A DNA stretch of 64,000 bases. It comes from Candidatus Babeliales bacterium (GTDB taxonomy: Bacteria; Babelota; Babeliae; Babelales; JACPOV01). The position numbers and the translations under genes were made by a program. The stretch covers positions 367,160 through 431,159 of the forward strand of contig JBBDJI010000013.1 of assembly GCA_040879965.1 (NCBI GenBank). Reading direction: 5' to 3'. Positions 1 through 64,000 of the stretch are shown piece by piece. Below the pieces are notes generated by a model, which did no database searches, was not told the origin of the DNA, and saw only the letters and a list, made by a program, of their open reading frames with translations. Each line of letters begins with the position of its first letter. Position 1 is the first letter of the stretch.

Positions 1-1
1 T

Positions 2-538
2 ATCCAAAATAGTGAAAATAACCGCTTATTAACTGTGATTGATATTATCGCTCAACACGCAAGCCATTTAATTAATTATATTGCAAAACAAGAAGACAAA
101 TCGATTAATCAACTACTCAATAAATCTATAGCTTTATTTAAACCTACGCAGTCAAGCATCGCGATGACAGGTGGTACTTATCAAGCATTAATTGATAATT
201 CTTATCCTTTTGATGATTCTACAAAAACCGAAGTACAAAAAATTACTTTAGCACAAAGCCTTGCGCAAACAACACTTATTGAAAATGTACAGAAATTATT
301 GACCGTTGTTGATTCAGTGAGTACCGTTATGCAGCAAATGCAGGAATTTGGCTCTTTAATTTTTTATATTTATTACAAAACAATCTATGATGGCATGCAA
401 GAACGTGCTATTGATATTGAATATTTTGTACCACTTTTTGAAGACAATTGTGTAGTAGCTTTGGATCCAACAACCAAAATACTCAAAGATCCTTTTACTG
501 ATAATAATCTCCCATTTTTTGAACGGTCTGAACGATAA
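2..538 (+). CDS. hypothetical protein, N-terminus outside the window
   Basis: The reading frame is open from nt 2 to the stop at 536-538. The track ORF starts at an internal GTG (35). No recognisable motif. Confidence 0.4.
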   Translation: MQNSENNRLLTVIDIIAQHASHLINYIAKQEDKSINQLLNKSIALFKPTQSSIAMTGGTYQALIDNSYPFDDSTKTEVQKITLAQSLAQTTLIENVQKLLTVVDSVSTVMQQMQEFGSLIFYIYYKTIYDGMQERAIDIEYFVPLFEDNCVVALDPTTKILKDPFTDNNLPFFERSER

Positions 539-544
539 AAAATA

Positions 545-1378
545 ATGACGAAAGATATAATCAAAGCATCAGGAGAAAAGGAACCATTCAGCATTGAAAA
601 ATTTAACCGATCTTTGCGTAAAGTTGGTGCATCAGAAAACACTATCATTAAGCTTGCCGAACAAATACAACAAAGACCTGATCTAAAAACAACACAAGAA
701 ATTTATCGATTTGCTTTGAATGCATTAAAAAAAGAAAAAAGTGGCATTGCCGCGCGCTACAATTTAAAAAAAGGACTTTATGATTTTGGGCCTACCGGAT
801 TTCCTTTTGAACAATTTGTAGGCGAATTATTTAAGCATGAAGGATTTGCCGTAACCGTTAATCTTTTTATGGCTGGTTTTTGCGTTGAGCATGAAATTGA
901 TATCATTGCCAAAAAAAACAATCATCATCAGATATTTGAATCTAAATTCCATAACCGACAAGGATTAAAAACTGATGTTAAAGTGGTTCTTTATGTACAA
1001 GCACGCTTTGAAGATGTAAAGAAAAAGTGGGACCAAGATATAAAAAATAATGAAAAATCGCTCAAAGGAGGATTGGTTACAAACACAAAATTTACTACTG
1101 AAGCAATAACTTATGGTGTATGCGTGGATTTGGATTTGTTAAGCTGGTCTTTTCCGGCTGATAATAATTTAGCTCAAAGAATTGATAGGGCAGGATTGTA
1201 TCCTATCACTTGCCTTACCACATTGAATATGCACCAAAAAAAAGAATTGATAAAAAATAACTTAGTATTGTGTAAAGACGTTTATCGTAAAAAAGAAGCA
1301 CTTAAGCAGCTCAATTTGAATCCGCAAGCATTAAATAAAGTTCTTCAAGAAGCTGAGAATGTATGCAAGGGAATTTAA
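545..1378 (+). CDS. ATP-cone domain protein fused to a PD-(D/E)xK (Mrr/restriction-endonuclease-like) domain
   Basis: The N-terminus 'IKASGEKEPFSIEKFNRSLRKVGASENTI...EIYRFALNAL' resembles an ATP-cone. The central 'VEHEIDIIAKK...QIFESKFH' fits a D...E-x-K nuclease core. Confidence 0.6.
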   Translation: MTKDIIKASGEKEPFSIEKFNRSLRKVGASENTIIKLAEQIQQRPDLKTTQEIYRFALNALKKEKSGIAARYNLKKGLYDFGPTGFPFEQFVGELFKHEGFAVTVNLFMAGFCVEHEIDIIAKKNNHHQIFESKFHNRQGLKTDVKVVLYVQARFEDVKKKWDQDIKNNEKSLKGGLVTNTKFTTEAITYGVCVDLDLLSWSFPADNNLAQRIDRAGLYPITCLTTLNMHQKKELIKNNLVLCKDVYRKKEALKQLNLNPQALNKVLQEAENVCKGI

Positions 1379-1388
1379 GCCTTATGGA

Positions 1389-1826
1389 TTACTTTAATAC
1401 GGCTATATACGTATTGGGCTTCCATAATTGAATCCCACTTCTCACATCCCCTGGTATATGTATTGCGCCCTTTTTAATTTCCCATTTATGATCAGCACAC
1501 GTAATAAAATCACCACCATAAAGCCGAAAATATTTTTTCCTTTTTTTATCGTATTTTGCAAAACGAGCAACTCTAAAATCTTTCACTTCAGGAACGAACA
1601 CTAATATAGTTCGTATACAAACGCCGGCATACCATCCTTTAGTGGTAAATTTCTCTGTTTTTCCTGGTTTTATACCACTATGCTGGACTTTATGCCCAAA
1701 AGTATATTTTATACGAACGGTTACATCTTTTTTTAAACCATTTGTAACAGTCTGCGTATACCCAAAAAGATTATGTTCGATGCATAATATTACAAACATC
1801 AAGAAGAAAATATATTTGAATTTCAA
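1389..1826 (-). CDS. small secreted protein, distant member of the MKFK-leader family also found at 46705-47647
   Basis: Signal peptide 'MKFKYIFFLMFVILCIEHNLFGY'. The 'MKFK...L(F/L)GY' leader and size are shared with the two tandem genes at 46705 and 47258. Confidence 0.55.
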   Translation of the reverse strand: MKFKYIFFLMFVILCIEHNLFGYTQTVTNGLKKDVTVRIKYTFGHKVQHSGIKPGKTEKFTTKGWYAGVCIRTILVFVPEVKDFRVARFAKYDKKRKKYFRLYGGDFITCADHKWEIKKGAIHIPGDVRSGIQLWKPNTYIAVLK

Positions 1827-2015
1827 AAGTTTCTCCGTTTTAAGTTCATATTTTTCAGCATTCTTTTTATTTAGTTTAGTGAAATTTGACCTAATTTTTC
1901 AATGTTTTACAAAAATTGCATTTTATATTCATAAATTTTCAGTAATTTTTCTCGCTCTTTGCATAAATCTTGACTATAGTTTGATTGAAATATAAAACCT
2001 AAAAAAAATAATACT

Positions 2016-3119
2016 ATGTTTATTGCAAGCCAGCGTTATTTTAGATATTTCGATTGGATAAGTTTTTGCCTAAGCATAACATTATCTGTATGCGGACTTA
2101 TTTTTGTTTTTAGTGCTACTTATACTGAACATTATCCCTATTCAATTTTTTTTAAAAAACAAGCACTTGGCATTATTTCAGGTATTTTTATTTATCTTTT
2201 ATTCACCACAATCGATTACAGACTTCTTTCGCGATTTGGTTATTTTGTGTTTTGGGCCATAGGTGGTCTTTTAATTTTTACTTTAATTAAAGGATCAATA
2301 GGCATGGGTGCGCAACGTTGGATAAATGTATTATTATTTAAATTTCAACCATCTGAACTGGCCAAACTTTTTTTTCCTGGATTTATCACTTATTATTTGT
2401 ATACCAACCATGATAATTCTCAACAATGGTACGATTTTTTACCATTATTCAGCATATTAATGATAACGGTAGTACTTATTATTAAACAGCCCGATTTAGG
2501 TACCGGATTAATTATTTTATTTTCTGGATTAATTTTGCTTTGGTTTGCTGGATTATCTAGCAGATTTTTTATATTATTTTTTGGATGTTTTATCCTTACT
2601 GCACCGCTATTTTGGCATATACTCAAACCATATCAAAAAAATAGAATTACGGTATTTTTAGGTGCTGGTCAATCAAATAAGGAGCGCTATCAATTGGAAC
2701 AATCAAAAATTGCTATTGGCTCTGGAGGTTTATTTGGCAAAGGATTAACACAAGGCACACAAAACCGATTAATGTTTTTGCCGGAAGGAAGAACTGATTT
2801 TATTTTTGCAATATTGTGTGAAGAATGGGGATTTGCCGGTGCATTTATTATTTTGCTTTTATATGGATTATTATGCTTTAGATTAATATTTATTGCATAT
2901 ATTGTTACTAATTTTTATGCACAATTGCTAATTTGTGGCTTAATGATTCATATTATATTATCAGCATTGATTAACATTGGCATGGTTACTGGGCTTTTAC
3001 CAATTGTCGGTATCCCATTGCCATTAATGAGTTATGGTGTTAGTAATTTATGGATTACCTTCGCAAGTCTTGGCTGGATAAATGGTATTCAAATACGACA
3101 ATTTTATATTGGTGAATAA
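2016..3119 (+). CDS. rodA: SEDS-family peptidoglycan glycosyltransferase (RodA/FtsW/SpoVE)
   Basis: Polytopic membrane protein with the blocks 'GAQRWINVLLFKFQPSELAKL', 'QPDLGTGLII', 'QSKIAIGSGGLFGKG' and 'LPEGRTDFIFAILCEEWGFAGA'. The 367-aa length fits RodA better than FtsW. Confidence 0.8.
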   Translation: MFIASQRYFRYFDWISFCLSITLSVCGLIFVFSATYTEHYPYSIFFKKQALGIISGIFIYLLFTTIDYRLLSRFGYFVFWAIGGLLIFTLIKGSIGMGAQRWINVLLFKFQPSELAKLFFPGFITYYLYTNHDNSQQWYDFLPLFSILMITVVLIIKQPDLGTGLIILFSGLILLWFAGLSSRFFILFFGCFILTAPLFWHILKPYQKNRITVFLGAGQSNKERYQLEQSKIAIGSGGLFGKGLTQGTQNRLMFLPEGRTDFIFAILCEEWGFAGAFIILLLYGLLCFRLIFIAYIVTNFYAQLLICGLMIHIILSALINIGMVTGLLPIVGIPLPLMSYGVSNLWITFASLGWINGIQIRQFYIGE

Positions 3120-3133
3120 AAAAAGGAGAATAA

Positions 3134-4204
3134 ATGAAAAAAATTAAAATGCTTTCAACGCTATTCTTTTTGACTCTTTGTTTACATGGAATGGAAAATC
3201 AAGAGATAGTTTCATCGCTCTCTTGCGATCAATCATCCTATAAAAAACCTATCATTAAAGGCAAAAAAATTCAGATTGCTTCAGAAAAAAAATATCTTCC
3301 AGTTTATTTTAAACAACAAAAAACATCTCTTACCTCATTAACTGAATCATTAGATGAAAAAATTATTAATGCCGATATTTCTGATGCTAAAAAATTATTA
3401 TATTATAGCTTAAAATTGCCAATTGATCTTGGCTCATTGGCTCAGGAATATTTATCATACACATTAAATAGACAACAATTTTCGCTTTTTTACAAAAAAA
3501 ATGATTCATCAAATTTAGATGAAAGTTATCTTGATTCTTTAATCTTATTGAATAAAAGTGCAATCGATGCACTATGCCAATGGCGCAAACAAAAAAAGAA
3601 TAAAGTTTTTTTACCCATCAACCAACATAACTATCTCATGATTCCAACGCAGAACAAAATCACCTGCCTTTCGCTGGATAATCATACTGATCAGACGATT
3701 ATTAACGATAAACTTGATACTAATTTTACTAATGTAGATCTTAATCATTTTAAAAATATTGTAATGGTTCAATTATCAGATCGTTTACATATCTATACTT
3801 TTGGTAAAAACCAAGCACTGGATAAAATACGTATTCAAGCCTCTGAAAATAGTGTTATTGAACATGCAAAATTTTTAGATGAAGAACGAATCGTAATCAT
3901 CAGGAAAAAAAATGATGATACATATCTCGATATAATTCTCTTTGATAAAGAAGCATTCAAAATAGAAAAAACATTTGATTTAAAAAAAGAATTGCTTACA
4001 CAAAAATCAGTAAAAAGGGGAATTATTCCACCATGTAAACTCGAATCATTTAATGCTAACGATGTGCTCATAACGTTTCACGAAAAAATAGATGATACAA
4101 CTTCGGTTCTGCTTAATCTTACTGATGGAACAATTGGGTATTATGGTGATACGCCGAAAATCAAAATAGATTATTACACGGATTCAGAGTATAGAATTTT
4201 ATAG
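3134..4204 (+). CDS. hypothetical secreted protein
   Basis: Good SD ('aaggaga') upstream. Signal peptide 'MKKIKMLSTLFFLTLCLHG' is followed by 'ME'. No known domain recognised. Confidence 0.6.
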   Translation: MKKIKMLSTLFFLTLCLHGMENQEIVSSLSCDQSSYKKPIIKGKKIQIASEKKYLPVYFKQQKTSLTSLTESLDEKIINADISDAKKLLYYSLKLPIDLGSLAQEYLSYTLNRQQFSLFYKKNDSSNLDESYLDSLILLNKSAIDALCQWRKQKKNKVFLPINQHNYLMIPTQNKITCLSLDNHTDQTIINDKLDTNFTNVDLNHFKNIVMVQLSDRLHIYTFGKNQALDKIRIQASENSVIEHAKFLDEERIVIIRKKNDDTYLDIILFDKEAFKIEKTFDLKKELLTQKSVKRGIIPPCKLESFNANDVLITFHEKIDDTTSVLLNLTDGTIGYYGDTPKIKIDYYTDSEYRIL

Positions 4205-6088
4205 TTCTTCGGCTAACCCGGACCATTCTTGTTCAAGTTGACTTAGTTCACTCTGAACAGCCTCTAATTGGTACATAATTTTATTGTACTGAGGAGTACC
4301 ATATTCAAAATTAGCCATTTTTTCACCAAGTTTATTACGCTCTTGCTCTAATTTGATAATTTTCGCTTCAATCGAACGAGTTTTTTTACTAAGCTCATGA
4401 CGCTTCTGATCTGTTTTCGGAACATCCGATTCTTCATTCTGAGCATTTTGATTTTGGCTATAATTTTTTTTATTATTTCCATCTAATTGTACTTTTTTTG
4501 CATAGCAATATGTTTCATAATTACCTTCATAAGCAGATAAACCATTTGGCGTCAATTCTAAAATAACATTTGCCACTTGCTCGATAAAATCACGATCATG
4601 ACTTACCAAAAGCATAGTACCTTGATATTGTTGCAATGCCTGCAACATTACTTCTTTGGCATATAAATCTAAATGATTGGTTGGTTCATCTAATAAAAGA
4701 AAATTAGCATCTTGTAACAAAACAATCACCATTGCTACCCGATTTTTTTCACCACCGCTTAAAAACTGTATTTTTTTCTTAACGTCATCGCCAGAAAATA
4801 AAAACGATCCTAAAAATGAGCGTACTTTTGTTTCAGGAATTGTTGGACATTCATCCATTACTGTTTGCAAAACTGTTTTTTTAGGATTAAGCACTGCCGT
4901 TTGATCTTGCTGGAAATATGCAGAAGAAACATTATACCCAACTTCTATAGAGCCAGATTGTAACGGATATTTGCCTGTAATTAAATTAAATAATGTCGTT
5001 TTACCTACCCCATTTGGTGCAATTAACGCAACTTTTTGACCACGCTTAATTTCTGCTGATGCATTACTAAATAATTTGTTTTCACCAAAAGCATGTCCAA
5101 CATTATCAACAGTCAATACTATCTGACCAGCACGGACTACCGGTGGGAACGAAAAATTTACTGAAGGCATTGTGGGCTCAATTTCTATGACATCCATCTT
5201 TTCCAATTGTTTCATCATACTCTTGGCCATAGCTGCTTTTGTTGCTTTGGCACGAAATCGAGCAATAGTATCTTTCTTGCGTGCAATTTCTTTTTGTTGT
5301 TGATGATACGCAGTGTGCAATCGGCTTTGTTGTTCTTCTTTTTGCCGTACATAATCAGAAAAATTACCATCAAAAAGATGTCCATTCCCTCGTTCTAATT
5401 CAAGAATTTTTTCGCATGCTTGATCTAAAAAATATTTATCATGAGAAACAAGTAAATAACCAAATGAAGCTTCATTTAAAAATGACACAAACCATTCTTT
5501 AGTTGGTAAATCTAAATGGTTCGTTGGCTCATCAAATAAATAAAAATCGGCATTTTGTAGCAATAATTTTGCAAGCACCACACGCATTCGCCAACCAACA
5601 CTCAACTGAGATACCGGCTTTTTGAAGTTTTCTTCAGAAAATCCCAGTCCTTTTAATACTTCTTGCGTTTTGGTTTGTGCTGCGGCTGCATCAAAAAGTT
5701 GAATTTGCTCTTGCAACTCAGCATAACGATTTACTGCTGTTTCAGCTTTTTTGGCATCTAATTTTTGTTCAAGCAATACTTCAAGTGCGGTAATTTCATC
5801 ACGAATAGCTACAAATTCATCAAAAGCAGAAAATGCTTCATCAAATACGGAGTTTTCAGATTGCAACACTACTTCTTGCGGCAAATAACCCAATTTCTTC
5901 TTTTTATCAACAACAATCCGCCCTTCATCAAGCAGTTGTTGATCTGCAATAGCTTTTAAAAGCGTTGATTTGCCGGCGCCATTACGGCCCACCAAACCTA
6001 TTTTTTGATCAAACGAAATAGTAAGATTAATATTATCAAACAGTTTTCGCTCTAAAAAATGTAATGAGATATTTTTTAAAATCAGCAT
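4199..6088 (-). CDS. ABC-F family ATPase (two ABC cassettes, no membrane domain)
   Basis: Two Walker A sites ('GRNGAGKST', 'APNGVGKTT') and two ABC signatures ('LSVGWRMR', 'LSGGEKNR'). There is an inter-cassette linker and a C-terminal coiled-coil tail. Confidence 0.85.
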   Translation of the reverse strand: MLILKNISLHFLERKLFDNINLTISFDQKIGLVGRNGAGKSTLLKAIADQQLLDEGRIVVDKKKKLGYLPQEVVLQSENSVFDEAFSAFDEFVAIRDEITALEVLLEQKLDAKKAETAVNRYAELQEQIQLFDAAAAQTKTQEVLKGLGFSEENFKKPVSQLSVGWRMRVVLAKLLLQNADFYLFDEPTNHLDLPTKEWFVSFLNEASFGYLLVSHDKYFLDQACEKILELERGNGHLFDGNFSDYVRQKEEQQSRLHTAYHQQQKEIARKKDTIARFRAKATKAAMAKSMMKQLEKMDVIEIEPTMPSVNFSFPPVVRAGQIVLTVDNVGHAFGENKLFSNASAEIKRGQKVALIAPNGVGKTTLFNLITGKYPLQSGSIEVGYNVSSAYFQQDQTAVLNPKKTVLQTVMDECPTIPETKVRSFLGSFLFSGDDVKKKIQFLSGGEKNRVAMVIVLLQDANFLLLDEPTNHLDLYAKEVMLQALQQYQGTMLLVSHDRDFIEQVANVILELTPNGLSAYEGNYETYCYAKKVQLDGNNKKNYSQNQNAQNEESDVPKTDQKRHELSKKTRSIEAKIIKLEQERNKLGEKMANFEYGTPQYNKIMYQLEAVQSELSQLEQEWSGLAEEL

Positions 6089-6251
6089 ATTTGTATCAAA
6101 TAGAATAAAAATTTAAACATTGCCTTCAGAGTAGCATAAATCCAATAAAAATATAAGCCCGCCTGTAAAAGTACATCCGTTATTCAGATAATCCCCCCTT
6201 TTGACTGTAGAAAGCGAATGGGTTATTCTTATTAGAAATAAGATCGATTAG

Positions 6252-6344
6252 ATGATTCTTGGCACTCCTCTAATTCTCGGCGCTAGCATCACTTTATTGG
6301 CTCAATATTCAAAAAATTATATTATATCTTGGTTTAGCAGATAA
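6252..6344 (+). pseudogene. remnant of the 3' end of a paralogue of the downstream gene 6369-6971
   Basis: The 30-codon ORF 'MILGTPLILGASITLLAQYSKNYIISWFSR*' parallels the C-terminus 'LKGIVLSLAFQYSKNYVMSWFKK*' of the next gene. DNA identity is obvious over 'caatattcaaaaaatta..ttat.tcttggttta'. Confidence 0.55.
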
Positions 6345-6368
6345 ATTATTTAACTAGGAAAATAAATT

Positions 6369-6971
6369 ATGAAAAAAACGCTCTTTTTATTATTCTTTAC
6401 TTCTATAGCAATTCATCAAACATATGGTATGCAATTTTCACTAGAAGATAGATTTCCTAAAGGAACAGCAAGTCAATCTTTTTTTACAAGATATGATGAA
6501 AACGCAAAACAGGAACTAAAAAAAATAATTGAAAAAAATATTTTTTATATAAACAATGAATTCTCTCCAGGAAGAAAAACGCTAAATACTGAAAACATAA
6601 AATCTATTGCTGAAACATTTCCTAAGGAACAGAAGGCAAATCTGGTACTAGCAAAATTTCTAATTTTTCTACCTGATCCAGAAAGTATTTCAGGCAATAG
6701 TATTCTAAAAGCACGCCAAAAAGCCATTAAGAAGTTTGCAGATACTTGCGATTTACAAGAAACTATAGACTTTACTACTGTTTTTGCAACCAAACTCACA
6801 AATGAAGTAAATCATTCAGAAAATAGATCGCATTTTCGCAAATTCTTTAAAGAAAAAGCAGCTCAATTAAAAAGCCGTGGAGACAGAATTAAAAAGTTCT
6901 TGAAGGGGATTGTGCTGTCGCTTGCATTCCAATATTCAAAAAATTACGTTATGTCTTGGTTTAAGAAATAA
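6369..6971 (+). CDS. hypothetical secreted protein with a C-terminal hydrophobic tail
   Basis: Signal peptide 'MKKTLFLLFFTSIAIHQTYG' followed by 'MQ'. C-terminal segment 'GIVLSLAFQYSKNYVMSWFKK'. Confidence 0.6.
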   Translation: MKKTLFLLFFTSIAIHQTYGMQFSLEDRFPKGTASQSFFTRYDENAKQELKKIIEKNIFYINNEFSPGRKTLNTENIKSIAETFPKEQKANLVLAKFLIFLPDPESISGNSILKARQKAIKKFADTCDLQETIDFTTVFATKLTNEVNHSENRSHFRKFFKEKAAQLKSRGDRIKKFLKGIVLSLAFQYSKNYVMSWFKK

Positions 6972-6992
6972 TAGAAGCTAAACAAATAAAAT

Positions 6993-7024
6993 AAGCCTGC
7001 CATCGTGCAGGCCTTTTTTATTTT
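6993..7024 (+). terminator. rho-independent terminator
   Basis: Stem gcctgc (6995-7000) / gcaggc (7007-7012) with a 6-nt loop, followed by 'cttttttatttt'. Confidence 0.7.
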
Positions 7025-7086
7025 GCAAGATCATGACAATTGCCCTATTATTGACTAAGCTAAATGCTCAAAGATAATATGGGAAC

Positions 7087-8109
7087 ATGATGAATGAAAT
7101 GCAATCTATTGAATTACTTGCCAAGCAAGAAACGCCAGAAGAACGTACGCATGATTTTATTCCAAAAACGTTCGATGATTATTTAGGGCAAGCAGAACTT
7201 AAAAAGAAATTAGCTGTTTATACGCAAGCAGCAAAAATGCGTAAAGAACCGCTTGATCATTTATTACTCTTTGGCCCTCCAGGGCTTGGCAAAACTACGT
7301 TGGCACACATTATGGCAAACGTAATGGATGTGGGCATCAAAATGGCCAGTGGCCCGATGCTTGAACGCACCGGTGATCTGGTTGCTATTTTATCAAGTCT
7401 AGAACCACGTGATATTTTATTTATTGATGAAATTCATCGTACGCCAACCAATGTAGAAGAAGTATTATATAGTGCGATGGAACAATTCAGCGTTGACGTG
7501 ATTATCGGCCAAGGTGCTGGCGCTAAAACGATTACCCTTCCACTTCATCCATTTACCTTAATTGGTGCGACTACCAAAAGCGGCATGATTTCTGCCCCAT
7601 TACGAAGCCGATTTGGCATCACTGAACGGCTTGATTTTTACACCGATGAAGAATTGCGTGATATTGTTTTGCAAAGTGCACAATTTTTACAATTATCATT
7701 AGCATCTGACGGCGCCTTACGTATTGCAAAATGTGCGCGGGGCACGCCAAGAATTGCTAAAAAAATTACCCGTCGTGTGCGTGATTTTGCTCAAGTGCAA
7801 AACAAAAATATCATTGATAAACCGCTTGTTATTGAAGCACTTACTTTTTTGGGTATTGATGATGACGGCTTGAGCATTGTCGATAACATGTTGCTCCGCA
7901 AAATTATAGAACATTTTGATGGCGGACCGGTTGGCCTTGATACGCTCGCTTCATTAATCGGCGAAGATAAAGATACTATTGAAGCGGTATTTGAACCATT
8001 TTTAATGCGCAAGGGATTGCTTGAAAAAACTCCGCGAGGTCGACAAATTCCATTCAAAGCGTTATCCTATTTAAAAAATAAATATCTTGGGCAAAAAGCC
8101 CTTTTTTGA
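7087..8109 (+). CDS. ruvB: Holliday junction branch migration helicase RuvB
   Basis: Walker A 'LLFGPPGLGKTTLAHIMA', Walker B 'ILFIDEIHR' and the C-terminal block 'GTPRIAKKITRRVRDFA'. Confidence 0.95.
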   Translation: MMNEMQSIELLAKQETPEERTHDFIPKTFDDYLGQAELKKKLAVYTQAAKMRKEPLDHLLLFGPPGLGKTTLAHIMANVMDVGIKMASGPMLERTGDLVAILSSLEPRDILFIDEIHRTPTNVEEVLYSAMEQFSVDVIIGQGAGAKTITLPLHPFTLIGATTKSGMISAPLRSRFGITERLDFYTDEELRDIVLQSAQFLQLSLASDGALRIAKCARGTPRIAKKITRRVRDFAQVQNKNIIDKPLVIEALTFLGIDDDGLSIVDNMLLRKIIEHFDGGPVGLDTLASLIGEDKDTIEAVFEPFLMRKGLLEKTPRGRQIPFKALSYLKNKYLGQKALF

Positions 8110-8127
8110 TACTAGAAGGTTTTAACA

Positions 8128-8844
8128 ATGGCAGGCCATTCCAAATGGGCAAATATTAAACATAAAAAAGCCGCTATGGATGCAAAGCGCGGCAAAGCAT
8201 TTACACGAATAACTAAAGAAATTACGGTTGCTGCCCGCGTTGGTGGTGGTGATTTGGCAGCTAATCCACGCTTGCGTCAGTTAGTTGATAAAGCGCGTGC
8301 TGTTAACATGCCAATGGATAATGTTAATCGTGCTATTAAACGTGGAACTGGTGAATTACCAGGCGTGAATTATGAAGCACACTTATATGAAGGCTATGGT
8401 CCTTATGGGGTTGCGGTTATTGTGGAAGCATTAACTGATAATAAAAATCGTACGGTTGCTGATGTACGCCGTTTATTTTCTAGCTCAGGTGGGTCATTAG
8501 GCGAAGGTGGCTCAGTAAGCTGGATGTTTGAAAAGCTTGGCGTAGTACGCACGCAAAAAACAGATATATCTGAAGATCAACTCCTTGAAAAACTATTAGA
8601 TTTTGATGTAAGAGATATTTCACGCGATGAAGATACTTTTGTTATCACTTGTGAGCCAAAATCACTCGAACCAATTAAGCAAGAGCTGGAATCTGCTGGT
8701 ATTGTTATTGAAAATGCTGAATTAGAATGGGTTGCCAATAATCCGGCTAATTTAGATGATACACAAACTGAAAAAGCAATTGCATTTCTTGATGAATTAG
8801 AAGAACATGATGACGTACAAAATGTATATGCAAATTTAGCATAA
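8128..8844 (+). CDS. yebC: YebC/PmpR family DNA-binding regulator
   Basis: Family-defining N-terminus 'MAGHSKWANIKHKKAAMDAKRGK'. Length of 238 aa fits. Confidence 0.9.
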   Translation: MAGHSKWANIKHKKAAMDAKRGKAFTRITKEITVAARVGGGDLAANPRLRQLVDKARAVNMPMDNVNRAIKRGTGELPGVNYEAHLYEGYGPYGVAVIVEALTDNKNRTVADVRRLFSSSGGSLGEGGSVSWMFEKLGVVRTQKTDISEDQLLEKLLDFDVRDISRDEDTFVITCEPKSLEPIKQELESAGIVIENAELEWVANNPANLDDTQTEKAIAFLDELEEHDDVQNVYANLA

Positions 8845-8853
8845 GGAATAATA

Positions 8854-9747
8854 ATGGTAGTGAGTATGACCGGCTTTGCTTCATCCACTGCAGTGCTTAC
8901 TGCAAAAGATGGTTCTCAAACACAGCTTTCAATTACATTAAAATCTCTAAATTCACGATTTTTTGAAGCAAATTGCAAACTCCCTTATGCGCTCCATCAT
9001 CTAGAAACAGAATTTACTAAAATTTTTAAAGAAAACTTGCATCGTGGCTATATAGTTTTTTCCATTCAAGCTAGTAATCCTGCCATATTTAAAGGCCCCA
9101 TTCAAGTAGATTTATCGGCCGTCAAAGGATATCTTGATGCCGCACAACAGATAAAAAAATCTTATGAAGTATCTGGTTCTTTAGAAATCGCCAATCTGAT
9201 AATGCTACCGAATGTTTTTAGCATTGAAGAACAAACTATCGATGAACAAACAAAAAAATTTATTTTTAATGAAGTCAAACAAGTTCTTGATAAACTTATG
9301 CATGCACGCATAACTGAAGGCAAAGCATTGCAGGCTGATTTAGAAAACCGTATTGCCTCTATGAAGCAGCTTATGGATTCAATTGAAATTCTTGCAAATG
9401 AAATGATGGAACAACGAAAAAAAGAAATTATCGCCCGCTTGGCAGCACTTGATGAAGCATCTACTGAAGTTACCGAAGCACAACGTAGCGCGCTTTATTA
9501 TGAACTAGATAAAATTGATATTCATGAAGAAATCGTTCGTTTTAAAAATCATCTTGAAACATTCAAAAAGCATTTACTTTCTGATGAGCTTGAAAAAGGA
9601 CGGCGCCTTGATTTCATAGTACAAGAATTAGGCAGAGAAACGAACACCATTGCAGCCAAATGCAGTAATGCACAAATTAGCGCGCAAGCGATAAATATTA
9701 AAGTAGAACTTGAAAAAGCCCGCGAGCAAATTCAAAATATTGTGTAA
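8854..9747 (+). CDS. yicC: YicC family protein
   Basis: N-terminal 'MTGFA' and C-terminal block 'LDFIVQELGRETNTIAAKC'. About 290 aa, as in YicC-like proteins. Confidence 0.8.
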   Translation: MVVSMTGFASSTAVLTAKDGSQTQLSITLKSLNSRFFEANCKLPYALHHLETEFTKIFKENLHRGYIVFSIQASNPAIFKGPIQVDLSAVKGYLDAAQQIKKSYEVSGSLEIANLIMLPNVFSIEEQTIDEQTKKFIFNEVKQVLDKLMHARITEGKALQADLENRIASMKQLMDSIEILANEMMEQRKKEIIARLAALDEASTEVTEAQRSALYYELDKIDIHEEIVRFKNHLETFKKHLLSDELEKGRRLDFIVQELGRETNTIAAKCSNAQISAQAINIKVELEKAREQIQNIV

Positions 9748-9901
9748 TCATCCTACACGTTTCAAATTGAAAATATTTGCTTTGCTCAAATAATCCCTAA
9801 AATCCTTTCTATTTGATAGCCATTTTCATTTTTTGCATTTTTTATTTATAATGGGGTTATGGAGGCTCAATTCTATTGCCTTATATTTAAAGGATAAAAT
9901 A

Positions 9902-19900: not shown

Positions 19901-20547
19901 TCTAATTGTGAATCATTAAAACATTTATAACTTGAACTCGCGTTATCAATTTCTTTAACGATGGTATAATAATCATACTTAAACCATTCCTTTGTTTGTT
20001 TCTCTAAAGAATCGATAAGTTTATTAAGATCTTTACGATCTGATTCAGTTAATTTTTGCGGTACGCCATTTTTAAACAAAATTCTGGCCATTTTTTCTTT
20101 AGTCGAAATTAAATAGCTATTTAAGGTTGATTCTTGAATTTTAAGGCTCACAAATTCTGGCAAATACAGACGATATTTTTCATCTTTTAAACAGCAATTT
20201 CGTAAAATATTTAATGTATGATTTATTTCTTGTTCAATAACCTGCATTTTAGTTGATAACTTATAACCCTCCCTAGAATGTAGATATCGGTAATAATCGT
20301 TTTTTATTTTGTCTTGAAATATTTCTCGTTGCGCAATAAACGATCTATTTTGCGGGATAACACGCATATCACAAGAAAAGCGATTTGATTCTTGTTGCAA
20401 ATGCCGTACCGCAAAGTTATCTATTGAAACAATTGCAGATCTATTGAAAGCATCCGCTGCTTGATAATTAGCAAGTTCTCTTTCCATACACAAAATGGGA
20501 AAAAACAATATAATGTTTAATGATAAGAAAAATTTTGTCGATTTCAT
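16996..20547 (-). CDS. large secreted protein with a C-terminal EndoU-like RNase toxin domain
   Basis: Signal peptide 'MKSTKFFLSLNIILFFPILC|ME', then ~900 aa of helical region and a Lys-rich linker. The C-terminus 'GWHHDVGG...KVKTSTFFPSDWSRTKVHEKVFEAFNYCK...LIGKTNEGIKIKMVFNKSGKIITYYPVF' resembles bacterial EndoU toxin domains. Confidence 0.65.
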   Translation of the reverse strand: MKSTKFFLSLNIILFFPILCMERELANYQAADAFNRSAIVSIDNFAVRHLQQESNRFSCDMRVIPQNRSFIAQREIFQDKIKNDYYRYLHSREGYKLSTKMQVIEQEINHTLNILRNCCLKDEKYRLYLPEFVSLKIQESTLNSYLISTKEKMARILFKNGVPQKLTESDRKDLNKLIDSLEKQTKEWFKYDYYTIVKEIDNASSSYKCFNDSQLEKQLSSSQPLQQITEVMDLCKKDEFQKAAEIINQNKGFWHFVNESRQVHKSFLRKLYLTHFKNKFDEFGIDKKFQKDPLYKTIRKHIIAEQCSLSTVERIKKNNAIPIPDEKMKEFFIYREELYNNLLQTVGITKPSPEVSEFLYNVVLFLDDTQNFHKMAHFCAHGAYRDSYMLEEKDVYDQLFDERGLPKFLDIFNNELLKDINIPANIHFKEHAIERECLFNLARLDVNDEQLKNIVNDGIQCIMKACDTENLKVALAYRSLAQSFVHAIYHQQSDALLKCGNVLQINTNERHIKLQLRLIPIIASLAERIHHSNLVVNEEKKYAEDILLSIDDLYGKVIHQNSVFSENKLQKICNRIEQQNLVGAFKNDGLFINPQETIIARFDIDEQKQFGLLNIIEEEKNALIKCNPIETVEKTFGLDAQCLEYIFLNEQERAIVSDIDNNQVLIEKINTIVTDMQNEAPSILTTTIPSNIGELSLKEYIAYINELQEKIALRRDAFFIGLGSKHRQAINKCINILSKYSEIAGLELLKKAVETTDMIQHPIEATYNLVKGTGQLLHFMGKFAVAYSGDLPLQDLQIQYRKEIDEVLTTLYELPTYQKFSLLINYCADTFVWRGFSTVLVKTKPLLINASNQLLQVGQQVIKVPEQFNLINKLRNLAQKEVRAIEAIEWGQGAVRSVEHGSKEASDIIGKVKDTICKEMDFAPKDIDLSNAHKVAETSENTSQISKMQKAGNSLTRKTVRNKSGNCIDPSKNKYKPKSKVSAKKEIIETPEKTKFSKRAEKQNIKKNKKIAEQPGKKLSKEIEELHSKFDGLEKGYDVFEGKDINFNYEHVCQPDITISGKASGWHHDVGGWFKNQIRRFKGKEIEILSMEKVQHGIYELEWRYMNGKVKTSTFFPSDWSRTKVHEKVFEAFNYCKQKKKLFEFNPQKSNWILIGKTNEGIKIKMVFNKSGKIITYYPVFKG

Positions 20548-20687
20548 TACTGTTCCAATTTATTAAAAATTTAGAATAAAACAGATGCCAATTATAAAAA
20601 AAATCTTATACAAAGCAAGCAAAAGTTTACTTTCTTAGAATTTTGTTTGCATAATAGGATCAAATATATTTTTTACATAAGGAAAAC

Positions 20688-22106
20688 ATGCGCCATTATT
20701 GCATTATTTTATTGAGTTCTTTTTTTTTCATTTTATACCCAATGGAAGATAAAAAACCCATTTCTTCACTAAAAAAGCTTTGTATTAATAAAATAGTAAG
20801 CTTTTTTGCAACCTTAAATAACATTGAAAAAAATAGATTTTTAAAAGAAAGAAAACTTCCTATAGAACTTGAAAAAACAATTGTTAAAGAATTATATTTT
20901 CAAAATATAAAAACACTTCTTAAACCAATTGCGCTACAGAAATTAAATTATTCTATAAGCACTGCCGCACTACATCCGGCTAGAAATTTATTAGCAATAA
21001 GTATTTATGATAAAAAAACTACCCAATTCAGTGATTTGTTTTTATCTAATTCAAATATTGAGCATTTTGATAATCCACGCTTATTGTTTTTAAACCTTTC
21101 TACTTATCAATACAAATCTATTCTTGATATACAAACTACCAAGAAAATAAAAAAGCTAGAATTTAATCAAGATGGATCATTATTATTAGTTCATGCGGAT
21201 CATAATATTGAGGCATATGATACAAAAAATATATATAAACCTGCCCTTGTATACAAGCATGAAGCTTTACAAAAAATAGATGCGAGTACTCTTCTTGCTT
21301 ATCAAATTATCTTTAGTAAAAGTAATGTCAGTTATATAGCACAATTAGATAATAAATCCTGGAAAGTAAACTTCAATAACTTTGCGATTCCCTTTCAAGA
21401 TATTATTACTAAAATTATTATCAATAATAATGATCTCATTGCATTGGTTGCAAACAAACAACTAACTTTATGGAATATAAAAAAACATTCATACAGAAGA
21501 CTAAATATAGACGATAATATCCATACTATTGCTTTTTCTCCTGATAATCTTTTTTTAATTACCCCACGAAATAATAATATCTTTTTTTATTCATTAACGC
21601 CGAATGAGGATTATGAAATTGGCTATCAAATTGGAAAATGCAATTTTGTGAGCCAAACAACATTATATTCACAAAAAGAATTTTATAATGTCCATACTGA
21701 AAATATAGCTGATAAAATCATACATATTTATGCGATGATATTTCACCCGATCATACCTTATATACTTATTTCAAGCGCAAGCAATCAAACACTTTCTGTT
21801 TTAAATATTAAAACTGGCAAAAAAACCATTATTCCGATTGATAATTTTCTAAAGCAAGAAAACGATTTCATCTCTTCATTACAATTTAATGCGCAAGGCA
21901 ATCGGCTTATTGGTTTTACCAATAAAGAACAAGTTATTATTTTCCCTTTTTATTCTGAAATTTATTGCCTTGAAAATATTTTAGATGGTCTTGCTAATGA
22001 AAAATTAACCGATATTTTTGCAGAGATACATCCTGAAGAGATATGGTCAGGTGCGCCATTTATCGAAATATCTCCAGAAAAAGAAACTATTTGCTCTCTT
22101 CAGTAA
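20688..22106 (+). CDS. signal-peptide protein with an N-terminal SOCS/BC-box-like motif and WD40-like repeats
   Basis: 'MRHYCIILLSSFFFILYP|ME', 'SLKKLCINKI' (S-L-x3-C-x3-I) followed by 'KLPIELEKTIVKELYF'. WD-like blades 'IKKLEFNQDGSLLLVHADHNIEAYD', 'IHTIAFSPDNLFLITP' and 'ISSLQFNAQGNRLIGF'. Confidence 0.6.
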   Translation: MRHYCIILLSSFFFILYPMEDKKPISSLKKLCINKIVSFFATLNNIEKNRFLKERKLPIELEKTIVKELYFQNIKTLLKPIALQKLNYSISTAALHPARNLLAISIYDKKTTQFSDLFLSNSNIEHFDNPRLLFLNLSTYQYKSILDIQTTKKIKKLEFNQDGSLLLVHADHNIEAYDTKNIYKPALVYKHEALQKIDASTLLAYQIIFSKSNVSYIAQLDNKSWKVNFNNFAIPFQDIITKIIINNNDLIALVANKQLTLWNIKKHSYRRLNIDDNIHTIAFSPDNLFLITPRNNNIFFYSLTPNEDYEIGYQIGKCNFVSQTTLYSQKEFYNVHTENIADKIIHIYAMIFHPIIPYILISSASNQTLSVLNIKTGKKTIIPIDNFLKQENDFISSLQFNAQGNRLIGFTNKEQVIIFPFYSEIYCLENILDGLANEKLTDIFAEIHPEEIWSGAPFIEISPEKETICSLQ

Positions 22107-22240
22107 ATTTTTTTTCAGTACCAATTTAAAGAAAAATTAGGTACAATAAAGCAACACAGTAATTCAACTTTTTTTGGATAATTATCATACCGTTTTAAAT
22201 ATCTAGATAAATTATCGCTTTTTCTTAATCCAGGAATTAT

Positions 22241-25200
22241 ATGGCGCAGCATTTTACGCACTTACACATGCATACAGAATTTTCATTATTAGATGGAGCT
22301 ATTAGTCTTGATCGATTAATTAACTTTGCAAAAGAGCAAGAATTTAAAGCACTTGCCATGACTGATCATGGTAATATTTTTGGTGCAGTTAAATTTTTCC
22401 AAAAATGTAAGAAAGCTGGTATTAAACCGATCTTAGGCATGGAAGCTTATTTTACCCCAGATGTAACAGTAAAATCGGTTGAAAAAAAGTATTATCATCT
22501 AATTTTATTAGTGCAAAATGAAATCGGTTATAAAAATCTCTGTAAACTTATTTCTTATTCTTATCAGCAAGGATTCTATTTTAAGCCACGTATCGATTAC
22601 CATATTTTAGAAAAGCATTCAGAAGGTCTTATTGCAACTTCAGCTTGTCTTGGTGGCCATATTCCTTCGTTGCTTAAACATAATAATGAGGTTGAAGCAG
22701 AACAGCGTATGGATTGGTTTGTATCAGTATTTGGCAATGATCGCTTTTATTTTGAAGTACAGCCGGAAGAACAAGAAGAACAAAAAATTTTAAATCAAAA
22801 ATTGTATGAATGGAGTACTAAAAAAAATATTCCGCTAATTGCGGCCGGCGATTGCCATTATTTATTGCCCGAAGATCATGAAGCACATGAAGTTATGCTT
22901 TCAATTCAAACGCAGCATAAACTTACTGATACCGATCGTTTTTCTTTTGGCGATGTACGTGCTTATGTAAAAACTGCAAATGAGATGCTGAATATATTTA
23001 AAGATCATCCGCAAGCAGTTTGGAATAGCGGTAAAATTGCCGATATGTGCACGTTTGATTTTCAAACAGATAAACTTTTTTTCCCCAAATTTGAAATCCC
23101 ACAAGAACATACCCCAGAAACATATTTTACACAGTTATGTGAAAAAGGTCTTGAAACATTAATTACGCAAGGCCGTATTGATCAAGCGGAAATTAAAACT
23201 TATCAAGATCGTTTAAAAATAGAAGTAGATTTAATTACTTCAATGGGTTTTGTTGGTTATTTTTTAGTAGTGAGTGATTTTATTCAATGGGCACGCAGAA
23301 ATAACATTCCGGTAGGTCCAGGACGTGGTTCTGCTGCTGGCTCACTTGTTGCTTGGTCACTTGAAATAACAAATATCGACCCACTTAAGTACAATCTTCT
23401 TTTTGAACGATTCTTAAATCCTGAACGTGTCACAATGCCTGATATCGATATCGATTTTTGTATCGAAGGCCGTGAGACGGTTATTAATTATGTGCGTGAT
23501 AAATATGGCCATGATAATGTAGGGCAAATAATCACTTTTGGTACTATGATGGCCAAAGGGGTAGTGAAAGACGTTGCTCGTGTACTTGGTATTCCATTCG
23601 AAGATGCAAATGCTATCACGAGCCTTATACCAGATCAGTTGAAAATTAGCTTGCGTGATGCGTTGGAACAAGAACCACGAATCAAGGAATTAATTAATGC
23701 AAATCCTAAAGTAGCAAAATTGTTTGAAATTGCATTTAAACTTGAAGGAATTACACGACATGCTTCTAAACATGCAGCTGGTATTGTAATTTCTCCCGAG
23801 CCAATCGATGAAGTGTTACCAGTATACGTGCCATCAAAAAGCACTGAGCTTGTTACCCAATATGCGATGACTGAACTTGAAAGTATCGGTTTTTTAAAAA
23901 TAGATCTTTTAGGCCTTAAAAACTTAACACTCATTGATCGCGCGGTACAATTAATTAAAAAAAATTATGACGTTGATATCAATATCGATATGTTACCGCT
24001 TGATGATGAAAAAGCATTTATTTTGTTGCGTGAAGGCAACACATCTGGTGTGTTCCAATTTGAATCAGAAGGGGTAAAAGAAGTTCTCCGCAAACTACAA
24101 CCAGAAAAATTTGAAGATCTTATTGCAGTAAACGCCTTATATCGTCCCGGCCCACTTGGTTCAGGCATGGTGGATGATTTTATTGAACGTAAACATGGCC
24201 GCCAAAAAATTACGTATTTATTTGATGAACTTGCACCAATATTGCAAGAAACGTACGGCGTTATTGTTTATCAAGAACAAGTAATAAAAATTGCTTCTGC
24301 TATAGGCGGTTATTCACTCGGTGAAGCGGATATCTTACGCCGCGCAATGGGAAAAAAGAAAATTGAAGTAATGGCTGAGCAACGAGAAATATTTTTATCT
24401 CGTGCCGCACAAAAAGAATTTGATAACAAAAAATCTGGTGAACTTTTTGATCTTATGGCTTATTTTGCCGGCTATGGATTTAATAAATCACATTCTGCAG
24501 CTTACGCCCTCATTGCCTATCAAACTGCTTATTTAAAAGCACATTATCCTGCCGAATTTATGGCATGCTTAATCTCTTTAGAGGCAACTCACCCGGATAA
24601 AATGGTATTTTATTTGCGCGAAACAAAAGACATGGGCTTAGGCATTGTACCGCCGGAAATAAATACTTCAGATATTGCATTTAGTGTTGTGCATAATGGA
24701 ATTCAATTTGGCTTGCAAGGAATAAAAAATGTTGGTCTCGCCGCACTAGAAGCTATTGTACGCGAACGAGAAAAAAAATCATTTAAAGATTTGCTCGATT
24801 TTTGCACAAGAATTGACTTGCGCACCGTTAATAAACGAGTTATAGAAAGCTTAATTTGTGCGGGCGCTTTTGATCAATTACCCGGCAACAGAGCACAACA
24901 ACATGAAGAGCTCGAAATTATTATTGACCAAGCGCTTGAAAAAAAACGCGCCTTAGAAACTGGTCAAATGGGGTTATTTCAAGCAGCAAAAAAATCAAAT
25001 GGCGATGAAGATGATAGTTACAGCTTTACTGCTCGTCCCGATTGGGCAAATAAAGAGAAATTAGAAAAAGAACGTGAAGTTATCGGATTTTATTTAAGTT
25101 CTCATCCGCTCGATGCTTACAAAAATTATATCAAATGGCTTTCAATTCAATCTTTTGATGAAATACTTAATAAAGCATTGCAGATAAATACGCTAGAAGA

Positions 25201-25684
25201 ACCCATTGTGATTGGTTGTGGCTTGCTTAATTCTTGCAAACAAATCATGACAAAAAAAGGTGATCGCATGGCATTCGCACAATTAGAAGATATTTCAGCA
25301 AAATGTGAAGCCATTATTTTTCCTAAAGTGTTTAAAAAAGTTGAAGCATGGCTTAATAACTATCAAGTTTTCATAATAAAAGGTTCACTTGATCTTACGG
25401 CACAAAAATTATGCAAAATTAAAGTAAATGAACTTATACCAGTCGAACTTTTTTTTCAGGAATGGCCATCAATACGTTCTACTTTATCTCTCCCTGTCGC
25501 TTTTGATGCACAACTAATTGAAATGATCAAAAAAACAATGGTTAATGGCACTATTCCACTCGAAATTTTATTTGAAGACAATGGCAAAAAATTACGTCTA
25601 AAAACAAAAGAATCTATTGCTTTAGATGAATCAATGTTAAGTGAATTAGAAAAACATAATATTCAAATAAAACTACATATTTAA
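22241..25684 (+). CDS. dnaE: DNA polymerase III alpha subunit
   Basis: PHP domain 'FTHLHMHTEFSLLDGA', 'GPGRGSAAGSLVAWSLEITNIDP', 'PDIDIDF' and 'GFNKSHSAAYA'. Length 1147 aa. Confidence 0.97.
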   Translation: MAQHFTHLHMHTEFSLLDGAISLDRLINFAKEQEFKALAMTDHGNIFGAVKFFQKCKKAGIKPILGMEAYFTPDVTVKSVEKKYYHLILLVQNEIGYKNLCKLISYSYQQGFYFKPRIDYHILEKHSEGLIATSACLGGHIPSLLKHNNEVEAEQRMDWFVSVFGNDRFYFEVQPEEQEEQKILNQKLYEWSTKKNIPLIAAGDCHYLLPEDHEAHEVMLSIQTQHKLTDTDRFSFGDVRAYVKTANEMLNIFKDHPQAVWNSGKIADMCTFDFQTDKLFFPKFEIPQEHTPETYFTQLCEKGLETLITQGRIDQAEIKTYQDRLKIEVDLITSMGFVGYFLVVSDFIQWARRNNIPVGPGRGSAAGSLVAWSLEITNIDPLKYNLLFERFLNPERVTMPDIDIDFCIEGRETVINYVRDKYGHDNVGQIITFGTMMAKGVVKDVARVLGIPFEDANAITSLIPDQLKISLRDALEQEPRIKELINANPKVAKLFEIAFKLEGITRHASKHAAGIVISPEPIDEVLPVYVPSKSTELVTQYAMTELESIGFLKIDLLGLKNLTLIDRAVQLIKKNYDVDINIDMLPLDDEKAFILLREGNTSGVFQFESEGVKEVLRKLQPEKFEDLIAVNALYRPGPLGSGMVDDFIERKHGRQKITYLFDELAPILQETYGVIVYQEQVIKIASAIGGYSLGEADILRRAMGKKKIEVMAEQREIFLSRAAQKEFDNKKSGELFDLMAYFAGYGFNKSHSAAYALIAYQTAYLKAHYPAEFMACLISLEATHPDKMVFYLRETKDMGLGIVPPEINTSDIAFSVVHNGIQFGLQGIKNVGLAALEAIVREREKKSFKDLLDFCTRIDLRTVNKRVIESLICAGAFDQLPGNRAQQHEELEIIIDQALEKKRALETGQMGLFQAAKKSNGDEDDSYSFTARPDWANKEKLEKEREVIGFYLSSHPLDAYKNYIKWLSIQSFDEILNKALQINTLEEPIVIGCGLLNSCKQIMTKKGDRMAFAQLEDISAKCEAIIFPKVFKKVEAWLNNYQVFIIKGSLDLTAQKLCKIKVNELIPVELFFQEWPSIRSTLSLPVAFDAQLIEMIKKTMVNGTIPLEILFEDNGKKLRLKTKESIALDESMLSELEKHNIQIKLHI

Positions 25685-25761
25685 ATAACTATTATAACTC
25701 CCTTTAAAACCTGAAGATATTTCTTTTAAAATATTTATCATTTTTAAGCGGTAATTCTCCC

Positions 25762-25790
25762 GGCGCTGTGCGCGCAGCACCAATTTTTTT
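25762..25790 (+). terminator. probable rho-independent terminator of dnaE
   Basis: GC-rich hairpin in 'ggcgctgtgcgcgcagcacc' (gctgt/gcagc stem, gcgc loop), followed by 'aattttttt' (25782-25790). Confidence 0.55.
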
Positions 25791-26104
25791 GCTTGTACAA
25801 AAAACTGGACAAAAATACACCAACATGCTGTTGGATCGTTCATTCGCCCAAATTCGTGCCCACTCATCCTACGACAATATATAGTCTTCAGATTGGGTCA
25901 CGTTTGGTTTGTATTTTTATAAAAAATTTAATAAATCCGGTAGCGAGTCAAGATCCGAAGATGAAGGTTGAAAACCTGAATGAGAGTTCTCGTTATGAGC
26001 GGGAAAATAATCCAACAGAATGTTGGTGCCCTTGTGTTAAGGATATTGGATACCCGGCCGGCATGAGGCCAAATGTAGCGCAAAGTATACATTAAAGCGG
26101 AATA

Positions 26105-26764
26105 CTAAATATCGTTTTCAATTAATTGACAAGAATATTCATAATACCGTTTATTTGCTGCTTTAAGTTTTTCAAGAAAGAGTTGCAAAGCATCGCCATT
26201 TTTTTTCATGAATGCCATCATAACAATCTGCATATATTCAGACAAAAATGGAGTCAGTATCATATCAGTATGCGCACTCGTTATAATTATTTTTTCATAA
26301 ATATCAAATAATTTATATTGTGGAATGGTTTGCTCAACCTCTTGCATATACGAAGCTAATGCATCTAATTGATTTTTATTAATATAGATCACTACAAGCT
26401 GTTCTAAAACTTCAAAACCACGCTTTTCATGATCAATACGCATATATAATTCAAATAATGCTTTTAAAAATATTTCAGAATCAGGATATAAGGAAATAAT
26501 ATGTTCATACACTGCTGCCGCTTCAATGCATTGATTATTTTTTTTATAAAGATAGGCTGCTTGCTCATATTTTTTTACTGCATCAGCAATATCATTAAAT
26601 GAAAGAAATATATCACCTGCTAACTGACTAGCTAATGCTTCATTTTCAAAAGAATGCATTAGTAAACGATACATACCTAATGCACGCTCTTTTTCACCCC
26701 TTGCTACAAATTCAGCTAATTTATACCATGCAACATTATATTTATCAGCAGAAAATTGTTTCAT
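26105..26764 (-). CDS. hypothetical helical-repeat (TPR-like) protein
   Basis: 219-aa ORF with no signal peptide. Repeated helix-pair pattern with 'A..Y..A..LY' spacing. Function not recognisable. Confidence 0.5.
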   Translation of the reverse strand: MKQFSADKYNVAWYKLAEFVARGEKERALGMYRLLMHSFENEALASQLAGDIFLSFNDIADAVKKYEQAAYLYKKNNQCIEAAAVYEHIISLYPDSEIFLKALFELYMRIDHEKRGFEVLEQLVVIYINKNQLDALASYMQEVEQTIPQYKLFDIYEKIIITSAHTDMILTPFLSEYMQIVMMAFMKKNGDALQLFLEKLKAANKRYYEYSCQLIENDI

Positions 26765-26962
26765 CTTACTGACCTTTTATCATCTTTTGCTTATATTCAT
26801 AGCATTCAATAAAAAACCGCTATATTTTTATGAGGCTAGCAAAAGATCCCTTGAAAAATCAAGTTGAAATTGATGAATTTAAAAAGAAAAAAAGAATAAG
26901 TCCTTAATCGGAACATTCTGAAGTCAAAACATTGTTTTTAAAAATAAAAACAACACAAGTCC

Positions 26963-26993
26963 TTGACTATTCTATACTACTCTGTAGTATAAT
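26963..26993 (+). promoter_or_regulatory. candidate promoter with a palindromic operator for the toxin-antitoxin locus
   Basis: 'ttgact' (26963-26968) and 'tataat' (26988-26993). A perfect 8-bp inverted repeat, tatactac (26973-26980) / gtagtata (26984-26991), overlaps the -10. Confidence 0.45.
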
Positions 26994-26998
26994 ATTCT

Positions 26999-27257
26999 AT
27001 GAAGAGAAAAATAATACAGGCCAGAAGTTTTAGCAAATCTATCGAAACTTTATTCAAGAAAAGACGCTTAAAAAGCGAAGATTTTGATCATTTTCAATAA
27101 GATTAAAATCAGTGAATAGGGGTAAAAGTGGTGGATTCAGAGTCTGTTATTATTATTTAATACATGATGAAGAAATTTAAATGAACAAGAAAATTTAACA
27201 ATGGAAGAAAAAAAGATACTCAAAGAATATATAAATAGTTTAAAGAGGTTATTATGA
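26999..27257 (+). pseudogene. decayed HigB-2/RelE-like toxin gene
   Basis: Three frame fragments: 'MKRKIIQARSFSKSIETLFKKRRLKSEDFDHFQ*' (26999-27100), 'GKSGGFRVCYYYLIHDEEI*' (27121-27180) and 'NEQENLTMEEKKILKEYINSLKRLL*' (27180-27257). The final TGA overlaps the antitoxin ATG (ATGA). Confidence 0.7.
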
Positions 27258-27568
27258 AAAATAAGTTTTTTAAAGATCTAAAAGTTGGACTTGAAGATGT
27301 AATTGCTCATAAAAAAGGCAAGCTTAATCTTCGTTCCGATATTATAGAGGTACCTGAGCCACCTTCAGAATATAAACCTCATCAAATAAAAAAAATAAGA
27401 ATAACTCAACGCTATTCGCAAGGGATATTTGCAAAAATTCTTAATGTGAGCATAAAAACGGTGCAATCATGGGAATCTGGGCAACGATCTCCGAGTCACG
27501 CTGCGTTGCGTTTGCTTGAAATTATTGAAAAAGGAATTTACAAGCCTGATATATATAAAAGAAATTAA
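27254..27568 (+). CDS. XRE-family HTH antitoxin (HigA-2/NadS-like)
   Basis: 'FKDLKVGLEDVIAHKKGK' N-terminal segment and HTH 'YSQGIFAKILNVSIKTVQSWESGQRSPSHAALRLLEII'. 104 aa, and the start overlaps the toxin remnant. Confidence 0.75.
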   Translation: MKNKFFKDLKVGLEDVIAHKKGKLNLRSDIIEVPEPPSEYKPHQIKKIRITQRYSQGIFAKILNVSIKTVQSWESGQRSPSHAALRLLEIIEKGIYKPDIYKRN

Positions 27569-27599
27569 TAGATCTACGAATTGCAGATCTATCTTTATT
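27568..27599 (+). terminator. hairpin after the antitoxin gene
   Basis: atagatct (27568-27575) / agatctat (27585-27592) with a 9-nt loop, followed by 'ctttatt'. The T-tract is weak. Confidence 0.4.
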
Positions 27600-27928
27600 G
27601 AGTTTAATTTGGCTTTGTTTCTTGCTTCACTTCCATTGTTTTAACTTTTTTTAACTCTCTAATTAGGAACTGTAAGTATTGAAGAGTAAAAGCAGCAATT
27701 CATTACTACACAAGCTACTCGTTTTTATAATTCTTAAGATTTACAGCTTATCGAAAGTGCTATAAAAATTAACGAAAGAGATAAACATTATTTTAAATTT
27801 TGTCATCAATTTAGAAAAAGTTGCATGCTATCGAGAACTAAATTTGATGGCAAAAAAACATCTACAGTATCCAAAAGATATTTGATTTTATAAAAATATC
27901 GAAGTAATTCATAATATTGACAAAAAAA

Positions 27929-28003
27929 TGGTGCCGAGGAGTGGAATCGAACCACCGACACTGTGCTCTTCAGGCACATGCTCTACCACTGAGCTACCTC
28001 GGC
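27929..28003 (-). tRNA. tRNA-Phe (anticodon GAA), CCA encoded
   Basis: The reverse complement is GCCGAGGTAGCTCAGTGGTAGAGCATGTGCCTGAAGAGCACAGTGTCGGTGGTTCGATTCCACTCCTCGGCACCA. It folds as a cloverleaf with a 7-bp acceptor stem, anticodon loop CTGAAGA and T-loop TTCGATT. Confidence 0.95.
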
Positions 28004-28307
28004 AAATATTAACTAGGTAAGTATTATGTATGGTACTTAAGTAGAGATTTTTGTCAATAAGAAATACGAAATTGAGTCATTTTCTGATACTGTAGAATCC
28101 CTCTGCACGCAAGAATACTAATTATCGAATTTTAGGAATTATTTATTCATTTAATTGATAAACTGCATATTTAGGCCTCGAAAGTCAATTAAAATATGAG
28201 CGATTGCAAAAGATACTAATATCCGCAATTAAACGTTGCCAAGCTACTTTTCATTTGTTAGTATTGTTTCGTAGTTTATTAAAAAATTCATTTTATAGGC
28301 AGCCCGC

Positions 28308-29342
28308 ATGAACTCAATTAAAGAGCGTATTGACCGCATCAAAACAGAGTTTTTATCTGCTTTAAAACAAGTAAAAAAAGAAGAAGATCTGGAAAAAATC
28401 CGCTTAACCTATCTAGCTCGCAAAGGTAGCATTGCTGAGCTAATGAGTGCACTAAAAAGTCTTTCCTTAGAAGAAAAAAGAGCGGTAGGCCCATTATTAA
28501 ACAAACTTAAGCAATCATGCGAAGCTCTTTTTGAAGCTAAACAAAAAACACTTAAAAAAGAGCTCATTCTCGCCGAACAAGCAAAAAAAATTCATTTTGA
28601 CGTTACCGCTTATTTGCCCAATAAACCAAAAGGCAGCTTGCATCCACTGACGCAGATACAGGAAGAGGTTAATGATGCTTTTATTTCTCTCGGTTTTGAA
28701 ATTGCCGATGGCCCTGAAATAGAAAATGAGTTTTATAATTTTGAAGCACTCAATATTCCTGAAAACCATCCAGCCAGAGATATGTTTGATACTTTTTGGC
28801 TTGATATTCCTGGACTACTTTTACGAACTCATACTTCTTCAGTTCAAATTCGCACAATGCAAGAACAAAAACCGCCGCTAGCTATAGCTGCTCCCGGTAG
28901 AGTTTATCGACATGAAGCCACTGATGCTTCTCATGATTATACTTTTATGCAAGTTGAAGGATTAATGGTCGACAAGAATATTTCCCTTGGCAATTTGCTT
29001 GCAACTGTTCGAAGTTTTATGCAAAAGATTTTCGAAAAAAATAATCTTGATATTCGCGTTCGTCCTTCTTATTTTCCTTTTGTTGAACCCGGTATTGAAA
29101 TTGATATTGAATGCCCCTTCTGCAATCATGGTTGCTCAGTCTGCCAAGAAACAGAATGGATAGAAATTTGTGGAGCTGGACTTGTTCACCCAAATGTCTT
29201 AGACTCCTGTGGTATAGACCCCAATGAGTATTCAGGGTTTGCATTTGGTTTTGGTTTAACCAGATTAGCAATGTTAAAATATGGCATACCTGATATCCGT
29301 TTACTACATTCAAGCAATATTGAATTTCTTAAACAATTTTAG
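28308..29342 (+). CDS. pheS: phenylalanine--tRNA ligase alpha subunit
   Basis: 'HPARDMFDTFW', 'FPFVEPGIEID', 'GAGLVHPNVL' and 'GFAFGFGLTRLAML'. Length 344 aa. Confidence 0.95.
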   Translation: MNSIKERIDRIKTEFLSALKQVKKEEDLEKIRLTYLARKGSIAELMSALKSLSLEEKRAVGPLLNKLKQSCEALFEAKQKTLKKELILAEQAKKIHFDVTAYLPNKPKGSLHPLTQIQEEVNDAFISLGFEIADGPEIENEFYNFEALNIPENHPARDMFDTFWLDIPGLLLRTHTSSVQIRTMQEQKPPLAIAAPGRVYRHEATDASHDYTFMQVEGLMVDKNISLGNLLATVRSFMQKIFEKNNLDIRVRPSYFPFVEPGIEIDIECPFCNHGCSVCQETEWIEICGAGLVHPNVLDSCGIDPNEYSGFAFGFGLTRLAMLKYGIPDIRLLHSSNIEFLKQF

Positions 29343-29386
29343 GTTTAAGATGTCAGACATCACATTTTTGTAAAAAAAGGAGTTCA

Positions 29387-30304
29387 ATGGACATCATAAA
29401 AGCAGTTATTCCCGCAGCTGGTTTAGGAACACGCTTTTTACCTTTTACTAAAGCAGTCCCTAAAGAAATGCTTCCGCTTCTTAATAAACCAGCAATTCAA
29501 TACATTATTGAAGAAGGCATTGCTGCTGAACTTAAAAATTTTATTATGATAACCTCAAAAGAAAAACATGCCATTAGTAATCATTTTGATTCTAATATTG
29601 AATTAGATATGATTTTAAAGGAACGTGGCAATAGTGAAATTCTACATACTCTTACCCGAATCACGCAAACTGCTGCTTTCAGCTATGTACGTCAAATAGA
29701 ACCGCGCGGGCTTGGTCATGCCATTTGGTCTGCACGACATTTAATTGGAAAAGAATATTTTGGTATTTTTTTACCTGATGATATTATCATTTCCAAAATA
29801 CCCGCATTAGCACAATTGATGAAAATTGCGCGTCAAGAAAGAGCAAGTGTTATTGCAATTCAAGAAGTACCAATGGATGAAGTATCTTCATATGGCGTTA
29901 TTGGCATAAAAAAACAAATTACGCCAAATTTATTCCAAGTTTCACATGTGGTTGAAAAACCGGAACAAAAAGATGCCCCTTCTAATTTGGCAATTGTTGG
30001 GCGTTATGTGTTATCAAATAAAATCTTTTCTTGTTTAGAAGAAATTGAAACTGATGAACAAGAAGAATTGCAATTAACTGACGCTATCAGCCAAATGATT
30101 CATAAAAATGAAAAGGTCTTTGCCTATAAAATTCAAGGTGTACGTTACGATATTGGCAACCCAATCGGTTGGATTAAAGCAATTATCGGCTGCGCATTAC
30201 AAGATCCTTATTACGCACCACATATTAGTAAATTTTTAGAAGATCGTAAGGCTTTAGAAGAATTTATTTATAATCCTACAAAAATTACTGAACATCACTT
30301 ATAA
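29387..30304 (+). CDS. galU: UTP--glucose-1-phosphate uridylyltransferase
   Basis: 'AVIPAAGLGTRFLPFTKAVPKEMLPLLNKP', 'GLGHAIW' and 'VVEKP'. Confidence 0.9.
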   Translation: MDIIKAVIPAAGLGTRFLPFTKAVPKEMLPLLNKPAIQYIIEEGIAAELKNFIMITSKEKHAISNHFDSNIELDMILKERGNSEILHTLTRITQTAAFSYVRQIEPRGLGHAIWSARHLIGKEYFGIFLPDDIIISKIPALAQLMKIARQERASVIAIQEVPMDEVSSYGVIGIKKQITPNLFQVSHVVEKPEQKDAPSNLAIVGRYVLSNKIFSCLEEIETDEQEELQLTDAISQMIHKNEKVFAYKIQGVRYDIGNPIGWIKAIIGCALQDPYYAPHISKFLEDRKALEEFIYNPTKITEHHL

Positions 30305-30426
30305 TCCATAATCTCATCCATAACTTAAACTTTTTCTTTTACTATTTTTAATAATATTGCAATTTGAAAATTCAATAGATTATTATTAATAATGAAGCAT
30401 TTGAAAAAATTTTTGATCGTTGGTTT

Positions 30427-30642
30427 ATGGAGAGATATGTGAAGCAATCAATAATCTTTATATTTATTTTTATGCAATCTTTTATCCTCAATTGCTGCCC
30501 ATGTGTAGGGACGGTAAATGAACAAAGTCCTCCATTTTTTTTAGATGAATGTTATTTGAGTGAAACAATCGATTTTGATACGACGAGTACGGCAGTTGAA
30601 AATGATCAGGAGACTCATGAAGAAATTATTACTAGCTCTTAG
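30427..30642 (+). CDS. small hypothetical secreted Cys-containing protein (start uncertain; GTG 30439 has the better SD)
   Basis: Hydrophobic leader 'SIIFIFIFMQSFILNCCPC' and an acidic tail. Overlaps the next gene by 26 nt. Confidence 0.35.
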   Translation: MERYVKQSIIFIFIFMQSFILNCCPCVGTVNEQSPPFFLDECYLSETIDFDTTSTAVENDQETHEEIITSS

Positions 30643-30859
30643 TTTATTTATGGGAAATATATATGGTGAATTTGGTTGCATGGATAACAGCAAGCATTTA
30701 GATACACGCACTGGACCTGACTTTAAAAACTATCATTACGTCTCTTGTACTTGCCCATGCTACCGCTACAAACAATCGTTCAAACGTGGGCGATGCGAAG
30801 AATGCTTACATTATCGCGCACCAAGAGGAACGTTACAAATAAATACGCAGTTTCGTTAA
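30617..30859 (+). CDS. small secreted Cys-rich protein
   Basis: Internal ATG 30617 is preceded by the SD 'aggag'. 'MKKLLLALSLFMGNIYG' signal peptide. Cys cluster 'SCTCPCYRY...RGRCEECLHY'. Confidence 0.5.
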   Translation: MKKLLLALSLFMGNIYGEFGCMDNSKHLDTRTGPDFKNYHYVSCTCPCYRYKQSFKRGRCEECLHYRAPRGTLQINTQFR

Positions 30860-30875
30860 TTTAACACTCGTGTAT

Positions 30876-30913
30876 AAAAAAAGAGACTTACCGTTATTGC
30901 ACAGTAAGTCTCT
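30876..30913 (-). terminator. rho-independent terminator of the ankyrin gene (possibly bidirectional)
   Basis: agagacttac (30882-30891) / gtaagtctct (30904-30913). On the minus strand it is followed by a T-run (A-run 30876-30882 on plus). Confidence 0.65.
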
Positions 30914-30960
30914 CTGATAATTTTAAAAAAATTATTTCTTTAATTGTTTTGTGATAAAAT

Positions 30961-32289
30961 TTATCGATATTTTGCCAATTTCCAACCACCATATAATGCA
31001 CAACTGTATAATAAAGCTTTAAGGAGCAATTCTTTTTTGCTTGTACTATGTGTTGAATATTTGCAAAAATTTATGATATTTTCATTAATTGACGCACCAT
31101 GTGTGATGAGTAGTTTTGCCAATTTATATTGTTTGTTAAGTAATGCATAAATAAGCGCTGTAGCATGTTCATTATCACATAGGTTAATATTAGCACCATT
31201 TTGTAGAAGTAATTGTATTGTATCTAGATTACCCATATATACTGCGCGCATTAATGCTGACCATCCGTCATTATTTTGCATATTAACTTGGGCACCATTT
31301 TGAATAAATAGTTGCATTATATCTAGATTACCCTTTTCATACATTAATACTGTTTGACCATGAATATCTTGCATATTGACTTGCGCACCATTTTGTAGAA
31401 GTAATTGTATTGTATCTAGATTACCCATATATACTGCGCGCATTAATGCTGTTTGACCATAAATATCTTGCATATTGACTTGCGCACCATTTTGTAGAAG
31501 TAATTGTATTATATCTAGATTACCCTTATATGCTGCATGAATTAATGCCGACATGCCTTTATTATCTTGCTGATTTATTTGCGTGCGATTATTAATAAGA
31601 AGTTGCGATACCACATTTGTATGCCCCTCTTGCACAGCAATCATCAATGCAGTTTCACCTTTATTATTTGACTTATTAATATCCGCACCATGATTGATAA
31701 GAAATTGCACCACAACATCATGGCCTTCACCTGCCGCATACAGCAAAGCGGTCTCTCCGCTATTATCCTGCTGATCAATTTGTGCGCCATTCTTGACTAA
31801 AAATAGCATAATATCAATTGCGCCTTTTTGCGCTGTAATCATCAATAAAGTAGTACCATTACTTTCCAAAGCTTTAAAATCTGCACCATGTGCTACTAAA
31901 CTTTCGAATAATGCTAGTTTTTTATTCTTAATCGCACTGATTAAGGATGTTTCTTCATTAATTGTACAATTTATATCAGCGCCACCTTTGATAAGATCAT
32001 CCAAATATTCTGATCGCAAATCTCTATCAAATAATGCTTTATTATAGGAATCTTTATTGGAATATTTTTGCCAAAACAAAATATCTACCTTCAAATAATC
32101 AGGAAGATTTGCATCAATGGCATCAATCGGCAACTCTCTGCAATCTAGATAGCGTCCTATTGCAGAAGCTGCTTGTGTTTTTAATGAGATTGGCTCCATA
32201 GCTTGTATAGAAACGCCAATAAGTAAAATTACAGGAAAAAGCACTGTGCGTGCATAATTTAATAATAAATTCATTTTTAAATTCTCCAT
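30961..32289 (-). CDS. ankyrin-repeat protein (about 9-10 repeats) with a signal peptide
   Basis: Repeats of the type 'G.TALM.A...G..D.VQLLL.NGA.VN.QD'. Leader 'VILLIGVSIQA|ME', then 'ISLKTQAASAIGRYL...LPDYLKVDI'. Confidence 0.85.
   Translation of the reverse strand: MENLKMNLLLNYARTVLFPVILLIGVSIQAMEPISLKTQAASAIGRYLDCRELPIDAIDANLPDYLKVDILFWQKYSNKDSYNKALFDRDLRSEYLDDLIKGGADINCTINEETSLISAIKNKKLALFESLVAHGADFKALESNGTTLLMITAQKGAIDIMLFLVKNGAQIDQQDNSGETALLYAAGEGHDVVVQFLINHGADINKSNNKGETALMIAVQEGHTNVVSQLLINNRTQINQQDNKGMSALIHAAYKGNLDIIQLLLQNGAQVNMQDIYGQTALMRAVYMGNLDTIQLLLQNGAQVNMQDIHGQTVLMYEKGNLDIMQLFIQNGAQVNMQNNDGWSALMRAVYMGNLDTIQLLLQNGANINLCDNEHATALIYALLNKQYKLAKLLITHGASINENIINFCKYSTHSTSKKELLLKALLYSCALYGGWKLAKYR
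31190..31560 (-). repeat. near-identical tandem ~99-bp (33-codon) units inside the ankyrin gene
   Basis: A 67-nt string 'gcaccattttgtagaagtaattgtattgtatctagattacccatatatactgcgcgcattaatgctg' occurs identically at 31193 and 31385. A close copy lies at 31484. Confidence 0.85.
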
Positions 32290-32547
32290 TAATAAAGTCG
32301 AATAATATTAATCTGACCTTTTTAAAATAACACTCAACTAAATTATTGTCAATTTGAGAAACAATAAAGCATCATTTTCAGGTTATTCTGGTAAAAAAAT
32401 TTCACAATGAAATGAATCGCCATAGTAGCGAAGCGTTTATTGTTTCATATAGAAAATACACAACCTATTAAAGAAGACTGGGAAGGATTCTGTTATGGTT
32501 TAAGAACATGGGTTTTTTTCTGGCGTAGCGTTAAATGATATGCAAAG

Positions 32548-34959
32548 TTAATTTTGCTTTTTAAATCGCATTAAAAAGGGCAAAACCGAATCAGGATTTA
32601 AAGAAATTGAATCAATACCAATTTTGATGAGGAAATCACCAATCTCGGGATAATCAGAAGGAGCTTGCCCACAAATACCACTCCGAATATTATTGCGCTT
32701 AGCACCTTCAACAGCTAACTTCATAATTTGTTTGACTGCTTCATCTCGTTCATCAAACAATGGTGCTAATAAATCAGAATCGCGATCAACTGCTAATGTC
32801 ATTTGTGTCAAATCATTTGAACCTATTGAGATTCCATCAAATAATTTTGCAAATTCATCAATTATAATAACATTTGAAGGAATTTCGCACATCATATATA
32901 ATTGCAACTCATTTTCATGGCGCTTTAAGCCATTTTTTGCTATAATATCAATTACTTTTTTTGCTTCATGCACCGTTCTTATAAATGGAATCATAATAAA
33001 AACATTCGTAAAACCCATTTGATTACGTACTTTTTTTAAAGCTTCACATTCTAAAGCAAATGCCGGTTCATATAATTCATTATAATAACGAGAAGCACCA
33101 CGCAAACCTAACATTGGATTTTCTTCTTTTGGTTCAAAATATTTACCGCCAATTAAATTACGATATTCATTAGTTTTAAAATCTGATAACCGTACAATCA
33201 CCGGTCTTGGATAAAATGCTGCCGCAATAGAACCGATCCCTTGTGCAAGTGTATCAATAAAAAAAGTTCGTGCGTTAGGATAAGCGCGTGAAATAATCGC
33301 AACTTCTTTAAGAATTACCTCATCTTCTATTGCTTCTGGCTTTACTGCTACCATCGGATGTATTTTAATTTGATTACTAATAATAAATTCAATACGCGCC
33401 AAACCAACACCATCCACTGGCAAAAATGAAATAGGAATTGCTCGATCAGGATCAGCAATATTTACAAAAATATTGGTTTGCAATTGTGGTAGTTGAGCAA
33501 TATCAATTTTTTCTTTTTCAATTTCATATTGTCCATCATAGACATATCCAGTAGTGCCACGACTACAATCAACCGTAATTTTTTGTTCTTCCGATATTTT
33601 TGATGTTGCCCTATCAGTTCCAACCACTGCCGGAATGCCAAGCTCACGACTCACAATTGCCGCATGACTCGTGCGCCCACCACGATCAGTAATAATAGCG
33701 GCCGCTTTTTTCATGATTGGTACCCAATCTGGATCTGTCATCGTCGTTATTAAAATATCGCCTTTATCAAATATGGTTAAATCATTTATATTTTGCGCTA
33801 CGCGTGCAACACCGGTAGCAATACTTTCTCCGATGCTTTGTCCTTGAACTAATAGTTTAGCTTTAAGCTCATCTTGCGTAACATTTTTAAATGAAAAGCG
33901 CAGTAAAAAATTGGATTTTTCTTGCGGTGCATGTACTGTTTCTGGCCGAGCTTGCAGAATATATAATTTTTTATCAATACCATCTTTTGCCCATTCGATA
34001 TCCATGGGCAGCCAACCACCTTTTTTTTCTGAATAATGATCTTCAATGATAACCGATGCTTGTGCAAGTTCAATAATTTCATCATCAGTTAATGAAAAAT
34101 TATTATATTCTTTATTACCCGTAGTCACTTCAGTAACTTCATGGTAAGGATCTTCGGCATAAATTAATTTAATTGGTTTATCGCCCAAATGTTTTTTTAT
34201 AATTGGTCGAAAACCTTCTTTCAAAGTTGGCTTAAATACACGAAATTCATCAGGATTTACTTTTCCCTTCACCACTACTTCACCAAGTCCAAATGCAGAA
34301 TTGATCATTACTATATCTTTAAATCCAGTTTCCGTATCAAGCGTAAAGATAACGCCAGCACTTGCTAAATCTGAACGTATCATTTTTTGCACACCTACTG
34401 ATAAGGCAACTTTAAAATGATCAAATCCTTTTTCTTCTCGATAAATAATGGCTCGATTGGTAAATAAAGATGCCATGCTTTTTTTGCACGCTTCTAGTAA
34501 ATTTTTTGTTCCTTTTATATTTAAAAAGGTATCTTGCTGCCCGGCAAATGATGCTTCTGGCAAATCTTCTGCAGTTGCTGAAGAACGTACCGCAACATCA
34601 ACATTTTCTTGATTATAATCTTGCGAAAGTTCATGATAAGCTTTGATAATTTCTTGCGCTAAATCTTCTGGCATTTCACCATTTTCAATCAGCGTACGTA
34701 TTTCTTTGCCGACTTCTCTTAATACGACAAGATCATTTTTATCAGTCAAACGCGCCATTGCTGTTTTCATTGACTCAAAAATTTTATTATAAGAAAGAAA
34801 ATACCAATAAGCATCAGCAGTCACCGCAAAACCTAATGGTACACGAATACCTTTTGTGCTTAATTGCGCAATCATTTCTCCTAATGCCGCATTTTTTCCA
34901 CCAACAGAAGGAACATCTTTCATTGAAAGATTTTTGAATCGCCGAATATAACGCATCAA
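32548..34959 (-). CDS. ppsA: phosphoenolpyruvate synthase (pyruvate, water dikinase)
   Basis: 'VGGKNAALGEM', phosphohistidine loop 'GGRTSHAAIVSRELGIPAVVG' and the C-terminal PEP-utilising block 'SIGSNDLTQ'. Length 803 aa. Confidence 0.93.
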   Translation of the reverse strand: MMRYIRRFKNLSMKDVPSVGGKNAALGEMIAQLSTKGIRVPLGFAVTADAYWYFLSYNKIFESMKTAMARLTDKNDLVVLREVGKEIRTLIENGEMPEDLAQEIIKAYHELSQDYNQENVDVAVRSSATAEDLPEASFAGQQDTFLNIKGTKNLLEACKKSMASLFTNRAIIYREEKGFDHFKVALSVGVQKMIRSDLASAGVIFTLDTETGFKDIVMINSAFGLGEVVVKGKVNPDEFRVFKPTLKEGFRPIIKKHLGDKPIKLIYAEDPYHEVTEVTTGNKEYNNFSLTDDEIIELAQASVIIEDHYSEKKGGWLPMDIEWAKDGIDKKLYILQARPETVHAPQEKSNFLLRFSFKNVTQDELKAKLLVQGQSIGESIATGVARVAQNINDLTIFDKGDILITTMTDPDWVPIMKKAAAIITDRGGRTSHAAIVSRELGIPAVVGTDRATSKISEEQKITVDCSRGTTGYVYDGQYEIEKEKIDIAQLPQLQTNIFVNIADPDRAIPISFLPVDGVGLARIEFIISNQIKIHPMVAVKPEAIEDEVILKEVAIISRAYPNARTFFIDTLAQGIGSIAAAFYPRPVIVRLSDFKTNEYRNLIGGKYFEPKEENPMLGLRGASRYYNELYEPAFALECEALKKVRNQMGFTNVFIMIPFIRTVHEAKKVIDIIAKNGLKRHENELQLYMMCEIPSNVIIIDEFAKLFDGISIGSNDLTQMTLAVDRDSDLLAPLFDERDEAVKQIMKLAVEGAKRNNIRSGICGQAPSDYPEIGDFLIKIGIDSISLNPDSVLPFLMRFKKQN

Positions 34960-35045
34960 GATACCCTACTTAACTTTTTAAGTTTAATTTTATTTTGTTG
35001 AATTCAGCTTATTGAATTATAACAAATCGTGCAAGAACTCAAAGA

Positions 35046-35597
35046 TTAAGAACGTTCATATAATCCGACAAGTTCACTTTTTGCTAAAATATGTCCTTCC
35101 ATGCTTTTCTCTAAATCTTGTTTTGAAATATTTTTTGGTAAATCCAAAATAGTATCAAGCGCATATAATTTAAAAAAATAACGATGCTTACCATGCCCTT
35201 TTGGTGGACATGGGCCACCAAAACCTGGCTTACCAAAATCAGTATTTCCTTCTTTACCACCAAGTTGCGCAATTGCCATTCCTTCATCTAATTTAGTTAT
35301 ATGAGCCGGTAAATTATACACAACCCAATGAACCCATGTTTTATTTGGTGCATCGGGATCATCAACAATTAACGCCAAACTTTTGGCATCTGATGGAACT
35401 CCTTCCCATTTGAGTTCTGGCGAAATATTTTTTCCTTCACAAGTAAATGTTTTAGGAATTGATTGATTATTTTCAAATGCCGGACTAAAAAGTTTCATAT
35501 TTTTATTCCCCTCATTTTTTTGATTAGTAGTTTTTACATAATGATAACCGCATCCGATTATCACAACACCTAATATGACCAAAAATATTTTTTTCAT
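35046..35597 (-). CDS. YbhB/YbcL-family PEBP-like protein, probable lipoprotein
   Basis: 'DDPDAP', 'WVHWVVYN' and 'GHGKHRYFFKLYAL'. N-terminal 'LGVVIIGC' lipobox-like site. Confidence 0.8.
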   Translation of the reverse strand: MKKIFLVILGVVIIGCGYHYVKTTNQKNEGNKNMKLFSPAFENNQSIPKTFTCEGKNISPELKWEGVPSDAKSLALIVDDPDAPNKTWVHWVVYNLPAHITKLDEGMAIAQLGGKEGNTDFGKPGFGGPCPPKGHGKHRYFFKLYALDTILDLPKNISKQDLEKSMEGHILAKSELVGLYERS

Positions 35598-35814
35598 CCT
35601 ATCTCCTTTTTATTTAATATGCTCATTATATGCTATTTTATATTGACTGAGTCAAGAAGAACAAACATCTGTTTTTCCGCATCTGTGCTTTCTCTTATCT
35701 TCGATCCAATCAGCAAATAATGCTTAAGCTTGTTGAAATAGAATATATTAAGTATAATAATCGTGTAATCCTCATGTTTTAATCAGTTTTAAGTTCAAAA
35801 CGGAAGGAGTATCC

Positions 35815-35970
35815 GTGGACACAGCAATAGTGAGAGATTCACTGCTCAAGTACTATTTTAATGTGCCTTATTTTACTACTATATTCACTAGCATTTCAAT
35901 GTGTATCTCTATGATTATGGCCCTCATGGGCACAATTCTTATGACATCCGTCACAAAAACTATTTTATAA
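35815..35970 (+). CDS. possible 51-aa small membrane protein (GTG start)
   Basis: SD 'ggaagga' lies 5-6 nt before GTG 35815. 'VDTAIVRDSLLKYYFNVPYFTTIFTSISMCISMIMALMGTILMTSVTKTIL'. No homology evidence. Confidence 0.25.
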   Translation: MDTAIVRDSLLKYYFNVPYFTTIFTSISMCISMIMALMGTILMTSVTKTIL

Positions 35971-36028
35971 TTTTGTTCTCCATTTTTTTGATTTTTATTT
36001 TAATATATTAGTATTTTAAAGGATTTTA

Positions 36029-37192
36029 ATGAAACGTTTTTTTAATTCAGAGATTATCACAACTGGTTTAGCTATTTTTTCTATGTTTTTTGGCGCTGGA
36101 AATCTAATGTATCCGATTAGAGTTGGTTCAAGTGCTGGTGACGCAAATCCATGGGCAATTGCCGGTTTTTTAATTACGGCAACTTTATTTCCACTCATTG
36201 GGCTTATTGCTATCATTCTTTTTCAGGGAGATTACGCGCGATTTTTTTATCGACTAGGAAAAATTCCAGGATTTTTTCTCATTTTATTTTGCCTAAGTAT
36301 TGCTGGCCCTTTGATTGCGATGCCACGCATTGTTGCTCTTTCTTATACCGTTATTGCCCCATTTTTTCCTGGCTTATCATTATTTTTTTTCAGCATCATC
36401 TTTTTATTTTGCACTTTTTTAGCAACATATAAAGAAAGTAAAATTGTTGATTTGCTTGGTTATGTAATAAGTCCTTTATTATTAATATCTTTAGTTATTA
36501 TTATTATAAAGGGATATTTTTCTCCTTCTTTAGGAGTAACTACCACAACGCAAGCACCATTAGAAATGTTTTGGAAAAACTTCATTTATGGCTATGAAAC
36601 TTTAGATTTACTCGGTGGTATTTTCTTTTCATCTATTGTTATTACTATCTTGCAAAAAAACTTTGCAACCTTAGGTTCTTCAGATTTTAAAAAACTTGCA
36701 CTAATGAGCTTAAAATCAGGCATTATTGGCGTATCTTTGCTTGGTTTAGTTTACCTTGGATTAAGCTACTTGGGTGTATATTTTGGCCATGGGTTAGAAC
36801 ATATTAACGAAGGTGAATTATTCAGTGCTGTTTCATTTCGTATTCTTGGTCCTCATGGTGCCGCAATTATTGCATTGGCTGTATTAATGGCTTGCTTTTC
36901 CACCATTATAGCGTTAACTGCTATTAATTCAGAATTTATTAATAAGCAAATTTTTAAAGGTAAAATAGGCTATATCAATTCAATAATCATTGTATTACTA
37001 TTGACACTTATTCCATCGAATTTAGGGCTTGGTCCAATTTTGGAATTTTCTCGGCCCATTATAACAATCGCATATCCAGCTTTAATTGTTTTGACATTAG
37101 TAAATATCGCTTATAAACTATTTAACTTTAAACTGGTTAAAATTCCAGTAGCGATTACACTTATTATTTCATGCATAGCATATTTTATTTAG
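36029..37192 (+). CDS. brnQ: branched-chain amino acid transport carrier (LIVCS family)
   Basis: 'LAIFSMFFGAGNLMYPIRVG' signature near the N-terminus. About 12 TM segments. Confidence 0.8.
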   Translation: MKRFFNSEIITTGLAIFSMFFGAGNLMYPIRVGSSAGDANPWAIAGFLITATLFPLIGLIAIILFQGDYARFFYRLGKIPGFFLILFCLSIAGPLIAMPRIVALSYTVIAPFFPGLSLFFFSIIFLFCTFLATYKESKIVDLLGYVISPLLLISLVIIIIKGYFSPSLGVTTTTQAPLEMFWKNFIYGYETLDLLGGIFFSSIVITILQKNFATLGSSDFKKLALMSLKSGIIGVSLLGLVYLGLSYLGVYFGHGLEHINEGELFSAVSFRILGPHGAAIIALAVLMACFSTIIALTAINSEFINKQIFKGKIGYINSIIIVLLLTLIPSNLGLGPILEFSRPIITIAYPALIVLTLVNIAYKLFNFKLVKIPVAITLIISCIAYFI

Positions 37193-37360
37193 ATCTTAGC
37201 CTGAGCATTCAGTTTATTTTTTATAAATAACTGAGTGCTCAGTATTTTTCTTTTAATGAAAATCCGTATATCTTATAAAAAATACTAGCATTTTTAAATC
37301 AAAATGCTATGTTTTTAATCTCAATAGAATTACTAAACAAATATACAAAGGGATAAGAGA

Positions 37361-37537
37361 ATGAAAAAGCTTATACCATTCGCATTGAGTCTCTTAGTTT
37401 TAGCTAGTTTACCTGCATGCAACAGGGATAAACCTAAACCTCAGCGTGAACCAGTAGTAACAGATGAATCTGGAAACCCGCGCGTTGTACAAAAAGAAAT
37501 TGGATGGGAAGAACCTCAAGAAGAAACCTATGCTTAA
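37361..37537 (+). CDS. 58-aa lipoprotein
   Basis: 'MKKLIPFALSLLVLASLPAC' (lipobox L-P-A-C). Below the size cut-off of the ORF track. Confidence 0.5.
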   Translation: MKKLIPFALSLLVLASLPACNRDKPKPQREPVVTDESGNPRVVQKEIGWEEPQEETYA

Positions 37538-37573
37538 AAGCTTGTCTTTTGCATAATCTAGCTTTTTTATAAT

Positions 37574-37619
37574 GTGCATGCTAACTTAAAATATAAAAAT
37601 AAAAGGAGTTAGCATGCAC
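37574..37619 (+). promoter_or_regulatory. 13-bp perfect inverted repeat enclosing the SD and pairing the start codon of the next small ORF
   Basis: gtgcatgctaact (37574-37586) / agttagcatgcac (37607-37619). The loop contains 'aaaaggag'. ATG 37614-37616 lies inside the 3' arm. Confidence 0.5.
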
Positions 37620-37763
37620 AGAAAATTTAATCATAAAGTTCTTGTTTGGATTTTTATTGGTCTTTTTATTGCGGCAGTGGTATACATTTTTTGGCAACGT
37701 TATACACCTACTCCCCCACCACAACCTTTGTTTGAAAATACTAAAGAAGCATTAGTTGATTAA
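37614..37763 (+). CDS. 49-aa single-pass membrane protein
   Basis: 'MHRKFNHKVLVWIFIGLFIAAVVYIFWQRYTPTPPPQPLFENTKEALVD'. Strong SD 'aaggag' 5 nt upstream. Confidence 0.45.
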   Translation: MHRKFNHKVLVWIFIGLFIAAVVYIFWQRYTPTPPPQPLFENTKEALVD

Positions 37764-37780
37764 AAAGGAGAATTTCAACA

Positions 37781-38236
37781 ATGTACTATTCTCATTTTTT
37801 TTTATTAGTACTATTTCCGCTTTGCTTACCATGCAAAAGTTGTTTTAAAATTCCAACCTCCCTCATCGATAACCCAACTTGTATAATTAATTTTGAAAAT
37901 TCTAATACTTTTCAACTAGAGCTTGAATCACAAGAATTACGTTCTGTAGATATATTAGAGCAATTAAATCTATCAGATTGCTGTGGAATTAATTTAGAAA
38001 ATAATGATATAATAACAATCGAACCATTAGCAAAGCTAAAGCCAAATGCGAGTAAAAAACTGCAGTATATTTTTTTAGCTCATAATCAAATTGTTAATAT
38101 CTCTTTAGAAACACTTATTGGATTATGCCATGCTTTTCCTGAATTAGCCGTACTAAACCTTGAGAATAACCCTATTCAAAATCCTGAATTAATTGATATA
38201 TTTAATGAGGAGCATGATATACAAATAACTTATTAA
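37781..38236 (+). CDS. leucine-rich repeat protein with a signal peptide
   Basis: LRR units 'LNLSDCCGINLENNDIITIEPLAKL', 'LQYIFLAHNQIVNISLETL' and 'LAVLNLENNPIQN'. Confidence 0.7.
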   Translation: MYYSHFFLLVLFPLCLPCKSCFKIPTSLIDNPTCIINFENSNTFQLELESQELRSVDILEQLNLSDCCGINLENNDIITIEPLAKLKPNASKKLQYIFLAHNQIVNISLETLIGLCHAFPELAVLNLENNPIQNPELIDIFNEEHDIQITY

Positions 38237-38250
38237 ATTGGTAATTTAGT

Positions 38251-39447
38251 ATGAATAATGAGCATTTAATTTTTATCCTTTATGATAGTATTACCAACTC
38301 AGTTTTTAATAGCCAAGTATTACAACCACTGATAAATCGAAAAAAAAAACAAAAAAAACTATGTATTACTATTGTCAGTTTTGAAAGGACTATACCTAGT
38401 AATACGCTACTTAATGCTATTACAGCGCATGACATTGAAATTAAAATTTTTAAACGGTATCCATTCTTCGGCTTTATCTCTTTAAAAAATTCCATAAAAA
38501 AACTCTATGAATACTTACTCGATAAAGAAGTGTATACGTTAACTGCTCGCGGACCTCAGGCGGCTTTCATTAGCTTCAAATCATTAAATCAGGGCAATTG
38601 CAAGCAATTCACCATACAGGCACGTGGCTTGTTAACTGAAGAATTTATGTATCAACATCAAACATTACCTGCAAATAAATATTATCGCTGGTTTATAAAA
38701 TTACGCAAAAAACATATACGCAACCTTGAAGATTTTATTTATAATAATGATGTTCTAAAAACTTTAGAAATGCCAGCAATTATTGAAGCAGTGAGTCCCG
38801 CCCTTAGGGAATATTTAATACGACATTATACAATCGAACCATCACGAATTACTATCGCTACAAACGATATTCCTAAGTTTCTTACAAAACAACAAAAAGC
38901 ATTATATGCCAATGAAATTCGCACTAAATTAGGCATTAGCTCTCATGCATTTGTATATTGTTATAATGGCTCAATAAAACCGTGGCAGTGTCCGGAAAAA
39001 ATCATTGATTTTTTTAAAGCGGAACAAGTCATTAAAAAAAATTGTTTTTTACTTGTGCTGACACAAAATAAAAATGAATTTAAAAAACTTCTTAAAAAGG
39101 CTGGATTAGATCCTGCATCTTACTATGTATGTTTTGTTTCTCATGAAGAAATTTATCGATACCTTGCAGCGTGCGATGTAGGATTATTATTCCGGGAACA
39201 TAACATTATTAATTGGATTTCACGCCCAACTAAAGCGCTGGAATATCATGCGGCAGGATTGCCGATTATTCATAATAATTCGGTTGCTATTGCCCAATAT
39301 TTATCAACGCCAAAACTTTATAGCAACAAACCGGCAATCATTGCTGATAATAAATTAGACAATGAACTTCCAAGTACCGTTAATAAACCAAATTCGCATA
39401 ACCATTGCCGTTTTTCTGGCACTAAAGCTCCAATGCCGCCAATTTGA
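38251..39447 (+). CDS. GT-B fold glycosyltransferase (GT4-like)
   Basis: The C-terminal half 'CDVGLLFRE...SRPTKALEYHAAGLPIIHNN' resembles the E-x7-E region of retaining GT-B enzymes. The last ~130 nt overlap the convergent nupC. Confidence 0.55.
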   Translation: MNNEHLIFILYDSITNSVFNSQVLQPLINRKKKQKKLCITIVSFERTIPSNTLLNAITAHDIEIKIFKRYPFFGFISLKNSIKKLYEYLLDKEVYTLTARGPQAAFISFKSLNQGNCKQFTIQARGLLTEEFMYQHQTLPANKYYRWFIKLRKKHIRNLEDFIYNNDVLKTLEMPAIIEAVSPALREYLIRHYTIEPSRITIATNDIPKFLTKQQKALYANEIRTKLGISSHAFVYCYNGSIKPWQCPEKIIDFFKAEQVIKKNCFLLVLTQNKNEFKKLLKKAGLDPASYYVCFVSHEEIYRYLAACDVGLLFREHNIINWISRPTKALEYHAAGLPIIHNNSVAIAQYLSTPKLYSNKPAIIADNKLDNELPSTVNKPNSHNHCRFSGTKAPMPPI

Positions 39448-40589
39448 ATTCCAATACAAGAAAAATTCGAAAACCCACATAATGCATAGGTAAGTATTGA
39501 TATAGCACGTTCTGATAAATGCATATCAAGCATTTGTGCATAAGCTACCAATTCGTTCACCGTAACTTTTATACCTAATAATTCTCCGGCCTTCAATGCT
39601 TCCGTACCAGTAAAACCAAGTAAATAACCAAATGGCGCAAATAAATAAGAAAAAATGATAGAAAGATTTAATGTCGGTAATTGAAATGGAATCGCTACAT
39701 AAGCTAATCCAGCATTTATATAAATTGCAATTTGTTCCAGACTCAAATTTACTAACGCAAGAAGCGATAAAAATGAAATTAACATCGCCCCAACATTAAG
39801 TGCTAAATATAAACCATCAGTGGTACCGGTAGAAATTGCATCAAAAATATTTTTAGTTTCTCCTTCATATTCAATCTGAACATTCGTACCAGTATGTGTC
39901 TCCTCAGTTTCTGGATATAAAATTTTAGCAATCAAAATAGTACCGGGAATTGCCATAACACTTGCAGATAAAAGATGCTCGGCCGGTACACCCATCGCTG
40001 CAAATACTGCAAGAATTGCACCGCTTATTGTACCCATACCACTAATCATTACCACCAATAATTCCGAACGCGTCATATTTTTTAAATAGTTACGAATTAA
40101 TAATGGCGCTTCTGTTTGACCCAAAAAACTATTTGCAATCGCACATAAGGTTTCTGCACCAGAAGTTCCTAAAACAGGGCGCACCAATAAACTGACAGCA
40201 TATACACATTTTTGTACAATACCCCAATGAAATAACAAGGCCATCAGCGCACCAAAAAAAATAATGATCGGTAATACCTTAATAGCAAAAATAAAGCCCC
40301 ACGGTGTATTAGCGTTTGCTAAATTACCAAATAAAAACGACGCTCCTTGATCAGCGCAGACATATAATTTTTTCACCACTTCGGCAACTGCGGCAATAAT
40401 ACTATGGCCAATAGTAGTGCGAAGCACAAGATAAGCTAAAACAAACTGTAAAATTAATCCATTAACAATAAGTTTATAATTAATTGCAGCACGTTTGCGA
40501 GAAAATAATATTGCAATAAATAAGATGAAAAAAATTCCGATAAGATTACAATAGCGATTATATTCCAATAAATACTGATACCATGTCAT
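39318..40589 (-). CDS. nupC: NupC/CNT-family nucleoside transporter
   Basis: 'GTSGAETLCAIANSFLGQTEAPLLIR' and 'GFSNFSCIGIQIGGIG'. The start is moved to ATG 40589 ('MTWYQYLLEYNRY...'), because the upstream 56 codons are non-membrane and low-complexity. Confidence 0.8.
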   Translation of the reverse strand: MTWYQYLLEYNRYCNLIGIFFILFIAILFSRKRAAINYKLIVNGLILQFVLAYLVLRTTIGHSIIAAVAEVVKKLYVCADQGASFLFGNLANANTPWGFIFAIKVLPIIIFFGALMALLFHWGIVQKCVYAVSLLVRPVLGTSGAETLCAIANSFLGQTEAPLLIRNYLKNMTRSELLVVMISGMGTISGAILAVFAAMGVPAEHLLSASVMAIPGTILIAKILYPETEETHTGTNVQIEYEGETKNIFDAISTGTTDGLYLALNVGAMLISFLSLLALVNLSLEQIAIYINAGLAYVAIPFQLPTLNLSIIFSYLFAPFGYLLGFTGTEALKAGELLGIKVTVNELVAYAQMLDMHLSERAISILTYALCGFSNFSCIGIQIGGIGALVPEKRQWLCEFGLLTVLGSSLSNLLSAMIAGLLL

Positions 40590-40780
40590 TGCAAAATCCT
40601 TTTGAAGAATATGGTTAAATTTTGATTGTCCTTTAGTATAAACAAAAAAAACATTACGCCAAATGAATTTTTTGTATTTTTGCCAATTTCTTTCAAATTG
40701 ATTATTTCTATAAAAAAGAGTAAAATAAAAATAGCATACATGGAGGAATCTAAACAAACCCTAATAAATTACAATCTGAA

Positions 40781-41686
40781 ATGAATATATTAAAATTAAT
40801 CATAATCTTTTTATTATTGCCTCTTGCTATATGGGCAAGCCCTCAAAAGGAAGCTTCAGAGCAACTGAATCAATTCTTACCCTTCCTTTATACAACTACT
40901 ATCGGCTCTGCGATACGCTCAGTTATTATAAAGCCATGGTTTTCTAATGTTGCAGGATGGTATGCGGATAGCAGATTAAGCAAAATACATATTCCATCAT
41001 TTATTAAAAAATACTCTATTAATATGCACGAAACAGTAAAGCCTAATTATAAAAAATATAACTCATTCAATGATTTTTTTACCCGTAAACTAAACCCAAA
41101 AGCACGGCCAATAAACTCTGAACAAAATTCGATAGTCTCTCCTGCTGATGGACAGATTTACATTGTGCAAAATATTCAACAAAAAACAAAATTTCCGGTA
41201 AAAGGAAAACAATTTGACTTAATAGCTTTTTTAAAAAATAAAGAACTCGCTCAACAATTCTATGGTGGCACACTGGCTGTTATTTATTTGGCACCATGGG
41301 ATTATCATCGCTTTCATTTTCCTTTTAATGCTATTCCTTCTCATGCTCAATCAATCACTGGTAAATTTGAATCAGTCAGTCCATTTGTTTTTTCTTTTTT
41401 ACAGCCATTACAAGAAAATGAACGTCAACTTATAATGTTAAAAACAACTAACAATAAAGATATTGCATTTGTTGCCGTCGGGGCATTGTGTGTAGGAAGA
41501 ATTACGCAAACATATACGCCTTTTAAGCAATATAAAAAAGGTGAAGAAGCTGGGTATTTTTCATTTGGTGGTTCAACCGTTGTATTACTTTTCCCGCCTA
41601 GTACTATCAAAATTAATGATGCAATACCATTGCAAACATTTGCTCCAATCAAAATGGGCAAAAAAATTGGTTCCATGATTGATTAA
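40781..41686 (+). CDS. psd: phosphatidylserine decarboxylase proenzyme
   Basis: 'LAPWDYHRFHFP' and the self-cleavage region 'YFSFGGSTVVLLF'. Confidence 0.85.
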   Translation: MNILKLIIIFLLLPLAIWASPQKEASEQLNQFLPFLYTTTIGSAIRSVIIKPWFSNVAGWYADSRLSKIHIPSFIKKYSINMHETVKPNYKKYNSFNDFFTRKLNPKARPINSEQNSIVSPADGQIYIVQNIQQKTKFPVKGKQFDLIAFLKNKELAQQFYGGTLAVIYLAPWDYHRFHFPFNAIPSHAQSITGKFESVSPFVFSFLQPLQENERQLIMLKTTNNKDIAFVAVGALCVGRITQTYTPFKQYKKGEEAGYFSFGGSTVVLLFPPSTIKINDAIPLQTFAPIKMGKKIGSMID

Positions 41687-41887
41687 AAACATTTAATGTC
41701 ATAATTTATTTATTTTTTTTCTATCTTATACGAAAAAACTTTTTTAAAGAAAAATAAAGCCTACTTAGATATGAATAAATTTTTCTATCATAATTGATAA
41801 TGATTTACTTGAACTTTTTTTAAAATAGTAGTAAAAATAATAACCATTCATATTAGTTTACTAACATATTAACCAAAAAGGTGATTC

Positions 41888-42424
41888 ATGAACAAACCGA
41901 TCAACACATTCTCTTTATTACTTTTACTTGTTACTTCAAGTGCATTTGCAAATGTACCTGATCGCAACTTTTTCAAAAACTCAGAAAATTTTAAAAACTT
42001 TACCAACGATGTCATTGAAGAATTGACAAAATTAGATAAAGAAACAGAATTGAGTAAAAGTACATTAGAAAATAAAAATAATCCTTTAAAATTAGTAAGA
42101 ATTTTAGGATTATCCGGCATTGGTACATTTATTGCCAATATTTTTAGAAGTAGTGAATTTGATACAGTAAGAGTAGAAAACCTTAAAAAACAGTTAGAAA
42201 CTACGGAGCATGCATTATTTGAATTTCTACCAACTGTAGCAAATAATGATGATTTAAAAGTCCTTTATTTAGCGATTATTGCTGGAAAAGTAAAAAAAGC
42301 TGAAGAAATTAGAGAATCAATACTTTCTAAATCAAGAAATCGTACTAAACTTGAAGAAAAACTTGAACAAAAAATTAATGAAATTAATACACCAGAAAAT
42401 GTAGAAGATACTTCTGCTTGTTAA
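41888..42424 (+). CDS. hypothetical secreted coiled-coil protein
   Basis: Signal peptide 'MNKPINTFSLLLLLVTSSAFA'. The remainder is charged and helical. Confidence 0.55.
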   Translation: MNKPINTFSLLLLLVTSSAFANVPDRNFFKNSENFKNFTNDVIEELTKLDKETELSKSTLENKNNPLKLVRILGLSGIGTFIANIFRSSEFDTVRVENLKKQLETTEHALFEFLPTVANNDDLKVLYLAIIAGKVKKAEEIRESILSKSRNRTKLEEKLEQKINEINTPENVEDTSAC

Positions 42425-42442
42425 TTAGTTGATAAACAAAAT

Positions 42443-42472
42443 AAAAAAGGGAGCTTTTTAGCTCCCTTTTTT
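42443..42472. terminator. bidirectional rho-independent terminator
   Basis: A-run, then gggagc (42449-42454) / gctccc (42461-42466), then a T-run. It sits between convergent genes. Confidence 0.8.
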
Positions 42473-42494
42473 ATGGTCAAATAAATAATTTTTT

Positions 42495-43559
42495 TTAAAT
42501 TGTTGCTTTCTTCCTACGTTCTTCACGATCAAAAGCCATAAGCGCTTCAATAATTTCATCAAGCTCACCTTGCATTACCATATCAAGTTTTTTAAGCGTC
42601 ACATTAACTTGATGATCAGTAACTCGATTTTGAGGAAAATTATATGTACGCACTTTTTCTGATCGCATACCGGTACCAACCATTTCTTTACGTTCTTTAC
42701 TTACTTGCGCTTCGTGTTTTTCTTGCTGGACAGCAAAAAGACGAGATTGTAACATCTTCATCGCTTTTGCTTTATTTTTATGCTGAGAACGTTCTTCTTG
42801 GCAGGCAACCACTACTCCAGTTGGAATATGAGTAATTCGTACAGCAGAATCAGTTTTATTAACATGCTGTCCGCCCGCACCACTGGCACGATAAGTATCA
42901 ATACGTAAATCTTGAGGATTAATTGAAATATCAACTTCTTTTGCTTCAGGCAATACGGCTACTGTAGCAGTTGATGTATGAACACGGCCAGAAGTTTCTG
43001 TTTTAGGTACTCTTTGTACCCGATGCACACCAGCCTCTCTTTTGAGATGGCCAAAAACTTTTTTTCCTTGAATATGGAGAACTGCTTCTCGAATACCACC
43101 CAAATCGGTCTGGCTCGTATCCACCAAAGAAACTTGCCAACCTTTTTCTAATGCATAAGTTGTATACATTTTAGTTAAATCAGCCGCAAATAAAGCCGCT
43201 TCTGCACCACCAGTACCAGCCCGAATTTCTAAAAAAACTGAGCGGTTATCGCGATCATCAGGCGGATACAAAATATCATCAAGTTCCGCTTGGCATTTTG
43301 CTTGTTTTACTTGCAATGCTTCAAGTTCTTCTTGATACAATGCTTCTAATTCAGGATCACTTATTGATTCTAATTCTTGAGTAGTTTGCGTAATAACGGC
43401 ATCTAAATGTTCCAAAGTTTGTTTATGCTCAAGCAATTCAGATAAACGCGCTGCCTCTTTTTGCAACTCAGATCGCTTTGCTACTTCAAGTGCCGGTGCT
43501 ACCAATTGTTGATTTATCGAATTAAATCGATCTTTTAATTCTATCCAATCAATTGCCAT
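42495..43559 (-). CDS. prfA: peptide chain release factor 1
   Basis: GGQ block 'GAGGQHVNKTDSAVRITHIPTG' and an RF1-type P-x-T region 'RVQRVPKTETSGRVHTS'. No frameshift. Confidence 0.93.
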   Translation of the reverse strand: MAIDWIELKDRFNSINQQLVAPALEVAKRSELQKEAARLSELLEHKQTLEHLDAVITQTTQELESISDPELEALYQEELEALQVKQAKCQAELDDILYPPDDRDNRSVFLEIRAGTGGAEAALFAADLTKMYTTYALEKGWQVSLVDTSQTDLGGIREAVLHIQGKKVFGHLKREAGVHRVQRVPKTETSGRVHTSTATVAVLPEAKEVDISINPQDLRIDTYRASGAGGQHVNKTDSAVRITHIPTGVVVACQEERSQHKNKAKAMKMLQSRLFAVQQEKHEAQVSKERKEMVGTGMRSEKVRTYNFPQNRVTDHQVNVTLKKLDMVMQGELDEIIEALMAFDREERRKKATI

Positions 43560-43562
43560 AAA

Positions 43563-43775
43563 TTATGCGGCTTTTGCTGGTTTTTTGTAACGTTTTTCAA
43601 ATTTTTCAATACGCCCAGCAGTATCAACAAATTTTTGATCCCCTGTAAAAAATGGATGACATTTGTAACAGATGGTTGTTTTTAATTCTTCTTGAGTAGA
43701 GCGTGTTTTGAAGGTGTTACCACAAGTGCAACGAGCTTCAACCTCAAATAATTCTGGATGAATATTTTGTTTCAT
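43563..43775 (-). CDS. rpmE: 50S ribosomal protein L31 (Zn-binding type)
   Basis: 'MKQNIHPE', 'CTCGN', '[10 protein letters not shown]'. Confidence 0.95.
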
Positions 43776-43908
43776 AAAACTCCTAAAATTTATTAATAGT
43801 AATTTTCTAAGGTTAATTTCTAATAAAAGTATTGCCTAAAATAGGTTTTTTGTAAAGCAAAACATCTCTTTAAAGCGCTCAGAGAATCTTTTTATCTAAA
43901 ATTTATCT

Positions 43909-46401
43909 TCAATTTTTAAGTCTTTTAATAGGCAATTCATTTTCATCTGTTACAAAAACACCTAGTTCTTCCTTGTTTTGAATCGGCCCTGGCGTTTTTT
44001 TAGTAATTTTAGGCTTTGTTTCTTCAATTTTTCTTTTTCCGCTTTCTTCTTTTTCATTGTTATTACAAGCTGCTACGATATTATTACTATTATGAACGTT
44101 ATTATTATTGTTTGTTCTGCGTTCAATAGTTACTGAAAGTGGTGTTTCGATTGAAAGAAGATTATTATAAGTAGGTCGTTCCCATGGCTGCGTAGGATTA
44201 TAAACTGGCCTTACGCCAACAACAATACCATTTGGCACTATATCAAAAGCTTCATAATTAAAAAAATATTCTACTTTTGCGCCCGAAAAACCCTCTGTAT
44301 TTGCTGTTTGAATATGTTTTTTGCCTTTGATAATAATCTCACTTTCATCTTCATTGAATAATATTTTTTCAATAGGAAAAAAACAAATATTACGTTGCAA
44401 AGTTTTGTCTTGCTTAAAAGTTTTCCTTATCAATGCATCAGCATCAAAATCCCAGCATATCAATTCATTTTTTGGTGTTATACCGATAACACATTTGTTT
44501 TTTGTTCCTATCGCTATTGAAACAAAAGAATACTTTTCGATGCTACAAGTTTTATAATATTGATATTTACCATCTTTATTTTGATAGAGCAAAATATTTT
44601 GTCCTTTATAAATTGCCAAAAACTGTCCATCTTTACTTAATACAACCCCACGAGAAGATCCTATATCATCAGGCAAAGGAATCTCATATAATTTTTTGCC
44701 ATCAATTCTGGTGTCATTAAATCCCCAAAAACTAATTGTTTTTTCTGTCAAAATGATTACTGATTGACCATTCTTATCATGTAAATGTGCTAAATAGGTA
44801 TAATCAGAAATCGGTACACCAACTAGAAATTGGTGGCATTTAACATTATTTTTACTGTTAAATAGATATAATGTTTTATAATCCCCATTATTTCCTGTTG
44901 CTGCTAGATAATCATCATTAAAAAATTTTAACGATCTGCAAGACCTCAAATTATGAATCATTGAGTGTCTTTTACTACCATATTGGCCACTCTTAAACAT
45001 TTGCCATAAATTTTCAGAAAATACTTCTATCATATTCTTTTTTGAACTAAAAGCATAAGATATACCATTTGGGCCACAAGAAACTGTATATGAACTATCT
45101 GACACGCCATAACCTCTGTAATCAGTCCATGTTTGATCAGACTTTATATCGTGCTTTTCCCTATTCTTCATAATTTTTTGATATAGACCAGGGCTTAATT
45201 CATATTGTGCTAAATTATTTTCGCCATTTTTTATTTTATTAACAAGAACTCGAAAAATTATATCTTGAACAGAAGGCAAATTAAAATATTCTGCTAAATA
45301 ACTCATCGATTTCAATTCTTGCATTGAATAATCTATATTATTAGTGTTGATTTTATTTATATAAAAACTTTTTAAATCTTGACTATTATTAAATTTATAC
45401 TCTAACTCTAGAAGATTGATTAATCTGCGAACTAAAACACCTGAAAGGTCTAAATAAATTACTGCATCTGTTTGATTATCAAATAACATATCTTGGATTG
45501 TTTTGCTTTGCATAACTAAATTTTTTGAGCAAGCCAATTTTGTATCATCGCTAGCTATTAAAAACACATTTTCTGATATTAATTCTGTTATTTTTTCAAG
45601 ATCCATATAATTCGCTATATTGCGTATTGTTTCTTGCTCATCTGTAGGCATTTGCGCATAAGATTTAATAAATGTTGTTTTAAGTTGAATTAATTGTTCA
45701 GACTTTTCTGCATTATTTTCAATGCCTTTTATATATGCTTGAAACATGACCAAAAATAGAAAATATTGCCATCGATCAGTATTGATATTCGGTACATAGA
45801 TGGGTTGCGGACTCTGCATCATATTACAAAGAGTTTTACTTTGTAATGCATACTTTGTATGTAATATAAAATTGTTATTATTTTCACCCTGGATGAGAAT
45901 CATTTGCTCAAGAATATTTTGTACATCATTTAATTGAAACTCATTGGCGACATTTTTAAGATAAGTCATATTTTCTGGAGTATAATATTCTTCAGCATAA
46001 TCGAATTCATTTTGATTTTTATAAAAAAGATGATCGGTTTTAAATGAGCCAAAATTTTTTAACTTCTGAGTAGTATTCTTATTTAATTTAATCTTTTGCA
46101 ATTTTTCAATGAAGTTATCTTTAAGCAATTGCTTTTTGCGTTCATCAGCCTCATTGAATGCTTTCTGTTTTTCAAGTAATGAGGCAAAAATATCTAATTT
46201 TTGAGGTGAGTCGATTTCTGGCATTTCAATAGTCTCATTTTTATATTTTTCTGCCATATCAGAAAGAATCTTGTTCGATTTAACCAAATTTTTATCAAAC
46301 GATACTTCTTCATCATATCCGGTAATTATATGCATTGCCTGGATTGGTAGAAAAAAAGCAAAAACTATCGTAATTATAAGAGAATAAAGAAACTTCATCA
46401 T
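43909..46401 (-). CDS. secreted protein with three tandem BTB/Skp1-like modules, a WD40-like beta-propeller and a basic NLS-like tail
   Basis: Leader 'FAFFLPIQA|MH'. Three modules pair an 'S..I..M...P..' block with an 'A.Y..L' block (e.g. 'LIASDDTKLACSKNLVMQSKTIQDML...IYLDLSGVLVRRLINLLE' with 'YLAEYFNLPSVQDIIFRVL'). Propeller-like 'VVLSKDGQFLAIYKGQNILLYQ'. Tail 'GKRKIEETKPKITKK...PIKRLKN'. Confidence 0.6.
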   Translation of the reverse strand: MMKFLYSLIITIVFAFFLPIQAMHIITGYDEEVSFDKNLVKSNKILSDMAEKYKNETIEMPEIDSPQKLDIFASLLEKQKAFNEADERKKQLLKDNFIEKLQKIKLNKNTTQKLKNFGSFKTDHLFYKNQNEFDYAEEYYTPENMTYLKNVANEFQLNDVQNILEQMILIQGENNNNFILHTKYALQSKTLCNMMQSPQPIYVPNINTDRWQYFLFLVMFQAYIKGIENNAEKSEQLIQLKTTFIKSYAQMPTDEQETIRNIANYMDLEKITELISENVFLIASDDTKLACSKNLVMQSKTIQDMLFDNQTDAVIYLDLSGVLVRRLINLLELEYKFNNSQDLKSFYINKINTNNIDYSMQELKSMSYLAEYFNLPSVQDIIFRVLVNKIKNGENNLAQYELSPGLYQKIMKNREKHDIKSDQTWTDYRGYGVSDSSYTVSCGPNGISYAFSSKKNMIEVFSENLWQMFKSGQYGSKRHSMIHNLRSCRSLKFFNDDYLAATGNNGDYKTLYLFNSKNNVKCHQFLVGVPISDYTYLAHLHDKNGQSVIILTEKTISFWGFNDTRIDGKKLYEIPLPDDIGSSRGVVLSKDGQFLAIYKGQNILLYQNKDGKYQYYKTCSIEKYSFVSIAIGTKNKCVIGITPKNELICWDFDADALIRKTFKQDKTLQRNICFFPIEKILFNEDESEIIIKGKKHIQTANTEGFSGAKVEYFFNYEAFDIVPNGIVVGVRPVYNPTQPWERPTYNNLLSIETPLSVTIERRTNNNNNVHNSNNIVAACNNNEKEESGKRKIEETKPKITKKTPGPIQNKEELGVFVTDENELPIKRLKN

Positions 46402-46407
46402 TGTTGC

Positions 46408-46451
46408 CCTAAAATAGAATAAAATTGCAAGTATTTATTTTCTATTTTAGG
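46408..46451 (-). promoter_or_regulatory. 12-bp perfect inverted repeat in the 5' leader of the 830-aa gene
   Basis: cctaaaatagaa (46408-46419) / ttctattttagg (46440-46451). The arm next to the start codon covers the likely SD ('taggg', about 7 nt before the ATG). Confidence 0.35.
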
Positions 46452-46704
46452 CAATAAATTCAAATTGTCAACCAAACTATAGTTTCTTTTCACCCTAAAA
46501 ACGAGCTTAAGCGGGATAATTAGAGGGAAAAGTAGAAGATTATATAGACTTAGGTTTATTGGCAATTCAATTAAGAAATTATTTTAATTAAAATGGGCTT
46601 ATGTTTGCTAAGAAAACAATCAAAAGCCATTTTATATGAAGAAAAAGTATTATTCCAATATTTTCTAATATCTTCTGTTTTTAAAATGATATTAAAAAAT
46701 CACT

Positions 46705-56413: not shown

Positions 56414-57739
56414 ATGGCAGAATTTAATAGGAAAATTTTTATAATTGGTTGTGGTGCGGTGGCTCAATGTAGCATTCCATTAATTTTGAAATATTTTAAT
56501 ATAGCTCCCAAAAAAATTTCAATAATCGATCCACTCGATGTAAGAACAGCTATAAATGATTATATAAAACAAGGCTTACAATTTGAGCAAACAAGCATTA
56601 TAAAGAATAACTTTTCTATGATTCTTGCTCATTATCTAAAGCCAGGTGATCTATGCATTGATTTAGCAAATGAAGTGGATACATTGGATATCCTCAATTG
56701 GTGCCAAAATCATAATGTTTTCTATTTAAATACCTGCTTGAATAGCTGGCCCAATAATGAACAATATTCAGCTTATAAACTCTATCAAATAATATTAAAA
56801 TTGAAAAAACAACATCAAAAAAATACGACCACTGCCGTATTAACTCACGGTGCAAATCCCGGTCTCATTTCTTCTTTTGTCAAACAAGGTTTAATAGACG
56901 CTGCCCATTATTTTATGCAAAAAACAAATAAGCAAAGAGAAATTGAACGCGCTCTGGAAAATGCAAACTTTAGTAATCTTGCTTATCTGTTAGCTATCAA
57001 AACAATTCACATAACAGAGATTGATTCACAAACTATTTCCACTGAATCAATTAATAAATTTTGTAATACCTGGAGCATTAATGAATTTATCAGTGAATGT
57101 ACTGCTGATATTGAGTTTGCATGGGGATATCATGAAAAATCTCATCCACCGGGCGCAAAAATAGATAACGGAAATATTTTTTTACCAAATAAAGGGCTCC
57201 ATTCACGCTTACAATCATGGATTCCTCATGAAACTTTTTCTGGTATGATAATTCCTCATGATGAAACATATACTGTTGCAGATTATCTTTCGATTGCGCA
57301 TACTTATCGCCCTACAACTCTTTTTGTCTATAAGCCATGCCCTGCAGCACAACAATTATTAAAAAATTTTGATTCAAATAAAATTACTTATCCCGAACAT
57401 GTCATCACCAATGAAATAACTGATGGCGGAGAAAGGATGGGTTCTTTATTAATAAATAGTTCTTTTTCTTGGTGGACAGGAAGCCTCATAAGTATTCAAG
57501 AAAGTAATAAATTATTGCCAGGACATAATGCAACTGTCATGCAAGTAGCTGCCGGCATTTTAACTGCATTAGACTTTATAATAGAAAATCCACAAAAAGG
57601 CATTTGCTTTCCGGAAGATTTAGATCACCAAAAAGTGTTGAAAATAGCAAAACCATATCTTGGTAATGTAATATCAAAGCATGTAGATTGGAATATCAGT
57701 ACCGATTGTTTATTTAATGATTATCTATTACAACTATAA
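56414..57739 (+). CDS. hss: homospermidine synthase
   Basis: Rossmann 'IFIIGCGAVAQ', 'TTAVLTHGANPGLISSFVKQGL', 'NTWSINEFISE', 'NATVMQVAAGILTAL' and 'AKPYLGNV'. The start is set to ATG 56414, preceded by 'aaaagggga'. Confidence 0.8.
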   Translation: MAEFNRKIFIIGCGAVAQCSIPLILKYFNIAPKKISIIDPLDVRTAINDYIKQGLQFEQTSIIKNNFSMILAHYLKPGDLCIDLANEVDTLDILNWCQNHNVFYLNTCLNSWPNNEQYSAYKLYQIILKLKKQHQKNTTTAVLTHGANPGLISSFVKQGLIDAAHYFMQKTNKQREIERALENANFSNLAYLLAIKTIHITEIDSQTISTESINKFCNTWSINEFISECTADIEFAWGYHEKSHPPGAKIDNGNIFLPNKGLHSRLQSWIPHETFSGMIIPHDETYTVADYLSIAHTYRPTTLFVYKPCPAAQQLLKNFDSNKITYPEHVITNEITDGGERMGSLLINSSFSWWTGSLISIQESNKLLPGHNATVMQVAAGILTALDFIIENPQKGICFPEDLDHQKVLKIAKPYLGNVISKHVDWNISTDCLFNDYLLQL

Positions 57740-58014
57740 ACTGCATTAATAATCCACGAAATACTTATCTTAACAATCTTTACTAACTTATATTATAATA
57801 CTAAGTTTTTAAAAAATTGAGAGAAAAAATACTCGCCAAGCATTCCAAAAAAAAGAATATAAAATCTTATAAGCCACCATGCTTTGTTATACATAAAGTT
57901 GCTAAAGCCAATCTGAGACTTTAAAAAATATTATTTTGCTTTGTCAATCGAAAATAATAATAGGAAAACTAAGTAAAAAATTGGCAAATTTATGAAAAAT
58001 CATTGTTATTCTGT

Positions 58015-59082
58015 TCAATCCATAAATTCATTAAGAATAGTAAATATAGATTTTTCATGCTCATTATCCCAATTTACGTTTACTGAAGAAAAAGAAGAAG
58101 AAGAATCTGTTTTCAAAACGGTAGTTTGTTTAATCATAGTATGGTTTAAGTTTTGTAAAACATTTGCAATATCTTGCGCATAAGATATACCAAGAACAAA
58201 TATCGTCTTTTCTCTTGGTAATTTTAATAACCCATGTAAATAATGTACAACACCGGTATTAAAAGCAAATCCATGAAGCATAATTTTATGAATTCTGTCA
58301 ATTTCCTGGAGAATTTCATCAATGGTATCAGACTGTTGAAGATGATTCAAAAAAACTAATAATAATGACATCCGTTCATTATATTTATCAAATAGTTCGT
58401 AAATCTTATTTCTGCTTTCATTAATTTTTTTTATTCTCGAATCTAATAGAGATACGATTTTAATTTGTTGTAAATTGTTATAATGATCTCTAATTTCTTT
58501 TGATTTTTTTACTTGTGCTTTCATGGCTTCAAAATATTCAGCTAAGGACATATCTTTATATTCATTCAATTCATAAAAATCTCTCATAGCCTGATAAAGA
58601 TGAAGTGGTTCTGGAAATTTTTTAAAATTTTTTATAGCATCAGGGTCAAGTTTTGAAAAAACTTCTATTAAGCATTGCCTATGCTCATTAATAACCGTCC
58701 ATTCAAATACTTTTTGATGATAGAATTCCAATTTCAAGTAAGGATTTTTGCTTATATCTTTAGAAAATTGATAGTGCAAATAATTATTAGTCAGAGAATT
58801 ATCAATATATTTTGGTTCAGTTTTTAACGTATCATAATCATATATACATTGAATCATTTTTTTTGTTTCTAATGACTTATTATTAAGAACCTTCATTATT
58901 AATTTATTTTTTTCAACAAGTTTTTTTTCAATATCTTCGCGCAAAAAACACCCAATTAATAGTATTTTTTGTTTGCTTTCTTTATTTTCTAATAAACTGA
59001 ATTCAACCATTGCCTGCAATTGATTAAAAACAATAGCAATAACTAATAATAAAAATAATGAATACTTAACTTTTAATAGCAT
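58015..59082 (-). CDS. hypothetical secreted protein (paralogue of 59142-60419, without the MYND finger)
   Basis: 'NQLQA|MVEFSLLENK...ILLIGCF...IYDYD' parallels the neighbour. Confidence 0.6.
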   Translation of the reverse strand: MLLKVKYSLFLLLVIAIVFNQLQAMVEFSLLENKESKQKILLIGCFLREDIEKKLVEKNKLIMKVLNNKSLETKKMIQCIYDYDTLKTEPKYIDNSLTNNYLHYQFSKDISKNPYLKLEFYHQKVFEWTVINEHRQCLIEVFSKLDPDAIKNFKKFPEPLHLYQAMRDFYELNEYKDMSLAEYFEAMKAQVKKSKEIRDHYNNLQQIKIVSLLDSRIKKINESRNKIYELFDKYNERMSLLLVFLNHLQQSDTIDEILQEIDRIHKIMLHGFAFNTGVVHYLHGLLKLPREKTIFVLGISYAQDIANVLQNLNHTMIKQTTVLKTDSSSSFSSVNVNWDNEHEKSIFTILNEFMD

Positions 59083-59141
59083 ACAATTTTCAATTTCAAT
59101 GATTAAACAAATTTGTCAGCATCAATTAATCAATCGTTTTT

Positions 59142-60419
59142 TTAATTTTTATTACAATTAACTTTATGTTTTGGCCAATCTGCTCTTTGACAATTGACTG
59201 AGCAATACCAAATCGATTTACAATATCCACAATGTTTTAGTGAAATTTCAGCAGATGTTTTATTGCAAATATTACATGCTTTTTCAGCTTTAATATTATT
59301 ACTGTTTTTTGGAAGTAAATCTTTTGCAAAAGATGAAATTAGAGTATTTTCTTTTGCTTGATAATTGACTAATCCATTTATCACTTCTTCAATAAAATCA
59401 TCCTGCTCTTTATGCCAACTAATTGTTGCTCCATATCTATTCACATCATTCATGACACAATTTTTTTTAATTATATTGTAATTTAATCGTTGCAATCCAT
59501 CTAAAATTTTTGAAAGATAAGCAGCTCCTACAATAAACACTGAATTTGATGCTTTAGCATTTAACAAGTTGCGTAAATAAATCATACTACCAATTTGAGC
59601 ATCAGAACCAAGAAGTAAGGCACCAGGAAGTTTATTATCAATTGCATCTAATGCTTCACGACTTGTCTTAAATTTTTCTAAGTATGAAATTAAAGCAAAT
59701 AATAATAATACGTCCTTATTGGATTTTATATTCAGAATATTTTGAATATCTTTGTTATGTTCTTTAATTTTTTCAATTTTTTCTTCAAACATTAAAGCAA
59801 TATCTACCTGATTATCCTTTTTATAATCATCTACCATAGAACTAAATTGCTTTTCTTCTTTTTCAAGCGTGTTAATATATTCAACTGCAAGCATATCCGC
59901 AATGTCTCTATTATAAAATCTTTGCAGCAAAGAATTCATATGATTTATATATCGAGCATCACTTTTAAAATCATTTATAGAATGATTAACAAGATCAACA
60001 AAAATTTCTTCTAATAACCTTATATGACGAGAAATTATTGTACGCTCAAATCCTCTATGATGACACGTTTTTAGTTTACAATACGAATTGTTTTTAACTT
60101 CTTTTGAAAATTGCCAATGTATATAATTAATAATTTCAGATACATTCGCATAATCTGGTTCAGCGTTACCTACATTATAATCATAGATAAAGTTAATAGG
60201 TGCTTTTTTCTCCAATGATTTCTGATTAAGTGATTGCAAAAATGCTTTACTTTTATCAAATGTATAGTTTTCTACGCAATTATCTCCAAATTGCCCTATT
60301 AAAAATACCTTTTGTTTTGTTTGATTATTTTCTAATAAATTAAATTCAACCATCGCCTGTAATTGAACAATACTAATTAACAATAAAAAAATTGAGTATA
60401 CTTTTTTTAATTGGATCAC
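59142..60419 (-). CDS. secreted protein with a C-terminal MYND-type zinc finger
   Basis: 'CNICNKTSAEISLKHCGYCKSIWYCSVNCQRADWPKHKVNC' fits the MYND C4-C2HC pattern, including 'YCS..CQ..DW..HK..C'. Confidence 0.8.
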   Translation of the reverse strand: MIQLKKVYSIFLLLISIVQLQAMVEFNLLENNQTKQKVFLIGQFGDNCVENYTFDKSKAFLQSLNQKSLEKKAPINFIYDYNVGNAEPDYANVSEIINYIHWQFSKEVKNNSYCKLKTCHHRGFERTIISRHIRLLEEIFVDLVNHSINDFKSDARYINHMNSLLQRFYNRDIADMLAVEYINTLEKEEKQFSSMVDDYKKDNQVDIALMFEEKIEKIKEHNKDIQNILNIKSNKDVLLLFALISYLEKFKTSREALDAIDNKLPGALLLGSDAQIGSMIYLRNLLNAKASNSVFIVGAAYLSKILDGLQRLNYNIIKKNCVMNDVNRYGATISWHKEQDDFIEEVINGLVNYQAKENTLISSFAKDLLPKNSNNIKAEKACNICNKTSAEISLKHCGYCKSIWYCSVNCQRADWPKHKVNCNKN

Positions 60420-60564
60420 AACATAACCTTTATAATAAATTATTGCGTATAAAAATTCTTTAATTAAAAAGCAACAATATCAGATATTACAAAAATTACT
60501 ATCTTCATTTAGTATTTTTTATAGGAAAAACAATATAGAAAAGATTAATTATATTTTTGCTATT

Positions 60565-61494
60565 TTATGTATTTAGTTCTTGAAAAACTTTTTTTAATGC
60601 AAGAATTGTCCAATCCTTAAGATGTTCATCTTTATTTTCATAACAATAGGGTAAAAGTCTAATGGAATGAGTAAGAGCCCGAAAAATTGCAATTTTTTTT
60701 GTTTGATTATCGATATTACCGTACGTATTAAAAAAGACATTTTGAGCTTCTTGATCGAAAAGCATAAATCCTATTGATAAATCAATGCCGGGATTACCAA
60801 TATGAATATCGCCCCAATCAATTATACCCGTAGGATTCATATTTTCATCAACAAGTATATGCCGACTATATAAATCGCCATGCACAAAACTTGCTTTTTC
60901 TGCTTTAGCGAAATTAAATGAACCTAAAATATCAAGTGCAATAAAAAGATCATTTTTATCAAAATCAGCTTGCAAAAAATAGTGCGCATAATCGGAAATA
61001 GTTTTTTTGCATGTTTCTATTCTCCCAGGTACATCTAATCGCCAAGATTGATCACCTTTTATTAATGAATTATATGATTGGGGTATGTTCAATCCATGCA
61101 ATTCTTTTAGCCAAAGAGCTAACGTTTCGGCAAAAATTTTATTATTGATTAAATGCGCTTGCGTTTCACTTAATGGCTCGCCTGGCAATATGCGATATCC
61201 AGAAAAAAAATATGGGTAAGCATTTGAAGGTTGACCGATAATTTGAGGAGATGAGAGCGAAAAAGAAACATTTTTTGCAATATATGGTAGTACCGCTATT
61301 TCATTTTCCATACAAGTAACGCCCATTTGCCTACGAGCAAATCGAAAAACATATTCATTATTTATCAGATAAACAATATTATCCCAACCTTCGCCAAAGA
61401 TTTTTATAGATACAACTTTTAAGTTCGTTTGTGATTCAATTAACTGTTTTGCTAAATCTTGATTAATATTAATAGTTTGAGCCCAAATATGCAT
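60565..61494 (-). CDS. aminoglycoside phosphotransferase (APH)/choline-kinase-like family kinase
   Basis: Catalytic loop 'FVHGDLYSRHILVD' and 'GIIDWGDIHIGNPGIDL'. Confidence 0.8.
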   Translation of the reverse strand: MHIWAQTININQDLAKQLIESQTNLKVVSIKIFGEGWDNIVYLINNEYVFRFARRQMGVTCMENEIAVLPYIAKNVSFSLSSPQIIGQPSNAYPYFFSGYRILPGEPLSETQAHLINNKIFAETLALWLKELHGLNIPQSYNSLIKGDQSWRLDVPGRIETCKKTISDYAHYFLQADFDKNDLFIALDILGSFNFAKAEKASFVHGDLYSRHILVDENMNPTGIIDWGDIHIGNPGIDLSIGFMLFDQEAQNVFFNTYGNIDNQTKKIAIFRALTHSIRLLPYCYENKDEHLKDWTILALKKVFQELNT

Positions 61495-61529
61495 GATAAA
61501 ATTCCTTTTACTTTTTAAAGAATTTTAAC

Positions 61530-61568
61530 AAAAAAAAGGCCAAAACTGAATTATCAACTTTAGCCTTT
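61530..61568 (-). terminator. rho-independent terminator of 61589-62107
   Basis: On the minus strand, aaaggctaaa / tttggccttt (10 bp with one G-U, 13-nt loop) followed by a T-run of about 8. Confidence 0.6.
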
Positions 61569-61588
61569 TTTTAAAATCTATGGAAAAA

Positions 61589-62107
61589 TTACTTTTGAGA
61601 ATCTTGTGGATTAAGTACTTTTTCTATTTGCGAAATAACAATACCTGCATCTTCAGTCATTTTTTTCTTAGCGTAATATTGTTTGCGAGAATAAAACTGA
61701 TTAAATCCTTCAACTGCAACCGCAAAACCAGCGATAGCTAATGATGTCTTCAAACTTCTTACATCTCCTATTAGTGCAGGCGATACAGAATAACATAATG
61801 CATGCCAAGCGGCACCGATTCCAGTATAAATAGCAGCAGAGTTAAGCCATTGTCGCTGATTATTGAACCATTGAGTACTGCTTTTGTTTGATTTTTTAAA
61901 AGCTTGTAGCTCCGTTAGTTCATCCTTTAAGTTATTTTCATTGGTTATATATTGAACTGCTCGTCTTAAATCTTCAGGACTATTACCTTTTCCTAAGATT
62001 TTAACAAGACCTGAAGTAGCCAATACTGGCTGATTTAATACACTTACTCCCAAAGCTACTAAAACTGTATATTTCATTATATTTTTTAACATTATATACC
62101 TTTTCAT
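61589..62107 (-). CDS. hypothetical secreted/membrane protein
   Basis: Signal peptide '...YTVLVALGVSVLNQPVLA'. Two hydrophobic segments near the C-terminus. Confidence 0.5.
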   Translation of the reverse strand: MKRYIMLKNIMKYTVLVALGVSVLNQPVLATSGLVKILGKGNSPEDLRRAVQYITNENNLKDELTELQAFKKSNKSSTQWFNNQRQWLNSAAIYTGIGAAWHALCYSVSPALIGDVRSLKTSLAIAGFAVAVEGFNQFYSRKQYYAKKKMTEDAGIVISQIEKVLNPQDSQK

Positions 62108-62111
62108 TAAA

Positions 62112-62699
62112 TTATCGTAAAAATAGTGATCTCATAAAAAACAAAAACTTAACTGGTGCACTAAGTTTTTTATAATACTCTTTATTTGCCTCTTGAAACA
62201 ATGCACAGGTTTCATTTAATGCACTTTCAACATTTAAATCACTAAGTCGCGAATCATCTTGCTTTATTTGATTTATTGTTTCTTGCAAAGATTCTTTTGC
62301 ATCTTCTAAAACTTTCTTCTTATCTGCAATACGCTTATTAGAAGCTACAGCAGTTGACGCAACAAAATGATGAAACCATGCAACATTATAATTCAATAAA
62401 CAAGTAAAAAACTGTTGGCATTGAGGCCTTTCATTATTTTCCATACAATATTTCGGCAATTGCGTACTTTCCGCTTTTTGCAGATATGGTTCAATAAATG
62501 CCCCATAAGCTTTATAACCCATAAGTGCTCGCTGCCTTCTATACAGATCATATTTAAAGTTGTCTTTTAAAACTTCTTTCTCCATAGGCTTTCCAGGAAC
62601 AGGAAGATCAACCAATCTAATCCTTATATCACCGGAAACAGCCAATAAAGGCACTGCCATTATTACACAAAGTATTAAAGAAAAAAATTGAATACGCAT
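62112..62699 (-). CDS. hypothetical secreted protein
   Basis: The start is moved to ATG 62699 ('MRIQFFSLILCVIMAVPLLA'), preceded by a 'gggggga' SD. Confidence 0.5.
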   Translation of the reverse strand: MRIQFFSLILCVIMAVPLLAVSGDIRIRLVDLPVPGKPMEKEVLKDNFKYDLYRRQRALMGYKAYGAFIEPYLQKAESTQLPKYCMENNERPQCQQFFTCLLNYNVAWFHHFVASTAVASNKRIADKKKVLEDAKESLQETINQIKQDDSRLSDLNVESALNETCALFQEANKEYYKKLSAPVKFLFFMRSLFLR

Positions 62700-62899
62700 A
62701 GTTCCCCCCATAGAGAATTGTGTTTCTAAACTGCTTATTATTGTATCAGAGAAAATGGTTATCGCCAAGCAACAATACCCTAATCATTTCTATTAGAATA
62801 TAAAAGAAAAAACAATCTGCTCATAAAGCTATCAAAGAGGGAAGCTTTATCCTTAAGCAACCATAAATCAAGTCAATTAGTAAAAAAAATTATTGCGTT

Positions 62900-63322
62900 T
62901 TATGTAAGAAAAAAATAATTATCTAAAGAAAAAATACCGCTACCAGCAATTACTAAACTGATAAAAATAATGAGTTGAGAGAGTGGAAAAGAGATATAGC
63001 CATAACTATCCCCTTTTGCAATATGATGAATAATAGCAACAAGCATAGTAAAACTCATAAAGCAAGCTGCTATACGAGTACCTAAACCCAACGTCAGACA
63101 AATTCCACCCAGAAATTCACTTAACATAGCACAAATGCCCCAAAAGAGTGGCACAAAGGTTATTCCTAAATTACGCATTTGTTCTCCAGTCCATACCAAT
63201 TCAGGAATACCACGCTTTATTTTTAAAAAACCATGCCCAATAAATAATATACCAATACCGATCCGCAACATGGTAAGCGCTATAGCATTTAATTGAGGGG
63301 TAGATGAAATAATTAACTCCAT
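62900..63322 (-). CDS. DoxX-family membrane protein
   Basis: Four TM segments. 'LRIGIGILFIGHGFLKI' is typical of DoxX. Confidence 0.7.
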   Translation of the reverse strand: MELIISSTPQLNAIALTMLRIGIGILFIGHGFLKIKRGIPELVWTGEQMRNLGITFVPLFWGICAMLSEFLGGICLTLGLGTRIAACFMSFTMLVAIIHHIAKGDSYGYISFPLSQLIIFISLVIAGSGIFSLDNYFFLT

Positions 63323-63331
63323 AAAAATTCC

Positions 63332-63832
63332 TTATTTGAGTTCTAGTTCTTTTTTGGTAGATTCTATTGCAAACTTAGTTAAATATTTAATATTTTTTCC
63401 TAATAATTCAACAATCTCATCTATTTTTTTCATGGATTCTCTTGCCTCTAAAGCTAATCCTTCTTGATATTTAGCTTTAGTATTTTGCAATTCATGAAGA
63501 ATACCGGTTTCTACTTTGGTTTGCAAAGTCATTTTTTGTAATCGTAATTTTTGTACGTTAAACTCTACAAGCGTTTTTGGATTTAAATGTATTAATATGT
63601 TATTTAAATCTGAAACATATTTTGCAGCAATATAAAGATTCATAGCAAGATCATCATAAGGCACTTTTGATTTTCTTTGCATTTTAAATAAGTCCAAATT
63701 TATTTCAGCAAAAAATATTGCGAATTTAACTTCATTGTTAATATTTTCAAGTTCATTCTCCATCGCATTACTTATATTAGATTGCATGAAGAATAAAATT
63801 AAAATTATGAAATTAAGTGTTTTTCTTTGCAT
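63332..63832 (-). CDS. hypothetical secreted helical protein
   Basis: 'MQRKTLNFIILILFFMQSNISNA|ME' leader. The rest is charged and helical. Confidence 0.5.
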   Translation of the reverse strand: MQRKTLNFIILILFFMQSNISNAMENELENINNEVKFAIFFAEINLDLFKMQRKSKVPYDDLAMNLYIAAKYVSDLNNILIHLNPKTLVEFNVQKLRLQKMTLQTKVETGILHELQNTKAKYQEGLALEARESMKKIDEIVELLGKNIKYLTKFAIESTKKELELK

Positions 63833-63847
63833 CTTGGACCTTTAAAT

Positions 63848-64000
63848 TTATTTCTTTATTTTTTTAATATTCCCTTGTAATGCAGCTGCAACTTGCTGAT
63901 CTTTAAAACCTTGTGACTGATTATCTCCTGTTAGTACTTCATCCTCAGATTGATCAAACTTTAAGCCCTGCGATGACATCTGTTTCCTTTTTAAACCATT
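63848..64000 (-). CDS. 3' end of a gene continuing beyond the window
   Basis: The minus-strand frame is open from the window edge to the stop at 63850-63848 ('...MSSQGLKFDQSEDEVLTGDNQSQGFKDQQVAAALQGNIKKIKK*'). Confidence 0.3.
   Translation of the reverse strand, partial: NGLKRKQMSSQGLKFDQSEDEVLTGDNQSQGFKDQQVAAALQGNIKKIKK

Follow-up and report, generated by a model that had tools for sequence, protein, structure and literature searches.

The window, the whole 64-kb stretch of DNA that we analysed, stems from a Dependentiae genome (Babeliales, GC ~31%); Dependentiae/TM6 are parasites of protists. In 12 of the approximately 30–35 open reading frames of the window with a signal-peptide-like N-terminus, a methionine follows the leader directly. 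Signal peptides were called by a home-made heuristic rather than by SignalP, and all cleavage sites, marked by a slash below, are predicted ones. On the forward strand, the gene at 3134 combines a leader at 3134–3190 (MKKIKMLSTLFFLTLCLHG) with a Met codon at 3191–3193 (LCLHG/ME, mature start MENQE) and encodes a protein of 356 amino acids without Pfam domain; its SD duplex energy is −8.9 kcal/mol at the first ATG vs +0.7 at the internal ATG. At 6369–6431 the leader MKKTLFLLFFTSIAIHQTYG precedes Met 6429–6431 (QTYG/MQ) of a 200-residue protein with a weak VPS15-like helical match (SD −4.2 at the first start vs +1.7 at the internal one). Two paralogues follow, at 9902–9955 (MRIIFLLPIFLVFITNG, Met 9953–9955, FITNG/MEI, SD −5.5 vs −2.2) and at 11356–11412 (MKHSLISLIFFSFSIMKG, Met 11410–11412, IMKG/MEI, SD −3.4 vs −3.3). 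The former is contained in a longer, TTG-started frame (9833), with an SD present at the 9902 start; in the latter, the internal GGGA adjoins the ATG and is too near to be usable as SD. The leader MRHYCIILLSSFFFILYP at 20688–20744 precedes Met 20742–20744 (ILYP/ME) of a 472-residue WD40-like protein (SD −5.1 vs +3.7), and because of the Pro at −1, cleavage exactly before this Met is doubtful. A 129-residue ankyrin protein starts at 52715–52792 with MNRSICVSYFLNLLFLFSFNIQLNG and Met 52790–52792 (QLNG/MEP, SD −6.5 vs +2.3). A possible thirteenth case lies at 14591–14647, where MYKRLFLPIFCYLAINIP is followed by Met (MI), again with Pro at −1; its tandem paralogue 15596 has the junction TINA/AN in place of Met.

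On the reverse strand, the leader MKSTKFFLSLNIILFFPILC (20485–20547, Met 20485–20487, PILC/ME) heads a protein of 1183 residues with a C-terminal EndoU nuclease domain, and a public gene call on L081 likewise uses the first ATG. The ankyrin-repeat gene at 32197–32289 has a leader ending in GVSIQA before Met 32197–32199 (SIQA/MEP); judging from the SD energies (−6.4 kcal/mol at ATG 32274 vs +0.4 at 32289), its true start is probably ATG 32274 and not 32289. At 46333–46401, MMKFLYSLIITIVFAFFLPIQA precedes Met 46333–46335 (PIQA/MH) of an 830-residue protein with weak matches to Skp1/POZ and WD40. An ORFan at 59008–59082 (MLLKVKYSLFLLLVIAIVFNQLQA, Met 59008–59010, QLQA/MVEF) is a paralogue of the gene at 59142–60419, which begins with GTG, carries the leader IQLKKVYSIFLLLISIVQLQA (60351–60419, Met 60351–60353, QLQA/MVEF) and ends in a MYND finger; a whole-codon indel separates the two leaders. 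The last carrier is an ORFan of 166 residues at 63761–63832 (MQRKTLNFIILILFFMQSNISNA, Met 63761–63763, ISNA/MEN).

The observation that gave rise to this analysis is confirmed, and it is larger than the initial annotation had supposed. At least 12 leaders had been said to end in a small residue and Met, usually Met-Glu. Every quoted junction was recovered at its position, all 12 listed N-termini run from an n-region through a hydrophobic core to the junction Met, and Met-Glu occurs in 8 of 12; the small residue holds for 11 junctions and fails for Pro in 20688. The carriers had also been called unrelated, which needs qualification since three paralogue pairs (9902/11356, 58015/59142 and the two ankyrin proteins) reduce them to 9–10 independent families. 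Twelve carriers would arise by chance with a probability of ~3e-9 at a generous rate of 4.5% per protein, and of 5e-10 at the rate of other phyla. The description of the carriers as mostly eukaryote-like or effector-like is borne out only in part, by two ankyrin proteins, one or two WD40-like proteins, one MYND finger and one EndoU toxin; the others have no recognisable domain. Four secreted proteins of the window indeed do without the motif, namely 12756 (VFA/EN), 41888 (AFA/NV), 48651 (ANA/QI) and 51054 (VNA/GV), although in the last case the coordinate is that of the 3′ terminus; the gene lies on the minus strand and starts at 51752.

Comparison with 617 kb of related Dependentiae contigs and 76 loci of other phyla, a step the initial annotation had proposed, demonstrates that the junction recurs throughout the phylum. 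Met directly after Ala, Ser, Gly or Cys behind a hydrophobic core was found in 59/214 cases in Dependentiae vs 12/308 in other phyla (OR 9.4, p=9e-15). A cleavage-site matrix blind to the + side confirmed the suspected enrichment of Met at +1, with 28/179 in Dependentiae against 6/250. The effect is present in every GC bin, with 1/60 in low-GC controls, so that the Met excess is independent of GC content. The junction of small residue and Met-acidic dipeptide is thus a Dependentiae-wide, lineage-specific habit of ~16–28% of their signal peptides. The 71 Met-type cases form 51 families, and the Met-type share does not differ between singletons (31%) and widely conserved families (25%). The junction is preferentially found in proteins of accessory, orphan or host-directed type (ankyrin, WD40-like, MYND, toxin): carriers are mostly orphan or eukaryote-like, ankyrin proteins are enriched (7/59 vs 1/77), and no junction Met was seen in conserved envelope proteins (PBP4, TolB and PS decarboxylase, for example). 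Secreted ankyrin proteins of other organisms carry it in 4/62 cases and lack it in 58.

The position of the Met is sharp. Essentially all excess Met, after subtraction of the baseline, directly follows a small residue, and it is nearly always found exactly at P1′ and not at +2 to +6. Within the search pattern, which confines −1 to these four residues, −1 is A in 31, S in 17, G in 15 and C in 8 cases, with L/A/I/T at −3 and F/Y/Q at −2; by position, the Met is P1′ of a canonical signal peptidase I site. In 42% of Met-type cases an Asp or Glu follows it at +2, vs 7–9% in comparators and 9% for the second residue of leaderless proteins, and Asn/Gln is not enriched at +2 among Met-type cases. GTG/TTG starts account for ~13% of Dependentiae genes, and no excess of GTG/TTG-coded Val or Leu was found at the junction position.

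The leaders are genuine Sec-type signal peptides, and the best explanation, to which we give somewhat less than an even chance, is that the junction Met is a former start codon kept as the first mature residue. Translation starts at the first ATG or GTG, the one with an SD upstream, and the leader would serve for export over the inner membrane. The small residue (Ala/Ser/Gly/Cys at −1, aliphatic or small at −3) and Met would then be separated by signal peptidase I, so that the exported protein would start with Met-Glu or Met-Asp. Genes that were once leaderless may have gained a 5′ leader in front of the old initiator codon, the present junction Met; Dependentiae have converted an unusually large share of their proteins to Sec substrates. 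In this scenario the internal ATG would have lost its start function with Met retained as the P1′ amino acid, and an acidic +2 would have been selected, replacing the Lys usual after a bacterial start codon. Signal peptidase I cleavage at the bond before Met, the origin from an initiator and the reason for Met maintenance are what we infer.

This origin is suggested by the identity of the enriched residue, which is none other than the initiator. In 6 of 27 relatives (L085, L094, L098, L121, L142, L160) a leader has been added to GalU before the ancestral start Met. The PEBP-family gene of the window (35046–35597, reverse strand) has a lipoprotein-like leader and linker before its ancestral start Met (35496–35498); in it and in L084 the leader lies ahead of the Met that starts leaderless homologues, and leaderless PEBP copies in L155 begin at the equivalent Met. 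In a small beta-protein family, Met-type members have M and a few residues before the conserved core, a pattern that suggests a native N-terminus. In one family of 13 homologues Met is replaced by L, I or A in three, with −1 Ala and −2 Gln invariant, and one remote MYND-family homologue has Phe; we counted this replaceability in favour of a former initiator. Of the earlier proposal that genes were fused behind a signal-peptide module and retained their Met, the retained Met is thus the origin we prefer, whereas a module common to the carriers was not found, the leaders of unrelated genes looking dissimilar when compared by eye. For none of the 12 window proteins did we find a homologue that lacks the leader and begins at the Met. 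Strict placement at P1′, an acidic residue at +2, missing GTG/TTG counterparts and the lack of an age effect agree poorly with a relic that is purely neutral. The persistence of Met in the MYND family and old paralogue pairs, at identities of ~20%, and its rarity in the secreted ankyrins of other bacteria, which must have gained leaders too, also count against a simple relic.

These features would agree with a functional, lineage-specific P1′–P2′ rule under which exposed Met-Asp/Glu is selected in proteins leaving the periplasm and descent from a start codon is unneeded, a possibility we regard as less likely, though as a serious rival. The dipeptide could be a sorting mark for type II secretion or a vesicle route, or could keep the N-terminus inert once in the cytosol of the host. 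An N-terminal Met before a non-hydrophobic residue is no Arg/N-degron, whereas Gln, Glu, Asp and Lys, which often follow bacterial leaders, are N-degrons. Besides the coupling of the Met excess to the small −1 residue and the acidic +2, such a rule would accommodate a junction that stays conserved while the sequence behind it diverges and acquires indels, the bias towards ankyrin proteins and the restriction to one phylum; the idea of a cleavage or sorting signal in the initial annotation holds up in this lineage specificity and in the fixed P1′ and P2′ positions. Yet the selected residue, one of 20, would match the initiator merely by coincidence. It is present in no more than a minority of signal peptides, some family members have Ile, Leu, Ala or Phe instead while −1 and −2 never change, and Ala, Ser, Thr or Val would avoid N-degrons equally well. 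The lack of Asn/Gln enrichment at +2 argues against mimicry of NatB-type N-termini, and we know of no receptor or enzyme for a Met-acidic N-terminus. Precedents exist in the Asp+2 sorting rule of lipoproteins and in the Q-rule of Bacteroidetes, where the +1 residue of signal peptidase I substrates is Gln, which is cyclised to pyroglutamate. The Q-rule is likewise a phylum-specific first mature residue after a canonical Sec leader and visible in cross-phylum cleavage-site logos, but our junction has Met before an acidic +2 and marks only about a quarter of substrates, with an accessory, host-directed bias and no modifying enzyme implied; moreover, the identity of this residue with the initiator hints at an origin for which the Q-rule has no counterpart. 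A looser analogy may be drawn to the Plasmodium PEXEL motif (RxL/xE/Q/D), which plasmepsin V cuts in the ER and whose new N-terminus is acetylated. There too, removal of a leader or pro-sequence exposes an acidic or amidic second residue on host-bound proteins, but the system is eukaryotic, and Met-Glu in our case is a sequence pattern that does not imply recognition by a machinery.

Use of both in-frame ATGs, by which a secreted form would exist beside a cytosolic one that has no leader and is identical to the mature protein, is improbable for the carriers at large. The conserved ATG lies exactly at the mature start, and the SD is no more than weak at about half of Dependentiae starts, leaving room for SD-independent initiation. 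However, the SD energies of Met-type genes average −5.1 kcal/mol at the first start and −1.9 at the internal one, where they do not differ from those of randomly chosen internal ATGs (p=0.67) and range from +3.7 to −3.3 in the window. GTG/TTG equivalents are likewise missing, and this suggestion for the 12 genes could not be upheld. A cytosolic ankyrin, WD40 or toxin copy would also have no evident use, and that of the EndoU nuclease would be harmful. Known genes with in-frame alternative starts resemble our cases in that two ATGs bracket a targeting peptide, and differ from the 12 window genes, which have no ribosome-binding signal at the second ATG. Dual initiation is likely for GalU in the six relatives, where a strong SD precedes both ATGs, and the window PEBP gene, with −8.9 and −7.7 at its two ATGs (the second at 35498), is a candidate. 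That the leaders are untranslated, open T-rich DNA upstream of a true internal start, as 31% GC would allow by favouring Phe, Leu and Ile codons and as one PheS orthologue exemplifies, is scarcely credible and was ruled out by the SD at the first ATG and not the second, by substitutions over codon positions of 53/4/97 in the leaders of one orthologue family with 62 synonymous between-pair codon differences, and by a spurious rate of 1/207 in cytosolic housekeeping orthologues vs 24–28% here. The leaders also have basic n-regions and canonical −3/−1 residues, the window paralogues differ in them by whole-codon indels, and the pattern is missing in low-GC controls; on these grounds the leaders are translated.

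In the literature searched we found no published description of this junction. Signal peptides are predicted in 44% of coding sequences of Chromulinavorax destructans (PMC6561590) and in 79 of 126 ankyrin proteins of Babela massiliensis (PMC4378268), and type II is the sole secretion system detected in these organisms (PMC4378268, PMC6561590). These secreted ankyrin and eukaryote-like effectors represent the same organisms and protein classes as our carriers, but neither article mentions the residue after cleavage; a term search found 'methionine' nowhere in PMC4378268 and 'cleavage' nowhere in PMC6561590. Gain of signal peptides via an acquired N-terminal region has been described in Enterobacterales (Honigschmid et al. 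2018, PMC5952966). Those events are sporadic, and the study reports neither retention of an internal Met nor a signature at the cleavage site across a phylum (PMC5952966); the likeness lies in orthologues that differ by a leader as an added N-terminal segment, of which GalU and PEBP are the clear cases in Dependentiae.

We found each of the twelve junctions quoted in the initial annotation as written, with Met directly after the leader (leader starts 3134, 6369, 9902, 11356, 20547(-), 20688, 32289(-), 46401(-), 52715, 59082(-), 60419(-) and 63832(-)). For the ankyrin gene at 32289(-) the start is probably 32274. According to our heuristic detector, all 12 leaders combine a basic n-region with an uncharged hydrophobic core of the Sec type (~8–15 residues within the first ~30). 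Residue -1 is Ala or Gly in 10/12 carriers, Cys in 20547 and Pro in 20688; overall the junctions have the features of a signal peptidase I site (small residue at -1, small or aliphatic residue at -3, 3–7 residues past the core, no Pro at +1), with 20688 as the exception. Glu follows the junction Met in eight of the twelve. The window has ~30 ORFs whose N-terminus resembles a signal peptide, and a junction Met in 12 of them greatly exceeds chance expectation (~3e-9). The carriers had been described as unrelated; some of them are paralogues, and 9–10 unrelated families remain. Their description as mostly eukaryote-like or effector-like holds for part of the set, namely two ankyrin proteins, a WD40-like protein, a MYND protein, an EndoU toxin and a weak VPS15-like match, while about six have no Pfam match. 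The four secreted proteins that had been named as counter-examples indeed lack a junction Met, with the correction that a minus-strand gene has its 3' end at 51054.

The junction Met is a real pattern and a property of the phylum. Our Dependentiae sample consisted of 80 related metagenome contigs, pulled via the DnaE neighbour at 26105-26764, and the related loci L001-L004 (617 kb together), and as controls we took 76 DnaE loci (1.48 Mb) of other phyla; signal peptides were called by a simple home-made heuristic detector instead of SignalP. In this sample, which is centred on one syntenic neighbourhood and the window, a small residue followed by Met at most 10 residues from the core was observed in 59/214 cases compared to 12/308 in the controls (OR 9.4, p=9e-15), and in 12/35 cases in the window itself. 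Met followed by Asp or Glu accounted for 26/214, 3/308 and 7/35 cases, respectively. The initial annotation had called for a comparison with related genomes and a test for Met at +1: with a cleavage matrix using positions -3 and -1 only, Met occupied +1 in 28/179 Dependentiae and 6/250 control sites (p=7e-7), so that it is over-represented across Dependentiae and not in other phyla. At high-confidence sites Met is the commonest +1 residue in Dependentiae, with 16% against 4% in the controls. The enrichment persists in each GC bin; among controls of low GC content the count is 1/60. The 71 strict cases from the Dependentiae loci and the window fall into 51 families. Two further loci, L162 and L163, were too small to contribute. 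A search for ankyrin proteins returned generic proteins of many organisms and was used as a control only; among 120 such proteins from other organisms 62 had leaders and four of these a junction Met, compared to 7/8 in Dependentiae. Most substrates of signal peptidase I do not have Met at +1: ~16–28% of signal peptides carry it, and conserved envelope proteins showed no case.

Judged from its residues, the junction conforms to the normal signal peptidase I pattern of an AT-rich organism. A logo anchored at Met has Leu, Ala, Ile or Thr at -3, Phe, Tyr or Gln at -2 and, within the A/S/G/C to which the search pattern restricted this position, Ala (31), Ser (17), Gly (15) and Cys (8) at -1. Non-membrane proteins with a Met within 10 residues of the core make up 38% in Dependentiae and 14% in the controls. 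When residue -1 was left unrestricted, 51/74 junction Mets followed a small residue in Dependentiae compared to 7/26 in the controls, and after subtraction of the baseline essentially all excess Met does so. As the excess is essentially confined to small-residue contexts, Met is placed at P1' and not just near the cut. Acidic residues are favoured mainly at +2, where 42% of Met-type cases have Asp or Glu. The remaining secreted proteins of these genomes have them there in 7–8%, and at the second residue of leaderless proteins, a position dominated by Lys, the share is 9%.

Several other accounts of the junction were discarded. A Kozak-like motif GNN-ATG-G is explained by Gly/Ala codons at -1 together with Glu/Val codons at +2. 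A mobile leader cassette is not suggested, because the leaders have no obvious DNA similarity by eye. Upstream stops that press the leader against an old Met do not account for the pattern either, as the upstream open frame is no different and leaders have 22 vs 20 residues. A type IV prepilin-like leader (G↓F/M...E, the arrow marking the cut) does not fit, since the hydrophobic segment precedes the cut and Glu is found at +2 rather than +5. A lipobox of the form [LVI][ASTVI][GAS]-Cys is present in none of the 12 carriers. A separate family, counted as one, does have a lipobox: the ORF at 30560-30859 (+) reads ...FGC↓MD and, together with 17 homologues directly downstream of GalU in Dependentiae loci, constitutes a small Cys-rich family (…GC↓[MLQ]DxSxHL…Y/HxVxCxCxC) that probably represents lipoproteins and keeps this position throughout the phylum. 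The lipobox Cys is followed by Met in 4 of its 19 listed members.

We tentatively favour, at somewhat less than even confidence, the view that leaders were added in front of old initiators and that the junction Met is such an initiator. This Met would have been kept as the P1' residue, and an acidic neighbour would have been selected afterwards, for which a single transition from Lys AAA to Glu GAA could suffice. The Sec leaders would be cut by signal peptidase I directly before this Met, and the predicted product has a Met-acidic N-terminus. An initiator origin is favoured because the enriched residue is exactly the initiator and because the gain of a leader before an ancestral start is directly visible in GalU and in a PEBP-family gene. 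It is further favoured because the Met is not indispensable: in one family it is replaced by Leu, Ile or Ala in 3/13 homologues, with Ala at -1 and Gln at -2 invariant, and one remote relative of the MYND family has Phe. A direct search for a leaderless orthologue starting at the junction Met was unsuccessful for the window genes. The ORFan 58015 (leader start 59082(-)) returned no homologue among 5.8 billion proteins and only two remote relatives in a profile search of 1.84 billion representatives, and in L003, a related locus, syntenic positions are occupied by secreted genes unrelated to the window carriers.

A purely neutral relic is disfavoured by the exact P1' placement and the acidic +2 residue, by the lack of GTG- or TTG-coded Val or Leu at the equivalent position despite ~13% non-ATG starts in Dependentiae genomes, and by a Met-type share that is equal between singleton families and widely conserved ones. 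That the Met has persisted over very deep divergence and is absent from ankyrin proteins secreted by other bacteria also speaks against it. Met-Asp/Glu could instead be itself a selected sorting or stability mark of host-directed proteins, which we consider the main alternative and somewhat less likely than the initiator origin. More specifically, Dependentiae might follow an 'M-rule', by which an N-terminal Met-Asp/Glu exposed by signal peptidase acts as a sorting or survival signal that splits proteins sent to the host, via type II secretion or vesicles and then stable in the host cytosol, from periplasmic ones. We regard this as doubtful; if true, bacteria would have an equivalent of PEXEL and similar host-targeting motifs that are exposed by cleavage. 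Mimicry of a NatB-type N-terminus was rejected, as only Asp and Glu and not Asn or Gln are enriched at +2, and so was N-degron avoidance as a global driver, since 'stabilising' residues at +1 are nearly as frequent in Dependentiae as in the controls or vice versa, with little difference between the two.

Dependentiae are a widespread, almost uncultured phylum of protist parasites, and we know of no account of how their hundreds of ankyrin and eukaryote-like proteins are chosen for delivery. The small-residue/Met-acidic mark, common to 51 unrelated secreted families and absent elsewhere, could serve as a cheap flag for candidate effectors in metagenome-assembled genomes; it is either a sorting or stability signal or the record of a large-scale conversion of leaderless genes to secreted ones. 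Lineage-specific cleavage-site rules are already known, and the literature searched holds no earlier description of the junction Met variant. In the available text of the two papers describing cultured Dependentiae genomes, signal peptides are reported for 79/126 ankyrin proteins of Babela massiliensis (PMC4378268) and 44% of coding sequences of Chromulinavorax destructans (PMC6561590); that text does not mention the residue after the cut. Sec and type II were the only secretion apparatus detected in Babela (PMC4378268), the one genome for which these papers looked into this.

Dual initiation, i.e. a secreted product from the first start and a cytosolic one from the internal Met, has candidates outside the twelve carriers. 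GalU (UTP-glucose-1-phosphate uridylyltransferase) is normally cytosolic, and the window copy (29387-30304) has no leader. In 6/27 Dependentiae relatives a signal-peptide or anchor-like extension precedes the universally conserved start M-x-I-x-K-x-V-I-P-A-A-G (L085:7037-8032(-), L094:1600-2565(-), L098:7543-8511(-), L121:7519-8460(-), L142:4853-5815(-) and L160:7221-8162(-)). A Shine-Dalgarno-like sequence lies before the ancestral ATG in 6/6 of them; the new upstream ATG has one in five, with a weak sequence in L160. Among other housekeeping genes, extensions of this kind occur in only 1/207 cases. The PEBP-family gene at 35046-35597 (-) has two in-frame starts with strong Shine-Dalgarno sites (duplex energies -8.9 and -7.7 kcal/mol). 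From the upstream start the protein gains a lipoprotein-like leader (…VIIGC) followed by a linker of 16 residues; the internal Met (ATG 35496-35498, -7.7 kcal/mol) corresponds in the alignment to the first residue of PEBP copies without a leader in the related locus L155. As the old ribosome-binding site is kept before the internal ATG, GalU and PEBP qualify as good candidates for genuine dual initiation, the PEBP gene possibly yielding an exported and a cytosolic isoform, which suggests dual-localised enzymes in reduced genomes. The twelve Met-type genes have no Shine-Dalgarno site before the internal start such as that found at PEBP 35498 and in GalU of the six relatives. GTG- or TTG-coded Val or Leu is not in excess at the junction either (5/52 vs a background of 16.7%). 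Both observations disfavour a second functional start in these effector-like genes, and we consider dual initiation there highly improbable.

That the leaders are untranslated and the pattern an artefact is virtually out of the question. The duplex with the anti-Shine-Dalgarno sequence has a mean energy of -5.1 kcal/mol at the first start; at the internal ATG the mean is -1.9 kcal/mol, the same as at random internal ATGs, and internal ATGs of Met-type genes in the window range from +3.7 to -3.3 kcal/mol. In a six-member orthologue family the leader substitutions are distributed 53/4/97 over codon positions 1/2/3, leaders of window paralogues differ by a whole-codon indel, and cytosolic housekeeping orthologues have a spurious hydrophobic extension in 1/207 cases. 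These data reject the untranslated leaders envisaged in the initial annotation; as far as sequence can tell, the leaders are translated. A composition artefact is ruled out by the GC-binned comparison together with the rarity of false leaders in the housekeeping orthologues. Gene callers and signal-peptide predictors may choose the internal ATG, which calls for caution.

Some further loci of the window deserve mention. The tandem paralogues 14591-15238 (+) and 15596-16213 (+) share 33% identity and have the junctions NIP↓MILKSH… and TINA↓ANDF…, thus the Met-type and non-Met-type states of one family within one genome. The region 16242-20547 (-) encodes a secreted protein of 1183 aa (16996-20547) that carries an EndoU nuclease domain at its C-terminus and, one base further, a 250-aa ORF without Pfam match (16242-16994), a layout that is usual for a polymorphic toxin and its immunity gene. 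An apparent thiol-disulfide operon at 54431-56283 (-) encodes a CxxC protein resembling glutaredoxin, a membrane protein of the DsbD/CcdA type and a membrane-anchored protein of 166 aa, the anchor of which likewise ends …GGESA↓MNEPP. Small secreted proteins of ~130–145 aa are encoded at 1389-1826 (-), 46705-47100 (-) and 47258-47647 (-), the latter two being paralogues. An N-terminal strand h-x-h-x-N-x-S/T is common, by eye, to 1389 and ORFs in the related loci L082, L085, L092, L098, L119, L141 and L153, only some of which are linked by BLAST; in some of these proteins Met and a few residues precede the conserved strand, and in others the cut falls directly at the strand.

The window has a GC content of ~31%, and its secreted lineage-specific ORFs are scattered between housekeeping genes (FtsW, RuvB, YebC, DnaE, PheS, GalU, PPDK, RF-1, a nucleoside transporter and a DsbD-like protein). 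In a one-genome-per-species collection the closest matches of its DnaE are Babeliales/Dependentiae (TM6) MAGs with 62–71% identity, and other phyla reach 40–47%. The region 2016-30304 and L003:873-18153 have a common backbone order that is conserved in Babeliales: FtsW, RuvB, YebC, YicC-like, DnaE, a TPR-like 219-aa protein, PheS and GalU. The secreted ORFs between these backbone genes are non-homologous in the window and L003, and the sites look like hot spots of accessory-gene turnover. The 219-aa protein (26105-26764 (-)), which has weak TPR or SNAP-like matches and always adjoins DnaE, is apparently Dependentiae-specific. As a query it retrieved 126 confirmed metagenome relatives, the inspected loci having Dependentiae-type neighbours, and it could serve as a phylum marker.

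Follow-up and report, generated by a model that had tools for sequence, protein, structure and literature searches.

Here, we describe a gene of an uncultured Candidatus Babeliales bacterium whose 830-aa product may be a lineage-specific, Sec-exported host-interaction protein that combines three degenerate Skp1/Elongin C-type POZ modules with a beta-propeller and a disordered tail, and that would serve as a cullin-RING adaptor or decoy. We assign this reading a probability of about 0.45; within it, the POZ fold, the propeller, export to the host cytoplasm and contact with a cullin are all inferred. Cultured members of the Babeliales (Dependentiae/TM6) replicate inside protists, and the view of the protein as a tool that tampers with the protein-degradation machinery of such a host is plausible but unproven.

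Gene, genomic context and relatives

The gene lies in the 64,000-nucleotide stretch of DNA that was analysed as a whole (the window), and the features of the gene and of its product are listed in Table 1. The open reading frame is a real gene. It is complete, ending in a stop codon at 43909-43911, and because 830 codons remain open in DNA of about 29% G+C, its chance origin is implausible and a non-coding artefact was ruled out. An identical copy of the ORF is carried by a Logan contig. The near-consensus promoter-like site upstream had the top score within the region that was scanned, such sites as a class showing no enrichment in this AT-rich DNA. The Babeliales origin of the DNA is borne out by the adjoining release factor, which is 70% identical to the release factors of Babeliales MAGs; at the 36 Babeliales rpmE-prfA loci that were checked, no positional homologue was present and the position was held by unrelated leader-bearing ORFans. 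There is no paralogue of the protein within the window.

The 830-aa protein is a strict orphan. A word-indexed homology search with the whole protein returned the protein alone, and scans of genome, metagenome and viral contigs, for which either the protein or the alignment of its modules served as the query, gave no relatives. An exhaustive phmmer search of aa 24-430 against 1.84 billion representatives found, at E <= 0.001, only the protein itself and one further sequence (P0002), which was rejected as a homologue because it is a translated tandem repeat, that is, a spurious ORF; no Skp1 or BTB protein was among the matches. None of these searches supplied an orthologue on which conservation could be judged.

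Table 1. Positions of the gene, its promoter-like site and the segments of its product within the window.
Feature	Position	Strand	Remarks
Sigma-70-type promoter-like site	46444..46471	-	TTGACA-16 nt-TAAAAT, 11/12 matches, ~43 nt upstream of the ATG
CDS	43909..46401	-	830 aa, ATG ATG start
Predicted Sec-type signal peptide, aa 1-22	46336..46401	-	MMK / FLYSLIITIVFAFFL / PIQA, then MH
Module 1, aa 23-175	45877..46335	-	repeat of module 3 by Smith-Waterman
Module 2, aa 176-278, Skp1/Elongin C-like	45568..45876	-	hhalign
Module 3, aa 279-400, Skp1/Elongin C-like POZ	45202..45567	-	Pfam (sub-threshold) and hhalign
Linker, aa 401-430	45112..45201	-	matches nothing; limits drawn from the flanking domains
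Probable WD40-like beta-propeller, aa 431-760	44122..45111	-	sub-threshold Pfam matches, hhalign, blade-like patterns
Asn-rich spacer and Lys-rich tail, aa 761-830, probably disordered	43912..44121	-	composition

Leader and export

The protein begins with a leader that, on inspection, reads MMKFLYSLIITIVFAFFLPIQA before a putative cleavage site followed by MH. It consists of a basic n-region (MMK), a 15-residue hydrophobic core with a mean Kyte-Doolittle value of 2.6 and a c-region (PIQA, then M) with a small residue at -1, which is the composition of a Sec-type signal peptide. The protein is therefore predicted to carry one, as had been proposed from the sequence. A lipoprotein was ruled out because the lipobox Cys is missing near the cleavage site. 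About 37% of the ORFs in the window bear a leader, so its presence alone is little evidence of effector status. In Chromulinavorax, which replicates in the host cytoplasm, 44% of the CDS have signal peptides (PMC6561590). In Babela massiliensis, whose genome is rich in ubiquitin-system proteins, proteins with signal peptides are presumed to reach the cytoplasm of the amoeba by secretion (PMC4378268).

Three N-terminal modules and their similarity to Skp1 and Elongin C

Every motif that was quoted in the original prediction was found in the translation, with the N-blocks beginning at aa 25, 179 and 281. The AANYLDI-like C-blocks follow them, beginning at aa 151, 262 and 369, respectively. Modules 1 and 3 are repeats of each other (Smith-Waterman z 6.6; none of 500 shuffles equalled the score), module 1 differing by an insertion of about 30 aa behind the third helix. 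The similarity of module 2 to either of them was not significant, and it is therefore grouped with them solely through its own match to the Skp1/Elongin C profile. This module is without the first beta-strand and carries PIYVPNIN and IANYMDL. The length of the modules is near that of Elongin C.

Among the 24,736 Pfam models that were scanned, the only match outside the propeller was that of Skp1_POZ (PF03931) to module 3, which covered aa 279-312 and only positions 3-36 of the 62 in the profile (E 0.002-0.003; 18.6 bits, or 18.0 for the module alone, compared with a gathering score of 21.9, which was not reached); modules 1 and 2 gave no match to it. The hhalign comparisons were made with an uncurated profile of five Skp1/Elongin C sequences, whose family membership was validated by Pfam; a database search with the SKP1 sequence returned only sequences with an identity of 81% or more, and of 86-100% in most cases, thereby confirming the SKP1 sequence that was used. 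Module 3 aligned with this profile over 114 columns (P = 6.6e-4; SKP1 residues 4-129) and module 2 over 87 columns (P = 6.3e-4; SKP1 residues 14-114), in both cases collinearly and spanning the N-block as well as the LAANYLDI helix, with a probability of 27-28% under sequence-only scoring against a shallow reference profile. A joint profile of modules 1 and 3 gave P = 4e-4 against Skp1, and when the three modules were aligned by hand, partly with Skp1 as a guide, the result was P = 1.3e-5 and a probability of 80%. Module 1 alone gave P = 0.22. Of the three BTB/Skp1-like units that had been proposed, modules 2 and 3 thus match Skp1/Elongin C weakly, and module 1 enters as a repeat of module 3 that has no direct Skp1 signal of its own.

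The observed scores of modules 2 and 3 against the profile were not equalled in any of 200 shuffles. Moreover, none of 125 real segments from the window and only two of 399 real Babeliales ORFs equalled module 3, and one of these two ORFs is itself Skp1-like. When 5,405 ORF fragments were ranked with a Skp1/Elongin C HMM, the 830-aa ORF came first. An HMM based on 49 near-identical metazoan Skp1 sequences lacked the breadth to detect the modules. The similarity appears to be weak but specific for the Skp1/Elongin C branch of the BTB/POZ fold; the Cul3-type, T1-type and zinc-finger BTBs gave none, as hhalign against the BTBs of BCL6, PLZF, SPOP and KCTD5 returned P >= 0.13 and the Pfam scan found no classical BTB/POZ domain (PF00651). 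The profile comparisons of the N-terminal units favoured Skp1/Elongin C over BTB, at scores that stay below threshold.

It is also conceivable, although we regard it as unlikely, that the resemblance is fortuitous or convergent, in which case aa 23-400 would be novel, mostly helical, lineage-specific repeats of an exported propeller protein that is unrelated to ubiquitin ligases and takes part, for instance, in host or envelope binding. Such an origin is consistent with the fact that no Skp1 statistic reached a database-wide or curated threshold, with the BLASTP comparison of module 3 and human SKP1, which was misaligned and not significant, and with the phmmer and hmmsearch searches of PDB sequences, including those with the module profile, in which nothing relevant was found. 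It would also suit the Dependentiae secretomes, which consist mostly of ORFans (PMC6561590). However, modules 2 and 3, whose mutual similarity is undetectable, both match one and the same family collinearly at P of about 6e-4, real-protein controls almost never score as high, Pfam picked the Skp1 family independently, and the conserved helix motif A-N-Y-[LM]-D-[IL] was kept in module 2, all of which argues against a coincidence.

Fold prediction bears on the same question. AlphaFold2 models of aa 24-430 from the single sequence (pLDDT 38) and of module 3, for which modules 1 and 2 supplied the other rows of the alignment (pLDDT 51), were all-helical and without the POZ beta-strands, which would agree with a fortuitous resemblance, though at this low confidence the models are unreliable. 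The Skp1 sequences had been kept out of the alignment to avoid circularity. A Foldseek search against the PDB gave nothing with E below 1, and the Skp1 chains 1p22_B and 1fs1_B appeared only in the noise at E = 5-7.

In Skp1, the helices of the C-terminal domain (PF01466) build most of the F-box-binding site. This domain was unmatched at E up to 10 in the protein, and the hhalign alignments stop by SKP1 residue 129. Because no module has it, the sequestering of F-box partners that the original prediction had envisaged is unlikely in the canonical mode; in size, the modules correspond to Elongin C.

Propeller and C-terminal tail

The region of aa 431-760 is probably a WD40-like beta-propeller, judging from profile matches and strand patterns. 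Pfam matched it with WD40_WDHD1_1st (E = 9e-5), Beta-prop_EML (E = 0.002) and Beta-prop_EML_2 (E = 0.03), all far under their gathering scores, and hhalign of the beta-rich region against WDR5 gave z of about 3.6. Strand patterns of the type S-x-D/N-G-x-x-L-A...W/Y/F recur along the region, for example VVLSKDGQFLAIYKGQNILLYQ, and about 6-7 blades can be counted by eye; a self-comparison of the region yielded neither blades nor an internal repeat of significance. The WD40-like propeller that had been proposed is probable, with Pfam matches that remain sub-threshold. A periplasmic propeller of the TolB/BamB type was ruled out as neither Pfam nor NCBIfam gave a signal for it; the NCBIfam scan of the protein had no match at all.

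The Asn-rich spacer and the basic tail that had been described are both present, from aa 764 and aa 788, respectively. The 70 residues of aa 761-830 include 14 N, 14 K+R and 10 D+E. The Lys-rich tail, with KRK...KK and KRLK, together with the Skp1/Elongin C-like modules, had led to the proposal of a nucleomodulin that enters the nucleus of the host through a bipartite NLS and there sequesters cullins or F-box/BC-box proteins. We consider this highly improbable. The tail has no strict bipartite NLS of the form (K/R)(K/R)-x10-12-(3 of 5 K/R), since KR-x10-KKTPG has only two of five basic residues, and the one K[KR]x[KR] motif that it contains (KRLK, aa 826) compares with a mean of 1.1 in shuffled proteins, which is the chance frequency. 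The tail carries a net charge of no more than +4, and the absence of PF01466-type F-box-binding helices also speaks against such a role.

Possible role in the host

Under the preferred reading of an exported adaptor or decoy in the cullin-RING ubiquitin-ligase system of the host, the POZ modules would dock onto the N-terminal domain of a cullin, or onto BC-box or F-box-like helices, and the propeller would serve to hold a target of host (or bacterial) origin. A single polypeptide would thereby follow the logic of a POZ domain plus substrate-binding repeat that is seen in eukaryotic BTB adaptors and chlamydial BTB-LRR effectors.

Alternatively, the modules could pair with receptors of the bacterium itself, forming a pathogen-encoded adaptor-receptor set with up to three receptors per molecule. 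The window contains a leader-bearing WD40-like protein (20688..22106) in which SLKKLCINKI, directly behind the leader, fits the Elongin C-binding BC-box consensus and precedes LPIELEKTIVKELYF, and the tandem paralogues 9833..11320 and 11356..12660 bear a similar short motif; a precedent exists in the chloroviruses (PMC7019647). The evidence is, however, at the level of motifs that were noticed post hoc, the strict motif occurring three times in the 17,879 aa of the window ORFs, Pfam found neither a SOCS-box nor an F-box, and the genes do not stand together in one operon. We therefore hold such pairing to be quite improbable. A bolder claim, which is improbable, is that the protein represents the first Skp1/Elongin C mimic from a bacterium and that its POZ modules form a secreted, trivalent scaffold mounted on a propeller, which would either cluster several host BC-box/F-box receptors or cullins at once or act as an adaptor for the leader-bearing BC-box-like/WD40 proteins of the bacterium, such as 20688..22106. 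In the latter variant, a substrate-receptor module built by the parasite would plug into the host cullins.

Should the modules function as POZ domains, bacterial ubiquitin mimicry would gain both a new component and a multivalent format, and a testable effector candidate would be added for the Dependentiae, as hardly any effector of this phylum has been characterised. A fortuitous resemblance would leave the protein as one further ORFan in a secretome that is dominated by them.

Comparison with known systems

The receptor side of cullin-RING ligases is known to be mimicked by intracellular bacteria and by giant viruses of protists, in the form of F-box, U-box and BTB-box proteins. A BTB domain combined with WD40 repeats is also a known layout of eukaryotic Cul3 adaptors. 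With its putative POZ modules and then a probable beta-propeller, the protein described here would follow the same domain order as these adaptors, but their domains are single-copy and of the T1-type or classical BTB kind, to neither of which the modules show similarity. Skp1 and Elongin C are adaptor subunits of the Cul1 and Cul2/5 ligases, respectively. The alignments of modules 2 and 3 with SKP1 take in the helices with A-x-QS-x-TI-x-x-ML, the strand with P-[IV]-x-[LV]-P-N-[IV]-N and the helix with A-A-N-Y-L-D-I, whereas the tandem arrangement of three copies that are joined to a leader and a probable propeller, the absence of PF01466 and the scores under the family thresholds set the protein apart. 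No description of a bacterial copy of a Skp1/Elongin C adaptor was found in the literature that was searched.

A Skp1-type adaptor encoded by a pathogen is known from the chloroviruses, whose PBCV-1 A039L is accompanied by viral ankyrin F-box-like partners (PMC7019647). A039L is, however, a genuine Skp1 that consists of one domain and whose homology is clear, while our protein is a remote multi-module fusion. Among amoeba-associated intracellular bacteria, Domman et al. (2014, PMC4209131) described the Protochlamydia PEX1 family of BTB-box and LRR effectors as well as F-box families in the Parachlamydiaceae. The likeness to these families would lie in an N-terminal eukaryote-like cullin-adaptor domain, its fusion to protein-interaction repeats and a presumed hijacking of host ubiquitination. 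The PEX1 proteins have a canonical, Pfam-detectable BTB in a single copy, LRRs and type III secretion signals and form large paralogous families; unlike them, the protein studied here is a singleton orphan from a different phylum, with triplicated Skp1/Elongin C-like modules, a probable WD40-like propeller and a predicted Sec leader. It has no LRR, and the exhaustive phmmer search (E <= 0.001, 1.84 billion representatives) revealed no homology to PEX1 effectors. The original prediction knew of no described bacterial protein of this kind, which holds insofar as no relative is detectable, but in view of the BTB-LRR effectors, the chlorovirus Skp1 and the BTB+WD40 adaptors the architecture is less unprecedented than it implied.

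A further parallel in layout comes from the Babeliales MAG JBFXEV010000001 (L005, 3973-5394, minus strand), which encodes a 473-aa protein with a Sec-type leader then Met and a Skp1-like N-block fused to LRRs. Its N-block reached z = 7.5 in the comparison with human SKP1 and P = 5e-5 in hhalign, and its Pfam match to Skp1_POZ (E = 0.0098) was sub-threshold. A search with its Skp1-like domain for an intermediate profile gave nothing. It has one module, LRRs in place of the propeller and C-terminal hydrophobic segments, and no homology between it and the modules described here could be detected, but leader, Skp1-like N-block and fused repeat domain follow in the same order. The Skp1-like, leader-bearing theme therefore recurs in the Babeliales. 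Overall, the original prediction is partly supported, and our protein would be a variant on the known theme of eukaryote-like ubiquitin-adaptor effectors.

Results

The 830-codon target gene (table) lies in DNA of about 29% G+C. Some 43 nt before its ATG there is a promoter-like site close to the consensus (TTGACA-16-TAAAAT), and no terminator stands between the gene and rpmE and prfA downstream. The neighbouring release factor 1 shares 70% identity with those of two Babeliales MAGs and, as the next ~30 best matches were likewise from Babeliales/Dependentiae, the window was assigned to an uncultured member of Dependentiae (TM6). The position upstream of rpmE-prfA is variable across Babeliales and is occupied by unrelated leader-bearing ORFans. 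The paralogous 131- and 129-aa proteins encoded directly upstream of the target had no Pfam match. A Logan contig (L001, run SRR27977663) covers 7,851 bp of the locus at 100% identity and added no independent variation. No relatives of the target were found in a word-indexed search of 5.8 billion clusters, in pattern and tblastn scans of GTDB species genomes, JGI metagenomes and IMG/VR or in PDB sequence searches; NCBIfam gave no match, and the window holds no paralogue. An exhaustive phmmer search of 1.84 billion representatives found no relatives of aa 24-430 either; the sole other match, the database protein P0002, is a translated tandem repeat and was ruled out as a homologue.

Features of the target and of other leader-bearing proteins
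Feature	Position	Strand	Remarks
Target ORF	43909..46401	-	830 aa
Target leader			MMKFLYSLIITIVFAFFLPIQA then MH
Target modules 1, 2, 3	aa 23-175, 176-278, 279-400
Target N-blocks	start aa 25, 179, 281
Target 'AANYLDI'-like blocks	start aa 151, 262, 369
Target Asn run	from aa 764
Target Lys-rich tail	from aa 788
Small secreted proteins, 131 and 129 aa	46705..47100 and 47258..47647	-	tandem paralogues; MKFK[LF][QR]YLSLLSIFF...
Leader-bearing ORFans	9833..11320 and 11356..12660	+	tandem paralogues, blastp E = 5e-21
Leader-bearing protein, 472 aa	20688..22106	+	'SLKKLCINKI' directly after leader; WD40-like propeller
Leader-bearing protein, 1,183 aa	16996..20547	-	C-terminal bacterial EndoU nuclease domain, Pfam E = 8e-15
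Leader-bearing protein, 200 aa	6369..6971	+	near-threshold match, eukaryotic VPS15-like helical domain PF22956
Leader-bearing protein, 473 aa	L005 3973..5394	-	Babeliales MAG JBFXEV010000001.1
Post-leader Met	ORF starts 3134, 6369, 9833, 11356, 16996(-), 20688, 43909(-), 58015(-), 63332(-)		also in L005, L021 and L022

The original prediction was of three Skp1/BTB-like units, a beta-propeller and an NLS-like tail, and all of the strings quoted for it were found in the target in the order and spacing described. Apart from propeller models, Skp1_POZ was the one match that a scan of 24,736 Pfam models gave; it aligned positions 3-36 of its 62 with aa 279-312, in module 3, and scored 18.6 bits against a cut-off of 21.9 (E = 0.002). 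Modules 1 and 3 are genuine repeats of one another: their Smith-Waterman z is 6.6, none of 500 shuffles scored as high, and their first 59 residues align gap-free; the similarity of module 2 to either was insignificant. The reference alignment comprised uncurated sequences of human, yeast, Arabidopsis and Dictyostelium Skp1 and of human Elongin C; each of the five lies far above the Pfam thresholds, and the human Skp1 is 100% identical to database entries. Against this alignment, hhalign returned P = 6.6e-4 for module 3 (114 columns, SKP1 4-129) and P = 6.3e-4 for module 2 (87 columns, SKP1 14-114), and module 1 alone gave no signal. The conserved positions read 'A-x-QS-x-T[IL]-x-x-M[LM]' in helices 1-2, 'P-[IV]-x-[VL]-P-N-[IV]-N' in strand 3 and 'A-[NE]-Y-[MFL]-[DN]-L' in the 'AANYLDI' helix, and both alignments are those that the POZ fold predicts.

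None of 200 shuffles reached the score of module 2 or module 3, nor did any of 125 110-residue segments of other window proteins reach that of module 3 (maximum 21.5 versus 24.2 and 27.3); as the smallest P among these 125 controls was 0.006, the hhalign P-values look calibrated. Two of 399 real Babeliales ORFs (36 loci) reached the module 3 score, one being itself Skp1-like. A profile of modules 1 and 3 gave P = 4e-4 and a MAFFT-aligned profile of all three P = 0.0014-0.0045; a hand alignment of the three gave P = 1.3e-5 (probability 80%; column shuffles mean 11.1, maximum 17.9) and is counted as secondary because Skp1 had in part steered its making. The HMM built from the five references put the target first among 5,405 ORF fragments. 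Every Skp1 or Elongin C sequence tried was at least weakly positive against the modules, and the BTB domains of SPOP, KCTD5, BCL6 and PLZF gave no signal; the likeness is thus specific to the Skp1/Elongin C branch.

AlphaFold2 returned low-confidence, all-helical models both for aa 24-430 as a single sequence (pLDDT 38) and for module 3 on an alignment whose other rows were modules 1 and 2 (pLDDT 51). The latter had no Foldseek match with E < 1; the Skp1 chains 1p22_B and 1fs1_B lay in the noise (E = 5-7) and were given no evidential weight. No database-wide statistic for the likeness was significant, and formal membership tests placed the target in neither Skp1 nor BTB. We put at about 0.7 the probability of modules 2 and 3 being remote POZ domains of the Skp1/Elongin C type, in which case module 1 would follow through its repeat relation to module 3. 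What stands of the three predicted units is therefore a weak but specific Skp1/Elongin C likeness, sub-threshold and carried in the profile search by modules 2 and 3 (P ~6e-4), with no direct signal for module 1 and no BTB match.

The region aa 431-760 is probably a beta-propeller: it had sub-threshold Pfam matches to WD40_WDHD1_1st (E = 9e-5), Beta-prop_EML (E = 0.002) and Beta-prop_EML_2 (E = 0.03), a weak match to WDR5 (z ~3.6) and, by eye, six or seven blade-like 'S-x-D/N-G-x-x-L-A ... [WYF]' segments; no internal repeats were significant. The Asn- and Lys-rich tail (aa 761-830) has a net charge of +4. Because it contains no strict bipartite NLS and its minimal monopartite motifs number just one (KRLK), exactly as many as chance would give, the predicted NLS was not borne out and nuclear targeting, though possible, is unsupported.

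Discussion

The original observation proved largely correct, and its interpretation was supported in part: the Skp1/Elongin C likeness holds as a weak but specific one, while nuclear targeting is unsupported and the sequestration of F-box proteins unlikely. The Skp1 C-terminal domain (PF01466), which builds much of the F-box-binding groove in SCF complexes, was found in none of the modules, their alignments end at SKP1 residue 129 or earlier, and modules 1 and 2 abut the next module directly. Elongin C consists of a POZ domain and the 'LLMAANFLDC' helix, and the modules are similar to it in extent. Canonical F-box capture is therefore unlikely; more naturally, the modules would touch a cullin or bind a BC-box-like helix.

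Cultured Dependentiae live as obligate intracellular parasites in amoebae and flagellates, and Sec leaders serve to export a very large part of what they encode: signal peptides are found on 44% of the CDS of Chromulinavorax (PMC6561590) and on 79 of 126 ankyrin proteins of Babela massiliensis, which are considered to reach the amoebal cytoplasm by secretion (PMC4378268). Type II-like machinery is conserved in TM6 (PMC4776705). As a crude scan found Sec-type leaders on 20 of 54 window ORFs, the target's leader is typical of its genome and alone does not mark an effector. In eight of these 20, Met directly follows the predicted leader, mostly as 'ME' (LYP/MEDK, ILC/MERE; also IQA/MHII), far more often than the background frequency of Met would give; such a Met may be what remains of the start codon of an acquired gene that had a leader joined to it, or could permit dual initiation, giving exported and cytoplasmic forms.

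The best-supported reading is that the target would be exported through Sec, then presumably carried by the type II-like machinery into the cytoplasm of the host, in which such bacteria replicate, and there act within the host cullin-RING ligase system, either as a single-polypeptide adaptor whose POZ modules would bind a cullin and whose propeller would bind a target protein, or as a decoy. More speculatively, the partners of the POZ modules may be leader-bearing proteins that the bacterium itself makes. The mature start of the 472-aa protein exactly matches the BC-box consensus of SOCS/VHL-box proteins, [APST]LxxxCxxx[AILV], which favours such pairing, but this evidence is at the motif level only and was noticed post hoc. 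About 25 aa further on lies the Cul-box-like LPIELEKTIVKELYF, followed by the propeller (Beta-prop_EML_2 E = 4e-7, THOC3 E = 1e-6, all sub-threshold); Pfam SOCS_box gave no match, and the protein is possibly a WSB-like SOCS-box mimic. The tandem ORFans, which had no Pfam match, each carry 'P-x-S-[LI]-x-x-[LY]' right behind the leader; the version in the second, 'SLNNLAHKEI', is similar to a Vif-type BC-box.

Elsewhere in the window, the 1,183-aa EndoU protein has a polymorphic-toxin-like architecture, and the small ORF directly downstream (16242..16994) could be its immunity gene. The 200-aa protein (E = 2e-6; 26.8 bits, cut-off 27) may be another eukaryote-like host-interaction candidate.

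The reading of the target as a host adaptor mimic is attractive and testable; its basis is remote similarity in a singleton orphan whose structure models are of too low confidence to use. POZ-plus-repeat fusions do recur in Babeliales: the 473-aa leader-bearing protein, whose gene likewise adjoins rpmE-prfA, combines an N-block like that of Skp1 (Pfam Skp1_POZ E = 0.0098; hhalign P = 5e-5; z = 7.5 against human SKP1) with LRR_8 repeats (E = 5e-7), and two hydrophobic segments lie in its C-terminal part; the protein itself was absent from the protein database searched. We found no bacterial Skp1/Elongin C-like effector in the literature. Babela encodes F-box, RING and deubiquitinase proteins, with no BTB or Skp1 homologue mentioned (PMC4378268). 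Amoeba-associated Chlamydiae are known to have effector families of the BTB-box + LRR and F-box types (PMC4209131), chloroviruses encode a true Skp1 paired with viral receptors (PMC7019647) and Mimivirus has a large BTB family (PMC1876218). In view of this known adaptor mimicry, the target is no new category but a variant within the eukaryote-like ubiquitin-ligase adaptor mimicry of protist-associated microbes.
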